A DNA stretch of 64,000 nucleotides from Amoebophrya sp. A120 (GCA_905178155.1 CAJINV010000001.1:15128142-15192141), one strand, 5' to 3'. Numbered from the stretch's first letter, positions 1 to 64,000 are shown. Translations and numbers: made by a program. Notes: generated by a model not told the origin, from the letters alone.

Positions 1-1
1 G

Positions 2-1702
2 GCATCTGCGTCGTTAAGCGATCGGGATTGGTGGTCAGAATTTCTCGGAGCCGACTGCGACGAGGACGCGGAGCCCAGCTCCGAACACCTCCACTGTGCC
101 CTCAACTTCAGCGGTCCCCTGGCGACGGTGTTGCAGAGTCCGCTGCCGAAGTTCGTCGCGAACAAGAGCACAGCAACAGCGGATAGTAAAAACGAAGACC
201 AGCAAGATGAACATGTTGACAAGATCAGTGCCATTGTGAGTTGGCAGGAAGAAGCAAAGGCGCTATTCCCGCCGCTGTTGAACAAGAAAAACTTGATCGG
301 CGACACACTCAAATGGCTCCTAGACAGAGAGATTGGTGCGCGAATCCTCCCGAAAGCGACAAAACCGTTGTCGGGCTCCGTGAGCGCCGCCGTGCGGCTG
401 GTCGCCATTCTTCACAGCAACGTGCTAGATTCGCTAATCCACATGCTGCTGATCAGGCGAAAAAAGTTGAAGAGACCAGACGGGTCGTCGGGCATCACGC
501 GCCAAGAAGCAGAGAAGGTCTGGGCCAAGTTGGAAAAGGAGGAAAAGAAAGCGGCTGGCTCGAATAAATCTGACGGAAGAAGCGATTCTGGCCACAACAC
601 CCGAGGGCGGATGTTTGAGAGTGCGCTCGAGTTGGAGCTTTTCCAAGTGGGGTTGCAAAACGCAGGGTTTCTGAAGCGCAACAAGAAGTTTTTACTGGCC
701 AAAAGAACCGAGTTCCCGTCCTTACTGCGAGACCCGCTCGTCGCGCAGCTGTTCCACAAAACCCGGCGCGTCACGCTGCTGGAAACAAGGTTGGATGAGC
801 GGTTTGGTTACAAGCTGGACGCCTCGAAAAACTTTTGGATTCCGGGTCTCCCCAGCATCGCGGAACCCATCCTCCGAGGTCATCCATTACTTTTTGACCT
901 CGAGAAGATCGGGAAGCTGCCTCTCAGCCTGCTGGAGACCAAGTTTGTGCCGCCGCCCGAAGACAAAGTCGCGTCGAGCTACGCCCCGGGAGTGTTGCCG
1001 GACGAGAAGATGGAGATCGATTCCCGGCTCGTGATGCACCCCGGCCGGCTGCACAGCGGCTGCAACGAGGAAGTGTTGCCGGTTTTTTGCGATATTTTAC
1101 AGGCATCAAATTTCCAGCAGGAGGCCGCGTCCTACGTGTTTGGCCCGACGGAACTCAGGCGTATCCGCCGGGGGTCCTGGACGCAGATCGGCGGGATGAA
1201 CTCCGCGTCCTGTGAGAGCAATGCGGGGATTTTGCTGCTTTACAACGGCGCAATTGGTGGAAAAAAAAACAAAAAGTCGGAGCTTTTCCTCGATGTCATC
1301 ACGCAGGAACCGGGTGGGGAGAAGCGATTACCCCCGGGCAAAGCGGCGGCAGTCGACGAGTGTCGGTATCCCGCTTCTGTTTCCATCGTGGACGAAAATC
1401 CAAGTGCGGCGAGGTCTACTTCTTCCAAACAGAAGAAAGACGCGATCCTTCTCGTCGTCCGCGTTTGGCACCCCCTGGTGCCTCCGTCGGAGAGAGCCCG
1501 ACTGGGAGAAATTTTACTCAAGGAACGCGTGGCCCCGGACTTGGTGCGGAAAATGGTCGAGAACATCGGGGAGACGAGGAGAAATTACTCCGTGTTGGCA
1601 CAGGATTGGCTCGCTGTAGAGCAAGAGAGCTTCGTGGAGCAAACCATGTTTTCCACAAGCGCGGAAGCGCCCAAATCAGATGTCGCAGATGATGAGCTTT
1701 GA
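2..1702 (+). CDS. 5'-partial protein with a degenerate aspartyl/asparaginyl beta-hydroxylase-like C-terminal domain, possibly ER-resident
   Basis: Frame is open from position 2. It carries IPGL, GKAAAVDE and LLVVRVWHP (cf. ASPH IFIVDVWHP) and ends in DDEL. Iron-binding His residues are not evident. Confidence 0.45.
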   Translation, partial: ASASLSDRDWWSEFLGADCDEDAEPSSEHLHCALNFSGPLATVLQSPLPKFVANKSTATADSKNEDQQDEHVDKISAIVSWQEEAKALFPPLLNKKNLIGDTLKWLLDREIGARILPKATKPLSGSVSAAVRLVAILHSNVLDSLIHMLLIRRKKLKRPDGSSGITRQEAEKVWAKLEKEEKKAAGSNKSDGRSDSGHNTRGRMFESALELELFQVGLQNAGFLKRNKKFLLAKRTEFPSLLRDPLVAQLFHKTRRVTLLETRLDERFGYKLDASKNFWIPGLPSIAEPILRGHPLLFDLEKIGKLPLSLLETKFVPPPEDKVASSYAPGVLPDEKMEIDSRLVMHPGRLHSGCNEEVLPVFCDILQASNFQQEAASYVFGPTELRRIRRGSWTQIGGMNSASCESNAGILLLYNGAIGGKKNKKSELFLDVITQEPGGEKRLPPGKAAAVDECRYPASVSIVDENPSAARSTSSKQKKDAILLVVRVWHPLVPPSERARLGEILLKERVAPDLVRKMVENIGETRRNYSVLAQDWLAVEQESFVEQTMFSTSAEAPKSDVADDEL

Positions 1703-2260
1703 ACAGGAATAGGAAAGTAGGCATGTAGTTGGTACCGCTGAAAGATAGAAGATTGTGCTACGCATAATTAGGATTTAGCGCAATCGTCCGGGCCCGCCGT
1801 GGTTTCCCTCTGATTATATACGTTTTATCGGTGAGACTGGCGTCAGAAGATACATTGCCTCGGTATTCCTTTTCGTGACGACGTTTCGGTTGTAAATCGA
1901 TGTACCAAAGCTGCATAGCACTCTTCGGTCATACCAACGCAGCATCCGTCCTATCGATCGGTTCTGCCAGTTGCGCAACCTGTTAAGATTTCCGTAGAGT
2001 TTCGGTTTGCGTTTTGAGACAACTATGTATCGGTAGTGATCTCTGGTACGTGTTTCGGTAGTTGTCGTTTCATCTGTGAAAATTGTTGTGCTTCTCTCTT
2101 GCGAAGATCATGCATTTTTCACTCAGACCGTTGCTTGCAGACTCTGAAAAATATCCCTGTGCCTATTGTCTCTGTATCGTTTTATTATTTTAGCTTTTTC
2201 ATCCCCGCTCTGGCTCTTCATACATAACACTTTATTCCCTATCGCTATCCCACATTCAAA

Positions 2261-3418
2261 ATGAATCGACGCGCCGGCCCCCCCGCCTCCGCGGCAAACG
2301 TGCGCCCGGTCCCGAAGGGAGCTTCCAAGCAGGTCGGCTACACGCCGACCGTCGCCGAGGTGAACACGGTGGCCCGCGATCTCTCCGGCCTCGGCCTGTC
2401 CGATAGCGACGACGACGAGCGCTTCAATCTGCTCCGGCACAACCAACCGGAGCCACCTCCCTCCCCGACCACCGCAGCGAATATCAAGTCGGCCGCTGTG
2501 GCCACCGTGAAACCTCTCCGCAACACGCCCCTGTCGCTGAAGCGCGGCCCCTTCGGCCGGACGGTGGACGGCATTACGCCGGCCTTGAACCCGCCGGTCG
2601 TGCTGCGGATGCGGTGCCTGGTGCTCGGGTCCGCGGCGGTCGGGAAAACGTCCGTGATTCGCAAGGCCATCGGGCTGAAGGAACCCAACGGCCACACCGT
2701 GCACTCCATTCCGCGGTGCGGAGCGGCCGACGTGCCACGCATCAAGAAGAAGGCGACCTACGATCGCCAGAGCTACCTGCCGACCATCGGGGTGCGGCTC
2801 GGCTTCGAGGAGCAGAACGCGGGGACTAGCACACCTACTGGGATGTTGAACAGCAGTGCCATGCCGCCGACAGGGCCGGTGAAGGGCCGGCACAGCGTGC
2901 AGGTACTGAAGGAAAGCCAAATGGACTCGGGCGAAAAGCTGAATGCCACCAGTTCTTACGTGGTTCCGGTTTTCGTCCCGGAAGCCAACGTGCTCGTGGA
3001 GCTGCACTGTCTCGACCTGGGCGGCGCGCAGGCCTCGCTCGGGAGTTTTGACTACTACTTCAAGGCGTACCAATTCCACCTGTGCAACGCGCTGCTCGTC
3101 GTCTGCGATTTGATGCAGCCAAAGTCTTTCGGCATCCAGAAGTGGCTGGAGAAGGTCCGACTCCCGCAGCTCTCCATGCACCCGATCGGATGTGTGGTGG
3201 GGAACAAATTGGACCAGTTGTACGACGCGCCGACGAAACAATTCTCCCCGAGCCCGCCCGAGGCAAAGAGCGGCGCGGAGGCCGCGGGTTTCGGGTACTT
3301 CGAGACCAGTGTTTTCGCGGAAGACGACTCTATTCTGAAACCGTTTCATTATCTCGCGGAAAACTACGCGCGCAGGTACCGCAACCGGGAGGACGCACTG
3401 CGGGATTTGCGGACTTGA
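2261..3418 (+). CDS. IFT27: Rab-like small GTPase IFT27/RABL4 (intraflagellar transport)
   Basis: GSAAVGKTS P-loop, YLPTIGV, VPEANVLVELHCLDLGG, KWLEKVR, GNKLD and FETSV...PFHYLA. There is no C-terminal prenylation motif. Intronless. Confidence 0.75.
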   Translation: MNRRAGPPASAANVRPVPKGASKQVGYTPTVAEVNTVARDLSGLGLSDSDDDERFNLLRHNQPEPPPSPTTAANIKSAAVATVKPLRNTPLSLKRGPFGRTVDGITPALNPPVVLRMRCLVLGSAAVGKTSVIRKAIGLKEPNGHTVHSIPRCGAADVPRIKKKATYDRQSYLPTIGVRLGFEEQNAGTSTPTGMLNSSAMPPTGPVKGRHSVQVLKESQMDSGEKLNATSSYVVPVFVPEANVLVELHCLDLGGAQASLGSFDYYFKAYQFHLCNALLVVCDLMQPKSFGIQKWLEKVRLPQLSMHPIGCVVGNKLDQLYDAPTKQFSPSPPEAKSGAEAAGFGYFETSVFAEDDSILKPFHYLAENYARRYRNREDALRDLRT

Positions 3419-3841
3419 GGGTGATAGATATCTTTCGATCTCACTGTGGAACAAAAAACTCTTGATGGAGCGGAAACAGTTACGTGTCATTTCGACTCGT
3501 TTCGCATTTTTTTGGTAAAGTACTTCGCCACGACACATCTTTATTTTTCAGCTGAGGCTGGGGCTCACGTACACGTTCCACCAAGTGCTGGGTGTTTTGT
3601 GTGATGCAGAAGTGCATTTTTTGTTCGCAGTTCTGTGTCGCCCTTTTTGGGATACTTATCCGTCGATTGAATCTTTCTTGTCCATTTCCTAGGCGTTGCC
3701 ACGAGCGGCGAGCCTGATCTCATGCTCCATTACAAGCACAGGTCAAACAAAACGTCCAAAATCTAGAACATGGCTGTCGGTGAGTGATCATTCAAAATGA
3801 CGAAGTAGAAAAGCCACGAAGTTGAAAGTGAACAAGGAAAA

Positions 3842-5550
3842 ATGTCCACTACTGGCTCATCCGTCGCGCTCGTCGCACTCGTGTGCGCGTTCTTTGCTGG
3901 TTTTGCACCTCCACAAACGTTCGTTTCCGCGCAGCAGCAGGACGATGGAAGTGGTAACTGGTTGCTGCGGAGTTTTGTGGAGCACATGCACTGCGAAATG
4001 AAGGAAGAGCAGGATGTGGAATTTTGGCGCGACGTGCACCGGTTGACCTCCGCTTTGGACCCGCTATCCGAAGAGTTTTCGCCCAACGAGTACGAGCAGG
4101 TGCGAGTGGCTGCGAACCTGCCGGACTTGGCGCAACCCCAGCCGGAGCAAGTTTTGCTACAGAGGATATCGCACGTGCAAAACTTACTTACCCACATCCT
4201 CGTCCCCTACAACGTCGTGGACCCTGTGTTCGCCCTCGAGTGCCCCCTCGGGACAGCCGCGTTGCTGAAACAGTTTGCGCGATACTGTCTTCACCTCTTT
4301 CAAGAGAGGTGCGCGCAGCGAGCCGTGCGGGTGCTGCAGTTGGCGAAGCTCATGACGCTGTTCAATTTTCCGGACTACGGGACCATGATGGGCCAAAGCA
4401 AGTGGCGCGCGGATTTGGGCACGCTGAGCTCGCAGGTGAGAAAAAGAGTACTCGTTTCTTTTATTTTGATGCGGACACGCTGCACACACATTCATTGATG
4501 AAAGATCTATGTAATATTTGCGTGTCGCTTAATCCCCCCCAACAGGTCTATGAACTCTACGGGCCCGGGGCGCAGACCGCCGTTCGGCGAAAGCAGCTGA
4601 CAGCACCAGTGACCGCCATGTTAAGTATTGGGATTGTTTCCTACTGCAACTACGGGTCGAGCAGCTTCCCGCTCCCCGGATGGAGTCGACGGAACAAAAA
4701 CGCGTACGCGAAAAAGCACGGCTATGTGATTCATCACTTGGAGAAGCCGATTGTAAAGCAGTACCACCCCTGGATGAACAAACTTCTCGCCGTGCGCCAC
4801 TACCTCCCGTCCCACGACTGGATTATGTGGGTCGACTGCGACGCGTATTTCATGAACTTCGAGGAGAAGATCGAGGATTTGCTTTTTCAGGAACGGGAAA
4901 GCGTCAACGCGCTCGGGGACGCAGATCAAGCCGCTCAGACCGCCACAATACTAGCGTCAGGCGAGCAGGAGGATGGGCAGGGAGGGAGTGAGTCCGGAGG
5001 TGGCTCCGGAAGTTCATCGCCCGCGTCCAGCGACCCAGTAACCGGTGAGACGAAGTTCGATTTTGTGATTGCGGAGGACGGAAACATGTTCAACAGCGGC
5101 GTGTTTCTGATCAAGAACAGCGCTTGGGGCATGAAGTTTCTGAACAACAGTATTGATTTGCTAGCCGCCCCGATGCCCTACTCCTTCCAGCACAATCAGT
5201 GGCACGAGCAGAGCCCGTTTATGTACATTGCCTTGGTGCCCCACATCCTGGATTTGAACACGCTGATTTCGACCTCCTCGCTCGCGAAACCCGAGAAAGG
5301 GCTCGTGCAGACGGATTGGCGAACGCTGGGCTACGATCCGAGTCACGTGCGGGTGGTGCCGCAGTCCCGCATGAACTCCTACCCGCCGGAACTGGTGCAG
5401 CGTACCCAGCACGCGCTGCGCCACCACGGGTTTGCGGACCGCGACTTTGTGATTAGCTTCAACGGCTGCGGCTCGGTGCTGGGCGGCGACGTGTGCTTGA
5501 AAATCTTCGGGGACTACTTCGAACAGAGCATGCGCGGGGTACAGGAATAG
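3842..5550 (+). CDS. GT34-family galactosyl/glycosyltransferase; exons 3842-4435 and 4546-5550
   Basis: N-terminal signal anchor. GT-AG intron 4436-4545 joins the ORFs in frame. Motifs YAKKHGY, WMNKL, WIMWVDCDA, FNSGVFLIKN and WHEQ. Confidence 0.75.
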
Positions 5551-6163
5551 CAGTTCTTCGTTTGCCCAGAAGACGAACCGCGTTGCACCATCCTTTGAGA
5601 ATACAGTTCTGCAGGAGCACCTCCGTGAAACAAAATCAGTGAAGGACGACCCTTCAGTCCAAAAAAACACAGTGTGCATCGCTGCTACTATGGCGTGTTC
5701 AGACTAGTTCTTGCTTTTTCTGAAGAAGATCATGAAGAAGATTCTCAGCTCCCTTCGCACGATCGTCGTCAAGGATCCTTCGTGCAGTAGCAGCACGCTT
5801 TAGCGAAAGCACGTTGCGGCCGATCCAGCAGTACTGCAATAGAAGACCCGCAGCCACTACATAGATCATGCGAACCAGTATCCTTTTGTGATCCATTTAC
5901 TCTGGTTTTTTTGATAAATAATCTTTCCGATGTCACCATTCCCTCTGTTGGACGCGAACAGGTCAGATGAAGGCGTGAGATCTACGTGTATTTTTCCTCT
6001 AAGGTAGACGTAGATACCAACGCAAAAAATGATGGCCCACCGTCAGTAAAGTAATTGTCAGGTTACCTTCAATTGTAAGATTCCCCAGATAACAAGTAGT
6101 TTCACCCCTCAAAGACTAAGAAGTACTCCCGAACTACAACTTGCTTGTTAGTGTATCAGGAAA

Positions 6164-9100
6164 ATGGTCATCCGTTCCGACGACGACGACAGCGATGCCG
6201 AGAGCGTGCAGAAGCCGACGAAGAAGGCGCGGCTCGGGGGCGCGAAAACGACCTTCGTGAGCAAACAGGAGCGGGAAAAACGCGAACGGGAGGAAGCGGA
6301 CAAGGAGCGCGAGGCGCAGCGCCGGCGAGAGCAGGAGGCAACGAGGAAACGAAAACAGTTCCTCTTTGCCGACCCGCGGGATGCGGAGCGGCAGCGCGAG
6401 CGCCAGGAGCGCGAGTTCCAGCGAAAAATCCGTGAGCAGGAGAGGGCAACGAAGATGGGCAACAATCCGAATAACATCCCTCTCGGAAACGGCGCCTCCG
6501 CTGCGGACGGCGTCGCGGTGGGGAACGGGAAAGCCTCGTCCAGCAAGGCGCCGCCGAAACAGGTGGAGGTGAAGAAGGCACAGAGCACGTTGCGCGACCT
6601 GGGGCTCTTGTCGAACGAGCAGTACGAATCTGCCGCTTCAAGCGTGAAAACGGGGGCGGAGGGGACGGTAAGTTTTGTTTTGTTTTGTCTTGTCTTGTTT
6701 GATTTCCGTTTTTCCTTAAACACGTGCTTGGCACCAGTTGGGCAACATGGTGGAAAAACTACCAGAGCTACAGCAGGCACGATTCTTTTGATTAAGGGGG
6801 AAATAATTTCTACTGACCACAACTTATTTCCCTACCGCAGGCCAACAGCGCGGAACTTTGGCAGTTGAAGAAGAACTATCTGGGACTACGGGACGAAAAG
6901 CGGAAACTGCAGAAACCGTCTGAGAAGTTTCGCAACATTTTCAACTTCGAGTGGGCAGCCGACGACGACACGTTTCGGGGAGACACGAACGAACTGTACA
7001 CGAAGCGGCCCGAGCCGCAGCTTCTCTTCGGCCGCGGGTATCGGGCTGGGATGGACGTTCGTGAACAGCGCAAAACCAATATCGTAAGGAAAAATCCCCC
7101 CTCCCCATATCAAAAACGTATCCGTCTGAAAATTTGTGATGCGCATTTGCGACCTCAAATCCTGTCTGTCTTGCAAGAAGGCAAGTCCAGAAAGCATTCC
7201 GCATTTTGCAGGCGGTTTGTGATGCTGTTTGGCTTAGAGCATACACGTTTGTCATGCTAGGTGCCTACGTCAAAACCTCTTCCCTGAGGCTTGACATATG
7301 CCAGCATTCCTCTACTGCAAGACAAATCTGACTTGTGTATGGAAATCCAGCATCAGAAACTTCGTTTCGATATGGGGAGGGGGGATTTTTCCTTTTGATA
7401 GCCAACACCTTCTACGAAAACATGATCTCCGTTCGAGCCGAGGCCACGGGGGAGGAGGTACTTGCAACTTTTTCTACCGTTTGTTTCACTTGTTTTGCAT
7501 GATCGTCACGAAATGGGAAGATGGTGGTCAGTGATGGACCACACAGTGGGAACTTCGTTATTGTTTCTGTTGTTATCATGCTTAGTGTTAAGTTCACAAT
7601 TAATTGAACCGCTCTTCAGGTGGGAAGTTTCCTGTCCAACCGTGAGGCGATGCTGCAGAAGAAGGAGGACCGTGCGAATGCGGACGACGAGAAGCACTGG
7701 AGCGCGAAGCCGGTGAGCGAAATGACGGTGCGCGACTGGAAGATCTTCCGGGAGGACCACCAAATCGTTCTCCGGGGCGGCCGCGTGCCGCCGCCCATGC
7801 GGAACTGGGCCGAGGCCCCGCTGCCCGTGGAATTACTAGACGCCGTGAATAAGTGCGGGTACACCGCGCCCACCCCGGTGCAGATGCAGGCGATCCCCGT
7901 CGCCTGCGCGCTGCGCGATTTGATCGCCATCGCGGAAACGGGTAGCGGGAAGACGGCCGCGTACGCGCTGCCGCTGTTGCGCTACCTCCACGACCTCCCG
8001 CAGTTGGACAACGAGAGCGCGCAGATGGGTCCGTACGCGGTCATTCTGTGTCCGAGTCACGAGCTGGCGTTCCAGATTGAGACGGAAGTGGGGAAGTTTA
8101 AGCACTTCATTCCCCACATTCGGACAGTGACCTTGGTCGGCGGGCAGGGCGGGCGGGACGCCGAGAAACAGGCGTTCGAGATCCGCAACGGGGTGGAATT
8201 GGTCATCGCCACGCCCGGTCGCTTGGTTGACGCCATCGACAAGCGCCACACGGTGCTGCACCAGTGCAATTACGTCATTTTAGACGAAGCAGACCGGATG
8301 ATCGCGCCAGGTAGAAAGAAGACGATCGCTTTTGTTTTGTGATGAAGAACCTACTCTGTTCTGCAGATTCATCCGTGTTTGTATCTATCATGTGAGATTT
8401 GCGAAAAAGCGTTGTTTCATCAATCTGTAAACTTATGAGAACGTCGATTCTACTTTCAGGTATGCAAGAGTACCTGTACCGCACCCTGGACGCGATTCCG
8501 TCGACAAATTTGAAGGCCGAGTCTGAAGACGCGGCGGTGAAACAGGAGCTGGAACTGCTCGCAGGCCACAGAAAATTTCGCATTACGCAAATGTACGGCG
8601 CTACCATCCCGCCACCGCTGGAGCGCCTCGCGCGAAAATACTGTCGACACCCGAGCGTCATTCAGGTATGGAATTTGTTTTTGAGATAGTTTTTGTTTAA
8701 GTCGAAAATGCATTTTTGAAGCGAGGGGAAGTCGAAACTGTAGCGCTGATTAAGTACCTCTATCGCGATTACGCTTGTCAGTTTCAATCATGTCATTGTT
8801 ATTTATCCTTCTACAGGTCGGCGATCCATCCGGCGGGAACAAGAACATTGATCAGCGTGTCAAGATGATGCAGGATGCGGACAAGCGCAAGGAGTTGGAG
8901 AACCTGATCAAGTCGGAGGACTTTGAGGTGCCGGCCATGGTGTTTGTCAACCAGAAGCGCGCCGCCGACGTGCTCGCGAAGTGGCTGGACAGCATCGGCA
9001 AACGGGCGGGAAAGCTCCACAGTGGCATGCTGGCGAGCGACAGGTACAGATTTGCTCATAGATGCTATGTATTTTCGTGTGTTGTTTGCTTTAGGTTCTA

Positions 9101-9881
9101 CTCGGGTGAAGCATTTTTAGAAGCGGAGTAGGCACGTGTGCTGGTCGTCTTCACTTTTGCCGTTTGCAGGTTAGTACAGTGAGGGACTGTTATCTTGCTG
9201 AAAAATTCATTTCAATTTCCCAACTCAACAGGCAAGCTGCACTGGAAAAGTTCAAGGGCGGACAGTTGGATTTCCTCATCGCCTATCAAATGTAAAAATG
9301 TCTGGGTCTGGAAGAATGCGCCTTGTCATGCTAAATCTGCAGCATGCAAAAATCTGTGTTGCATGATTACCAAAAGTCGTCCAGTTTTGACCAAGTCGGG
9401 AGGTAGTTTCTCATGCAGGATAGGCATTAGAAAGGTCTCGCAGACTCTGTCGTGCTAGGTCCTGCATTCCAGACCTCCCTCATGGGTCATGGAAAAGCAG
9501 CATGACAAATCGCGCACTCTTCCAGACCCAGACATTTTTACATTTGATATCGCCACCGACGTCGGCGCCCGCGGTCTGCACGTGGAGGGGCTCCCGCACG
9601 TGATTTGCTTCGACATGGCGACAAGCATCGACGAGTACAAGCAGCGCATCGGGCGAACGGGTCGTCTCGGCAAGAAGGGAATTTCCACCACGTTCCTCAC
9701 CCCGGCCGACGAGGGGCTGTACTTCGAACTGAAGGAATTCTTGATCGCGTGCGAGAAGCAGGTGCCCCACGAGCTGTCTTCGCACGAAGCCGCCAAGGTG
9801 AAGCCCGGGACAATCACCGAGTCCGGCCACATGGCCGGCGCAAAGACAAATGTGGTCTACTCCAGCACTTTTCGCGGCTAG
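6164..9881 (+). CDS. PRP28: Spliceosomal DEAD-box helicase Prp28/DDX23 (multi-exon)
   Basis: FNFEWAADDDT, LFGRG, HWSAK..MTVRDWKIFRED, AETGSGKT, ATPGRL, DEADRM and RIGRTGR. Canonical introns at 6668-6840, 7458-7619, 8311-8459, 8666-8816 and 9044-9231, plus two introners (7080-7400, 9284-9549). Confidence 0.92.
7080..7400 (+). mobile_element. Introner family A (321 bp), non-canonical intron in PRP28
   Basis: TIR tatcgtaaggaaaaatcccccctccccatatc / gatatggggaggggggatttttccttttgata. Imperfect TSD accaa/gccaa. Removal gives EQRK(T/A)NTFYENM. Confidence 0.9.
9284..9549 (+). mobile_element. Introner family B (266 bp) in PRP28
   Basis: 32-bp TIR tatcaaatgtaaaaatgtctgggtctggaaga. TSD tcgcc. Removal restores the conserved LIA|TDVGARG motif. 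Confidence 0.95.
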
Positions 9882-10534
9882 GAGTCGGGAGGGTGCTTTT
9901 CGTCCGTGCCGACAAGAATTCGTCTTGTGGTATTTTGTACGTACTACTAAAACAAGCGACAATTCATGATCAAGGGCAGTTCCGTAGAAAGGCTCTGGCG
10001 ATAGAGTCTGACATTGATTGTAGCGATCAATTTCATGATCGCCGCCAACTACACCCTTGCGGTTTCACTTTTTCAAAAAAAGCACGCTACGCCGCGAGTT
10101 TTCCCGACGACACGTATTCTGATCGGTTGTTTTGCTTCGCGGTGCAGTGCGAGCGAGCAGGTATCTAAATCAAGGGTCATAGTACCCTCTATGGCGGTGT
10201 TCGCGTTACCATTTGGAACAATCGACGAATGAATAAAGAAGAAAATGTCTCCTAACTACAGTGTGTCGCATCCTCGTCCTCTCGTCCTTGTGAATCGCAA
10301 TCGTCTATCGATCTTACATTAGAAGTCGCAGGAGACGCCACGGTGAGCGAGGGCCTTGACTGCTCGAGAATTGAAAAGGGGGCTTGCGAGTGATCCGCTT
10401 CCGTTGACATCGATAACAAGATTTCGTTGGTGTCTTGTTCGTAGTAGTACAGAGGCTGGATAGAAGCCGAACTGACAGAGAAGAAGTACTTCACCTCCAG
10501 TTCACTAGGAGCCTAAACATTAGTAGAAAAAAAA

Positions 10535-12648
10535 ATGACGACACGGACCTCCGCCGAGGCCGGCGAATACCTGCACGGGGTAGGGGACTACTTGGAAAAG
10601 GCAAACGTGTACCCTTATCTGCACCTGCTGGTGAAGGAACTGGTGTCACGGCAGCCCGCGGATCCAGTGCAGTTCCTGCTTGATTTCATCCCCAAGAGCA
10701 CCGCGCGCCTCGTGGTACTTGGACCAGGCAGTGAGGCGTTCGCGAAGAAAATAGCCGAAAATGGGGTCGGCGTAGCAAAGCCGGGGGAGCTAGAGACGTG
10801 CGATGGCACGGTAGACGAGATTTTTGATTGAAGTTGTACTGTCCAATAGCATGGATCTTTTTCCTTGCAATCTTTATACCTAGCGCGCTCCTCCGGAATC
10901 AATCTGCAACGCGTGATCCATCGATCAACACAGACGCTGTCATCGCCAGAATCCATCAAGTCGTCGCTGCAGACCAAGGAAAAGTGGGTGTGCTATGGCT
11001 ACCCTAGAAACGCATCGGAAGCTCTGGACATTGTAGATGCGCGAGTGCTCGTGTCGCTTGTCATCGTGCTGCAGGAGCGCGGCGCTGACAGAGAAGGTAA
11101 AGGAATCATGTGTATCGTTCTGGTTCAAAAGTGCTGCTGTGTTTCATCAAGAAAATAGTACTGTTGTTTCTGCTTCGCGACATTTTATCACCGTAGTTCT
11201 ATCGGAAAAATAAAAACTCTACAGCAACCCCAGAAGACCACGGGATGCTGCTATCGCATTCACAACTGTCGTCTATCCATCCGAGCCATGGTCATGCTGG
11301 TTTTGGTCATTTTTTGCTAGCCGTAAAACCATGCATTACCAAGATATTGCGTACTGATATTTCTTTATCGATCGTGTTCCTGAGTCTGACCCAGCAAGGT
11401 GTGGCAGGGTGCGTCTTTTATTTCACTTTCTGGTCTTGGATGGAATGGGATAGTTGTCAGCTTCATAGCGTCAGGCAATAGCCCAGTTTCCTAGCAGCGC
11501 GGTTTGCACGGTCGATGCGGGAGAGGACAATTACGAGGAGAATTTAGTGCTGATTACGAAAAAACTGCAACAGCAAAGTATCGCCAGTCAACCGCGCGCC
11601 GCGCCACAGATCATACTCTACGGCAGTAGGGGTAGCGGCGTCACCACGCAAGGCGAGCGACTCGCGAAAAAGCGCGGTCTGGTATAGAAAAAGTTCATTC
11701 ACAAAAACAAAAAGTGCTAGGTCGAGTTTTACTACTTCTGGTGCAAGTGGGTGTTTACGCCGTAAACAACAAGCGTGGCACAAATAAAGTAATCATCTGC
11801 GATTTGGATAATTCTCTGTCATTGCGGTGCAGGACACAGAAATGGAAAAACCTATCCCAGGTTCTCGTGGACGCGCACAGATTAGCCGGTGCATCAGGTT
11901 CCAAGTCTTCGTCCCACCGGCAGCAGCTGGTCGAGGCACGGCTGGCGCGGCCAGATGCGAAAGAAAAGGGCTTCGTCATGTGTCACTACCCTACCACGCC
12001 AGACGAAGCGGCGTCCCTGAAGCAGTACTTGAAAAAGAGCTACGCGGGGGAGCCCAAGTTGCTGCATTTGGGGGCTTCCTCCTGGGTCTGCGGCAGAAGG
12101 CTCGGCGGACAGATGTTCCGTGATGCCGGAAGTGGTAGCAGAAAAGACTTATTTTGTTGATAAGATGATCATGATAGTATGCAAACGATAGTGATAGCAA
12201 AACCAAAATGTAAGCAGGTTTTTTTTGTGATGTCGGGCTGCCTGTACAAAGAAAAAGAAAACGGTAAAGGAAAATGCTCATTCGTGACTCCTACCGATGA
12301 CAACATCGACATCTACTCCAGGTCGAATAATACCCCCGAGGGAAGCCACGAGAAATAGCAGCGTCAGCGGGCCCGACACGGATATGCCTGCCATGATCGC
12401 GTACTGAGATAAGATAACATTTTCCATGCATCTTCCGCTGCGTTTTGTGTGCAGTGTTTCTGATTAAGTCATTTGTTGGGTAGTTGACTTTCTTAGGCAG
12501 ACACACACCAACTTCGAAAAACAGGTATCGCGACTACCTGAAGCAGTGTGCGGGCATGCGTTTCGTGTTTGATGATTGGTACGATGTGGATGCGTCTCAG
12601 ACCATCGACCATGCCGGAGAAGAGATCGAGGAAGTGTTGGGATTGTAG
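10535..12648 (+). CDS. Adenylate kinase 8-like protein (Dpy-30/RIIa-type docking helix plus two degenerate AK domains); exon structure only partly resolved
   Basis: YLEKANVYPYLHLLVKELVSRQPADPVQFL, WVCYGYPRNASEA, IILYGSRGSGVTTQ, RLARPDAKEKGFVMCHYP, and terminal VDASQTIDH...VLGL*. Confidence 0.6.
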
Positions 12649-13373
12649 GACCGAAATCGTTCTTTCGCACTTATACGTTAACACACACTGAAATAACATC
12701 AAGCGAGATCAAAGTCTTGAAATTTGTCTTCACACACACAATTCATCCGAAAAGTTAGTTTAACACACTCACCAGATCTAGACCTGCAAGCAACTATCTT
12801 CAGAGACGCGCATACCGGCCCTCCTCTTCCAGGCTTGTACAATACTGTAGTTTATTATTTTAGCAATTTCTGCTCCTGCTCCTGGAACTGGATGTAGTTG
12901 AATCAGTGGCGCTCCTGTTGCTTGTAAGACTAGGTGAACGTCAACGGATTGCTGTCGATTCGCATTCCGAGAGAGACTTCTTGGCGGTCCTCCTTCGCCG
13001 TGAAATTGTGGAGGTTGTATCTAATCTGGCTTGAAAACTTTGCTGCCTGCAAGTGCCAATGTACGATGGTTAATTGTACCCTCTGTCAAGCGCAGAAATC
13101 TTCACACTCGACGGCGAAGAAAGTTTCGGAAGTTCTCTGGCGCTTATACTCGACGTTGGTCCTATTTTTGTGAGCATCTGGGGGGTGGGTGACGGTGACG
13201 CCAGTGACAGGTTCTGATAAGATCCTCGGGGAACAAGGATCAATATGCGGACCACGATGATCTACTTCATGACGATTCGTGATATCGTGCAGGGTCGTAA
13301 ACATGTCATCAGGAACAGGTTCTGTGTAACTTGTGGTTTGGAAAAAACCACGCATACAAAGATACCGGTCAAG

Positions 13374-16368
13374 ATGATGATGTTGTTTACTCCTCGTCCC
13401 ACTTCTTTTGTGTCGCTAGCTCTGGCGCTGCGGGTTTTCGTCACATCGGAGGCAAGAGAGCCGGTTGTACCCAGTACGGTAGTACAAGTGTCGAAGGACC
13501 CCCCGCTGCAGCCGATTCTAGTTCCGGTTGAGGATGACGACGACCCGGACGACCCGGACGATGAGTACACGTACGCGAAAGCACTCAAGTCTGACCCTTT
13601 TTTTTTCACGCGGACTTCGCGGTTGCGCCGTCGTTTCTGGCCTTCAGATGTGGAGGGAATTCAGTGGGACTTGCGGGGGCATTTATTGGATGAGAGAGCG
13701 CCAGCCCCCTCGTGCAAGCGGAAGCCGAGAAATTTAGGCGCGCTGTTGAAGGGGCGTGAGAGCGCAACACCAGTCGAAACGTGCCTTTTACCGGATAAGA
13801 CGGAAGGGCTCAAGCTGCCGGCGGATAGTGCGATGGACAGTCTGCGCGCAGCAGTAGAGACGGTCTTCCCGACGACGCAGGCGAAAGCGGAAACTTCAGC
13901 AACGACGAGCGCTGAGGGAAGAATCGCAGATAATGTCCTCAACATTTGCGTTCTGGGTCCTCTAGATCGACACTACCTGCGCACCTCGGTCCGGCCGCTG
14001 GTCCAGTTTACATCCGAGGAACCGACGCGGCGACTGCGGCTCATCGCCCCCCGCGATCAGCTGACGGAGGTGAAGGACGACCTTCTCTCCCTCCTTCCTA
14101 CCGCAGACCAGTTGCAATTGCTGCCACAGGAGCACGTCTCTCCCATCGATTTCGACGTACCGGAAGACGAGCAGCCTGCAAGTCTGAAAGAGCTCCGCGC
14201 GTGGAGTGCACACACCGTCGGAAGTGGCGATAGTGGTAGCGACAACATCTTCACTGAGAAACGAAGCAATACTACCGAAATAAATGTGAAAAGAACTGGG
14301 TGTCACGTGCTCTCCCTGCATGCTGGTTCCCAGGGGTTTCACGGGGAGCTGCTGAAAGCGCTGAGCGGAAACCTGCCCCGAACACTGCTTCTGTTCGACG
14401 CACACGAGTTATTACAATGAAAAATGCCCCCCCCCACCCCCGAACTTGGGAGCATTTGTATTGCAAACCTTTCCAAATGAAACATTCGCCGTCTTGCATC
14501 TATCAGCATCACAAGTTTCCAATCGTGAATAGCAAAAATAATTTGTATTGCAAAAAACCCCAGCTCCAGCAAGAGCGGGGCTTGTCATGCAAGCGATGCG
14601 ATACACGCCTAGACTCTGCATCAGAAAGATTCATACTCCTCTCATGCATGACAAAAAGTTTTCATTTGGAAACTTCGCATCACACACGCGGCGCGGTTGT
14701 TTTAGCATCACACGTGTTTGCAATTTCAGGGGTGGGGGGCACTTTTCACTGTAGTACGAGTGCGACCGGGGCGCGAACCGGGTCCACTGCAGCTTACTTT
14801 TGGCGCAGTTTCGTCGGAGCCACTGCGGGACCCCGGAGGTTCTTGCACAATTAGAAGCACAACATGATCACAGCCACGAGGAACTACATTGGCAGAACAA
14901 GCAAAGAGCTACTGAAAATAATCCAAAACAACTGCCTCTGGGGCTGTGGAACCCGGATTGCTTCGCGACGGACGCGAATAATGTCGTGCAGCTCCCGGTG
15001 AGAAGTTCCTGCGTGTGTGTTGCGGACCCGGACCGGTTCGTTGACGCGGAAGACCACCTGGCGGTTTTGGAGGATGAGCAATGTCGGGAGTTTCAGTCCC
15101 CCTCCGCCCGGTTTGAACAGCTGCACTTGATGGAGCGGTTTCAGCGGCGGAGCCAACTCCGACGGACGTGGTCGCTGCCCGAAGCAAACGACCGTAATAT
15201 AATGGACTGGGCTGCAGAGGAGGAGGCGGTGAAAACGTCCTCTTTCGAGGTGTTCGCTGCGGTGGAAGAGGATTATGGTGCGGAGGACAAAATAATCGAG
15301 GGAAAAGATCATAAAATTGCAGATAAAGAAGACGGGGTTGGAGTTGCAAATACAAGTGCTGAAGAACTTTCTGTGCCAGAAGAGGACGACCCTGAAATAG
15401 CTCATCCAGGTGAAGAGAAGTTCAATATCACGCGCGGGGAGTTCCTCGAGCACCACGGGTTCCCAACGAATTTGTTCCAGAAAAATGCGCGCAGCCAGGA
15501 AAAATTTCTCGGGTACAGTCAGTGGCGCCAGGACTGGTTTCTGTTCCACAACTTCTTTCGCTACAGCCCGAGCAATGGGAGGCAGGGGTTCTTCCTCGAT
15601 CTCGGCGCCTCGCAGCCGACGATATTGTCGAACACCGCGGCGTTCGAAAAGTGTCTGGACTGGAAAGGACTCTGCGTGGAGCCGAACCCCAGTCGGATCC
15701 CAGCCCTGCTAACCTACCGGAACTGTTTGGTCGTGCCCTTCTGTGTGGCGAAAAAGGAAAAAGTTCTCACGCTCATGACCGACCACGCAGGCGCGGCGGA
15801 GGGCATGGCGTCGGAGGCTGCGGAGCCCAGTGCCGTGCCGGACAAGGAGTTTGAAGACGAGAACGCGGTGGACTCTCTGTGTTTTCGGCTGGAGAAACTT
15901 TTGGATCAAATCAGCGTCGGAAGTGCCTCAGAGGTCAGGCACGCGAAGAGCAGGCTTGATGGTGGAGGACAGAGCGGAAGCGGCATCGTGGATGATGCAG
16001 ACGATGTAGTAGAAGAGGGGCTGACTATAGATCTCATTTCTCTTGACGTCGAAGGCCAGGAGGTCGATATTTTGGAAAAGTTCCCCTTCAATAAGTTTTA
16101 CATCCGCGTGTTTCTCATCGAAACGGACCACAGCAACTCCCTGAAACTGGACATCCTCTTGATTGCCGGGGGGTACGTAAAGGTTGCCTTGCTGGGGAAA
16201 GATGCCATGTACATCCACCACAAGTTTGCGAAAGAGCTAGCGACGTGGGGAAAGGAAAATCCGCTCGCCGTTGAGTACCCGGAATACGTCACAATACATC
16301 CCTATTACGAGCATTTTTCCACCTTCCAGCGCCGGTTTCTAGACCCCGACTTCGGGGAAAGAAGATGA
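13374..16368 (+). CDS. Secreted or membrane protein with a C-terminal FkbM-family (Methyltransf_21) methyltransferase domain
   Basis: Signal-peptide-like start. Two ORFs join in frame after introner 14410-14756 is removed. Motifs FFLDLGA..SNT..FE..LDWKGLCVEPNP and IDLISLDVEGQE. Confidence 0.75.
14410..14756 (+). mobile_element. Introner family D (347 bp)
   Basis: TIR tattacaatgaaaaatgcccccc / ggggggcacttttcactgtagta. TSD cgagt. Removal gives DAHE|CDRGANRVH in frame with the ORF at 14800. Confidence 0.9.
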
Positions 16369-18767
16369 TGAAAAGGGGAAAGGGAGATGCACTCCTGAAA
16401 AAGGAGGGGTGAGGAAGCATGTGGAAGCATGACAGTTGTAGTTTTTTTTTGTAAGTAGCTGGAAAACAACAAGAAAAGGTAGAACAGTAAAGAATTGTAT
16501 ATTGAAAATCTCGGGAATAATGATCACGAAAACCGCGGGAATAATGATCCTACCGGTACTAGTCTCGGTGGCCTGACTTTGCAACAGTTCCAAAATCGGG
16601 ATAAGGTTAAAGACTTGCAAGTACCGTCTGCGTCCGGCTCCCAGCAGCAACAGCAACAAGCTTCTACGTCTTCTGGTAGCAACATCAACAATTCTTCTAA
16701 AAGTAATGCTGTTAATACCGGTGCCAGATCCTCCAGTCCTTCAGCCGGTTCGTCTCTGGCTCGACGCATGCAGGACACGCACCTCTCGGACGAAGATGAT
16801 GATATGAAGGAGGAAAATAGTCGTGAGGACCGGTCTAACAAGCTGCAGCGTACTAATCGTGAAGGCAGGCATCGGGCCCGCAGTAAGAATTCGGACCCAC
16901 GATCCAGCCGTGAGGAAAATCGTAGCCGGGAACGCGAAAGAAAGACGCCAGCAAACAGTCCAGGCGGCAGCCCCTCCCTCCAGCCGCAAGACAAAAATAA
17001 AACGAATCAGAACCCGTTTACCCAGCGGGCTGAAGATATGAATGGAGTGGAGGAAGTTAGAGGATAGATTGCTTTCGGCTTCACGAATATTGCTTACAAC
17101 TAATTAATCGCTTTCGCATTAATCACACCGATGGTTGCCTGAAGTGCATCAGGCGTGAGAACCGGGATGACATTTTGATGCGCTCTATTTTTACTTGTAT
17201 TCGCATTTGCATACTCATCTCTGTGCTGTTTTGCAGTGCATCAATCACTTGGCTCTTTATTTCCTGCATTTGCATGACTTACTGTTTGCTGCCGCACGGG
17301 CAGCCATTTACGTCTGATGAGCGCGTCTTTGCTACAGGATGGAAAATTTGAAACTTGTATGTTTTGGTGAGGAGTTCTCCCTTTTCCCTTTCTTCTGAAA
17401 TGATGTGCTTTGGACAAAACCGATGCTCAGTCGTAAATATATTTGTGTTGCATAAATGAGCTTTTTCGCACGTTCACACACAAATTTGTATTGCAAAAAT
17501 CTTGGTTCTCGCATGATCCGGTTTTGTTCTTGGATAAATGCCAACTCTCGAAAGCAGCATCACAAAAATGCATTACAAGTTGCGCTTTCTTATGCTGAGT
17601 TCTTCCCCATGCAAAATCATAATAAGGTCCTGAGATCGGAAGATCCAAAGGATGAAAGTTCAAAAAGGAAATTATAATCAGGCTCTTTCTTCATGCTTTT
17701 CATTATTCATGCTGTTTTTCATTATATTTTTGAGGTGACTAACCAGAAATAACTAGCTATCTAGCATAGGCACTATCGTATTTTGTTAGGTTTACGATTA
17801 GGACGTGGTATACGCTAGCTGCGCAAGTCGGTTAACAGTGAACCGGTACCCACGGGTGTTGACCGATCGACCTATTGCCAGCTAGGGGAGCACCCATGCG
17901 GTGGCAGGATCCAGCGCCCCTAGGTCGGGGGCGCTCCTGCCTTCGCCGTATGGGACCCCGTGGGCAGAAGTATCCACTCGCGCGCCGCGCCCGCTCTAGT
18001 TAGGGTCTACTTTCGTTCCTCTTCTTCTCTTCATTCAAACACGACAGGATAAGCACACAAAAATACGCAGTTCGCCCCGGCTACAGTGATCTACTTAAAC
18101 TTCAATTTTGATTTTACATTGCAATATATTGAAAATCTAGATTAAGGGGAAAAGAAGTTAGTTGTTGGTCTTCGTCAGTAGCTGGAAAACAGCATTAAAA
18201 GTTTGGATAAAAGGAACAAAAAAGTTAGTTTTCAGTAGCTGGAAAACAGCAAAAAGCAAGTAGAACAGGAAAAAGTCAAAACTTTTGGAAAAAAAAGGAA
18301 AAAGAGATTAGGAAACGCGGCAAGATTTTTTTGTCCAAGGAACACGCAAGTTGTTGATCAGATGAGGCGCAAGTCCAAAAAACCAGAGGAGACATATTTA
18401 TACGGTCCAACACTGTTCAGCTTCTCATCACCATGATCAGAACGAAATTGGACCCTGATTGGATCTTCAGAATCGTGGCGGCGCTAGTATAGATCACCAA
18501 AAGACACCAGAGTGACGGATCATCGACGACAAGTTACAGATTGTGTGAAACAAAAAGTTTTTTGATGCTCCGTCGATGAATCTATTATGTTTGCAGGCAA
18601 AACTTTCTGAAGTGCGTCGTTGGCCGGTGCTTCAGGAAAAAATAGACTTGGTTACTACGCAATCGATACAATGATGGTTTTAGAACTCGCTTCGATTAGT
18701 GTCGCGTAGGAGTCTTTCTCCACTTTGCCTCTAGCTTATTTTACTATTGCCAAGAGCAGCAAAAACC

Positions 18768-20237
18768 ATGGCGCACTCGCTCGCGTACGAGGTGAAGAAG
18801 ATCCAGGAGCTGAACGAACAGGAGCTCGCGCGGGGCATTTTCGATGCGAAACACTCCTGGCACCGAGAATTCCGGGAGTCGGCGTATGTCCGCGTCGATC
18901 ATCTAGACAAAAGGCTCACGGAGGGTGATCTATCAGAGTGAAAAATCCCCCCTCCCCATATCGAAACGAAGTTTCTGATGCTGGATTTCCATACACAAAT
19001 CAGATTTGTCTTGCAGTAGAGGAATGCAGGCATATGTCAAGCCTCAGTCGAGGAGTTTGACGTAGGCGCCTAGCATGACAAACGTGTATGCTCTAAGCCA
19101 AACAGCATCACAAACCGCCTGCAAAATGCGGAACGCTTTCTGGACTTGCCTTCTTGCAAGACAGACAGGATTTGAGTTCGCAAATGCGCATCACAAATTT
19201 TCAGACGGATACGTTTTCGATATGGGGAGGGTGGATTTTTCCTTCTGATATGATCTCGTCACTGTTTTTTCCCAGTTTGGCGAGATCGCGGACCTCCGGT
19301 TGATAAGGGACAAAGAGATATCCTGAGTAAAAATGTCCCCACCCCAGAGTTGTCATGCAAATCTGCATCCCAAAAAAGTTTGTCATGCGGAGCCCCATGA
19401 GAGCCATTTTCTAATCCTGTTTTGGAATTTGTGATGCTAGAATCAGCATGATATGCTACATCTGTAATGCTTCGGAACTAGCTAAACAGAATTACACTAC
19501 GAGGATAAACCTGTCATGCGAAACAACCAGAGGTGGCTGATTTGTCTAGCGGATTTCCCATCTTGACTCTGGTGTGGGGACATTTTTACCCAGGATAAGA
19601 GACGGGAAAGTCGCGCGGATTCTGCTTTGTCTGCTACGAGGACACGCGGTCGGCCGCCTACGCCGTCGACAATATGAACGGCTACCAATTGTGCGGGAAA
19701 GTGATGAAGGTGATGCACGTATTGAAATACGAGGTTCCCATCTTATTAGACGAAACGCAAGTAGACGCCGAGGGGAACCCAATTCAGCTGGAGTACAAAC
19801 CGACTGGTGCGGAGGGCTACGGCGTCGGCATCACCGCACAGTTATCCAGTGTGAAAGCGGACATAAAAACGAAACACATCAGCACGAGCAGCAACAAGAA
19901 AACGCTGATGGACGAGGAAGATGCGGATTTGGAGATGTTTGAGCAGCAGCTCGTGAAAACGGCGGAAAAAGGGAAATTGTTGCAGGACAAAGCCACGAAA
20001 AAAGCGGAGAAGAAGCGGCTGAAAAAGGAAAAGAAAAAGGAAAAGAAACGAAGGAAAAAAGAGAAGAAGAGAAAAGAGAAAAAGCTGAACACGGGCAGAA
20101 ATAACCAAGCTGTCGATTCAGACAGCGACAGCTCTTCATCTTCCTCCTCGTCTAGCAGCAGTAGCGACAGCTCGCCCGCTGCGCGAAAAAGTGCACGGGA
20201 AACAGTACGGAAGCGGTCTCGTGGGAGAAATAAATGA
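18768..20237 (+). CDS. RBMX2: RES-complex RRM protein RBMX2/Snu17(Ist3)
   Basis: After two introners are removed: KKIQELNEQEL..SWH..ESAYV..LTEGDLVTVFSQFGEI..IRDKETGKSRGFCFVCYED..AVDNMNG, followed by a Lys/Ser-rich tail. Confidence 0.92.
18931..19250 (-). mobile_element. Introner family A (320 bp), inverted relative to the 7080 copy
   Basis: Near reverse complement of 7080-7400. TSD tgatc. Removal gives TEGDL|VTVFSQFG. Confidence 0.95.
19319..19597 (+). mobile_element. Introner family C (279 bp)
   Basis: TIR tatcctgagtaaaaatgtccccaccccagagt. TSD agaga. Removal gives RDKE|TGKSRGF (RNP1 region). Confidence 0.95.
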
Positions 20238-20840
20238 TTGGGAATTTTGTTGTACCAATCGCATTTTGTCAATGATAATGTATTCACTTTAGCGAAGCAC
20301 GTGTTCTTTCCACTGTGCCAACATGGAAAACGAACGCACTGTAGCGACTCATATCATTTCATGTTCAAAAAGCGACAGTAAAATCTAGTTCCTTCAAGAA
20401 CATTTGAGAACAAAGGCAAAGGGTTCTACGACGCGCCCCACTCTACTACTGTGCAGGCATGATCTGCGGATGTGTTCTCCGGTTGCCGGTTGCGCATTGA
20501 TCTCTTCCGAGCTGCACTTAGCGCTCGTCTCGACGTGAGGCTCGCGCCGCAAATCGCGAGCGCTTTTTTTTAACAATACATGATTGTATTCTGCAGCTTT
20601 TTTCCGTAGCTTCGTTTCGTTTCGTTTCGTTCTGATGCCTCGGCGAGGCGTCAGAGTCTTTGGCCCTGCAGTTCTTGTTCTTTTCTCGACTCGTTCTCAA
20701 CAGCTCGAGGAGATGATACATAGTGCGAAAGAGTAGAAGGTAGCTTCTTGAGCGGCTTGGTTTTGGAAAGCTATAGTCGTGCAAAGACAAGAAACAAGCT
20801 TTTTGTGTTGAACAATTATTGTAATTGTAACAATGTGTTG

Positions 20841-20862
20841 TTCGTAGCCATTGTTGCTCAAG
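20841..20862 (+). other. Relic dinoflagellate spliced leader (DinoSL)
   Basis: ttcgtagccattgttgctcaag matches TCCGTAGCCATTTTGGCTCAAG at 19/22 positions, 49 nt upstream of ATG 20912. Confidence 0.75.
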
Positions 20863-20911
20863 ACTTTAAGACTTGTCGTTGTCAACGTTGCAGATCATCA
20901 ACGTGCACATC

Positions 20912-23452
20912 ATGCAGCACAAACCGGCGACGGTTCTTGCGCAGGTGGGCCAGCGGAGTGGTACTAGAGTGGGACAGTTCCGTCACAAGAACTCTCGTCT
21001 CCAGTCGGAGGTCCGGAGAAAATTGTCCCTTGCGGGTGGTGGAGCGCAGCTTCTTTTCCTGCTTTATCATCTCGTCGTCCAGTGTAAACGCGCGAGTGCG
21101 GCGGTGGAGGAGGAGACAAGCACGACGATTTTCAACAAAGAGGAACATGTGATGTTGGCGTCCCGGGTAGGTTTTCGGTCGCCTATGGGCCGGTCAGGAC
21201 CGCAACAAGTACTAGACCACGCGCGCCGGTATGAAGCTGAGACGACCTCCCAACAATTCCTCGTACAGTCGCCAGGAGTTCTACTTGGGGAAACAACAAG
21301 AACCGATGGTGCGTCACCATTGGGGTCGTGGTCTCGAGCGGACGAAGCACAAGACCACCCTGGCACAGAAAGTGCGTCCGTCTCCGACTTGAGATTCGTT
21401 CCGACGCACCAGGAAGTAGAGACCGCGAGCGGCGGAGGGATAGGACATCAACCCGCGACCAGAACAAGTGAGATGCTGCAACTGCGCGCCGACGACGCGG
21501 AAGCCGCGGGGAGTAGCGCTGTGACGACAATGACCACTACTGCTTCCACCGGGACAACTGATTCCGCAGTGCAAGCTCTCGCATTGCAGTTGCAACAAAT
21601 GGAGCAAGAGTTGCGGGTGCTGCGGGAAGCCACGACGCGGCGCTTCGCCGAGGAAAGGAACGCGACGGACACCCGTTTTGCGAAAGAAAAAAACGAGACG
21701 GAGCGCCGCTTTGTCACTGTTCGCAACGTGGGCTCGATTAACGAAATCATTCTGCAGCGCCTGCTCGCCGTTACCATCGCGAGGACGCGCACGGACGGTT
21801 TTACCTCCGTGGTCTTTCTTGTCGTTGGATTTATTGCCGCGGTGGTCGGAACGATTTTGCCTACGGCCCTGGTGTTTTTTCCGACCATTCAAGAAATGCC
21901 CGTCGTTGTGGTGGGTGATGATGAATACGCTTCTAGAGGTCGCCTCCGCGCCGGCGCGGAAGGCGAGGACGATGGTGAGAGCACCACAGGCGAGCAGCCG
22001 CAGCAGGAACTACCTGCGCAACAAGAAGCCGGGGCCGCCGTGGTAGAGACCGAGACCTACTATTTTCTCCCGGAAGATTTCGTTGACACAGGCACACTTT
22101 CAAACGTGTGCTGTAGTCACGGCTCGGCCCAGGGGAAGATATGGTCATCCTGTCTCGTCTGCTATGCGATGTCCATGCTACTTAGTCGCTACACCTTCAA
22201 ACTGTATCCGGATTGGTGTCCGTTCAATCAGGACGACGACGCGCCAGATCTTGCCACTGCCGAGCTTGGGCTGGGGGAGGTGAGTAGTTTCCACGAGGTG
22301 GCTTACCGAATGCTTTGGTTGCTGGTTCCGAACATCCTCTTCATCCTGCTTGCAGCAATTCCCACGGTAAACGGGCCTGGAGCTCGATCCGGACAAAGGA
22401 ATATGAACTCCAACACTCCTTCACCTCCGCCTCCTTCAGGACTGCGGCCAGTTCCTCTGTTGGGCGAGTCCGTGCCGCATGTGCAGGGCGTCAATCCCGA
22501 TAATTTGCGCGAAAACGCCACCAGTCATGCGTCGAACAGTACTGCGGGTTCCGCCCAAGAAGCCTTCTTGACACGAAACCGAGGCTGGCTCAAGTTCATG
22601 CACGTCGGACTGGCGGGGATAGCGGTTGGTGGGCTCCTTTTCGCTGAGACTCTACAGCTTTTCGTAGGCGAGGGCGTCCACGTCGTCAATTTATTCACGA
22701 TGTCGGGCGAAAGCGCCATGAACGCGGCCTGGCACGACGCGTCGTGGTTGGAGCACCGGATGTCGCCGAGTCTGTTTACCGCTGAGACGTCGGAGTGTCA
22801 CGGTATGTGGCCGCCCGAGAAGATGCTTCCCAAAATCTTTCGTTTTCGGGTGGTCACTATTCTTCTCGCATTCGTCAGCGGGGTCTGCTGTGCGGTTTCT
22901 TCCCTTGCGCTCGACAAGATTAGAAGTGAAGTCGTTGACGACAAAATCGTGCGAATGCAGAAGGGGGCGCTCGTACCCACGCGCAGCACCAGTCTCTTCC
23001 TGCCACGTCTTGTGTACACCTTCGAGCTGGTCACAATGTTGCTCGTGTGGACCCTTCCTTTCTATCCTGCGCTCATCAATGAGTACCGATATTATGACGA
23101 TTTTCGTGCACTGAACCAAGACATCACGACTCAAGTGGGCACGATTTACCGTTTCCATTCTGACGCCCTCCCGCAATGCGGAACGTATTTTGACCTCGCT
23201 GCTCCGCGTGTCTGCAGTGATCTGGATCAAAATCCGTATAACATTCATTTGTACAATACCGGCGACCCCGCCGAGGGTGGTGATTCGAAGTGGATGTGGT
23301 GGCAGGCGGAACAAAGCGGCAACGTTCCCATCGTGAATGCAGGAGGCCTGGATCCGGCGTTGCCATGGAAGAACTGGCTAGCCTGGACACAAGAGCGCTG
23401 GCACTGGCGCGAGGCCGCGGCTGGGCTCAATTTCACTGCAAATTCTTCGTGA
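20912..23452 (+). CDS. Intronless multi-pass membrane protein with coiled coil, function unknown
   Basis: Long uninterrupted ORF with a coiled coil (LALQLQQMEQELRVL) and about 6 hydrophobic segments. Start codon uncertain. Confidence 0.7.
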   Translation: MQHKPATVLAQVGQRSGTRVGQFRHKNSRLQSEVRRKLSLAGGGAQLLFLLYHLVVQCKRASAAVEEETSTTIFNKEEHVMLASRVGFRSPMGRSGPQQVLDHARRYEAETTSQQFLVQSPGVLLGETTRTDGASPLGSWSRADEAQDHPGTESASVSDLRFVPTHQEVETASGGGIGHQPATRTSEMLQLRADDAEAAGSSAVTTMTTTASTGTTDSAVQALALQLQQMEQELRVLREATTRRFAEERNATDTRFAKEKNETERRFVTVRNVGSINEIILQRLLAVTIARTRTDGFTSVVFLVVGFIAAVVGTILPTALVFFPTIQEMPVVVVGDDEYASRGRLRAGAEGEDDGESTTGEQPQQELPAQQEAGAAVVETETYYFLPEDFVDTGTLSNVCCSHGSAQGKIWSSCLVCYAMSMLLSRYTFKLYPDWCPFNQDDDAPDLATAELGLGEVSSFHEVAYRMLWLLVPNILFILLAAIPTVNGPGARSGQRNMNSNTPSPPPPSGLRPVPLLGESVPHVQGVNPDNLRENATSHASNSTAGSAQEAFLTRNRGWLKFMHVGLAGIAVGGLLFAETLQLFVGEGVHVVNLFTMSGESAMNAAWHDASWLEHRMSPSLFTAETSECHGMWPPEKMLPKIFRFRVVTILLAFVSGVCCAVSSLALDKIRSEVVDDKIVRMQKGALVPTRSTSLFLPRLVYTFELVTMLLVWTLPFYPALINEYRYYDDFRALNQDITTQVGTIYRFHSDALPQCGTYFDLAAPRVCSDLDQNPYNIHLYNTGDPAEGGDSKWMWWQAEQSGNVPIVNAGGLDPALPWKNWLAWTQERWHWREAAAGLNFTANSS

Positions 23453-25453
23453 AGATGAAGGTGCAAAAATATTATATATTCAATTGCGGAAGCGGTCGTC
23501 TCTGTTGCTGTTCTCTCCCCGATTTGTTCATGCCCTCCACCTTATTTGCTTTCACTGCTGTCGCTCGTTCACCTACCTCCGGGTTGTTCATCTTCAACGG
23601 ATCTCCTGTTCGATTGTTCAGTGAAAAGTCTACTTCCCATTCGGCAAAAATACTGTGGTTAGGGGAGGAGGTTGATTGAAGAGCGCTGTGAGGGTCCTGT
23701 TGGCTGCTATGTGGTATACCTTTTTTCCCTCAAGAGCAAGAGCAGAGCAAGTGTGGCGCAATGTAGAGAAGCAGCATTTCTCTAGTTCGATTGTTCCTTT
23801 GAAGTTTTCTATAATGATCATTCGGGATATCGTTGTTCTTGTTTCAGTTTTTTGGAGTTGCTGGAGATGTTTGGTGATTCTAGTGCCCACAGGAAGGCTT
23901 AATTTCTTTGTTGTATTTCTCTTAATGTTGTGCTGTTGCTGATGTGGGAGTTACCCGTAGTATTGTTTTATGCTGTAGTGCTATTACTGTAGGAGTTGCC
24001 CGGAGTATCGTTTTACTGCTGTGCTGGTTGTTGCTGCTGCTATGCTCTGCTGAGTCCCAAGTGAAAGAGAAAAACAGAGATCCCCAGATATTCGCTGCCA
24101 TAATCGGCTTTGTCGACTGGCTAGCGCTTTTTTGTAGATGTTTGTATGCTGACGAGGTACAACAACCTGGGAGCCGCATCCTCCCGTACGAGGTGAGACG
24201 CAAATTTAGGCCTTCGCCCTCCCCTTTTGGGAGTTCCGCCAGCGCGGCTTTGCTGAATCCAATGCAATGTAATATATCGTGTGTTTTGTGAGGGAGCAGA
24301 AATAAGTTCGGAAATGAGCGGACCACAAGCAGATTTCAGGTTTTCATGTCGGGCTCTTCGGAAACTCATAGCACCAACAGGATTTTTGATACTAGCGTTC
24401 ACTGAATTTAGGTCGGTCGCCGGCCGACAAGCCGCGTCACGTTTCGTCTCAAGTGGTTGCTTCGAATGAGACGGGTGTGCTCGTAGACCCATTGTCACAT
24501 GGCGGGCGACCGGGATAGCCGCCGCAATGAGCGAGAGGACCCTTGCTGGACCGGGAAAGCAGCAACCTGCCTGAGCGGGACTGGCGGGCATGGGCACTTT
24601 TCGTTTTCTTCTGGTTTGTTTTCACCTGGCTGCTGCAAAAACTCGGGTTTATATGATTGATGTACGGTGGTCGTACGGAAAAAGACAAATAATCTGGCTT
24701 GTCGTGCTTTCGTGCATCGCAAATGCAAGACTAGACAGGTCAGTCTGATCGGTGTAGTTTCTAACTACGCTAAGTGCGTAAAGCCTAGACAGAGCACAAC
24801 CAAGATAGATGCTACTGCTCGCGAAATATCATACTAAGATTGTTGTGTTACTGAAAAATTCAATCAAGTGCGGTGTCGTTACAAAGTAATCGATCGGTAT
24901 GTGCATATGAAGATATTGGCAGAAGTAAAGTTCGGGCAGGCTTCTTGTGCTTTTGGTGCATCGGCAAAAAGTGAGCGTGATACTGAGGGACAGTGAAGAT
25001 CGAAAAAGCGCGCTATGTATAAGTATCTGAAAAGAGTAGAATCACAATCATGCACAACTACTGCGTAGGGCAGAGCGTACTTTTCTCAAATCGGACTTGG
25101 CTACCTCAGGTCAACACTGGAACTCATAAGTGGTGCGCATAGACATTCCCGTGAGGCGCAACTTTTTTCTATACCTAGAGAATTTTTACTTGTGAGACGA
25201 GGAGCGACTGCGATGGATATACTTACGTACCTTCATGCTCTATTGCTGTATGGCCCTGGTGGCTAGTTTATTTGTTTACTACGGCGTCGCAGTCGCGATA
25301 GTCGCACTGAAATCTGTAGAAAATCGTGGCGTGTCCGAGGGAGCAACATGACAATACATAGACACCCAAACAAGGTTACCTACCACGTCAACAGGGAGTT
25401 TTCCTCAGCACAAGCATAATTAAGACGCACGGCCCTCGAGGACCGGCATAAAT

Positions 25454-28400
25454 ATGTCGACAGAAAGGGAGCTGGAACGGCGGCAGATGCAGGAGCGAAC
25501 CGCATCGACCCGCCGGACGATGAGTGAGCCCGGAGGTTCTCTTCTAGATGGCGTCGCTCCTGCTTCGCAATCCTCCTCGTCCCAACATCAGGGACAGCAT
25601 CTGTTGCGCGGCTCCGCTGGAAGGACAGTTCTTTCACAGGGTGGAGTGATTGTCGGTGCATCAGGAGCGAGCGGCAGCAGTTCCGCTGACAATACTCGAA
25701 GCAGAACAGCAGGCAGGACCACTCCGGCCTCGTCAAAATTTTCCGTGCCCTACTATGAAGGAACCGGTGCGATTGCAGCATCAGGAACTTCTTTCGGTAG
25801 CAGGAGTAGCTCCAGTGCTAGTATGGAAACAGATCATGGAGATGGAACGACATCAGCGAGTGCAGCAGCTCGCGGCCTCCAGGTGGAGGAAAATAGAAAT
25901 ACAGGATTGCAAAAAAGACATCGTCGGGAAGATCAACATGAACATATCATGCACCAGTTCCGGAACGGAAGAAATCAAAATCACGAGCAATCCCTCCTGG
26001 TCTTCCACAAATACTACCTAGAGGACGATATCAGCCAGTTGATAAACGCGCAGAAACGGCTCCTGGTGGAGAAGAACTCTTTTTTATCCGGGGGTTTGAT
26101 CGTGGGCCTGGTGATCGGGTTTCTCTTTCTTTTCGCCGGCTTCCTCTGGACGCGGCGGTGGGTGAAGCAGAACGTAATGGGCGAGACCAACAAGGACCTG
26201 TTCTTTCAGATGTCGACCAAGCACGAGCGGCTGGCGGAAGCGAATAAACACATCCACCTGACTATCGTGATGAAAAACGTCCCCACACCAGAGTCAAGAT
26301 GGGGATTTTGCAACACAAACCTAGGAGTTTTGGGAGTCACGCATGACAAGTTTCAGTCCGTAAGGTAGTGCAAGTTAGCAAGGAAAGCCGCATCACAAAT
26401 CGATCTGCTGATCCTGTTTACAGCATTACAAGTTCCCAAACACGATTGAAAATACCTGTCATGGGGTTGCGCATCACAAATGTTCCTGTCATGGCAAATC
26501 TGCATGACAACTCTGGTGTGGGGACGTTTTTACTCAGGATACTGACCCGGAAGACCGCGGAGATGCACCACCCGACTTTGTATCAACTGTAAAAATGTCT
26601 GGGTCTGGAAGAAAAAGAATGCAACTTGTGATGCTGAATTTGGATTCCAAAAAAATCTGTATTGCATGAGCAGCAAAGGGAATGCGATTTTTGCTACGCG
26701 GAGAGGGCATTTGTCATGCGGAATAGGCATCGCGAAGCCCTCAAAAAATCTGTGATGCTAGGGCATGCATCACAGACATCATGGCCAATGCAAAACATGC
26801 ATGACAAGTGTGTCAGACATTTTTACATTTGATACTTTGGAGTCCTTAGACGGCAGTGTGTGGGAGGTAAAAGTGATCGACCACTACAGAAATTCGGGGC
26901 GAGTCACCCTACCGGAAGCTCCCGTGGAATATGACGACGATATGAGGCCTGTACTGTGACTGATTGCATTTTGATGTTTTCGCTATTTTGATTGCATTTC
27001 GACTTCCATGTTCCACTCAGCTGCTGTTGAATTGTTCACGATAGTACTTTTTCGTCATGGACGCTGCAGTAGGAGGTTTCTGTCTACACGATCATACTGT
27101 AGTCGCACCCGGTAAATAAAAACCTCAGGTCGTCAGCAAGGCGTTTAGCGGGCACTACCGATTTTCACTCACCTTCAACCTCGGGCACATGTACAACATC
27201 ACCGGCCTCGGGTTCGACGAGACCGATGGCACCAGTACGCTGCAGGGCTTCTATGAGGAGACCAACGGCGTGATGATTTTCGAAGAGAAGTTTCAGCGCA
27301 CGGACAGCAACACGCGGCAACCGATGAAGGCCATGGTGGAGTTGCTACTGCTCGGGCACGTGGGGCAAAGACGGTCCATGAAGGGCAAGTCCGTTCCCAC
27401 CACCAGAATACCGCCCTGCATCATTGTCGGAGCCGACTGTTCCGACGGCGCCGATACCTCTTTACCAATTGCAGAGGAATTTAGATTGCCCGGTATATAG
27501 CTTTTAAGAAATAATAAATCATGGAAAACTTTCGTTGGAGTTCAGTGTTTTCGTTCTGTGTCGGACTAGATGACGAGTACTTACATAGATACTGTGCCAC
27601 ACGCATAGAAGCTTAAACCGCTCGTCCAAACATTACTTATCAGGCGACGACAGCACCGGGGGGTACAAGAAAAAGCGGAGCCGGGTATATTGAGAGGAAA
27701 AATCCCCCCTCCCCATATCAAAACAAAATTTCTGATGCTGGATTTGTGTACACAAATCCGAGCTGTCTTGCTGGAGAGCACTGCAGGCCCATATCAAGTG
27801 TGAGTAGTAGAGAGGTTTTGGCCTAGGCACTTAGCATGAAAAACGTCAGCGCTGTAGGCCCGACAGCATGGCAATCCGCCTGCACAATGCGGCGGAGCCT
27901 GCGGAGTTGCCTTCTTGCAAGACAGACACGATTTGTGACCACGTATCAGCATCACAAATTTCCAAATGGCAATGGCAATGTCGGTGCATCACAAATTTCC
28001 TACGCTGGACAATGGCAATGTCGGTGCGGTTGTTTTAGCATCACAAATTTCCAAAAATATACCTTTTCAGTATGGGGAGGGGGGGACTTTTCCTTTTGAT
28101 AGGGTACCGGCGAAGCCCATGGCGGGGTTGGTGCGGAAGATGACGGGCGCGTTCGGTCTGGAGGTCAAGGAGAAGAAGCCGGGTTCCCCCACCAGCAGCC
28201 GGAAACTGGCCCCAGAGCCAACGAGCTTGAACCCCAACGATAAGAGTCCGCGGGTGTCGGACGTTGGAAAAGGGAAGAAACCGGCGGCGAGCCCGCGCGG
28301 CGGAGTGGTTCACGACCCGCGGGACGACGATTTTCTGGAGAAACTGAAGAAGCAGGAGGTCAGCGCGATGAGGGTGCAGGCGGCCGCCCGTGGTCGACTC

Positions 28401-28484
28401 GCCAGGAAGAAAACCAGTCCGATGCTGAAGGAGAGGCGCAAGGAGGGTTTGAAACAAGCCGGTTACGCCATGCAGGGACGATAG
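25454..28484 (+). CDS. Membrane protein of unknown function; the IQ-motif 3' part may be the same gene or a separate one
   Basis: TM helix GGLIVGLVIGFLFLFAGFLW. Frame is restored by removing introners 26263 and 26581 and GT-AG intron 26951-27128. The link across about 27390-27643 is uncertain. IQ motif RVQAAARGRLARK near 28370. Confidence 0.55.
26263..26541 (-). mobile_element. Introner family C (279 bp), inverted
   Basis: Family C TIRs. TSD ctgac. Removal gives HIHLT|RKTAEM. Nearly identical to 62944-63222. Confidence 0.93.
26581..26834 (+). mobile_element. Introner family B (254 bp), right TIR shortened
   Basis: tatcaactgtaaaaatgtctg / cagacatttttacatttgata. TSD ctttg. Removal gives HPTL|ESLDG. 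Confidence 0.9.
27688..28101 (-). mobile_element. Introner family A variant (414 bp) with internal duplication
   Basis: Family A TIRs. TSD gggta. Repeated gcatcacaaatttcc...caatggcaatgtcggtgc block. Removal gives KKRSRV|PAKPMAG. Confidence 0.85.
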
Positions 28485-29260
28485 GCGGTTGTGGGCAGAG
28501 ACCGGGAAGGCGATCATGATCCTGTGGCTTACATACTGCTTCTCCTTCTTATTTTTCACTTGGCGAGTTTCGTGAGCCGGTTTTTGTTGACAAAGAAAAG
28601 CTGTGAATATACAGCCAAACGCGGGATGAGCATACTGTTTGTTTGGTTGTGAGTTTCTGAAAGTTCTTGTGGTTTTGATGAAGATGCTGATTTCAAATTA
28701 TAACGCAGCGTGACGTTTCTTGTTTCTTGAAACTGCAATGAGTAGACCCGCTCAATGGCACACATAGCGACCCATTCCGTTTCTCAAAATGTACTTAGAT
28801 TTTTTGCCCATTGCTCGCGAAGCTGGGTGCACGAACAAAGCAACAAGCCGCACAAGCGAAACAAGCACAGTACAGTAGTAATGCGAACACATCGACATTT
28901 TCGAATACGAATTCCAATCCTCGCGCTTCCAAAAAAACGCGAGAAGATACCGCCCACCTTTCTGGTGCAGGTAAGCACGTCGGTGTTCCAGTTGTTGCGA
29001 TTCAGAGCACGTCGTGAGTGAGGAAAATTGCAAGTAGACCGTGACAGTGGAGTTGCTTACGAGAGTGCAGCTATGCGCGTACTCTCCGCTTTCCTTCTAC
29101 TACGGTAGTTCTAGTTTCTGCTTTACTTACCACAGTTTCATCACACGTCGCACAGCGCTTGTAAGTGAATGCGCTGTTCTTCCTTATCTTCTGGTGCTGC
29201 AAAAGGCACGGCAAGTTGAAGTCACTGGAAGAACACCCCTCCAGCACTGCATCCCACAAG

Positions 29261-32200
29261 ATGTCCGGCGAGGAAGAAACCAGGCTCTCCTTGAGCCCGG
29301 AGAGCAAGAAGAGTCGGGCGAAGGCCATTCAGAAGGAGATCCGGGCACTTGAGCGTGACTTGCTTTCCCTGGATCCCAGTCTCGCGGCGAAAACCCGGCG
29401 TGGAGGCTGCTGCGGCGGAAGCAAGCCCAGGCCTGGCACTCCGTCGTCGGTGTCCTATCAAATGCAAAAATGTCTGGGTCTGGAAAAGTCATGCTGCTTT
29501 TGCATGACGCATAAGGTCTGGCATGGAAGCTCTAGCATCACAGATTTCGAGAAGCTTCCGCAATGCCGAATCCGCATGACAAACGCCCCATTTTGGTGAC
29601 AGAAAGTGGGCAGCTTTTGATTTTTATGTGTTGTGAAATGCGCATCACAAGTTCGCATTCCTCCAGACCCAGACATATTTGCAATGCATATGTCCTCCCC
29701 AAATGACAAAGTCGTGGAGGATGAGATCAAAGCGGAGTTGTCAGCGGAGGAAATGAAGCAGGGCCACGAGTACCCGCTGAATTTTGCGATGAAGGTACGA
29801 GTTTCTTGTTAGTATCGACGCTGGTTCGTGCTGTACATAGGAAACACAAAAAGCATAAAAAACCATCCGACACCAAGATGAAACCGCGGCTTTTGAAAGA
29901 TTTTCCCCCATGGCAATTTCCCTCTTGGAGGATCATCTTTTCAAAATTCGGAAAAAAAAAACACAGATGATGCACGTGCTGTGGCCGAACGCAGAGCGTG
30001 CTTTCGCTCGGAAAATCCAGTACAACATTGTCCCGTTGCTCGCGAAGGATCTCCCCCCTGCGATGCAGGACATCACCGTGAGTCGGATCTACCTCGGCAA
30101 AGCGCGGCCGAAAATGGGGCCACTGCGGCTCATTCCGCCGAACTACCGAGCGCAGGTCCGCGCGAGTCGCGCCGACCGCGGGGGCAGTGTCGTATTACAA
30201 TGAAAAATACCCCCACCCCCAAAGTTGCAATAACAGAGAAATTTATAGACAGGGAGTAGGGAGGACCAGGGAGGACCAGGGAGGAGCGTTCGCGTCTATA
30301 TAGAAAAAGCATCGGGCATTTTTTCAAAATGTGTTCACCGATGGCATGGCGAACTTTCGGGCCAAGGCCCCTTCAGCTTTCTGATAGCCATACCAATAAC
30401 AACTGCGTGGCCCGAAATTGAACAGCGACGCAGTAAATTGTTGAAGTAGCCACTTCAACAGTTTGCGTTGTTGTTCAGTTTACAACTTGCCATGCAGTTG
30501 TTATGGAAGTGGCTACTTCAATTCGCACAGGCAAACTGTTGAAGTTGCCATTTCAAAAACTTGCGTTGTGCAAATTTTTGAAGTAGTCACTTCAACAATT
30601 TGCGTTCTTGTTGTTGTTCGGCTTGGGTTTGCAACGTGTCACGCAGCTTGTGTTGAAGTGGCTACTTCAACTTCGCGGAGAGTTGAGGTAGCCATTTGAA
30701 TAGCAAGCGCATGACAAATTGCCACAATAGTGACAATTTATTGAAATTGAACAAAAATTGTGAAAGTGGCCACTTCAACAATTCGGGTTCTGCGAATTGT
30801 TGAAGTGGCCATTTCAAAAATTCGGGCTGTGCAATGTGTTGAAATGGCCATTTCAACAAAACCCGAATTGCAATTGTTGAAATGGCCATTTCAACATTTT
30901 GCACGACCCGAATTATTTCAACAATTCGCAGAACCCGAATTGTTGAAATGGCCCTTTCAACATTTTGCACAACCCGAATTGTTGAAATGGCCATTTCAAC
31001 AATTCGCAGAACCCGAATTGTTGAAATGGCCATTTCAACATTTTGCACAACCCGAATTGTTGAACTGGCCATTTCAACAATTCGCAGAACCCAAATTGTT
31101 GAAGTGGCCATTTCAACAATTCGCAGAACCCGAATTGTTGAAATGGCCATTTCAACACTTTGCACAACCCAAATTGTTGAAGTGGCCATTTCAACAATTT
31201 GGGTTGTGCAAATTGTTGAAATGGCTATTTCAACAATTTGCGTTGTGCAAATTGTTGAAATAATTGTGCAAAATGTTGAAGTGGCCACTTCAGCAATTCG
31301 GGTTTTGTTGAAATGGCCAATTCAACATTTTGCACAACCCGAATTGCTGAAGTGGCCACTTCAACAATTCGCAGAACCCGAATTGTTGAAGTGGCCACTT
31401 TCACAATTTTTGTTCGCACACGACGCAAATTGTTGACATAGCCACTTCAACAATTGGCGTCGTTGTCCAGCTTCAGTTTGCAACGTGTCACGCAGCTGCT
31501 CACGACACTCTGGTGGAGAGTAGAAGTGGCCACTTCATCAAAAGCTGCATGACAAGTTGCAAACTGAACAACAACACAGATAATTCTTGCTGCAGTGGCT
31601 ATAATTTGAACGCGTTTGCGTTGTTGTTCAATTTCAACAACTGCCACTACTGTGGCAATTTGTCATGCAGTTGTTATCGAAGTGGCTACTTTTTCAACTT
31701 TCTTCCGATGGATGGAGGACAGTTGGAGTAGCCACTTCAATAGTTTGCCCTTCATTTCTGCGCTACAGCTTGCCAATCATGATGGCAATTTGTAACGCAG
31801 AAACGAAGGGCAGGAGAAAGCTCTTCGCGTTTCTTTTGTCCTTCATTTCTGCATTTGTAACGCAGAAACGAAGGAGAATAAAGCTACTGAGAGTTGAGAA
31901 AGCCACTTCAACAGCTTCGCACTTACTTGGCCCCTCAGCCTCATGTGTGCGCTACAGCTTGCCAGCCGTTGACTTTGGCAAGCTGCCACGCAGGCGAGCG
32001 CCATACTTAGCCATAAAACTCAGGCGCCAAAAGTCGGGCCGCCGTGCAGTTTTCGCCGGGAGTTGGGTCCGAGGAAGGCTGGACTCCGCTCCCGGGAGCT
32101 GAATCCAGACGCGCTCTCTGTTCGTAGAGCATGGCGCAGAGCAAGGGGCGCACAAGTGGCGACCCCTGTTAGCGCAAGTTCCCCACCCACTTTCCAAAAA

Positions 32201-35200
32201 GTTTCCAAAGCCCCAAGCCCTTGGCGCGTCTGTTGCCCGCCAGCCGGGGCGCCGTTTGTGCGTGCCGTGCCCTCGGCTGCCCAGCTCGCGTCGCGTTTGG
32301 CATTGGGAAGACACTCCGGCGCGGCGCGCCGCCGGCCCCAATTGTATTTGGGGCCGCCTGGCACTAAGTACAAACACCGAAAGGGCTGCCCTTCGTGGGT
32401 CTTGCGCTTTTCGCCATGCCCAGGGGCGCCCGCTCCCTTTGTTGTGTCGGTGGCCCTTTTGGGGTCACCAGCGCCCCGCGCGCGCGATGTAATGTTGGCA
32501 GAGCAGCGCGGGGCGGGGGCGTTGTGGCAAGGCGGGGCCCCGCGCGGTTTTTGCAGGCCAGCCTTCGGGAGGTCCCGCGAGTGAGGTCGCCCGCGACCGG
32601 GCAAAATGGCAGGCCGGCGGGGAGGCGACTTGGCCCAGGCGCCAGGATGGCAGCGGGCGCACGCAAATGCCTCCCGCTGACCTTACCGCGGCGCCTGTGG
32701 GTGCGTCCATTGGTGCAGTAGGGTATTGCGGCTCTTTGGCGATCGCGGGCGAAGCAACTCGGGGGCGGGGGCTAAGGCCCCCCCTGCGCTAGCTTTTGAT
32801 TGGGCCCGGGCTTTGGCCCCTGCGCCACCCCGGGTGGGCCGCGCCGCCCTTTGGGTGGGTCGTTAGAAGTTGCCCGGGCCAGGCCCCCCCGCCGGTTTTT
32901 TGTTGCAGAGAGAAAGAACAGCCGCGCGCCGGGGGCCCGGCGCCCGCTGGCTTTTGCGCGCGAAGCCCGGAGGCTTCTTGCGGCCGGCCGCAAGCGGCAA
33001 GCGTCTCTCTGGCCTCCGCGGCCTTGTGCGCAGCGCTCGGCCCAACCCGAGCGACCGCCCGCGGACGCCCCAAGGCCCCGGCGGCTATTTCATTCGGGCG
33101 GGCTAGGGGGGTTGGTGGTGTTCCATTTCCGCCCCGGCATAGGCGCGGGCTTCTTTTGTAGCTATGCTCGCTGGGGATGGGGTCCGGAATGGCTCCGGGC
33201 GGCTTTGGCCCGCCGCGGCCCAGCGCTGTGAGTGCTTCCGAAAGAAAGTACTTCAAGGGGGCGCCGGGTGTTTTCTGCGTTGGCTTTTCATTCTATTGGC
33301 TTTGGAAAATTTTGGGAAGGCTTCGGGGAGATATTCGGGAGGCCCCTGCCGTGCTCTTTCCAGTTTTTCCAGAAAAAAGAAGAACGGGGGGGCCCGCCTT
33401 GCGGCCTCCGCTTGGGTGCGTCTGCCCGGGCCCGCCGCACGGGAGGCGCGCCCGCATATTGGAGGCGTTGGCCCGCCCCGGGGAAAGGGTGCGCCGCAGA
33501 GCGCGGCCAGGGAGGCGGGCCAATCTGCCCTTTGCCGTCCGAGCCCGTCCCGGCGGCTTTCGCTTCTGCCCTGCCCTCCGCCCCATAGCAGTCTTTTGGC
33601 CGGCCTTGTGCTTCGGGGCAGCCAGGCGGCCTGTTGGCCCGCCTCCGTCCGCCCCGACGCGCGCCCGCCCATTTCGCCGGGGGCCCCGGGCCTTCGTTCC
33701 TTGTATTGCCCGGCCCGTGCGCGTGTCCCACGCACTCGGCGTGTGGGTGTACCGCCCGCGCCCTACCCAGAAACTGCCTGCGTGGCGCGCCCCGCCCGCG
33801 CGGGCGGGCACGAAAAAGTTCGCAGGATTTCCACCCTAACGCAAAAAATTTCGAAAAATCCACATAGCGCAAAAACAAAATCCAAAAAAAAACCAAAAAA
33901 AAACTTTTGAATTTCTTTGCTTCCCCGACGGCCTGGCCTATGTGGGGCAGCTCCCGAGTCTGTTCTCGCCCCTGTTTGTCAGAGGAGGGCCTGGCGTAGG
34001 TGTCGCATATTTGCCCGCTTGGGTGGTCCGCATCTCTTGGCCTCCGCTCCTGGTGATGAGAACCCAGAGTGGCGAATCCGTGTGGGGTTGGGCCTTCTTC
34101 TGCCGGGGAGCAGAGGTTTCCTCGTGGCGCATTTTCGCCACAGAGGATTTCTTTTTGGGTTTGGCCAGGAAAAATATTAGAAAAAATTTGAAAAAAATCC
34201 GGGAAAAATCAAGAGGCGCACAAAAAAAATTTGAAAAAAATTTTAGAAATTGGCCAATTTGCAAAAACCAATGGGATTTTGCTAATGTCGCCGATTTTCC
34301 GAAATTTTTTTTGGCCTTTTTTGAGCGCCATCGAAATTTTATCCGGCCGAATCGAAATTTTTTTTGGGCAAATCGAAATTTTTTTTAGATTTTCCTTGGC
34401 CACATGCTGAGGAAGTTCTTCACTTCAGTTCGAACGCATCCGAGCGCCCGCGTTGTCGAGCAGCCGCGCCCATCATGCCTGCGCGCCGCATCCCGCGCGC
34501 TCCCGAGGCATTTCGAGCGCGCGCGGCGTGGCGACTTCGTGTTGAGTTTCATCCCATTGCGAAGCACCGAAGGCAGCGACCCACACCCCCCCACCCTTCT
34601 GGTGCAGCCTGCAGGATGGGCCCCAACTCGCCTCCGGCCCAAGGGCCACCCCGCTACCCTTTGCGAAAATTTTAAAAAAATTCAGAAAAAAGTTGGATTT
34701 TTCGGCCCAAAAGCGTTAGGGGCAAAATCCGGCGAAAAAAAGGGGCCGGCCCCAGGACAGGCGTGCGCGGGCGAAGGGGCCCGCAGGAAGGGTGGCGCAA
34801 CTTATTTTGCCCACTGGACTGACTGACTTCGCCCGGTCGGTCGCAATGGCGGTGGGCACGCACCCACGCAGGCAAACCAGCTCGGCGGCCGAACTGCCGG
34901 CGAGGGCCCGAGGAAGGATGGAGCAGAGAAGCTGCATGCCGCCGCCCTAATGAGAAGACTGGCAAAAAGAGCAGGGGCGGGGCCCGCCAAAAGTTGGGCG
35001 GCAGTGGGCCTCGGCCCGGGCATCCACCCCATGCGCGCGCCCATGCTATGGGCACCGTTGTGACAGCCGGGCGGGCCGTGTCCTGCCTGCCGCGCGCGGC
35101 TTTCTCTGGGCCCTCTCGCGTAGTTCGGGTCCAGAGGGGCCGTGGGCCTTGGTCTTGCTTTTCGTTTATCGGTCGCCGCGCCGCCGTGTCCTGCAGAACA

Positions 35201-38200
35201 TTACTCAATAGGCATAGCCATTATTTAGTCATGACGGCGTGGCACGGGAGTAAAGACCTTGGAATTAATGCGGGCAGGGTGCCTAACCCGCGGGGGAGAA
35301 AACAATCCAAAGCCCGGGGCGGTTGGATGTGGATCAGGGGCAAATTTTGTGTATGTGCTGGAAATTTATTGTTGAAATATTAATATTTTTGAAAAGCTTT
35401 GCGCGGTCCGTTTGTAGGGTAGCTTTGCCTTTGCCATCGCGTCGCCTTATAGCTTTGTCTTTTGTCGCCGCATTCCCGACATCGCACTACCATGGGGATT
35501 GAGTATATTCCGCATGGAAAACTCGCGCAAATTGTTAAAGAGCACCATACCGCCGCGATTGGGGTTTTTATGATTTTCCGGCTTTCGGTTTTGGGTTTTA
35601 TATAGCAAAATCTCCTCCCTGGTCCTCCCTACCCTGGGACCCGGGATTCTATAAACTCTTCTGCAATAACTTGTGATGCAAAGTTTCCAAATGAAAACTT
35701 TTTGTCATGCATGAAAGGCCTATGAATCTTTCTGATGCAGAGTCTAGGTGTATATCGCATTGCTTGCATGACAAGCGCCGCTCCTGCTGGGATCTTGCGC
35801 AATGCAAATTTATTCTATTCACGATTGAAAATCTGTGATGCTGATGAATGCAAGAGGGCGAATGTTTCATTTGCAAAGGTTTGCAATACAAATGCTCCCA
35901 AGTTCGGGGGTGGGGGCATTTTTCATTGTAATATGTCGGGTCCAGTGTCCACTCAAGCCCGATGTCAAAGTCGCGGGGCAATATGGAGGGCCAGCACCGC
36001 GAAGAAGTTTTTGTGCGAGATGTTGAGACGAAGCAAGGGTCTAATCTGGTCGCAGGCGGTCGCGGCGCGAGCAGCATAGCGCCGTCCCGTTTATCATTCG
36101 ACAGCGAAGTGGAGCGCGTTCCGTTTATCACAGAAAACAGCTCATCTTCCTCGAGCGCATCTGCATCCGGGGAGGAAGCGGTGGATCTGAAACATGTTCC
36201 GCGAGCGAAACAAGGATCCGCACCTCGGAAGCCAGAGTCCGAACAGCCACAAGGCGCAGGTATCAGCAGTTTTCCCTTCTTCTCGTGTTTGTCCCGCTCG
36301 GGGACCGCATCGGGATCCTCGTGTTTTGGCGCGCGGGGTCCAACAGCCTCGACAGAAGGAGGAAACATCATCGGAGAACCTGCAAATAACTCGGACGAGT
36401 TGCAGGTTCAGCCGTCCGAGCAGTGCCGCTACCCCTCTGCCTCTCCGCACATCGAAGATTCTTCCTCCGGGAGCACCACGCGGTTCTTATCCGCCTGCAG
36501 CGAGAGGGCAAGTTCCCCGCCGTGCTTGAAGTCTCACTTCGCCGAGCAGTTCGCGGAGGCCCTGGAGGAGGCCACGCACGAAGCTTTCGTGATAGAGGGC
36601 GCGCATCGGCAGGAAATAAACCAAAAATCTTCCGGGACGTCTGCTGAACAAGTCGACGGCATAATTCTGGAAGACAAGGCTGCCCCGGAGAGCCGGTGCT
36701 GCACGCCGGCGAAGCAACCGACCGCGGAGGGGGAAGCGAATGACGCGGAAATTGAGGAGGGCCGAGAACCACAAAAACACATCGTCGGCGGACTCGACGA
36801 GGTCCCGCCGAGCCCGGGGAGAAACAGCGCGCGGTCCGTCCGGTCGCCCGACAAGAACCTGGATCGCTCCTGGTCGGCGGTCGCGGACTTGGTTGGGAAG
36901 GACGAGGTGGATCGGCTTGTGTGGGAGATGCCCTTCGAGTGGCGCAGCGACATGCTGGTCGAGTTCACCGCTTTGAATGGAATGATGCGGTTTGGCTGCG
37001 AAGAGTTCTACACGAAGGGGGACATGCAGATCGTGATGCGCCCCATTTTGAACGAGGTGCCCCTGTACGGCGGAATATCCGTTGGGTTTATCAATCCCCC
37101 GGAGATGGACTTCAAGTTTGTCGGGACGGGGTCCGGGCTGGCGCAAGTGCCCATGTTTGCGCGGAAGATGAAGCAGGTGGCGGTGATGGAGTTCGCCAAG
37201 CGGTTTGTGTTGCCGTACTCCATGTTCCTCCGTACCGTCCCGGTGGATAAGTTAGACCTCCCCTCCTTGAAGTTCCACGCGGTCCCGGATTTCTGCGTGC
37301 GGGTGGAGGTTTTGGAAATGCGGGACTTACCCGGGTCCGACTACCACCTGTTTTCGCAGGCCACTTCCGACCCCTACTGCGTCTTCAAGCTCGGCCCCTT
37401 GACCTACCAAACCGAGGTCGTGAAAGCGAACTTGAACCCGGTGTTCACGGAGAGAATGCGGCGGTCGGGGGAGTTTCTGGTCTACAACGCCCGGCAGCGG
37501 TTGTACGTGGAAGTCTACGATCGGGATGTTTTGTCCGCCGACGACCTCCTCGGGAAAAACGACTGGGTGATTGGCGATCTGATCGGGGCGGAACCGGTGT
37601 GGGTGGACCTGCAGATGCCCCCGGAGCTGAAATCTTCGCACAAGCACACGCGGCCGCAGATCAAGCTGAAGGTGACGAAGTTGCTGCCCGTGGTGATGCA
37701 GCCCCCGTCGGACGACAGTGACTTCCCGAACAGCACGCCCATCTCGACTGCGCGGGGGCAGTCTTTGCTGAATCTCGGCGGCGTGATAGATCCGGGCAAC
37801 ACGGAGATGGGGGCAAACGCGAAGAAGGCGATGCAGCGCTTCGGCTCGACGATGTCCACCGCTGTGACGAAAGCGATGTATCCTGTGCAAAAGTATCGTA
37901 CTCGTACTAATTGCAGATATGCATGACAAATCCAACTTTCTACCTGAAACAGCATGACAAATTGCATTTTTGGTCTTCGGAAAATTTGTAATGCAATTAT
38001 ATACTAGTACGAATACGATACTTTTGCACTGCATACGATGACCAAGTCGCCGATCCCGAAGCATTTGATGCCGCGCACCTACCTTTTAGAGATAAAAGTG
38101 TACGGGTGCAACGGGTGCAAGAACAGCTCCATGTCGGCGATCAATCTGCGGTTGAACATCAAGGCGAAATCGGAAAAGGAGCACGAGAAGGTGTTATTGC

Positions 38201-39697
38201 AGTGAAAAGTATCCTGCACTCCTGAAATTGCAAAATTTTGTGATGCGAAGTTTCCAAATGAAAACTTTTTGTCATGCATGAAAGGAGTATGAACCTTTCT
38301 GATGCAGATTCTAGGCGTGTATCGCATCGCTTGCGTGACAAGCGCCGCTCATGCTAGGGTCTTTTGCAATGCAAATCTTTGCTATTCACAACATTGGAAA
38401 CCTGTGATGCTGATAGATGCAAGAGGGCGAATGTCTCATTTGGAAAGGTTTGCATATACAAATGCTCCCAAGTTCGGGGGTGGGGGCATTTTTCATCGTA
38501 ATAGGTGTTCTTCGACACGGCGCGGTCGTTGGTCGCGACGATGAAGCTATCAAATGTAAAAATGTCTGGGTCTGGAAGAATTCAACTTGTGATGCTAAGT
38601 TTGGACTCCAAAAAAATCTGTATTGCATGAGCAGCAAAGGGAGTGTAATTTTTGCTGCGCGGAGAGGGCATTTGTCATACGGAATAGGCATCGCGAGGCC
38701 CTCAAAAAATCTGTGATGCTAGGGCATGCATCACAGACATCATGGCCCAGGCAAAACATGCATGACAAGCCTCAGAATCTTCCAGACCCAGACATTTTTA
38801 CATTTGATAGAAGCTCCCCCAGAACCCGACCTTGCAGAAGGGGAGCAGCGTTCCCGTCTCCTCCGAAGTGGTGCAGCAGCTGCGCTTCGCGGGCTACTCC
38901 GCAGCGAAGATCGCACACTTTCTCGGCGTAAATTTGGCTGACGTAGATAATCACCTGCGCGGGGCGCACGAGGAGCTGTGGTGCAAGTCGTTCTTCGTGT
39001 TCGTGCGTGACCCGTCGATCACGCGGGTGAAATTGGCGGTGTTAGGGTCCAAGAACCAGTTTTCCGCGGACCCGACCAAGTACAAGAAGTACCAAGACGA
39101 AAAGCAGTCCGTGTTGCCCGGAGCAAAAATCGCGGTCGGGGTGGTCAATAAGCTTTCCTCCGTCGCGCGCGCCGGGAGCCGGGTGTTCGGCAGCGGGGCG
39201 GAGAAATCAAGAAAGTCGAAAAGACGCTCCTCGTCTGCGGGAAGCAGCGATAGTCTCGGGAATGTGCCGGGTAAGTACTAGGGTTCTTTGTTGAATCGGT
39301 ACCAGTAGAAGACTCTTTGTCGTGCAGTTGTGATTGATTTTCGCGATCATTTACTTGGTCGCTATTGCTAGTCGTGTGGTCGAAAAATAAAAATATAAAA
39401 AGGCGATGGCGAACACAAAATTCAGGCGCGTCCAAAGACGCTTTGGTTGAAGAAAGCGACGACGAAGAGGAGGAAAAGCCCGAGGATCCCAACGACCCAG
39501 CGTTTACGGAGCACTTGGACGAGATCCGGCCACCGAATACCTACGAATTGAAAACGCTTCTGAAAAGGATGAACTACGCGGAGCGGCTGTCCATGAAGCC
39601 GGGAATTGCGGGGCCAGCCGCTGGATTGGACGTGGACATCTCGTTTCAACTGCGGTACCTGCAGGAAGAGGACGAGGAAGAGGATAGGCTGGCGTAA
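29261..39697 (+). CDS. Extended-synaptotagmin-like protein (SMP lipid-transfer domain plus C2 domains)
   Basis: SMP first half (NFAMKMMHVLWPN..IYLGK..P) and second half (MRPILNEVPLYGGISVGFINPP..FVLP), then C2 (VEVLEMRDL..SDPYC..NLNPVF..VYDRD..DDLLG). Canonical introns 29795-29966 and 39271-39425 plus five introners. Start uncertain. Confidence 0.8.
29456..29690 (-). mobile_element. Introner family B (235 bp), inverted and internally deleted
   Basis: Family B TIRs with the interior reverse-complementary to the 9284 copy. TSD tgtcc. Removal gives PSSVS|SPNDK. Confidence 0.88.
30430..31750. repeat. Palindromic 39-bp minisatellite / fold-back array
   Basis: Perfect 24-bp palindrome ttgttgaaatggccatttcaacaa plus 15-bp linkers alternating between two variants. 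Degenerate at both flanks. Confidence 0.9.
33819..34736. mobile_element. Possible third-level nested MITE-like element
   Basis: Imperfect inverted repeats ttcgcaggatttccaccctaacgc..gaaaaatcca / tggatttttc..gcgttaggggcaaaatccggcgaa, with aaaaag on both sides. Confidence 0.45.
37879..38035. mobile_element. Introner family E (157 bp)
   Basis: TIR tatcctgtgcaaaagtatcgtactcgtacta / tagtacgaatacgatacttttgcactgcata. TSD cgatg. Removal gives TKAM|TKSPIP. Confidence 0.9.
38195..38503 (-). mobile_element. Introner family D (309 bp), inverted
   Basis: Family D sequence. TSD ggtgt. Removal gives HEKV|FFDTAR. Can be read as GT-AG. Confidence 0.9.
38548..38809 (+). mobile_element. Introner family B (262 bp)
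   Basis: Family B TIRs. TSD gaagc. Removal gives TMK|LPQNPTL. Confidence 0.93.
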
Positions 39698-40415
39698 GAA
39701 AAACGTGGAAGGGATTTGTTTTTACGTTGAAGAGAATTTCAACGTAGAAATAGAAGGGCGAATGCGTGTCATCAATGTCGTTCTCTACCTTCTGCGATTT
39801 CGTTCGAAAGCGTGCTACGGTAATACAGCATTTTTTTGTAGTAGTACAGCAGTATCAGAGCTACAAGACAATTCTTCAAAATTTGATGTAATCAGTATCA
39901 GATGAGATGAAGCGACTGTACGATTTAGAGTTTTATTTTGCATGTTCAGAATGGTCCTACCATGACATCAGGACACCCGCGTGGAGCAGGGGATTAGTTT
40001 TTTGCATGTACGATATGTTCCTCAACGAACTACAAACAACGGAAACACAAAATTTCCAATTGTACACAACTATTTGAAAATCTTGACTTGTCCGCGGAGC
40101 CGGCGCACGCGTCGTTTATTCTTTTTGTGCCCTACTAGTGGTGTTCCCGTTCGTTTCTAATGCCGGATGATCTCTTGACTTGCTGCAGTTTTTTCGGAAC
40201 ACGGAGAGGCAGCTTCTGATCTCTCGCTTCTTCACCGTGTGAGAGGACCAGACGAGATGTGTGCATTCTTCTCCAGCGGAGCGAAAATCAAGAACAGAGA
40301 AAGCGTTTTCTTTTTCATGCTCGAATCACATTCATGGAGTTAAGTAAGTTGTTTTCCGAACGAGTAGCGGGCATCTTTCGAGCTCGACTGCGCTGAGAAC
40401 TGCGGCAGGGGAAGG

Positions 40416-40678
40416 TATGAAATGTAAAAATGTCTGGGTCTGGAAGAATGCAACTCGTGATGCTGCATTTGGATTCCAGAAAAGTCTGTATTGCATGAGC
40501 ACCAAAAGGAATGCAATTTTTGCTACGCGGAGAGGGCATTTGTCATGCGGAATTAGGCATCAAGAAGCTCTCAAAAAATCTGTATTGCTAGGGTATGCAT
40601 CACAGACATCGTGACTCATGCAAAACGTGCATGACAAATCTCGGAATCTTCCAGCCCCAGACATTTTTGCATTTGATA
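40416..40678 (+). mobile_element. Introner family B (263 bp), host gene unresolved
   Basis: Family B TIRs. TSD gaagg, which allows a GT-AG reading. No convincing host ORF. Confidence 0.85.
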
Positions 40679-42269
40679 GAAGGATACAAGACACCATGTT
40701 CTCCAGTTACCAGGCATCGCACGGCGCAGCGTCCATTTGGGACACATCGGTATTATGCATGGAAAATTTGATGTGCTTATTTGACGCAACTACGACTGAT
40801 GAACGGGAGTCAGTCAATTTCATACATTCAATTTTTCACTGTCGTACTAATCGAAACAAAACCTGCAGCTCTACAGTGGCACGAGCGCACCGTCGAGCAG
40901 TGGAGGCGCTGCTGGTGGTACAAGAAAACCCTCATCTTCTTCCTCCTCGACTAGACACAAATTTAGCCCGGACTACCGGACGGCGCTCCGCTTTGCCCAG
41001 CACCCAAATTACACCGGAGCGATTGCTGATGCCAAACTCGTCAGAGCAGTAGATCCGGCGACGTTGCCAAAGTAAAGAACGCGTTGTTATAGTACTCCAC
41101 CTGGGTAGTGGTGTTTTTAGTTTCTCGGTTTTCGCGGGGCATATCCATCCCTTGTTTGTTTCACAGTGTGTGTACCAGTATAATAGGCAAACAAAGTAGC
41201 ACTAGCACCGCAGCGCAACATCTTACAACAGGAAGCGTGCGCTGGCGAGTAGGCGGCCAGAACGCGCTCCGCGCGGGAAGTACGCCCATTACCCACACGC
41301 GAACGAGCATGGGCTGGTTCCTGGGGGTATTTTTGGCTACAAGCCCGATGCTAGCGTCCCAAAAGCCTGTCTGGTGGTAAACGAGCCGGAGAGTCCCAGA
41401 GGTAAAAACGTGTTTTCCGTTTTCGCGATAAACAGCACACTTGAGAAGTTGCTTCTACGACATCCACTTAGCGCACACGATGTGAAGAACTGCTTTCAAA
41501 AATACTGCAAACAGGCAAGCATGCGCGCTTCGGGACGAATCTTCCCAAAGAGGCCTGGCAAGCTTACAAAGACCGCGAAAAAAATCCTCGTGGGCGGGCG
41601 GCGCGCTTTTCTGCTGAGCTTGATCCCTTCCCTGGACGATATCCCACAGGTTTGACGCGGGAAGTAGAGTAGTTTCTTGACTGTGATAAACACGTTTCGT
41701 TCTGCTTTTTGTTTTTGCAACTCCTTTGCGCGGGAGTGGAAACAATCTTGGCGACGTTGACTTCTTGAACTTTCAGTTTCTGTTTCTTGCTCGGATAAAG
41801 AACGAAATACGTGAATTCTAGCGCAGACGAGGACCACGATAACGCTGGTTGATTTGAAGTGTTAAGTAGGTAGAAAGGCGATTCTCCAGATAAAATCGAG
41901 AATCAGATCCATGTCGTGCAGGAGGAGATCTTGGCGAAATCACAATGCATCAGTCGTTGCAGGTCGTATGATTGAAATGTGTGATCCAATCGTGGAAAAT
42001 CTTCGTTCTTCTATTGTTTTTTTACTTCAGCATTAGGAGCTGTCGACGACTGTGATTGTGCTTTGTCCAGTCTTGCCTTTCTCTTGAGGAACAAATTGTA
42101 TCAGGAAGGGACAGCAGGAGCAGCTACATGTCCATGCACGTAGCAACTCGTAGTGCAGAATCAGTATGTAGACACGATGAGATGTTGCGAGTATAGACTG
42201 TACCATCCCGATCGCCACCAGTACCCTTGTGTGTAGACAGTAGACATTGAGGAAAGAGCCACCATCAAC

Positions 42270-43298
42270 ATGTCCCTCCACGAGACCGCTGTAACTGGCG
42301 AAGAGGCGATCCAACGCAAGATAGAGCGGGGGAGTTGCAAAGACTGTTGGCTGCAACATTGCGCGTGTGACTTTTTGGAGAAAAACCTGCTGTCGCAGAA
42401 CTTTCCGAACACAAAATTTGTCCTGCTACTCGACCCGTTCGAGCTGCGGCGCTCGGTTTCGGCGAATACGGGCAAAATTCTCACGATTTGGGGGGCGGAG
42501 CGAGTGATTTTCGGGCACGACGAGCAGATGCAGCTGTTGGAGCGGTGGCTGGATGACGCAAAGTATCCCGTGTGTCTGTATCCAACGCCTGAAGCCGTAT
42601 CGGTGCCAAAGTTCTTCGCTGATTTTCAACATGGGGAGACGACTCATTCGGAAAATAAAGTACTGGACGAACACCATCGAGAAGCGCTTGAAAGCGCGGA
42701 GAAGGGAACAAAAGAACTGTCTCCGTCGGCGGCTCAACTACATCAAACGGAGAACAATACTTGCGGTAGCCAAGTAGACAGAAAATTTCCGGACCTCGTG
42801 ATAATACCTGACGGGGACTGGACGCGGTGCAAAGTTATGATGCGGCACCCAATGCTGCGCGTACGGCTTCTCGGAAAGCAGGATTTATCGGAAGCTGGAA
42901 ATAATAGAGCAGATCAAAAATTTCGACAAGAAGAGGCAGACCGCGTCGATGGACTTGAGCAGTTTGTTCCACATAATTTCGCAGCCGACACAATACTTGT
43001 ACCGACCCAGATTGAGGCTTGGAAGCTGCGGGATTTGACAACAATCAGCACCCTCGAGCAACAATTTACTTCCCCATTCGGTCGGACAAAAAAGTACTAC
43101 TCTGGCCCTTCAGAGCGACTGCAAACCGCGGGCGCCTTTTGGCTCATGTGTCACGAGACGGGCGCGTTCAGCGATATTCTTCTCGAGAAAATGGCGTTGC
43201 AAATTCACTACCTGATCAGCTGTTACCATAAGCAAATCAATCGCGTCATAGTGCGCGGGAGTGGGCAACGATTTCATGTACAGCCGGGGCATGGATAA
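42270..43298 (+). CDS. DTW-domain protein (tRNA-uridine aminocarboxypropyltransferase-like)
   Basis: CxxC..CxC, E....ANTGKI, CLYP, LVIIPDGDW (DxTW variant) and RLQTAGA. Confidence 0.75.
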   Translation: MSLHETAVTGEEAIQRKIERGSCKDCWLQHCACDFLEKNLLSQNFPNTKFVLLLDPFELRRSVSANTGKILTIWGAERVIFGHDEQMQLLERWLDDAKYPVCLYPTPEAVSVPKFFADFQHGETTHSENKVLDEHHREALESAEKGTKELSPSAAQLHQTENNTCGSQVDRKFPDLVIIPDGDWTRCKVMMRHPMLRVRLLGKQDLSEAGNNRADQKFRQEEADRVDGLEQFVPHNFAADTILVPTQIEAWKLRDLTTISTLEQQFTSPFGRTKKYYSGPSERLQTAGAFWLMCHETGAFSDILLEKMALQIHYLISCYHKQINRVIVRGSGQRFHVQPGHG

Positions 43299-44208
43299 AC
43301 GAGGTTTCTTTTTTTTTCTTTCCTACAACAGTTAGGTGTATAGTAGAACGACACCGGCATGCACCGAAAGGCGACAAACGAAGTTAACCGTTTCAATTGT
43401 TTGATTTTGGACAGCGACAAACACCTTCGTTTGAAAGTATCTACTTCAAGTCGAGCATGCTCGAAGGAATTGGCATCTAGTACTGTTGCAGATCATCATG
43501 CCATAGCCTGTTTGACGGCTCATGTAGAAACGTGTTCCTGCTGGTTGATAAAGACTATCCATCGGTCACTTTGAAAGCACTCGTTTTTTGGAAGCATAGA
43601 CAATCCTCAAGCACGACGAACGTGCAATCCATCGGTCCGGATTTTTTACACCGTGATGATTACATGCTCTGTTGAGAGAAGCAAGGCTCTAGCGTTTTTC
43701 TGTGCATTGCCTACTGCGCTGCAGATTTTACTTGATTTTAGATTTGAGCGTTTTTCATGTTCCGACATGCTTTGCAATTAATTTATTTCGCGTTTCGCCT
43801 GCAAGTTTTACAACAGGGTCGTGGGTACCACGCAAGGTCGTTGAAAACGATCGCTCGAAATCCCTCCCCTCTCGTCGTCTTAGTCATTACTGCTACAGCA
43901 GCATTTTTGAAATCAGACTAGAATTTGTGTATGTTCGCACTGATGACTTTTGCGAGAACTAGATTTCAACGTGTGAAGAAAATTTGAGATCTGTCTGTTT
44001 TTCCACCGCGCGAAGCACCTCCTCCTTTCTTTAGGATTCTCTTCGATCTGAGCCCACAGCTGCACTGATTATTCCGGTGCTGTAGCTGTTCGTATTTTTT
44101 AGAGCAGCCGACCATCTTCGTTGAGTCCTTTGGCTTTGTTGTGGATTTTTTTGAACCACTTTACCTTTTTTCTACACTAAACCAAGTTTCTCTTTCTGAT
44201 TTTAGAAA

Positions 44209-47200
44209 ATGACAACGGGCGAACTAACGAACGTTTTTGTTCTGCCCTTGCGTGAGCAGGTCGTTTTTCCGCATCAGCGCTTCGGAATCAGCTTGGGCAA
44301 GGCAATCTTCGAGCGGGTCTACCAGCACTGCCAGGAGCACCGGACCCAACAGGTTGGCTTGGTCTGCATCGCCTCCAAAAAACACGCGGCGAGCGGCAAT
44401 TTAGGGTCGGCATCCAACTCCAGCGGAGAAACTCTGCCGTATTCTACAAACACTGCGGGACCGAAGAAAGCAGGTACTTAGAAATTGATTCAGTGCTAGA
44501 GATCTGTGACCTTTATTTGAAGATGTTATTTTTGGTGAAGAAATGTCTTCTCAAATGCCCCGCCACTGCAAAGACGAAAAAGTCGATTCTCAAAGGGACA
44601 TGAAATATTTCATCACAAACAGTTGGCGTCACGGTCGGGACTGCAGATCCCAGCAGCAAGGACCTCCCCAGCAAGACTGATGGAGATAATAGCAATGCCT
44701 TCGGGAAGTTCGAGTTGTACAATGTCGGGACGCTGTGCGAGTTGCAGAGCCACGGCCGCGGCACCAGCGGCACCACGGTGTCGGTACAAGCCAAGAGCAG
44801 AATGGAAATCAAAAGCCTCCGGATGTACGATTACTACGGCATCGCAACCGTGAGGTTGCTGGACGATCCCCCGCCAGCGGTGCTCCGGAGCGACAAGGAT
44901 ATCAGAACGCAGGTGGAATTGCTGCACGATATCCTATGTAAAAACATCCCCACCCCAGAGTTGTCATGCAGATTTGCAAGCGCAAGAGCATTTGTAATGC
45001 GCATCCCCATGGGAGGCATTTTTCATCGTGTTTTGGAACTTGTAATGCTGCAAACAGGATAAGGAGATGGATTTGTTATGCGGCTTCCCTTGCTAAGCTG
45101 CACTACAGTACAGCCTGCAACTTGTCATGCGTGACCCCCAAAACTTCAAGGTTTGTGTTGCAAAGTCCCCATCTTGACTCTGGGGTGGGGACGTTTTTAC
45201 ACGGGATACACGAGGTGGTAAAGCAGTTTTCCGAATCCGCTTCCGGGGAAAAGCGACGGGGAATTCTGTCCCTGGGGGACATCCTGCGGTCTCTTTTGTC
45301 GGATGAAAGGTAAAATGAGAAAAAATTTCCCCGCGTAGTGGTAGACTTATCCAGTGTGACGGAATTATGAAGAGGCATGCAATTTTAGTCCATGTGTCAG
45401 TGTACCAGACGTTGTAACAATGATGCAAGATGAACAGAAATCATTGTATGTGTGTTCTACCGAATGCAAGAACTCTGTTCGCAGGTTTCCTTCCCAGCTG
45501 CGGTCTCAATTCGAGAACAACCTGCGTTCGTCGAAACGCGAGCGATTCGCCGAAGATTTGGAGAACAGTCCGCTGGGGGACCAGGGTCAGCTGACCGACG
45601 ATACCGGTTCGTACGACGGATACTCCCCCGGGCTGCTGGCCGACATGATCGCAGCGCATCCGCACTACCGCTTTTCGGTGTTCGAACAGCAAACCGTGCT
45701 TTCGGAGTTCGACGTGAAGCAGCGATTGGAAAAGGTGATCCGCGCTCTGCAGCGCTTGGCCAAGGCACAGAAAATCTCGCAGGAGATTTCCAGCAGCATG
45801 CAAACCCGCAGCGAATCGGAGATGAAGGAGGCCATTCTCCGCAAGCAGATCCGCGACTTGCGGAAGGAACTGAAGGTCGTGGGGAAGAAGAAAAACAAGA
45901 AAGCCGGCGAGAACGAAAACGCGAATTCCGACGAAGACGAGGACAGCGAGGAGGACGAGCTGCAGGCCATGCGGGACAAGGTGGGCCGCGCGCACATGAG
46001 CAAGGCGGCGGAAAAGATCGCGGGCCGGGAGCTGAAGCGGTTGAGTAACATGCAGAGTCACCACCCGGAATACACGGTGAGCAGGACCTACTTGGACCTC
46101 CTCTGCACGCTGCCCTGGAATCGCTCGTCCGACGATGCCGTTTTGCAGTTGAACTCCGCAGCCGCTATTCTTGACGAAGACCATTATGGCTTGGAGAAAG
46201 TGAAAAAGCGCGTGCTGGAGTTCCTCGCGGTGCGGAAATTGCGCTCCTCGGTATTCAGCACAAGCGTAAACGTTGTCACGAATGGCGGAGACGAGGGTAG
46301 TGGTCCACCAGGCGCAAACGACGCCACTGTGACAGACGCTACAAATAACGGAATTAGTACAAATAGTGGATCACCTGCAGACGAGGGGTCCGCGACGGTT
46401 GTGGAGGACCAACAGAACGGTACGGACGTAAACAACCCCGACGCACGTCCTAAAAATACGCCTCCACATCATCTCCCCGTTGTGAAGCGCATCATCCAGC
46501 CAGGCGACATGGGAGGCACTAGAAGTAAATCGCCGAAGGTGGATATGCGCGGCCCGATTCTGTGCCTGCTCGGGCCACCGGGGGTTGGGAAGACCAGTTT
46601 AGGTAAGTCCATCGCGAAGGCCATGGGCCGGCAGTTCCAGCGCATCGCGCTCGGCGGGGTGCGGGACGAGGCGGAGTTGCGCGGGCACCGGCGCACGTAC
46701 ATCGGCAGTATGCCGGGCGTGATCATTCAGGCGCTGCAAACAGCGGGAACGAACAACCCGGTCATTCTGCTCGACGAAATCGACAAGCTGGCACACGGGA
46801 TGACGAGCAACCCGCAGGGGTGCCTGTTGGAGATTCTGGACCAGGAACAGAATTTCGCTTTCAAAGACCACTACCTGAACACGCCGTTCGATCTTTCGAA
46901 CGTCTTCTTCATCTGTACCTGCAACGACCTGAGCACCATCGACCGGCCGCTGCTCGACCGGATGGAAATCTTGGAATTGTCGGGGTACTCCGTCGAGGAA
47001 AAGATTTTCATCGCCCAGCGGTATTTGCTGCCGAAGCAGCGGAAGGTCCACGCGTTGGAGGAGCTGTCGGATAGTGAAGAGTTAGAAGAGAACGGCCCGG
47101 TCGTGGGGGGAAAAGCAGGGTCCGGCGGAAGTCCGGTTACGGCGGATAGTGGTTTTGGTGAGAACTTGTATGGACGAGGGGCTTTCAACGCACCATCCCG

Positions 47201-48915
47201 GATTCAGCACGCGGATAGAAGCACGAGCAGCAGGAACAGCAGAAGGCGGTTTGAAGATGTTGAAAGAGCAGCTTCACGACACGAGCCGCAGCTCGGGCTG
47301 CACCGGCATGACGACTACTACAACACTTCCGCTTACGATCTAGACGACGAGGTGTGCGTAATGGGTCAAAAAGGCTTTTGCGGCTGCAAGAATTGCACCT
47401 GCACGAAGCGGACAAAGACTAGATTTGGTCCACCTCCGCAGAACAACAAAACTACTCGGAGAAGGAATGCTGCCGACTCGGAAATGTATTGCAGCGACGT
47501 GGAAACGACCGCATCGAGCGGGAGCGAGCGTTTGAATAGTAGTTCTTTACGTGCAGTCGGAAGATCGTCGACGGAGGACGAACAGGAGATCAATCCGCTC
47601 TTCAGCTGCAGCGTCACCTTCGACGGGTTTTCGTCCGCCAACCAGCGACTGCAAGAGACGCAGTTGGTGTCTTTGAATGCGATGAAATATAGTGACTCAC
47701 CAACGATGAGCAATTCGAAATTTGAGGGGTCAACAAGGAGTTCGTCCTCCTCCTCCGCCACGATTCCGTTCAACAAGAATGATAAGCCATTTACCGGGCC
47801 GAAAAACGTGAAACCCCCAGTCAAGACCCAAGTTCCTCCATCATCAGAAGTCACACAAGTGGTCGCGACGTCCATTCCGCCCTCCGGGAAGGCCGCCAAG
47901 CGGCCGCCGCGACTGGAAGTCACGCGAGCTGCCCTGGTGAAGCTGATCACGAAATACACCGCGGAATCCGGGGTGCGCTCCCTGGAACGCCGCATCGCGG
48001 AGATCTGCCGCTGGGTTGCCTACGAAATCGTCGAAAAGGAGGGGAAAAACGGGGTGAAGGTGCAGGACGTGTACACAATCAACCCGGCGGATTTGTTCAA
48101 AATCTGCGGGATCGAGGTTAGTAAGCACGAAGATTTCCTCCAGGACACACTAACACCGGGCGTCGCCGTCGGTCTGGCCGTCACGCACTACGGCGGCGAG
48201 TTGCTTTTCGTCGAGGCGGCGAAGGTGAAGGGGAACGGGAACTTGACCATAACGGGCAGACTCGGCGACGTGATGAAAGAGTCGGTCAGAACTGCGTTAT
48301 CGCTTTTGCGACCCTACATTCCCGCGCCCTTCCAGCAACACGACTTACACGTGCACTTCCCAGCGGGGGCCGTTCCGAAGGACGGACCGAGCGCGGGGGT
48401 GGCAACGACGTTGGCGTTGGCCTCGCTGTTTCTGGAAAAGCCCTGCAGAAATGACACTGCGGTCACCGGGGAGATCACGCTTCGGGGGCAGGTATTTATC
48501 GGCTGTTGTGAATTTGATGGGTAGTTCATCTGTCGATGACAGTCTAGCGTCTTTAATTAGGTGATCGCTTTTTATATCAAGCGCGAACAAAGTTTTTCCC
48601 AATCATTTGGCTCCTTTCATTTCATTTGGTGGCACGTAGTTTATCATCCGACAAAACGCACAGGTCCTTCCCGTGGGCGGCATCAAGGAAAAGATCCTGG
48701 CGGCGAACAGATCGCCTGGCATCAAGTACGTGCTTATACCAGCATCGAACGAGGCAAATGTCGAGCAGGACCTGGGCGGCCAACTGAACAATGTCAACCT
48801 GCGCATCGTCTACATTCGAACGATTCGCGAGGCCCTGATTCATTCGTTCGGGGTCGATAACTCCCTGCTACCAACCGCGGTTGAGACGCTCTCGACGGCT
48901 CCTGCGAAGTTGTGA
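44209..48915 (+). CDS. LONP2: ATP-dependent Lon protease, peroxisomal type (C-terminal AKL)
   Basis: VLPLR..VFP, DHYGLEKVKKR, GPPGVGKTS, GHRRTYIG, LLDEIDK, KDGPSAG and VLPVGGIKEK. Canonical introns 44474-44622, 45310-45484 and 48492-48663 plus introner 44930-45208. Confidence 0.88.
44930..45208 (+). mobile_element. Introner family C (279 bp)
   Basis: Family C TIRs. TSD cacga. Removal gives ELLH|EVVKQF. Confidence 0.93.
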
Positions 48916-50149
48916 GGAACAGAACGACTCCTGTGCTTCTAACACAATCGCAAAATGCGCCGCCGCTACTTACACTAACACTGAAATTAAGTTTATATAC
49001 GTTTTTTGTTGAAGTAAAATTTTGAGACTTATGCCCACACCCGACCGAAACCGTGTGAAGCCCATTTCAGGTACGAGCTACGTTTTGTTTCCTGGGGAAA
49101 TTTTCAATAGCTCGAACACCCCGCAATGAATTTGTATCTCGAGAAGTCCTGCACTACTTTTTTCCGGTGCCTCTCGTTCGAAGAGAAACTGTCCCAATCA
49201 TTTGTTGCTGCGATTCATTCACAATTTTCAAGCATAGATAGGAACGAAAAACCCAAATTTTAAAACACATATTGGGAACCAGTTCTTCGCTACTTTTCCA
49301 TGTTGATTCGGTAATAAGTTTAACCAAGCGAACTTCGTTTTTCTTTGTTTTCCAAGCGTCAACGTCTACTTTCCAAGCGTCAATGTCGACACGCTGTCGC
49401 GGCGAGTAAAATTACTCGCACCGTGACAGTTCTTACACGTCGCCTTTTCCATTAGAATAGCACTTTATCCTCGTGTGTAGTAGAAAGTGAAACGCTACTA
49501 GATGCAAAAGCAGACACTCTTTATCACCCTTGTGATTGATTGTGACAGTTTTTGGCAAAAGTTTTTGCATAGAACGACCAGTGTGAAGATAAACAAACAT
49601 CGATAGAAGCCTTTTGATATTTTGAGCATTCTTGAGGCACATCATGATTTTCCACGGCACAGAGCAGGAGTGTCTGTGTCGATTCATTGGATACCCCCTG
49701 CGTACCAGTCCGAATGACTGGAGACTTTGGCACACTGATGGAAAGTTGTTGAGTTCGAGAAGGTCCAGCGCGAAATGCGAAAGTCCGAAGCGGACTTCGA
49801 GTGCCACAGAGGCTCTGCGGAAACCGCGAACCGCAAATGACCTAAGTACTTTATACTTCCTTCATCTCACAGAGCGATGTGTGAGTGTCATCGCGTGAGT
49901 GATTGCGAGGGTGCAAACATTTTGAAAAAACCGTGTTTGCGCGAGTCTTTAGATTGTCATCCTGGGAGCTTGTTGCGAGGGGCCGGCGTCCAGATCCCGC
50001 CCAGACTCCGTCCAGACCAGCTGCAAGTGGCTCCATACCGTGCTGCCTCGCGTTCCAACCAAGTTTTTTTGATTTTGTAAGGAAAATTGCAGAGAACGTT
50101 AGAAATTCAGATTCTCGCCGTGTTTTGCTTGCAGTTGCGATATCAAAAC

Positions 50150-51748
50150 GGGGTCTGGACGGCGTCTGGACGGCACGGGTGAGCGGCATCATGCCGTGCG
50201 GGTTCGGTTTGAGCGGTAAAAGTTGGTAGAAAATCGCGAAAAAGTAAAGCTCGTGGCGAATCTTCGTAGTCCCGCCCTGGAAAGCATGACGCCAAGTCCC
50301 GTCCAGACCCCGTCCAGACCCCGACCAGAACAGCTGAAAGTACAGCCGTACCATGCGGGTTCGCGTTCTCGGCATATATTTTTGAATTTTACCGGAAAAA
50401 TTGCCAGGAACGTGAAAAAACAACAGGGACATGGTGTTTGGCTTTTACTGCGAGTGTCTGGTCGGGGTCTGGACGGGGTCTGGACGGCATGGGTGAGCGG
50501 CACCGTGCCGTGCGGGTTCGGTTTGAGAGGTAAAAGTTGGGAAAAAATCAAGAAAAAGCAAAGCTCGTGGCGAATCTTCGTAGTCCCGCCCTGGAAAGCA
50601 TGACGCCAAGTCCCGTCCAGACCCCGTCCAGACCCCGACCAGAACAGCTGAAAGTACAGCCGTACCATGCGGGTTCGCGTTCTCGGCATATATTTTTGAA
50701 TTTTACCGGAAAAATTGCCAGGAACGTGAAAAAACAACAGGGACATGGTGTTTGGCTTTTACTGCGAGTGTCTGGTCGGGGTCTGGACGGGGTCTGGACG
50801 GCATGGGTGAGCGGCACCGTGCCGTGCGGGTTCGGTTTGAGAGGTAAAAGTTGGGAAAAAATCAAGAAAAAGCAAAGCTCGTGGCGAATCTTCGTAGTCC
50901 CGCCCTGGAAAGCATGACGCCAAGTCCCGTCCAGACCCCGTCCAGACCCCGACCAGAACAGCTGAAAGTACAGCCGTACCATGCGGGTTCGCGTTCTCGG
51001 CATATATTTTTGAATTTTACCGGAAAAATTGCCAGGAACGTGAAAAAACAACAGGGACATGGTGTTTGGCTTTTACTGCGAGTGTCTGGTCGGGGTCTGG
51101 ACGGGGTCTGGACGGCATGGGTGAGCGGCACCGTGCCGTGCGGGTTCGGTTTGAGAGGTAAAAGTTGGGAAAAAATCAAGAAAAAGCAAAGCTCGTGGCG
51201 AATCTTCGTAGTCCCGCCCTGGAAAGCATGACGCCAAGTCCCGTCCAGACCCCGTCCAGACCCCGACCAGAACAGCTGAAAGTACAGCCGTACCATGCGG
51301 GTTCGCGTTCTCGGCATATATTTTTGAATTTTACCGGAAAAATTGCCAGGAACGTGAAAAAACAACAGGGACATGGTGTTTGGATTTTACTGCGAGTGTC
51401 TGGTCGGGGTCTGGACGGGGTCTGGACGGCATGGGTGAGCGGCACCGTGCCGTGCGGGTTAGGTTTGAGAGGTAAAAGTTGGGAAAAAATCAAGAAAAGG
51501 CAAAGCTCGTGGCGAACCTTCGTAGTCTCGCCCTGGAAAGCATGGCGCCAAGTCCCGTCCAGACCCCGTCCAGGCCCCGACCAGAACAGCTGAAAGTACA
51601 GCCATACCATGGGGGTGCGCGTTCTTGGCATAATTTTTTGAATTTTGCCGGAAATAAAAATTGCCAGGAACGTGAAAAAACAACAGGGACATGGTGTTTG
51701 GCTTTTACTGCGAATGTCTGATCGGGGTCTGGACGGGGTCGGGACGGG
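50150..51748. repeat. Tandem array of about 5 copies of a 314-bp unit, each with an internal inverted repeat
   Basis: Repeated ORF calls recur every 314 bp (50223/50537/50851/51165/51479). Each unit has gtccagaccccgtccagaccccgaccaga and its reverse complement. Confidence 0.95.
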
Positions 51749-52010
51749 ACAAGTCGGAGGGTCCATAGCATGCGCATTTGATTTGGCAAGCAAAAGTTGA
51801 GATACTTACTTAAAAGCGTACTTACTTTTCTGTTTCGGATTTCTATATTTTCGTAGGAGCAGCGGTAAGCACTTCTTGTGCAGCAAGATCAAGATGTGCC
51901 GTGCTTCCCGAAGATTGATATTCATGTTTGACGGAGCGGTAGGAGTTGGTGGGGCGACGAGGGAAGCACCGAGCTGCTGCGGAAGATAACTTCACACGAC
52001 GACTGTCAGT

Positions 52011-55000
52011 ATGGCCAGGCTTCTGCGGATCTTGCACCTGCTGTGCGCGGCCAGTGCAGACCGAGCAATCCCTCCTACCAACCACGACAGGAGTGCGGAC
52101 GCCGCGCTGCACCATGAGGCTCAGCATAGGTTGGTAACTGAGAAGGCGTCCTCGCCCCAGCAACACTCTACCGATATTCATCCCGATGGGGTGAACGAGG
52201 AAAGCAGCGACAAAGCGAAAAGATCCGCAGGCGCAGCCCCGACTGCCCGTAGTCGCGGAAAAATAAAATCTGAAGACGCAGCTGCAGCAGCGGCACTTCT
52301 TCAACATGAAAATCAAAACGCGGCTCTCGACCAACAGCTGATCCTCGAGTCCGGTCTTCGTGAGCAAAAAAGCAGCATGCTGTCCGCGCGCAAGCTTCAA
52401 GCGGCGTTTGACGGGAAGCCAAGACCGAAGGAGCCCAACGCGTTTCTGCCGATGAGCCGCCGCGAGGGGATGGAGTACGCCGGGGTGCGCAATCTCACCA
52501 AGGACCACGTCTACGAACAGATCGCCATCCTCCTGCTCGCCTTTGCGGTCACGGGGCTGATGATCTTTGGGCTCTGGTACGTGACCGACCGGGTGAACTT
52601 GACGCACCCGCCCAACGAGGTGCGCGTGGACCCCTACACCGGCGAGGACCTGCCCCGGCCCTTCCAGTTCCTCCGCGACGAGGACTTTCAGGACAAAGTG
52701 GCGGGGTACATGGAAACGTTCCGCGAGAACAACTACTACCTGTCGACGGTCCTGTTTTACCACTTGGGCCAGTCCCTCCTGTTCGTCATCAAAGTGTACG
52801 ACGTGCGGGACGAGATCCCCTGGTACGTGTTGCTGCTGGAAGCCGTGCTCGGCCTCCTTCTGTTCGTCGACCCGTTCGTGACCAACCTGCAGTGTTTCAT
52901 CATGAGCGAGTTCGGCACTTTGGAAAAGCTCAAGTACAAGGAGCTCGCGACCGAGACCATCGCGCTGATTGCGCCGATGCTGTCGCTGGTGATCTCCCGG
53001 CAGCACGAGTACGATAAGGAGGCGGGCAACTACCTCGCGGATCCGGGCAACACGATCGGAACCTTCTGGTTCTCGTTTCGCTACTTCGGGTGTATTCGCT
53101 TGCGGAAGTACTACTTACTGCTTTTCCCGGAGATGTCTTCGGTCCGCTCCCCCGTGGCGCGCGCGTCCTACGCGGTGATTCTGCGATTCTTCGAGGTCTT
53201 CATCTTTTTCTACGTGGTTATGGGAGTGTCAGAATCGAAATTGACAAAGTAGAAAAATTTGTGATGCACAAAATCGATGTCAGTTGGAGCCTCAGTCTCC
53301 AAGTGGCGCATGACAAATTTCGAGAGCCCCCAAATACAGTCTGTGATGCTGTTTGAGCAAAGAAGACTGCTCCTGTCATGCTACTCTGGCAGCACATTGC
53401 ATACCCATAAACAGGCTCACAATCGGTCTCATTTGCCTGCTCCCCAATACAAGCTTTCAGTGACCTACATTTTATGCATCACAAGTTTTTCGATTTTGTC
53501 GATTTCGATCCTGACACATCCATAGTGGTGGTTAGCACCTTATGGGTGGTGGAGTTCGCCGAGGGCTTGTTCCCGCGACTCCTGCCCCAGGCGAACAACT
53601 GGACGCTGGACGCGAGTCTGTGGTTTGTGACCACGTCCGCGATGACCATCGGCTACGGAGACTACGCCCCGGTCACGTTCTTCGGCCGGCTGGTGACCAT
53701 GATTTTTCTCGTCTCGGTGCTGCTGCTCGTCGGGCTGATCGCCGATTTGCTCTCGAAGATGCTGGCGGAAACGGCCAGCGGGCAGGGCCGGTACGTGGTG
53801 AAATCGCGGGTCCCCTACGTCATCTGCGTGGGGAACTTCTCGCCCGCGACCGCAAAGTCCGTTCTCGCGGAGTACTTCCTATCTCACAGAAAAAAGCTGG
53901 CAGGGCATATTTGTAACGCAAAAAAAAACACACAGAAAAACCTGTCATGGGCGACCTCGTAGCATGCTATTTCGGGTATGCAATACAAGCTTTTTTGTCT
54001 ATTTATTTTTGCATTACAAATATGCCCTGCCAGCTTTTTTCTCTGGGATACTTCCACGACGACCAACACGCGGTGCACCGGGATCGGATGGAGATGGTCT
54101 TCGTCCTGGTCGGGCAGCAGTTCAACGGCGTCGCGCAGGCCGTCGGCGAGTGGTGCAGCGAGAATCAGGACTACAGTCCGCGCGTGCACGTGTTTCGGGG
54201 AAATATTACCAGCACGTACGACTACCGGCGCTGCGGCGTCGCGACCGCGAAGGCGGTTCTCGTCGTGCCGAACGTGCAGAACCCGGTGGATAAACAGAAG
54301 GAGGACGTGGACAGTCTGCTCCGCGTGCAGGCGGTGCAAAAGCGGAGTCCGCCAAATTTGCAAGTGATCGTCATCCTGCACTTGATGCGCAACCGGTACA
54401 TGTTCTTGGGCATCATCCCCAGACGGAACCTGATTTGCGCGGACGACTTCAAGTTTCGGCTGTTGGGACGGGTGAATTTCCTCCCGGGGCTGCCGTCGTT
54501 GCTGTGTTCTTTACTGCAGTGCTCGTCGATGTCCGACAACGACCGGTCGCTGTTCAAGCAGCTGGAGTTATCCAAGAAAAAAACATTGTAGGTGTAACTT
54601 TTTTGGAGGAACAGCATTACAAATTTGTCTGGCATGACAGCAGAAACCTGTCATGCGCAGATAGTACGTGAAAACGCCCTGTAATGGACCCTACGATGCA
54701 TGTCAAGCATGACAGACGCAATCACTTTGCATGTTGCGCATCACAAATTTACACTAACAGCGTTTTTTTCTTGGATAGGAGTCCTCCTACCAGGAAGACA
54801 CCTTGTCGAAGAATCAGTTCATGCTCTTCCACGACGAGGAGCTGCATTACGGGCAAGGGAAGGAACTGTACGCGATCACCTTGAACCCCTCCTACGCGAA
54901 GTTCGCCCCGAAAGCCGAGGACATGCCGTGGTCCTGCATCGTTCGGGACGTGTTGTATATCCAAGAAAAAAACTTTGTTAGTGTAACTATCTTCGGCTGA

Positions 55001-57668
55001 CACCATCACAAATTTGCTCTACATGACAGAGAAAACCTGTCATGCGTGGGTTGTAAGGAAAAACACACATGAAAAAAGGGCTTCGTGGCTGTCTGGCATG
55101 ACAGGCGTAAATCTGTTGCATGTTCTGCATTACAGATTTACACTTACACGACAGTTTTTTTTCTTGCATATTGTACCGGTCGAAGAACAAGGACGTGTTG
55201 CTTCTCGGCTACATTCGGTACGACCCGGCAGCGGACACCAGCTATCTGAAGTATGAAAAGGAGGTCATTTTTTTCCCGCCGGATTACGACCTCGCGTTCT
55301 CGCACCCGACGAAAACCAAGGTTCTGGGCATTTTCATCGCGTCCGACGCCTTCGACATCCGCCAGCGCCCGAGCATGGACGTTTTCACGCTGCCCGAAGT
55401 GGACAGCGACGAGGAGGAGTTCGACGAGGCGGCATTCGACGCAGCGGACGATGAGGATAAGGAAACGGAGGAGTCGGATTTGGAGATGCAGCCGGCACTG
55501 GCGGGGAATTTGAGCTTCAAGAGTACTTCTAGAGTGCTTTGGTTGGATAATGCTTTTCTGTGTTAGAGTGATAGGTAGAAGTAGAGTAGTAGTCCAGCTC
55601 TAAGACTAAAAGTCAATTTAGTAGATTTCATGGCCTTCTGCATTTTGCTTATGTGATACCAAAATTAAGGAGCTTTGCCACGTCGTCACCATTATGACAG
55701 GTGAAAGCGACAAGACCGTTTCGGAGCGCGCTCTGACGAAGCACGAGATTAAGATGCAGCGTCTTGCGGTTCTTGCGGGTGTCGACCCCCCCGACTTGTC
55801 TCAGAACTACTCGAAGCACGAGAAGATAAAGGCGGAGAAGGCGCCGCCGAAAGTGTACTACAGACGGAAGATCATCGAGAAGCAACTGCAGTACCTGCGG
55901 CAGCACGAAATCAGCGTGGATAACGTGTACGAGATATCCTGAGTAAAAACGTACCCACACCAGAGTTGTAATGCAGATTTGCAAAGACAGGAAGACTTGT
56001 AATGCGCATCCCCATGAGAGCCATTTCCAGTCGTGTTTTGGAATTTGTGACGCTGTGAACAGGATGAGCAGATGAATCTGTGACGCGGCTGCACTTGCTA
56101 ATCTGCACTACGCTGCAGAGTGCGACTTGTCATGCGTGACTCACAAAACTCTTAGGTTTGTGTTGCAAAATCCCCATCCTGACTCTGGTGTGGGTACGTT
56201 TTTACTCAGGATACGAGATCGGGAGACGGGCGTTCGCGGATCGGTATCTGAACAACCCGCGCGCGCGATCGCAGTTGAAGCCGGGGGAAAACAATCTACC
56301 CTTCGACTTCGAGGGCGATCACTTTCTCTACTGCCTCTGCGGGCCAGCGGCGGTGAGTGATTTGTTTTGCGAACACACTATGGAGACTCCTCTTGGGTGC
56401 CTTTTTCGAGAATCGAAGTCCGTAAAGTTTAAAGCGCCATTGATGTCGTGTCTTGATATATGTCGTGCAACCACGTCCAAGTGTCTTCTATGCTTCTTGT
56501 CAAAACAGGTCGGCCTATCGCTTTCCGTACTGCTGCAAAACCTGGCCCTCGGGCTAGAGGAGGACGGCCCCGATTACTCCGATGATGAGTGGGGGCAGCA
56601 AGAAGTGAAAGTGTACAGCAAGCAGGAGTCTGGGGAGGCGATGGACATGCGCATGCTGGAGCAAATGGACGAGGAGCAGTCGGAGTCCGCCATGTCTCTG
56701 ATTCCCTCGTCCCGAAAGCGGTTGCGGAAGATCGTTTTGGTGGTTCTGTCAAAAAGAAAGCCGTTGGACTGGGACGACGCACTGGCGTTGGCGCGCGAGA
56801 ATCCGCACTTGATCCCCGTGTGGGTGAAGGGCAGCCCAACAAAAATGCTGGATTTGGAAAGGTATATAGATTATGGCATGGGCATTGGCGCATTCAATAA
56901 GTAGGCAGCAATGTTGACAACGGCAGGAAAGAAACAGCCTTGATACATAGTCATCTCCTCCAAAAAAAAAAAAACAGATGCAGTTTCCGGCGGGCCCGCG
57001 TGATTTACGTGCAAGGGTTTCCGACGAGGCCCACGGACGGGGAGTGTATTTTCTGCACCCGCTTAATTGAGTCCACGATTGGTACCGACAGCATGGACCC
57101 CATGCTGCCCATCGTCGTTCCGGAGCTGACCCTGGAGGCGAATTTTCGCTATGTGCCCCTCGGCTTGTCGCCGAAGGTGGATCACCAGGTTTTTGAGGAC
57201 GCCATGCACGCGAAGCGGAAATCGTTCATGCGGAGCCAGGAGTCCTACGCGTTCACGAGCAACGCGTTGGCCAAGCAACCCTTCACGAGATCGGCAAGGT
57301 ACTCCGCCGGCCGGTTGTACGTGAGCAGCATGCTCACATCGCTCGCGGTCAACCAGGTTTTCAACCCCGACCTGGGCACCCTGATCCAGATCATGTCTGA
57401 CGCTTTGATGGTCGTGGAAATTAGCAACGAGTACGTCGGTCAGCCGTACGGGAAACTGTGGAAGTTTCTCCTCTCCCAGCGCCTGCTCGCAGTAGGACTC
57501 CTTCGAAACGCGGTCACGATGGCGAAAACCCTCGGAGCGGCGACCGCGCTCGGGCTGGTTTCGCACGAGTTTCCGATCTGCGCGCCTCCGAAGGACGATG
57601 TGCTGCTGCAAGAGGGAGATCGGGTGTATGTCATGAGACATGGATTACTGTATACCTTGGATAGTTAG
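52011..57668 (+). CDS. BK/Slo-type calcium-activated potassium channel alpha subunit
   Basis: TM helices, pore ASLWFVTTSAMTIGYGDYAPVTFFGR, and RCK motifs EYFHDD, FRGN..DYRR, KGSP..DLER and YSAGRLY. Five introners plus canonical introns at about 55523-55700, 56353-56508 and 56862-56977. Confidence 0.85.
53219..53524. mobile_element. Introner family F (306 bp)
   Basis: About 50-bp imperfect TIR tatgggagtgtcagaatcgaaattgacaaa.. / ..tttgtcgatttcgatcctgacacatccata. TSD gtggt. Removal gives FFYVV|VSTLW. Confidence 0.9.
53880..54050. mobile_element. Introner family G (171 bp)
   Basis: TIR tatctcacagaaaaaagctggcagggcatatttgtaa. TSD cttcc. Removal gives AEYF|HDDQ. Confidence 0.92.
54569..54777 (+). 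mobile_element. Introner family H (209 bp)
   Basis: TIR tatccaagaaaaaaac / gtttttttcttggata. TSD ggagt. Removal gives KQLE|SSYQED. Confidence 0.9.
54958..55170 (+). mobile_element. Introner family H (213 bp)
   Basis: Same TIR and related interior. TSD ttgta. Removal gives RDVL|YRSKNK. Confidence 0.9.
55935..56213 (+). mobile_element. Introner family C (279 bp)
   Basis: 32-bp TIR tatcctgagtaaaaacgtacccacaccagagt. TSD cgaga. Removal gives NVYE|IGRRAF. Confidence 0.95.
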
Positions 57669-58246
57669 GAGGAACCGCAGTACAACAACTTCTACCAGGC
57701 TTCTGCTCCTGCTTTTCATTGTACAAAAACTTTGACCAAATTTACTACTTTACAATTTTTGCTACATCATCTGCTCTACTGTGTTTGTGCATTTGCTACC
57801 GAATAAATACTTTGCGTTCGATTGAAATTCTGAATACACGGACGACGATAACGATATCAACTGGTTTTGCGCATGGTTCAAAACAGATTTTGCACCGAAG
57901 TAGACCGCGGCTGCGCTTCGTGTACAAAAAAGCGGGATCGACACAGCAAAGGTTGACTGTCTTGCAACAGCCGGATACGGATTGCTTCTGTACGGATCTT
58001 GTTCCGAGTGTGTGCGTTGCAGAGTGAAAAGCGATCGTATGCTTTTGCGCTCGATTGCGATTTCGTTTATTTCGGTTTTCTGCTTATTGCGAAACGGAAA
58101 CTAAGGTCGGGAAAGCGATTTGTGTCTCGCATCTCCTGCCTTGTCAGGCGACATCGTGGCTCTTTTGCAAACAGACTTTGCAAAATGAAACTCTCATGCT
58201 TATCTTAGCAGGGAATGGGAAAGATCACTGAGCTTCCCTTTCCAAG

Positions 58247-59814
58247 ATGCGGTCGCGCCCTACCCGAATCAAAAATGGCTGCGGCGCCGAGGCGCCACGA
58301 CTCGGTGCTGCAACGCGAAGTCCTAGCACTGCCACGTCCCGCTTTCTGTCCACCGCATCTGCGTACGCTCGCGCTCTTACGTTCTGCACGTGTCTGGGTA
58401 CTACGTTCCGCCTGGTCCTCGCGGCCGCCGACTTTTCGGATGCGCCGGACGACATGCTGACGATCGATGCGACGGCTTCGATCAAGAAGCCAAGCAAAGT
58501 CCGAACTACCAACGTCCACAAAAACCTTGCAGCGGGGGACCACACGAATGCCATGACGATTCTGAAGTTACAAAAAGAGGTGGAAGCCCTCTCGCAGGAA
58601 AACGCGCTTTTGATGGAGCAAGTAAGCCAGAAGCACGAACAAGGGCTGCGGCGAGATGGACTGTCACCGACTACGACCTCTTTGTCCTCTTTGACTAATG
58701 GCAAAAAGGACGGTGCCGCGCAGTCGACATCCTTCGTGGACATAACTGCGGGGGAGAAGCAGAATTTATTCCCTACGGGACGAGCAACGAACCAGACCAC
58801 GGAAATTATGGAGGACGAGAACACCGAATTGGCGACGCTCGTGAACATGCTCGTGCGCAACGGAGAGGCGGCTATGGCGGCGCAAGAGCGGTTGGACCAC
58901 GCCGTCGCCGCGCGGGTGCGCGCCGAGTTTTTGGAGCGCGAGGCGAAGCTGGAGTGGAGAAACGTCAGTAAGGTAAGAAAGTGGTGTGGGAAGTTCGAAT
59001 TTATCCCTTGAGACGGTCGTACATAGTGATGGATGAAAGTAGAAAACACAGAACTTAATGAGAAAAAAGTCACCCAGGTCATGTGTTGTTAGATTCGTAC
59101 TCCTGCAGTGCTTGGAAATGCGACTTGATAGTACAGGTTTCCAAGGAGCTGACGCGAATGGCGATGAGAGAACTTTTGCGCGACTCGGTCTTCCCGCTGC
59201 CCCTTGCTGCGGGTCGTTCCTCCGTTGCGGCGAAAGAGAAGAATTTTGTCGGACAGATCGAGTCCATGATCGCCGGGGTTCTGGCGGAATTCAATGGCTT
59301 CGACATGGACAAAAACAACGTGCTGGACAAGGACGAGTGTCCGGTGCCCCCGCCTGGTGCGGATGCGAACAACGACGGAAATCTCACCCCGACCGAAATC
59401 ATCACGCACACGTACAACAACTTCATTTCCGTGCTGGAAGGGGCCCGTCCTGGTGGACACGGCGAGAAACGTGAGCTCAAGAAGAGCGTCGAGAGTCGTG
59501 GGGGGAATCCGACTTCCGCCAGCATGTTAGAGGCCGGCATGTCAGAGTCGGTCGCGAACTTCTTTCGGGGCGGGTGTGGAATCTGTGGGTGCTCAAAACC
59601 AGAAGGCGTGGATGGAGAAGAATTGCAATTCGGTTGGGAGGACGGGCACTACAACGCACCGGGTGCCTTGCAGAACATATACAGAGACACTCCGGGGGAA
59701 TACAGGTGGACGGACTCCCCCTGGGAGGAAGATGCGGAGCCGAAAGCGGAGACGAAAGCGGAGCCTAAAGCGGAGCCGAAAGCGGAGCCGAAAGGCAATC
59801 TAGTCAGTCTTTGA
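58247..59814 (+). CDS. Putative secreted coiled-coil protein with EF-hand-like loops, paralogue 1
   Basis: Exon 1 ends at 58972, intron 58973-59136. Loops DMDKNNVLDKDE and DANNDGNLTPTE. AEPK-repeat tail. Confidence 0.65.
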
Positions 59815-60568
59815 TTGACCTTCGAACGCGCTTGGATGAAGAAGAAAAGAAGAAAAATAGTGGACGGAGAGGTGACGCGCAAGCGGCTTTTTTTTCCCGG
59901 ATTGTATAAATTGATTCGAAGATGAGTATTACTACATCTCACAAAAGCTGCCATGGTGGCTGATTGCCTCCGTGGATCTCTCTCTGTGCTGTTGTTCAGG
60001 ACCTCCTCTTAGATGAGGCAAACACTTATCCGACCCGTTCCGCCGCATATGCGGCGTTACGCGCGGCCGCGAGCACTGCTTCATAGTAAACCCCGAAAGG
60101 TGCTTTCCATATGTTCTTCTAGTGCAGATCGAAGCTACGCACTGTGTCAGTTTGGCTTCTGAATACATGGACGAGGGTATCAACTACTTTTGCGCATGAT
60201 TCGAAACAGATTTTGCACTGAAGTAGACCAGCACCTGTGCGCTTCGTGCACAAAGAAGCAGGATACGCCAAGTGTTGACTGTCTTGTACCAACAGCCGGA
60301 TTATTTTTGTACTGGGCTTTTTCAGAGACGGAGAGAGTGCTTTGTGGTCAACACTCTCGCAGCGTGAAGAGCGGTCAGGTGCTTGTCCGTCCCATTGCGA
60401 TTTCGAGTTTCGTCTTGTTGCGAAGGTAAGGGGATACGATGTTTGTCTCGTCTCCCCTGCCGTGCCAAGCAACATTGTGGTTCTTCTTCTCTCGCAAAGA
60501 GACTCTGCAAAATAAAACATCGACGCTTACCTTAGTAGGGAAAGTTCACTGGATTTTCCCCTTGCAAA

Positions 60569-62043
60569 ATGTTGCCGCGGTGTACCCGAACCAAAAGCGG
60601 CTGTAGCGCCGAGGCGCCACGACTCGGTGCTGCAACGCGAAGTGCGACCACTGCCACGTCCTGGTTTCTGTCCACCGCATCTGTGTACGCTCGCGCTCTT
60701 ACGTTTTGCACGTGTCTGTGTACTACGTTCGACCTGGTCGCGGCCGCCGATTTTTCGGATGCACCGGACGAAATGTTGACGAGCGATGCGACGGCTTCGA
60801 TCAAGAAGCAAAGCAAAGTCCAAACTACCAGCGTCCACAAAAATTTTGCAGCGGAGGACCACACGAATGACGGCGGGAACGCCATGACGATTCTGAAGTT
60901 ACAGAAGGAGGTGGAAGCCCTCTCGCAGGAGAACGCGCTTTTGATGGAGCAGGTAAGCCAGAAGCACGAAGAAGGGCTGCGGCGAGACGAATTGGCACCG
61001 GCTACGACCTCTTTGTCTTCTTTGACTAATGGCAAAAAGCATGGTGCTGCGCAGTCGACATCCTTTATGGACATAACTGCGGGGGAGAAGCAGAATTTAT
61101 TCCCTACGGGAGGAGGAACGAACGAGACCATGGAAATTATGGAGGACGAGAACACCGAATTGGCGACGCTTGTGAACATGCTCGTGCGCAACGGAGAAGC
61201 GTCCCTGGCGGCGCAAGAGCGGTTGGACGACGCCGTCGCCGCGCGGGTGCGCGCGGAGCTTTTGGAGCACAAAGCGAAACGGGAGTGGAGAAACGTCAGT
61301 AAGGTAAGAAAGTGGTGTGGGAAGTTCGAAATTTTCCATTGAACGCTTCGTAACCAGCAATCGCAAGACGATAGGAGGGTATCTGTGTTTCATTGCGGTA
61401 GGAAGCATGTCTGTCAAATTAATGCTCCAGGTTTCCAAGGTAGGAGCTGACGCGGATGGCGATGAGAGAACTTTTTCGTGGCTCGGTCTCACCGCTACCC
61501 CTTGCTGCGGGTCGTTCTTCGGTTGCGGCGAAAGAGAAGAATTTTTTCGGACAGATCGAGTCTATGATTACCGGAGTTCTGGCGCAATTCAGTGGCTTCG
61601 ACAAGGACAAAAACAACGTGCTGGACAAGAACGAGTGCCCGGCGCCCCCGCCGGGTGCGGATGCGAACAACGACGGAAATCTCACCCCGACCGAAATCAT
61701 CACGCACACGTACAACAACTTCATTTCCGTGCTGGAAGGGGCCCGTCCAGGACACGGCGAGAAACATGAGCTCAAGAAGAGCGAGAGCGGGGGACAGAGC
61801 GAGAAGCCGACGTCCGCCAGCATGTTAGAGCGAGATGATTTGGCTCCTTGGGACTACTGGAGTTGGACTTTTGGATGTGGTGGTCTAGCACCACATCAAG
61901 GGTGGCCAGTGGATTACCTATACCCGACTTCGCAGCTCCTCACCGGAGAGTTTCAAAACGTTTTCTCGGGCAGTCCTCCGGAAAACCTGGGCAAAAGCAG
62001 GCTCAACCATCCTCCTCATATGAACGAGTTTTACGCTGATTGA
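60569..62043 (+). CDS. Tandem paralogue 2 of the EF-hand-like protein
   Basis: Highly similar to paralogue 1 except at the C-terminus. Intron starts at 61314 and needs the AG at 61443 to stay in frame. Confidence 0.6.
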
Positions 62044-62715
62044 TAGTGAGTCCTCTTGGCACGTCAACCTGTTTCGCCGCATATGCAGCGTCACGCCTTA
62101 AGGTTAATACTGTCCCACAACGAAAGATCCCGAATGGTACTCATTCAGTATGTTCTTCTAGTAGTGCAGATCGAAGCTATGTGCTGTTTTTGTCTTGGCT
62201 TTTCCTTGGCATCATAGCAATGCAAGGCACGTAAGAAGCCAAATCCATAGCAGTTCCAGACAGGTTAAAATTTTTAGAATTTCAGGCTAAGCCAGTTCAG
62301 TTGTTTTTAGATGCTCTTTCTCAACACATGAGCAAAGAAGAATGTTGTCGCGTGCGTGACTCGATCTTTGGGCTTATCCGTTGGATCAATACAAAATGCC
62401 ACTGACACCGAATGTGGCCTGCGCTCCGAGGTGAATGATCCACCTTCGTCTTACATACAAGTTGATCTCGTGACAGCGACCACCCGACGCTTTCTCTAAG
62501 TATGTAGATAGTGTCTAGATCACGCTTGATTTGCGTTTTTTATTTTTTTTTTCGCGATCATTTAGGTTTTGCTTTTGCTTATCTTTGCCCTCCGAAAGAG
62601 CGGAATCAAAGTCAGTGCGAATATGAATATCCAAGATGGACGAATCCTGTCTTCAGTATTGGAGTGCGTTATGACAGAGCGCTGAGTCCTCGTCCCGCAC
62701 CGATTCCGAAGCGCC

Positions 62716-64000
62716 ATGAAGCGGTCGCGGGAGCGAACGCGGCGACGGGCGCCCGACGGCAGCCTTTTTCGCTTCGACAGTCCACCCCGGGATGCGCAAG
62801 GAAATCTGATAAGCAGCACGAGCGGCGGCAAACAGCCGTTCCCCTTCAATATCTGGCAAGTCCGTCCAGAGCCGATCGTGACAAACTTCTCGAAACTGAA
62901 GAACGTGATTGCCGCGGACAGTTCGCTTTCTCTCGCGGTGGATTATCCTGATTAAAAGCGTCCCCACACCAGAGTCAAGATGGGGATTTTGCAACACAAA
63001 CCTAGGAGTTTTGGGAGTCACGCATGACAAGTTTCAGTCCGTAAGGTAGTGCAAGTTAGCAAGGAAAGCCGCATCACAAATCGACCTGCTAATCCTGTTT
63101 ACAGCATTACAAGTTCCCAAACAGGATTGAAAATGCCTGTCATGGGGTTGCGCATCACAAATGTTCCTGTCATGGCAAATCTGCATGACAACTCTGGGGT
63201 GGGGACGTTTTTACACAGGATATGGATTGCCAGATGGCGATGTCGGAGCTGTACGTCGGAAATCTGCCGCCCGGAATAACCCCCGATATCAAATGTAAAA
63301 ATGTCTGGGTCTGGAAGAATGCAACTTGTGATGCTAGTTTCGATGTCTAAAAAATTTGTGTTGCATGAGCAGGAAAAGGAGTCTAATTTTTGCTACGCGG
63401 AGAGGGCATTTGTCATACGGAATGGGCATCAAGAATCCCCCAAAAAACCTGTGATGCTAGGGCATGCATTACAGGCATCATGGGTCATGAGATGACAAAT
63501 TTTGCATTCTTCCAGACCCAGACATTTTTGCATTTGATACCCGAGCAGTTAAAGCAATTCATAAACCGCTGCGCGGCGGTGCTCGGGATTGGACCGCAAG
63601 CGGGACTAGTGACCGCTAGCAACTACGAAGACACGTCAGACGAGAGCGGGGAGAGCGAAGGGGAAGATGGGCAACCGGCGAAACAATTTGCATTCGGGTT
63701 CTCCTCCTCCAATGGGCGCAGCAGCAAGCAGACGAAGACGCCGACGGGCGTCGTCGCATCCGTGGCGATGGCGTCGAAGGACCGAAATTTTGCGTGGGTG
63801 ACCTTCAGGAAGGACAGGTACGCACTTTTGTCTCTGCAAATGAGCGGCATTTATTTGTGCGGTAAGAAGCTAAGGTTCGGTCGGACCTACGCACAAATTC
63901 GTTTACGTGAAACAAAAAACTCCCTGCCCCACGACCATGCTGCACTTTGCGGACACTTTGCTTCGCATCTTTTGCAAAATACTGAAATCAAATGGGACAA
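62716..64000 (+). CDS. U2AF65-like RRM splicing factor, 3'-partial
   Basis: RFDSPP. After two introners are removed: ELYVGNLPPGITPEQLKQFIN...DRNFAWVTFR...MSGIYLCGKKLRFGR. Confidence 0.65.
62944..63222 (-). mobile_element. Introner family C (279 bp), inverted
   Basis: Near-identical to 26263-26541. TSD tggat. Removal gives LAVD|CQMAM. Confidence 0.93.
63287..63539 (+). mobile_element. Introner family B (253 bp)
   Basis: Family B TIRs. TSD cccga. Removal gives GITP|EQLKQF. Confidence 0.93.

Follow-up and report, generated by a model that had tools for sequence, protein, structure and literature searches.

A conserved subterminal motif shared by unalignable introner families of Amoebophrya sp. 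A120 as a putative binding site for a common mobilising protein

Introner elements in the window

The window analyzed here is a 64,000-nucleotide stretch of DNA from Amoebophrya sp. A120, a member of a genus of dinoflagellate parasites, and its DDX23 exon is 100% identical to an A120 protein. Within their exons, the genes of this window carry short, non-coding DNA transposons bounded by TAT..ATA and flanked by target duplications (TSDs) of 5 bp. Because circularity had to be avoided, these elements were defined without the motif described below: a scan for TA(C/T) and (A/G)TA ends with at least 14/20 paired bases gave 115 candidate pairs, from which pairs whose 5-bp flanks matched well or whose ends paired strongly were retained and nested, cross-element, and internal-repeat pairs discarded, leaving 22 non-overlapping elements (Table 1). 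The 5-bp TSD is perfect in 21/22 of these and 4/5 in A1, and a 6-bp flank match does not exceed 3/6 in any of the 22. Their shortness, terminal inverted repeats (TIRs), fixed-length TSD, lack of coding potential, and many copies agree with the definition of MITEs. They are the A120 introner elements of Farhat et al., 2021 (PMC7789003), described there as having inverted repeats from TAT-N7-AAA, 3–5-nt direct repeats, and non-canonical junctions; the 5-bp TSD falls within that range of direct repeats. The absence of any target-site bias, the symmetric TAT/ATA ends, and the presence of both orientations set them apart from U2 spliceosomal GT-AG introns, which are read in one orientation. Insertions are found in all three reading frames, and Rfam gave 0 matches.

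Table 1. Elements and related features of the window (positions counted from its first letter)
Feature	Position	Strand	Remarks
A1 element, 321 bp	7080..7400	.	TSD 4/5; 3 sites; within DDX23/Prp28 gene
B1 element, 266 bp	9284..9549	.	sites 9323(-), 9500(+)
D1 element, 347 bp, TAT..GTA	14410..14756	.	3 exact sites
Decayed element-like patch, limits approximate	17440..17620	.	weak HMM matches only, best E 4e-4
A2 element, 320 bp	18931..19250	.	orientation opposite to A1
C1 element, 279 bp	19319..19597	.	five co-oriented sites; long terminal stem from folded ends
C2 element, 279 bp	26263..26541	.	orientation opposite to C1
B2 element, 254 bp	26581..26834	.	
A3 element, 414 bp	27688..28101	.	
B3 element, 235 bp	29456..29690	.	
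D-family element, 305 bp minus 5.4-kb insert	30193..35933	.	perfect 5-bp TSD
Nested insertion, 8-bp duplication, AGA..TCT ends	30235..35662	.	3 exact motif copies
E1 element, 157 bp	37879..38035	.	sites 37921, 37952, 37986
D2 element, 309 bp	38195..38503	.	
B4 element, 262 bp	38548..38809	.	
B5 element, 263 bp	40416..40678	.	frame of host uncertain
C3 element, 279 bp	44930..45208	.	in Lon-protease-like gene (naming by eye)
F1 element, 306 bp	53219..53524	.	five sites; A-tract absent
G1 element, 171 bp	53880..54050	.	
H1 element, 209 bp	54569..54777	.	
H2 element, 213 bp	54958..55170	.	GCAT(G/T)ACAG variant only
C4 element, 279 bp	55935..56213	.	
C5 element, 279 bp	62944..63222	.	
B6 element, 253 bp	63287..63539	.	

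The D-family element with the nested insertion was considered as an autonomous partner of the short elements and rejected, as it is a D copy interrupted by an insertion with a different, 8-bp duplication and none of the 10 ORFs scanned in that insertion has a Pfam match. Removal of the entire composite restores the frame of an SMP+C2 gene. The nested insertion contains a foldback-like array of 39-bp palindromic tandem repeats and has enlarged a 305-bp intron to 5.7 kb. Elsewhere in the window, a 314-bp tandem array (50149-51747; 5.1 copies, 97% matches) has 11-bp inverted units inside it, and a gene with EF-hand-like repeats (by eye) is duplicated in tandem at 57850-62050, with introners apparently absent from both copies.

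The shared motif, its conservation, and its geometry

The sequence-only reading had singled out GCAT(C/G/T)ACAA as a word shared by otherwise unrelated introner families and rare, by eye, in exons and canonical introns, and the 9-mer is exact at 9/9 of the positions that it cited. The whole window has 63 exact copies. The 21 short elements, 5,695 bp in all, account for 55 of these (9.7/kb) and the 5.7-kb composite element for six; the other two, at 17557 and 17570 in the decayed-looking patch, are the only copies in the remaining 52,564 bp (0.04/kb). The enrichment is ~250-fold in the window and ~45-fold in 589 kb from a near-identical strain (see below). Dinucleotide-shuffled elements contained a mean of 0.43 words and a maximum of 4 (1000 shuffles) versus the 55 observed, and with one copy per family 21 words were observed versus 0.16 in shuffles; the enrichment over background is thus upheld. 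The exact word occurs in 20/21 short elements (the exception being H2), and no other 7-mers are shared as widely among families as CATGACA and GCATGAC. In refined form, the site is YTGT(C/G/A)ATGC, present at 2–6 copies per element and usually with A-rich bases just before it.

A bait pattern comprising two sites and a TAT-N7-AAAA end recovered 141 metagenome loci, of which 135 are JACKZZ01 contigs. Two JACKZZ01 proteins are 97.5–99.9% identical to A120 proteins; hence, this is a near-identical strain that supplies more data rather than independent proof of deep conservation. In its loci longer than 1.5 kb (589 kb non-redundant), motif-blind calling gave 335 elements, 325 of them ≤600 bp, with YTGTVATGC in 314 of these 325, and in 240/251 of those remaining once 74 bait matches were excluded. 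In the 589 kb sampled, which are biased to element-rich contigs, elements take up 159 kb (~27%). With the window copies included, there are 14 families with at least two members, six of them absent from the window, and six further singletons; eight families are without any bait match. The motif is missing in 0/14 families. The A-tract noticed by the sequence-only reading at many termini is real; however, it starts at position 11 (the TAT-N7-AAA already published in PMC7789003), not 8–10 nt inside the TAT, and is missing in 4/14 families, including F of the window, all four of which still have the motif. AAA follows TAT-N7 in the other 10/14, and the TAT itself is present at 97–99% of ends.

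Across families, BLAST gave matches of 15–29 nt only. With the motif masked, global-alignment z-scores are ≤3.1 among the eight families of the window, except for A2-B1 at 4.7, versus 10.5–10.8 within families; for the six families specific to the second strain, the separation comes from BLAST clustering rather than from such masked z-scores. The window families therefore do not align as one ancestral element but only at the motif, A2-B1 being the highest after masking. Beyond JACKZZ01, the specific pattern had one viral and six other metagenome matches, all chance-like on inspection, and in this search the motif was found in no other lineage. In viral contigs, 59 stretches fit a three-site pattern and were set aside as apparently tandem or chance repeats, and three AT-rich TIR/TSD calls among them bear no resemblance to introner elements. 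An Rpb1 query returned no A120 protein. A text search on spellings of the motif matched no paper, theses and subscription papers lying outside its scope; within that literature, the internal motif, its spacing, and the indications of a role in movement are new, and the elements and their TAT-N7-AAA ends already known.

Within families, 11/12 pair comparisons show that sites defined in one copy are retained in its diverged counterpart at a much higher rate than other positions are, the sole exception being A3 to A2, where the sites are located in an insertion. Motif columns are likewise more conserved than other interior columns in 12/12 families tested (0.80–0.96 vs 0.56–0.84), even as the centre base varies freely. 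In trees of 10 families, the motif change ratio relative to background is 0.17 on internal branches, 0.36 on terminal branches, and 0.42 on the shortest branches, versus 1.0–1.1 for the centre base (1.07 on internal branches), with motif columns having 6-fold fewer changes than other interior columns. These comparisons indicate that purifying selection acts on the motif within families, and they reject its decay at the neutral rate from one ancestor. The terminal-branch constraint is one that sparse sampling can produce, and lasting host selection also fits it.

Inward first sites lie 36–37, 44–48, or 56–59 bp from the end, in classes spaced by roughly one turn of the helix. At 18/28 family ends the first site reads inward (TTGT..GC), with its centre at 36–37, 45–48, or 56–59 bp. 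For the 12 family-level distances (36–37, 45.5–48, and 56.5–59 bp), a period of 10.7 bp fits best (R 0.87; p ~5e-5 assuming independent families, an optimistic value because families may share ancestry). Among non-bait ends with an inward first site, 180/208 fall within these three distance classes, as do the five bait-free families with such a site, and we conclude from these spacings that the distance of the first site from the element end is quantised. At the other 10/28 family ends the first site is reverse-facing and the phasing weak (R 0.46). The two ends of family A have their first sites at 59 and 48; family 12 resembles family 6 plus one helical turn (by eye), and a subfamily of B is shifted by 8–9 bp rather than 10–11. 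Adjacent sites are 31–34 bp apart in 22/54 pairs from 12/14 families, the others clustering near 16 and 48; co-oriented sites are most commonly separated by 31–33 bp, and the distances between sites follow a 16-bp lattice (R 0.71) and not a 10.5-bp one (R 0.12). In families C and 9, the sites are mostly or solely co-oriented. A dyad-offset fit placing both site orientations on one face (R 0.69) needed a parameter chosen post hoc and had another peak of equal height, and was not relied upon.

Orientation, ageing after insertion, and removal from RNA

The host strand could be called for 243/343 elements, and 14/15 confident calls in the window matched + strand genes. Each of the ten families for which four or more calls were made is present in genes in both orientations: the near-polar family C at 19:13, A at 7:15, and B, which is skewed, at 58:33. 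On the sense strand, the word occurs 320 times versus 388 times for its reverse complement.

Mismatches between TSD copies were used as a measure of the age of insertion. Of 549 full-length HMM matches, 519 have both ends, with 0, 1, 2, and ≥3 TSD mismatches in 384, 98, 23, and 14 elements. Motif deviation is 0.042, 0.072, and 0.121 at 0, 1, and 2 mismatches, and with TSD mismatch the share of elements without an exact site rises from 3.6% to 13%, and the exact sites drop from 2.9 to 1.7 per element. With unanimous neighbours as the reference, the motif decays after insertion at 0.73 times the rate of other positions (95% 0.46–1.15; by stratum 0.42, 0.99, and 0.95). This erosion appears compatible with neutrality, the interval leaving room for up to about half constraint. 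Sites number 3.17 in coding-called copies versus 3.16 in the rest at 0 mismatches and 1.5 versus 2.25 at 2, on small numbers and with an imperfect classifier. A site that is near-perfect on landing and erodes thereafter fits selection during transposition. The TAT ends may be maintained after insertion: an anchored test is suggestive (3/162 vs 8/888 deviations), but a cruder blind test gave 2–3% loss, and a near-zero value from the decay comparison is circular. TSD mismatches lie at the third codon position in 41/73 cases, and this excess means that the TSD clock may run slow, the 0.73 ratio being independent of the absolute rate. The third-codon share is 35/55 for TSD positions 1–4 and 6/18 for position 5, a pattern hinting that both TSD copies might reach mRNA.

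When A1 and B1 are taken out together with a single TSD copy apiece, along with the five GT-AG introns, the result is exactly the annotated 765-aa A120 protein (P0001) that the DDX23 exon matches. An mRNA-type contig (X1, record 1) has pieces at 7618-8307 and 9549-10158 with 482 nt between them; the exonic sequence between these pieces is 488 nt, of which 6 letters fit either side. From this length match it follows by arithmetic that three GT-AG introns and B1 with one TSD copy are gone. RNA-level evidence of removal thus covers B1 alone, whereas for A1 we infer it from the annotated protein and for the other elements from restored reading frames. Of the sequence records listed, none is registered as RNA, and two raw RNA runs (X8, X9; 2026) gave just 16 and 21 reads and are uninformative. 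The first base differs between the two TSD copies of A1 (7075-7079, 7401-7405); the upstream copy (Thr) is the one reflected in the annotated A120 protein, and the A25 ortholog has Ala, as the downstream copy would encode.

Candidate readers of the site and comparable systems

The sequence-only reading proposed that the word binds one common trans factor, either the transposase that mobilises the elements or a factor marking them for removal. A common factor is supported by the conservation of the site, its sharing by unalignable families, and its quantised distance from the ends; of its two alternatives, mobilisation is favoured over removal because the elements lie in genes in both orientations and their motif erodes after insertion at a rate that neutrality could explain. 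On these grounds, YTGT(C/G/A)ATGC is probably a subterminal binding site in double-stranded DNA for one common mobilising protein, most likely a transposase supplied in trans. A protein docked on the first internal site would extend to the TAT end along the same helix face, and the additional sites would load more subunits, so that the ends become paired; a 5-nt staggered cut would then generate the target duplication. Spread would be limited to copies with good sites, and we propose that this is why unalignable families keep the same grammar. After insertion, the site would be of little importance, and RNA removal would rely on the ends and the terminal stem, the element being taken out with one duplication copy. 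The elements would thus work like MITE-like transposons with subterminal binding arrays. The end arrays of hAT and Mu/Tn7 are further subterminal repeats bound by transposase. A precedent is Emigrant, a MITE whose subterminal repeats are bound by the pogo-like Lemi1 proteins (PMC1636448). A more specific version, which we put forward tentatively, holds that one integrase-like transposase, so divergent that it escaped annotation and perhaps host-domesticated, mobilises nearly all A120 introners through their grammar and not their family sequence; that grammar might comprise the TAT end, the helically phased YTGTVATGC, and the 16/32-bp lattice.

Alternatively, the site could be a mark for intron removal, at which an RNA- or DNA-bound factor recruits a non-canonical splicing machinery. 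Its presence in nearly all elements, the constraint on terminal branches (0.36, and 0.42 on the shortest), the partial constraint that the bootstrap of the decay ratio permits, and the report that U1 snRNA went undetected (PMC7789003) would all suit such a mark. However, a reader of single-stranded RNA would meet opposite words in near-polar families that occur in both orientations, sites are lost in older copies, coding-called copies retain no more of them than others (with the small numbers noted above), and the end distances are quantised at ~10.7 bp; we regard this role as distinctly unlikely. It is also unlikely, in our view, that the site serves a host DNA-binding or -bending protein borrowed for end pairing or escape from silencing, with an enzyme that reads the TAT ends only. 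The three exact copies inside the 8-bp-duplication insertion, a TAT/5-bp element with no site (see below), the lack of an annotated transposase in PMC7789003, and a 16-bp lattice without explanation could be cited for it, but the near absence of the word elsewhere (2 in 52.6 kb) would be unusual for a general host factor, and the placement of the first site depends on the element end. That the word is read by no protein, being a relic of one ancestral repeat-rich element or a former of RNA hairpins, seems very improbable. The TAT ends and 5-bp TSD common to families, the lattice, which could be inherited, and the half-palindrome within the word are what such descent or folding might leave; yet masking abolishes alignment between window families (A2-B1 at z 4.7 being the highest), the motif changes 6-fold more slowly while its centre base is free, and the co-oriented sites of families C and 9 are unable to pair with each other, so that the relic reading appears largely refuted.

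If the site is bound by a mobilising protein, as we favour, all families would answer to one mobiliser through a single conserved site of set geometry, the signal for movement would be distinct from that for removal, and the motif would be a concrete bait for the missing protein and a search key for an autonomous element. The non-canonical introns of Amoebophrya number tens of thousands, and the text of the genome paper gives no unifying sequence beyond their ends (PMC7789003). Were a single transposase responsible, it would define a new 5-bp-TSD, TA..TA transposon system with passengers otherwise without common sequence, and a large share of the introns of this genome would have been built by it. 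No transposase was found among 157 ORFs (149 by Pfam and 8 more; ~0.6 Mb, <1% of the genome), in which the 138 locus ORFs of ≥230 aa belong to host families or have no match, and none is reported for A120 in PMC7789003. As no mobilising protein was found, the term transposase is used here by inference. One 873-bp TAT..ATA element with a 5-bp TSD, located in non-coding surroundings (L123:13016-13888), lacks the site even when one mismatch is allowed; there may therefore be a second system, or a route that does not need the site. Three further loci (L069:505-1608, L103:4446-5417, and L090:3862-4492) have 400–800 bp of unrelated sequence between family ends, with sites few or one-ended.

Among known systems, Emigrant/Lemi1 likewise has short TIR elements that code for no protein and whose repeated internal sites are recognised in trans (PMC1636448); here, in contrast, the site is common to otherwise unalignable families, is phased to the ends, and lies in elements removed as introns. 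The nonconventional introns of Euglena resemble these elements in being non-GT-AG, in their paired ends, and in their removal via terminal signals, but their 5'-N3CDG signature (PMC12501133) is absent here, G being at position 6 in 4.5% of ends. IS3EU and GingerRoot share TA..TA termini, the lack of a nucleotide-specific target, and GC-rich TSDs (PMC10045372, PMC6839031), the TSDs here being 57% GC. However, their TSD is usually 6 bp rather than 5 bp, and since the 6-bp flanks do not match, we do not file the elements under these groups; GingerRoot moreover has TIRs of 100–150 bp, and an integrase-like ORF was not found among the 157 ORFs scanned here. Ginger1 and Ginger2 have TG..CA termini (PMC6839031) as opposed to TA..TA.

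With regard to previous work on introners, whose literature includes a review (PMC11282704), the text of PMC7789003 describes terminal motifs only, mentioning neither a shared internal site nor any rule of spacing, and contends that transposase-mediated mobilisation in general can be ruled out, whereas we favour mobilisation. In 23 of their 58 A120 rows, Gozashti et al., 2025 (PMC12130899) list families of 106, 149, 160, 208, 252–260, 278, 305, and 320 bp, lengths similar to those found here, with most of these rows given as 'TIR DNA, Unknown' and fam38 as 'Ginger, 5-bp TSD, TA/TA termini'. The word 'subterminal' occurs 0 times in the main text of that study, which ascribes the families to diverse mechanisms and not to one. 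The 873-bp element may relate to its 808–811-bp families; ~50 bp of the left flank of this element recurs shortly past its right end.
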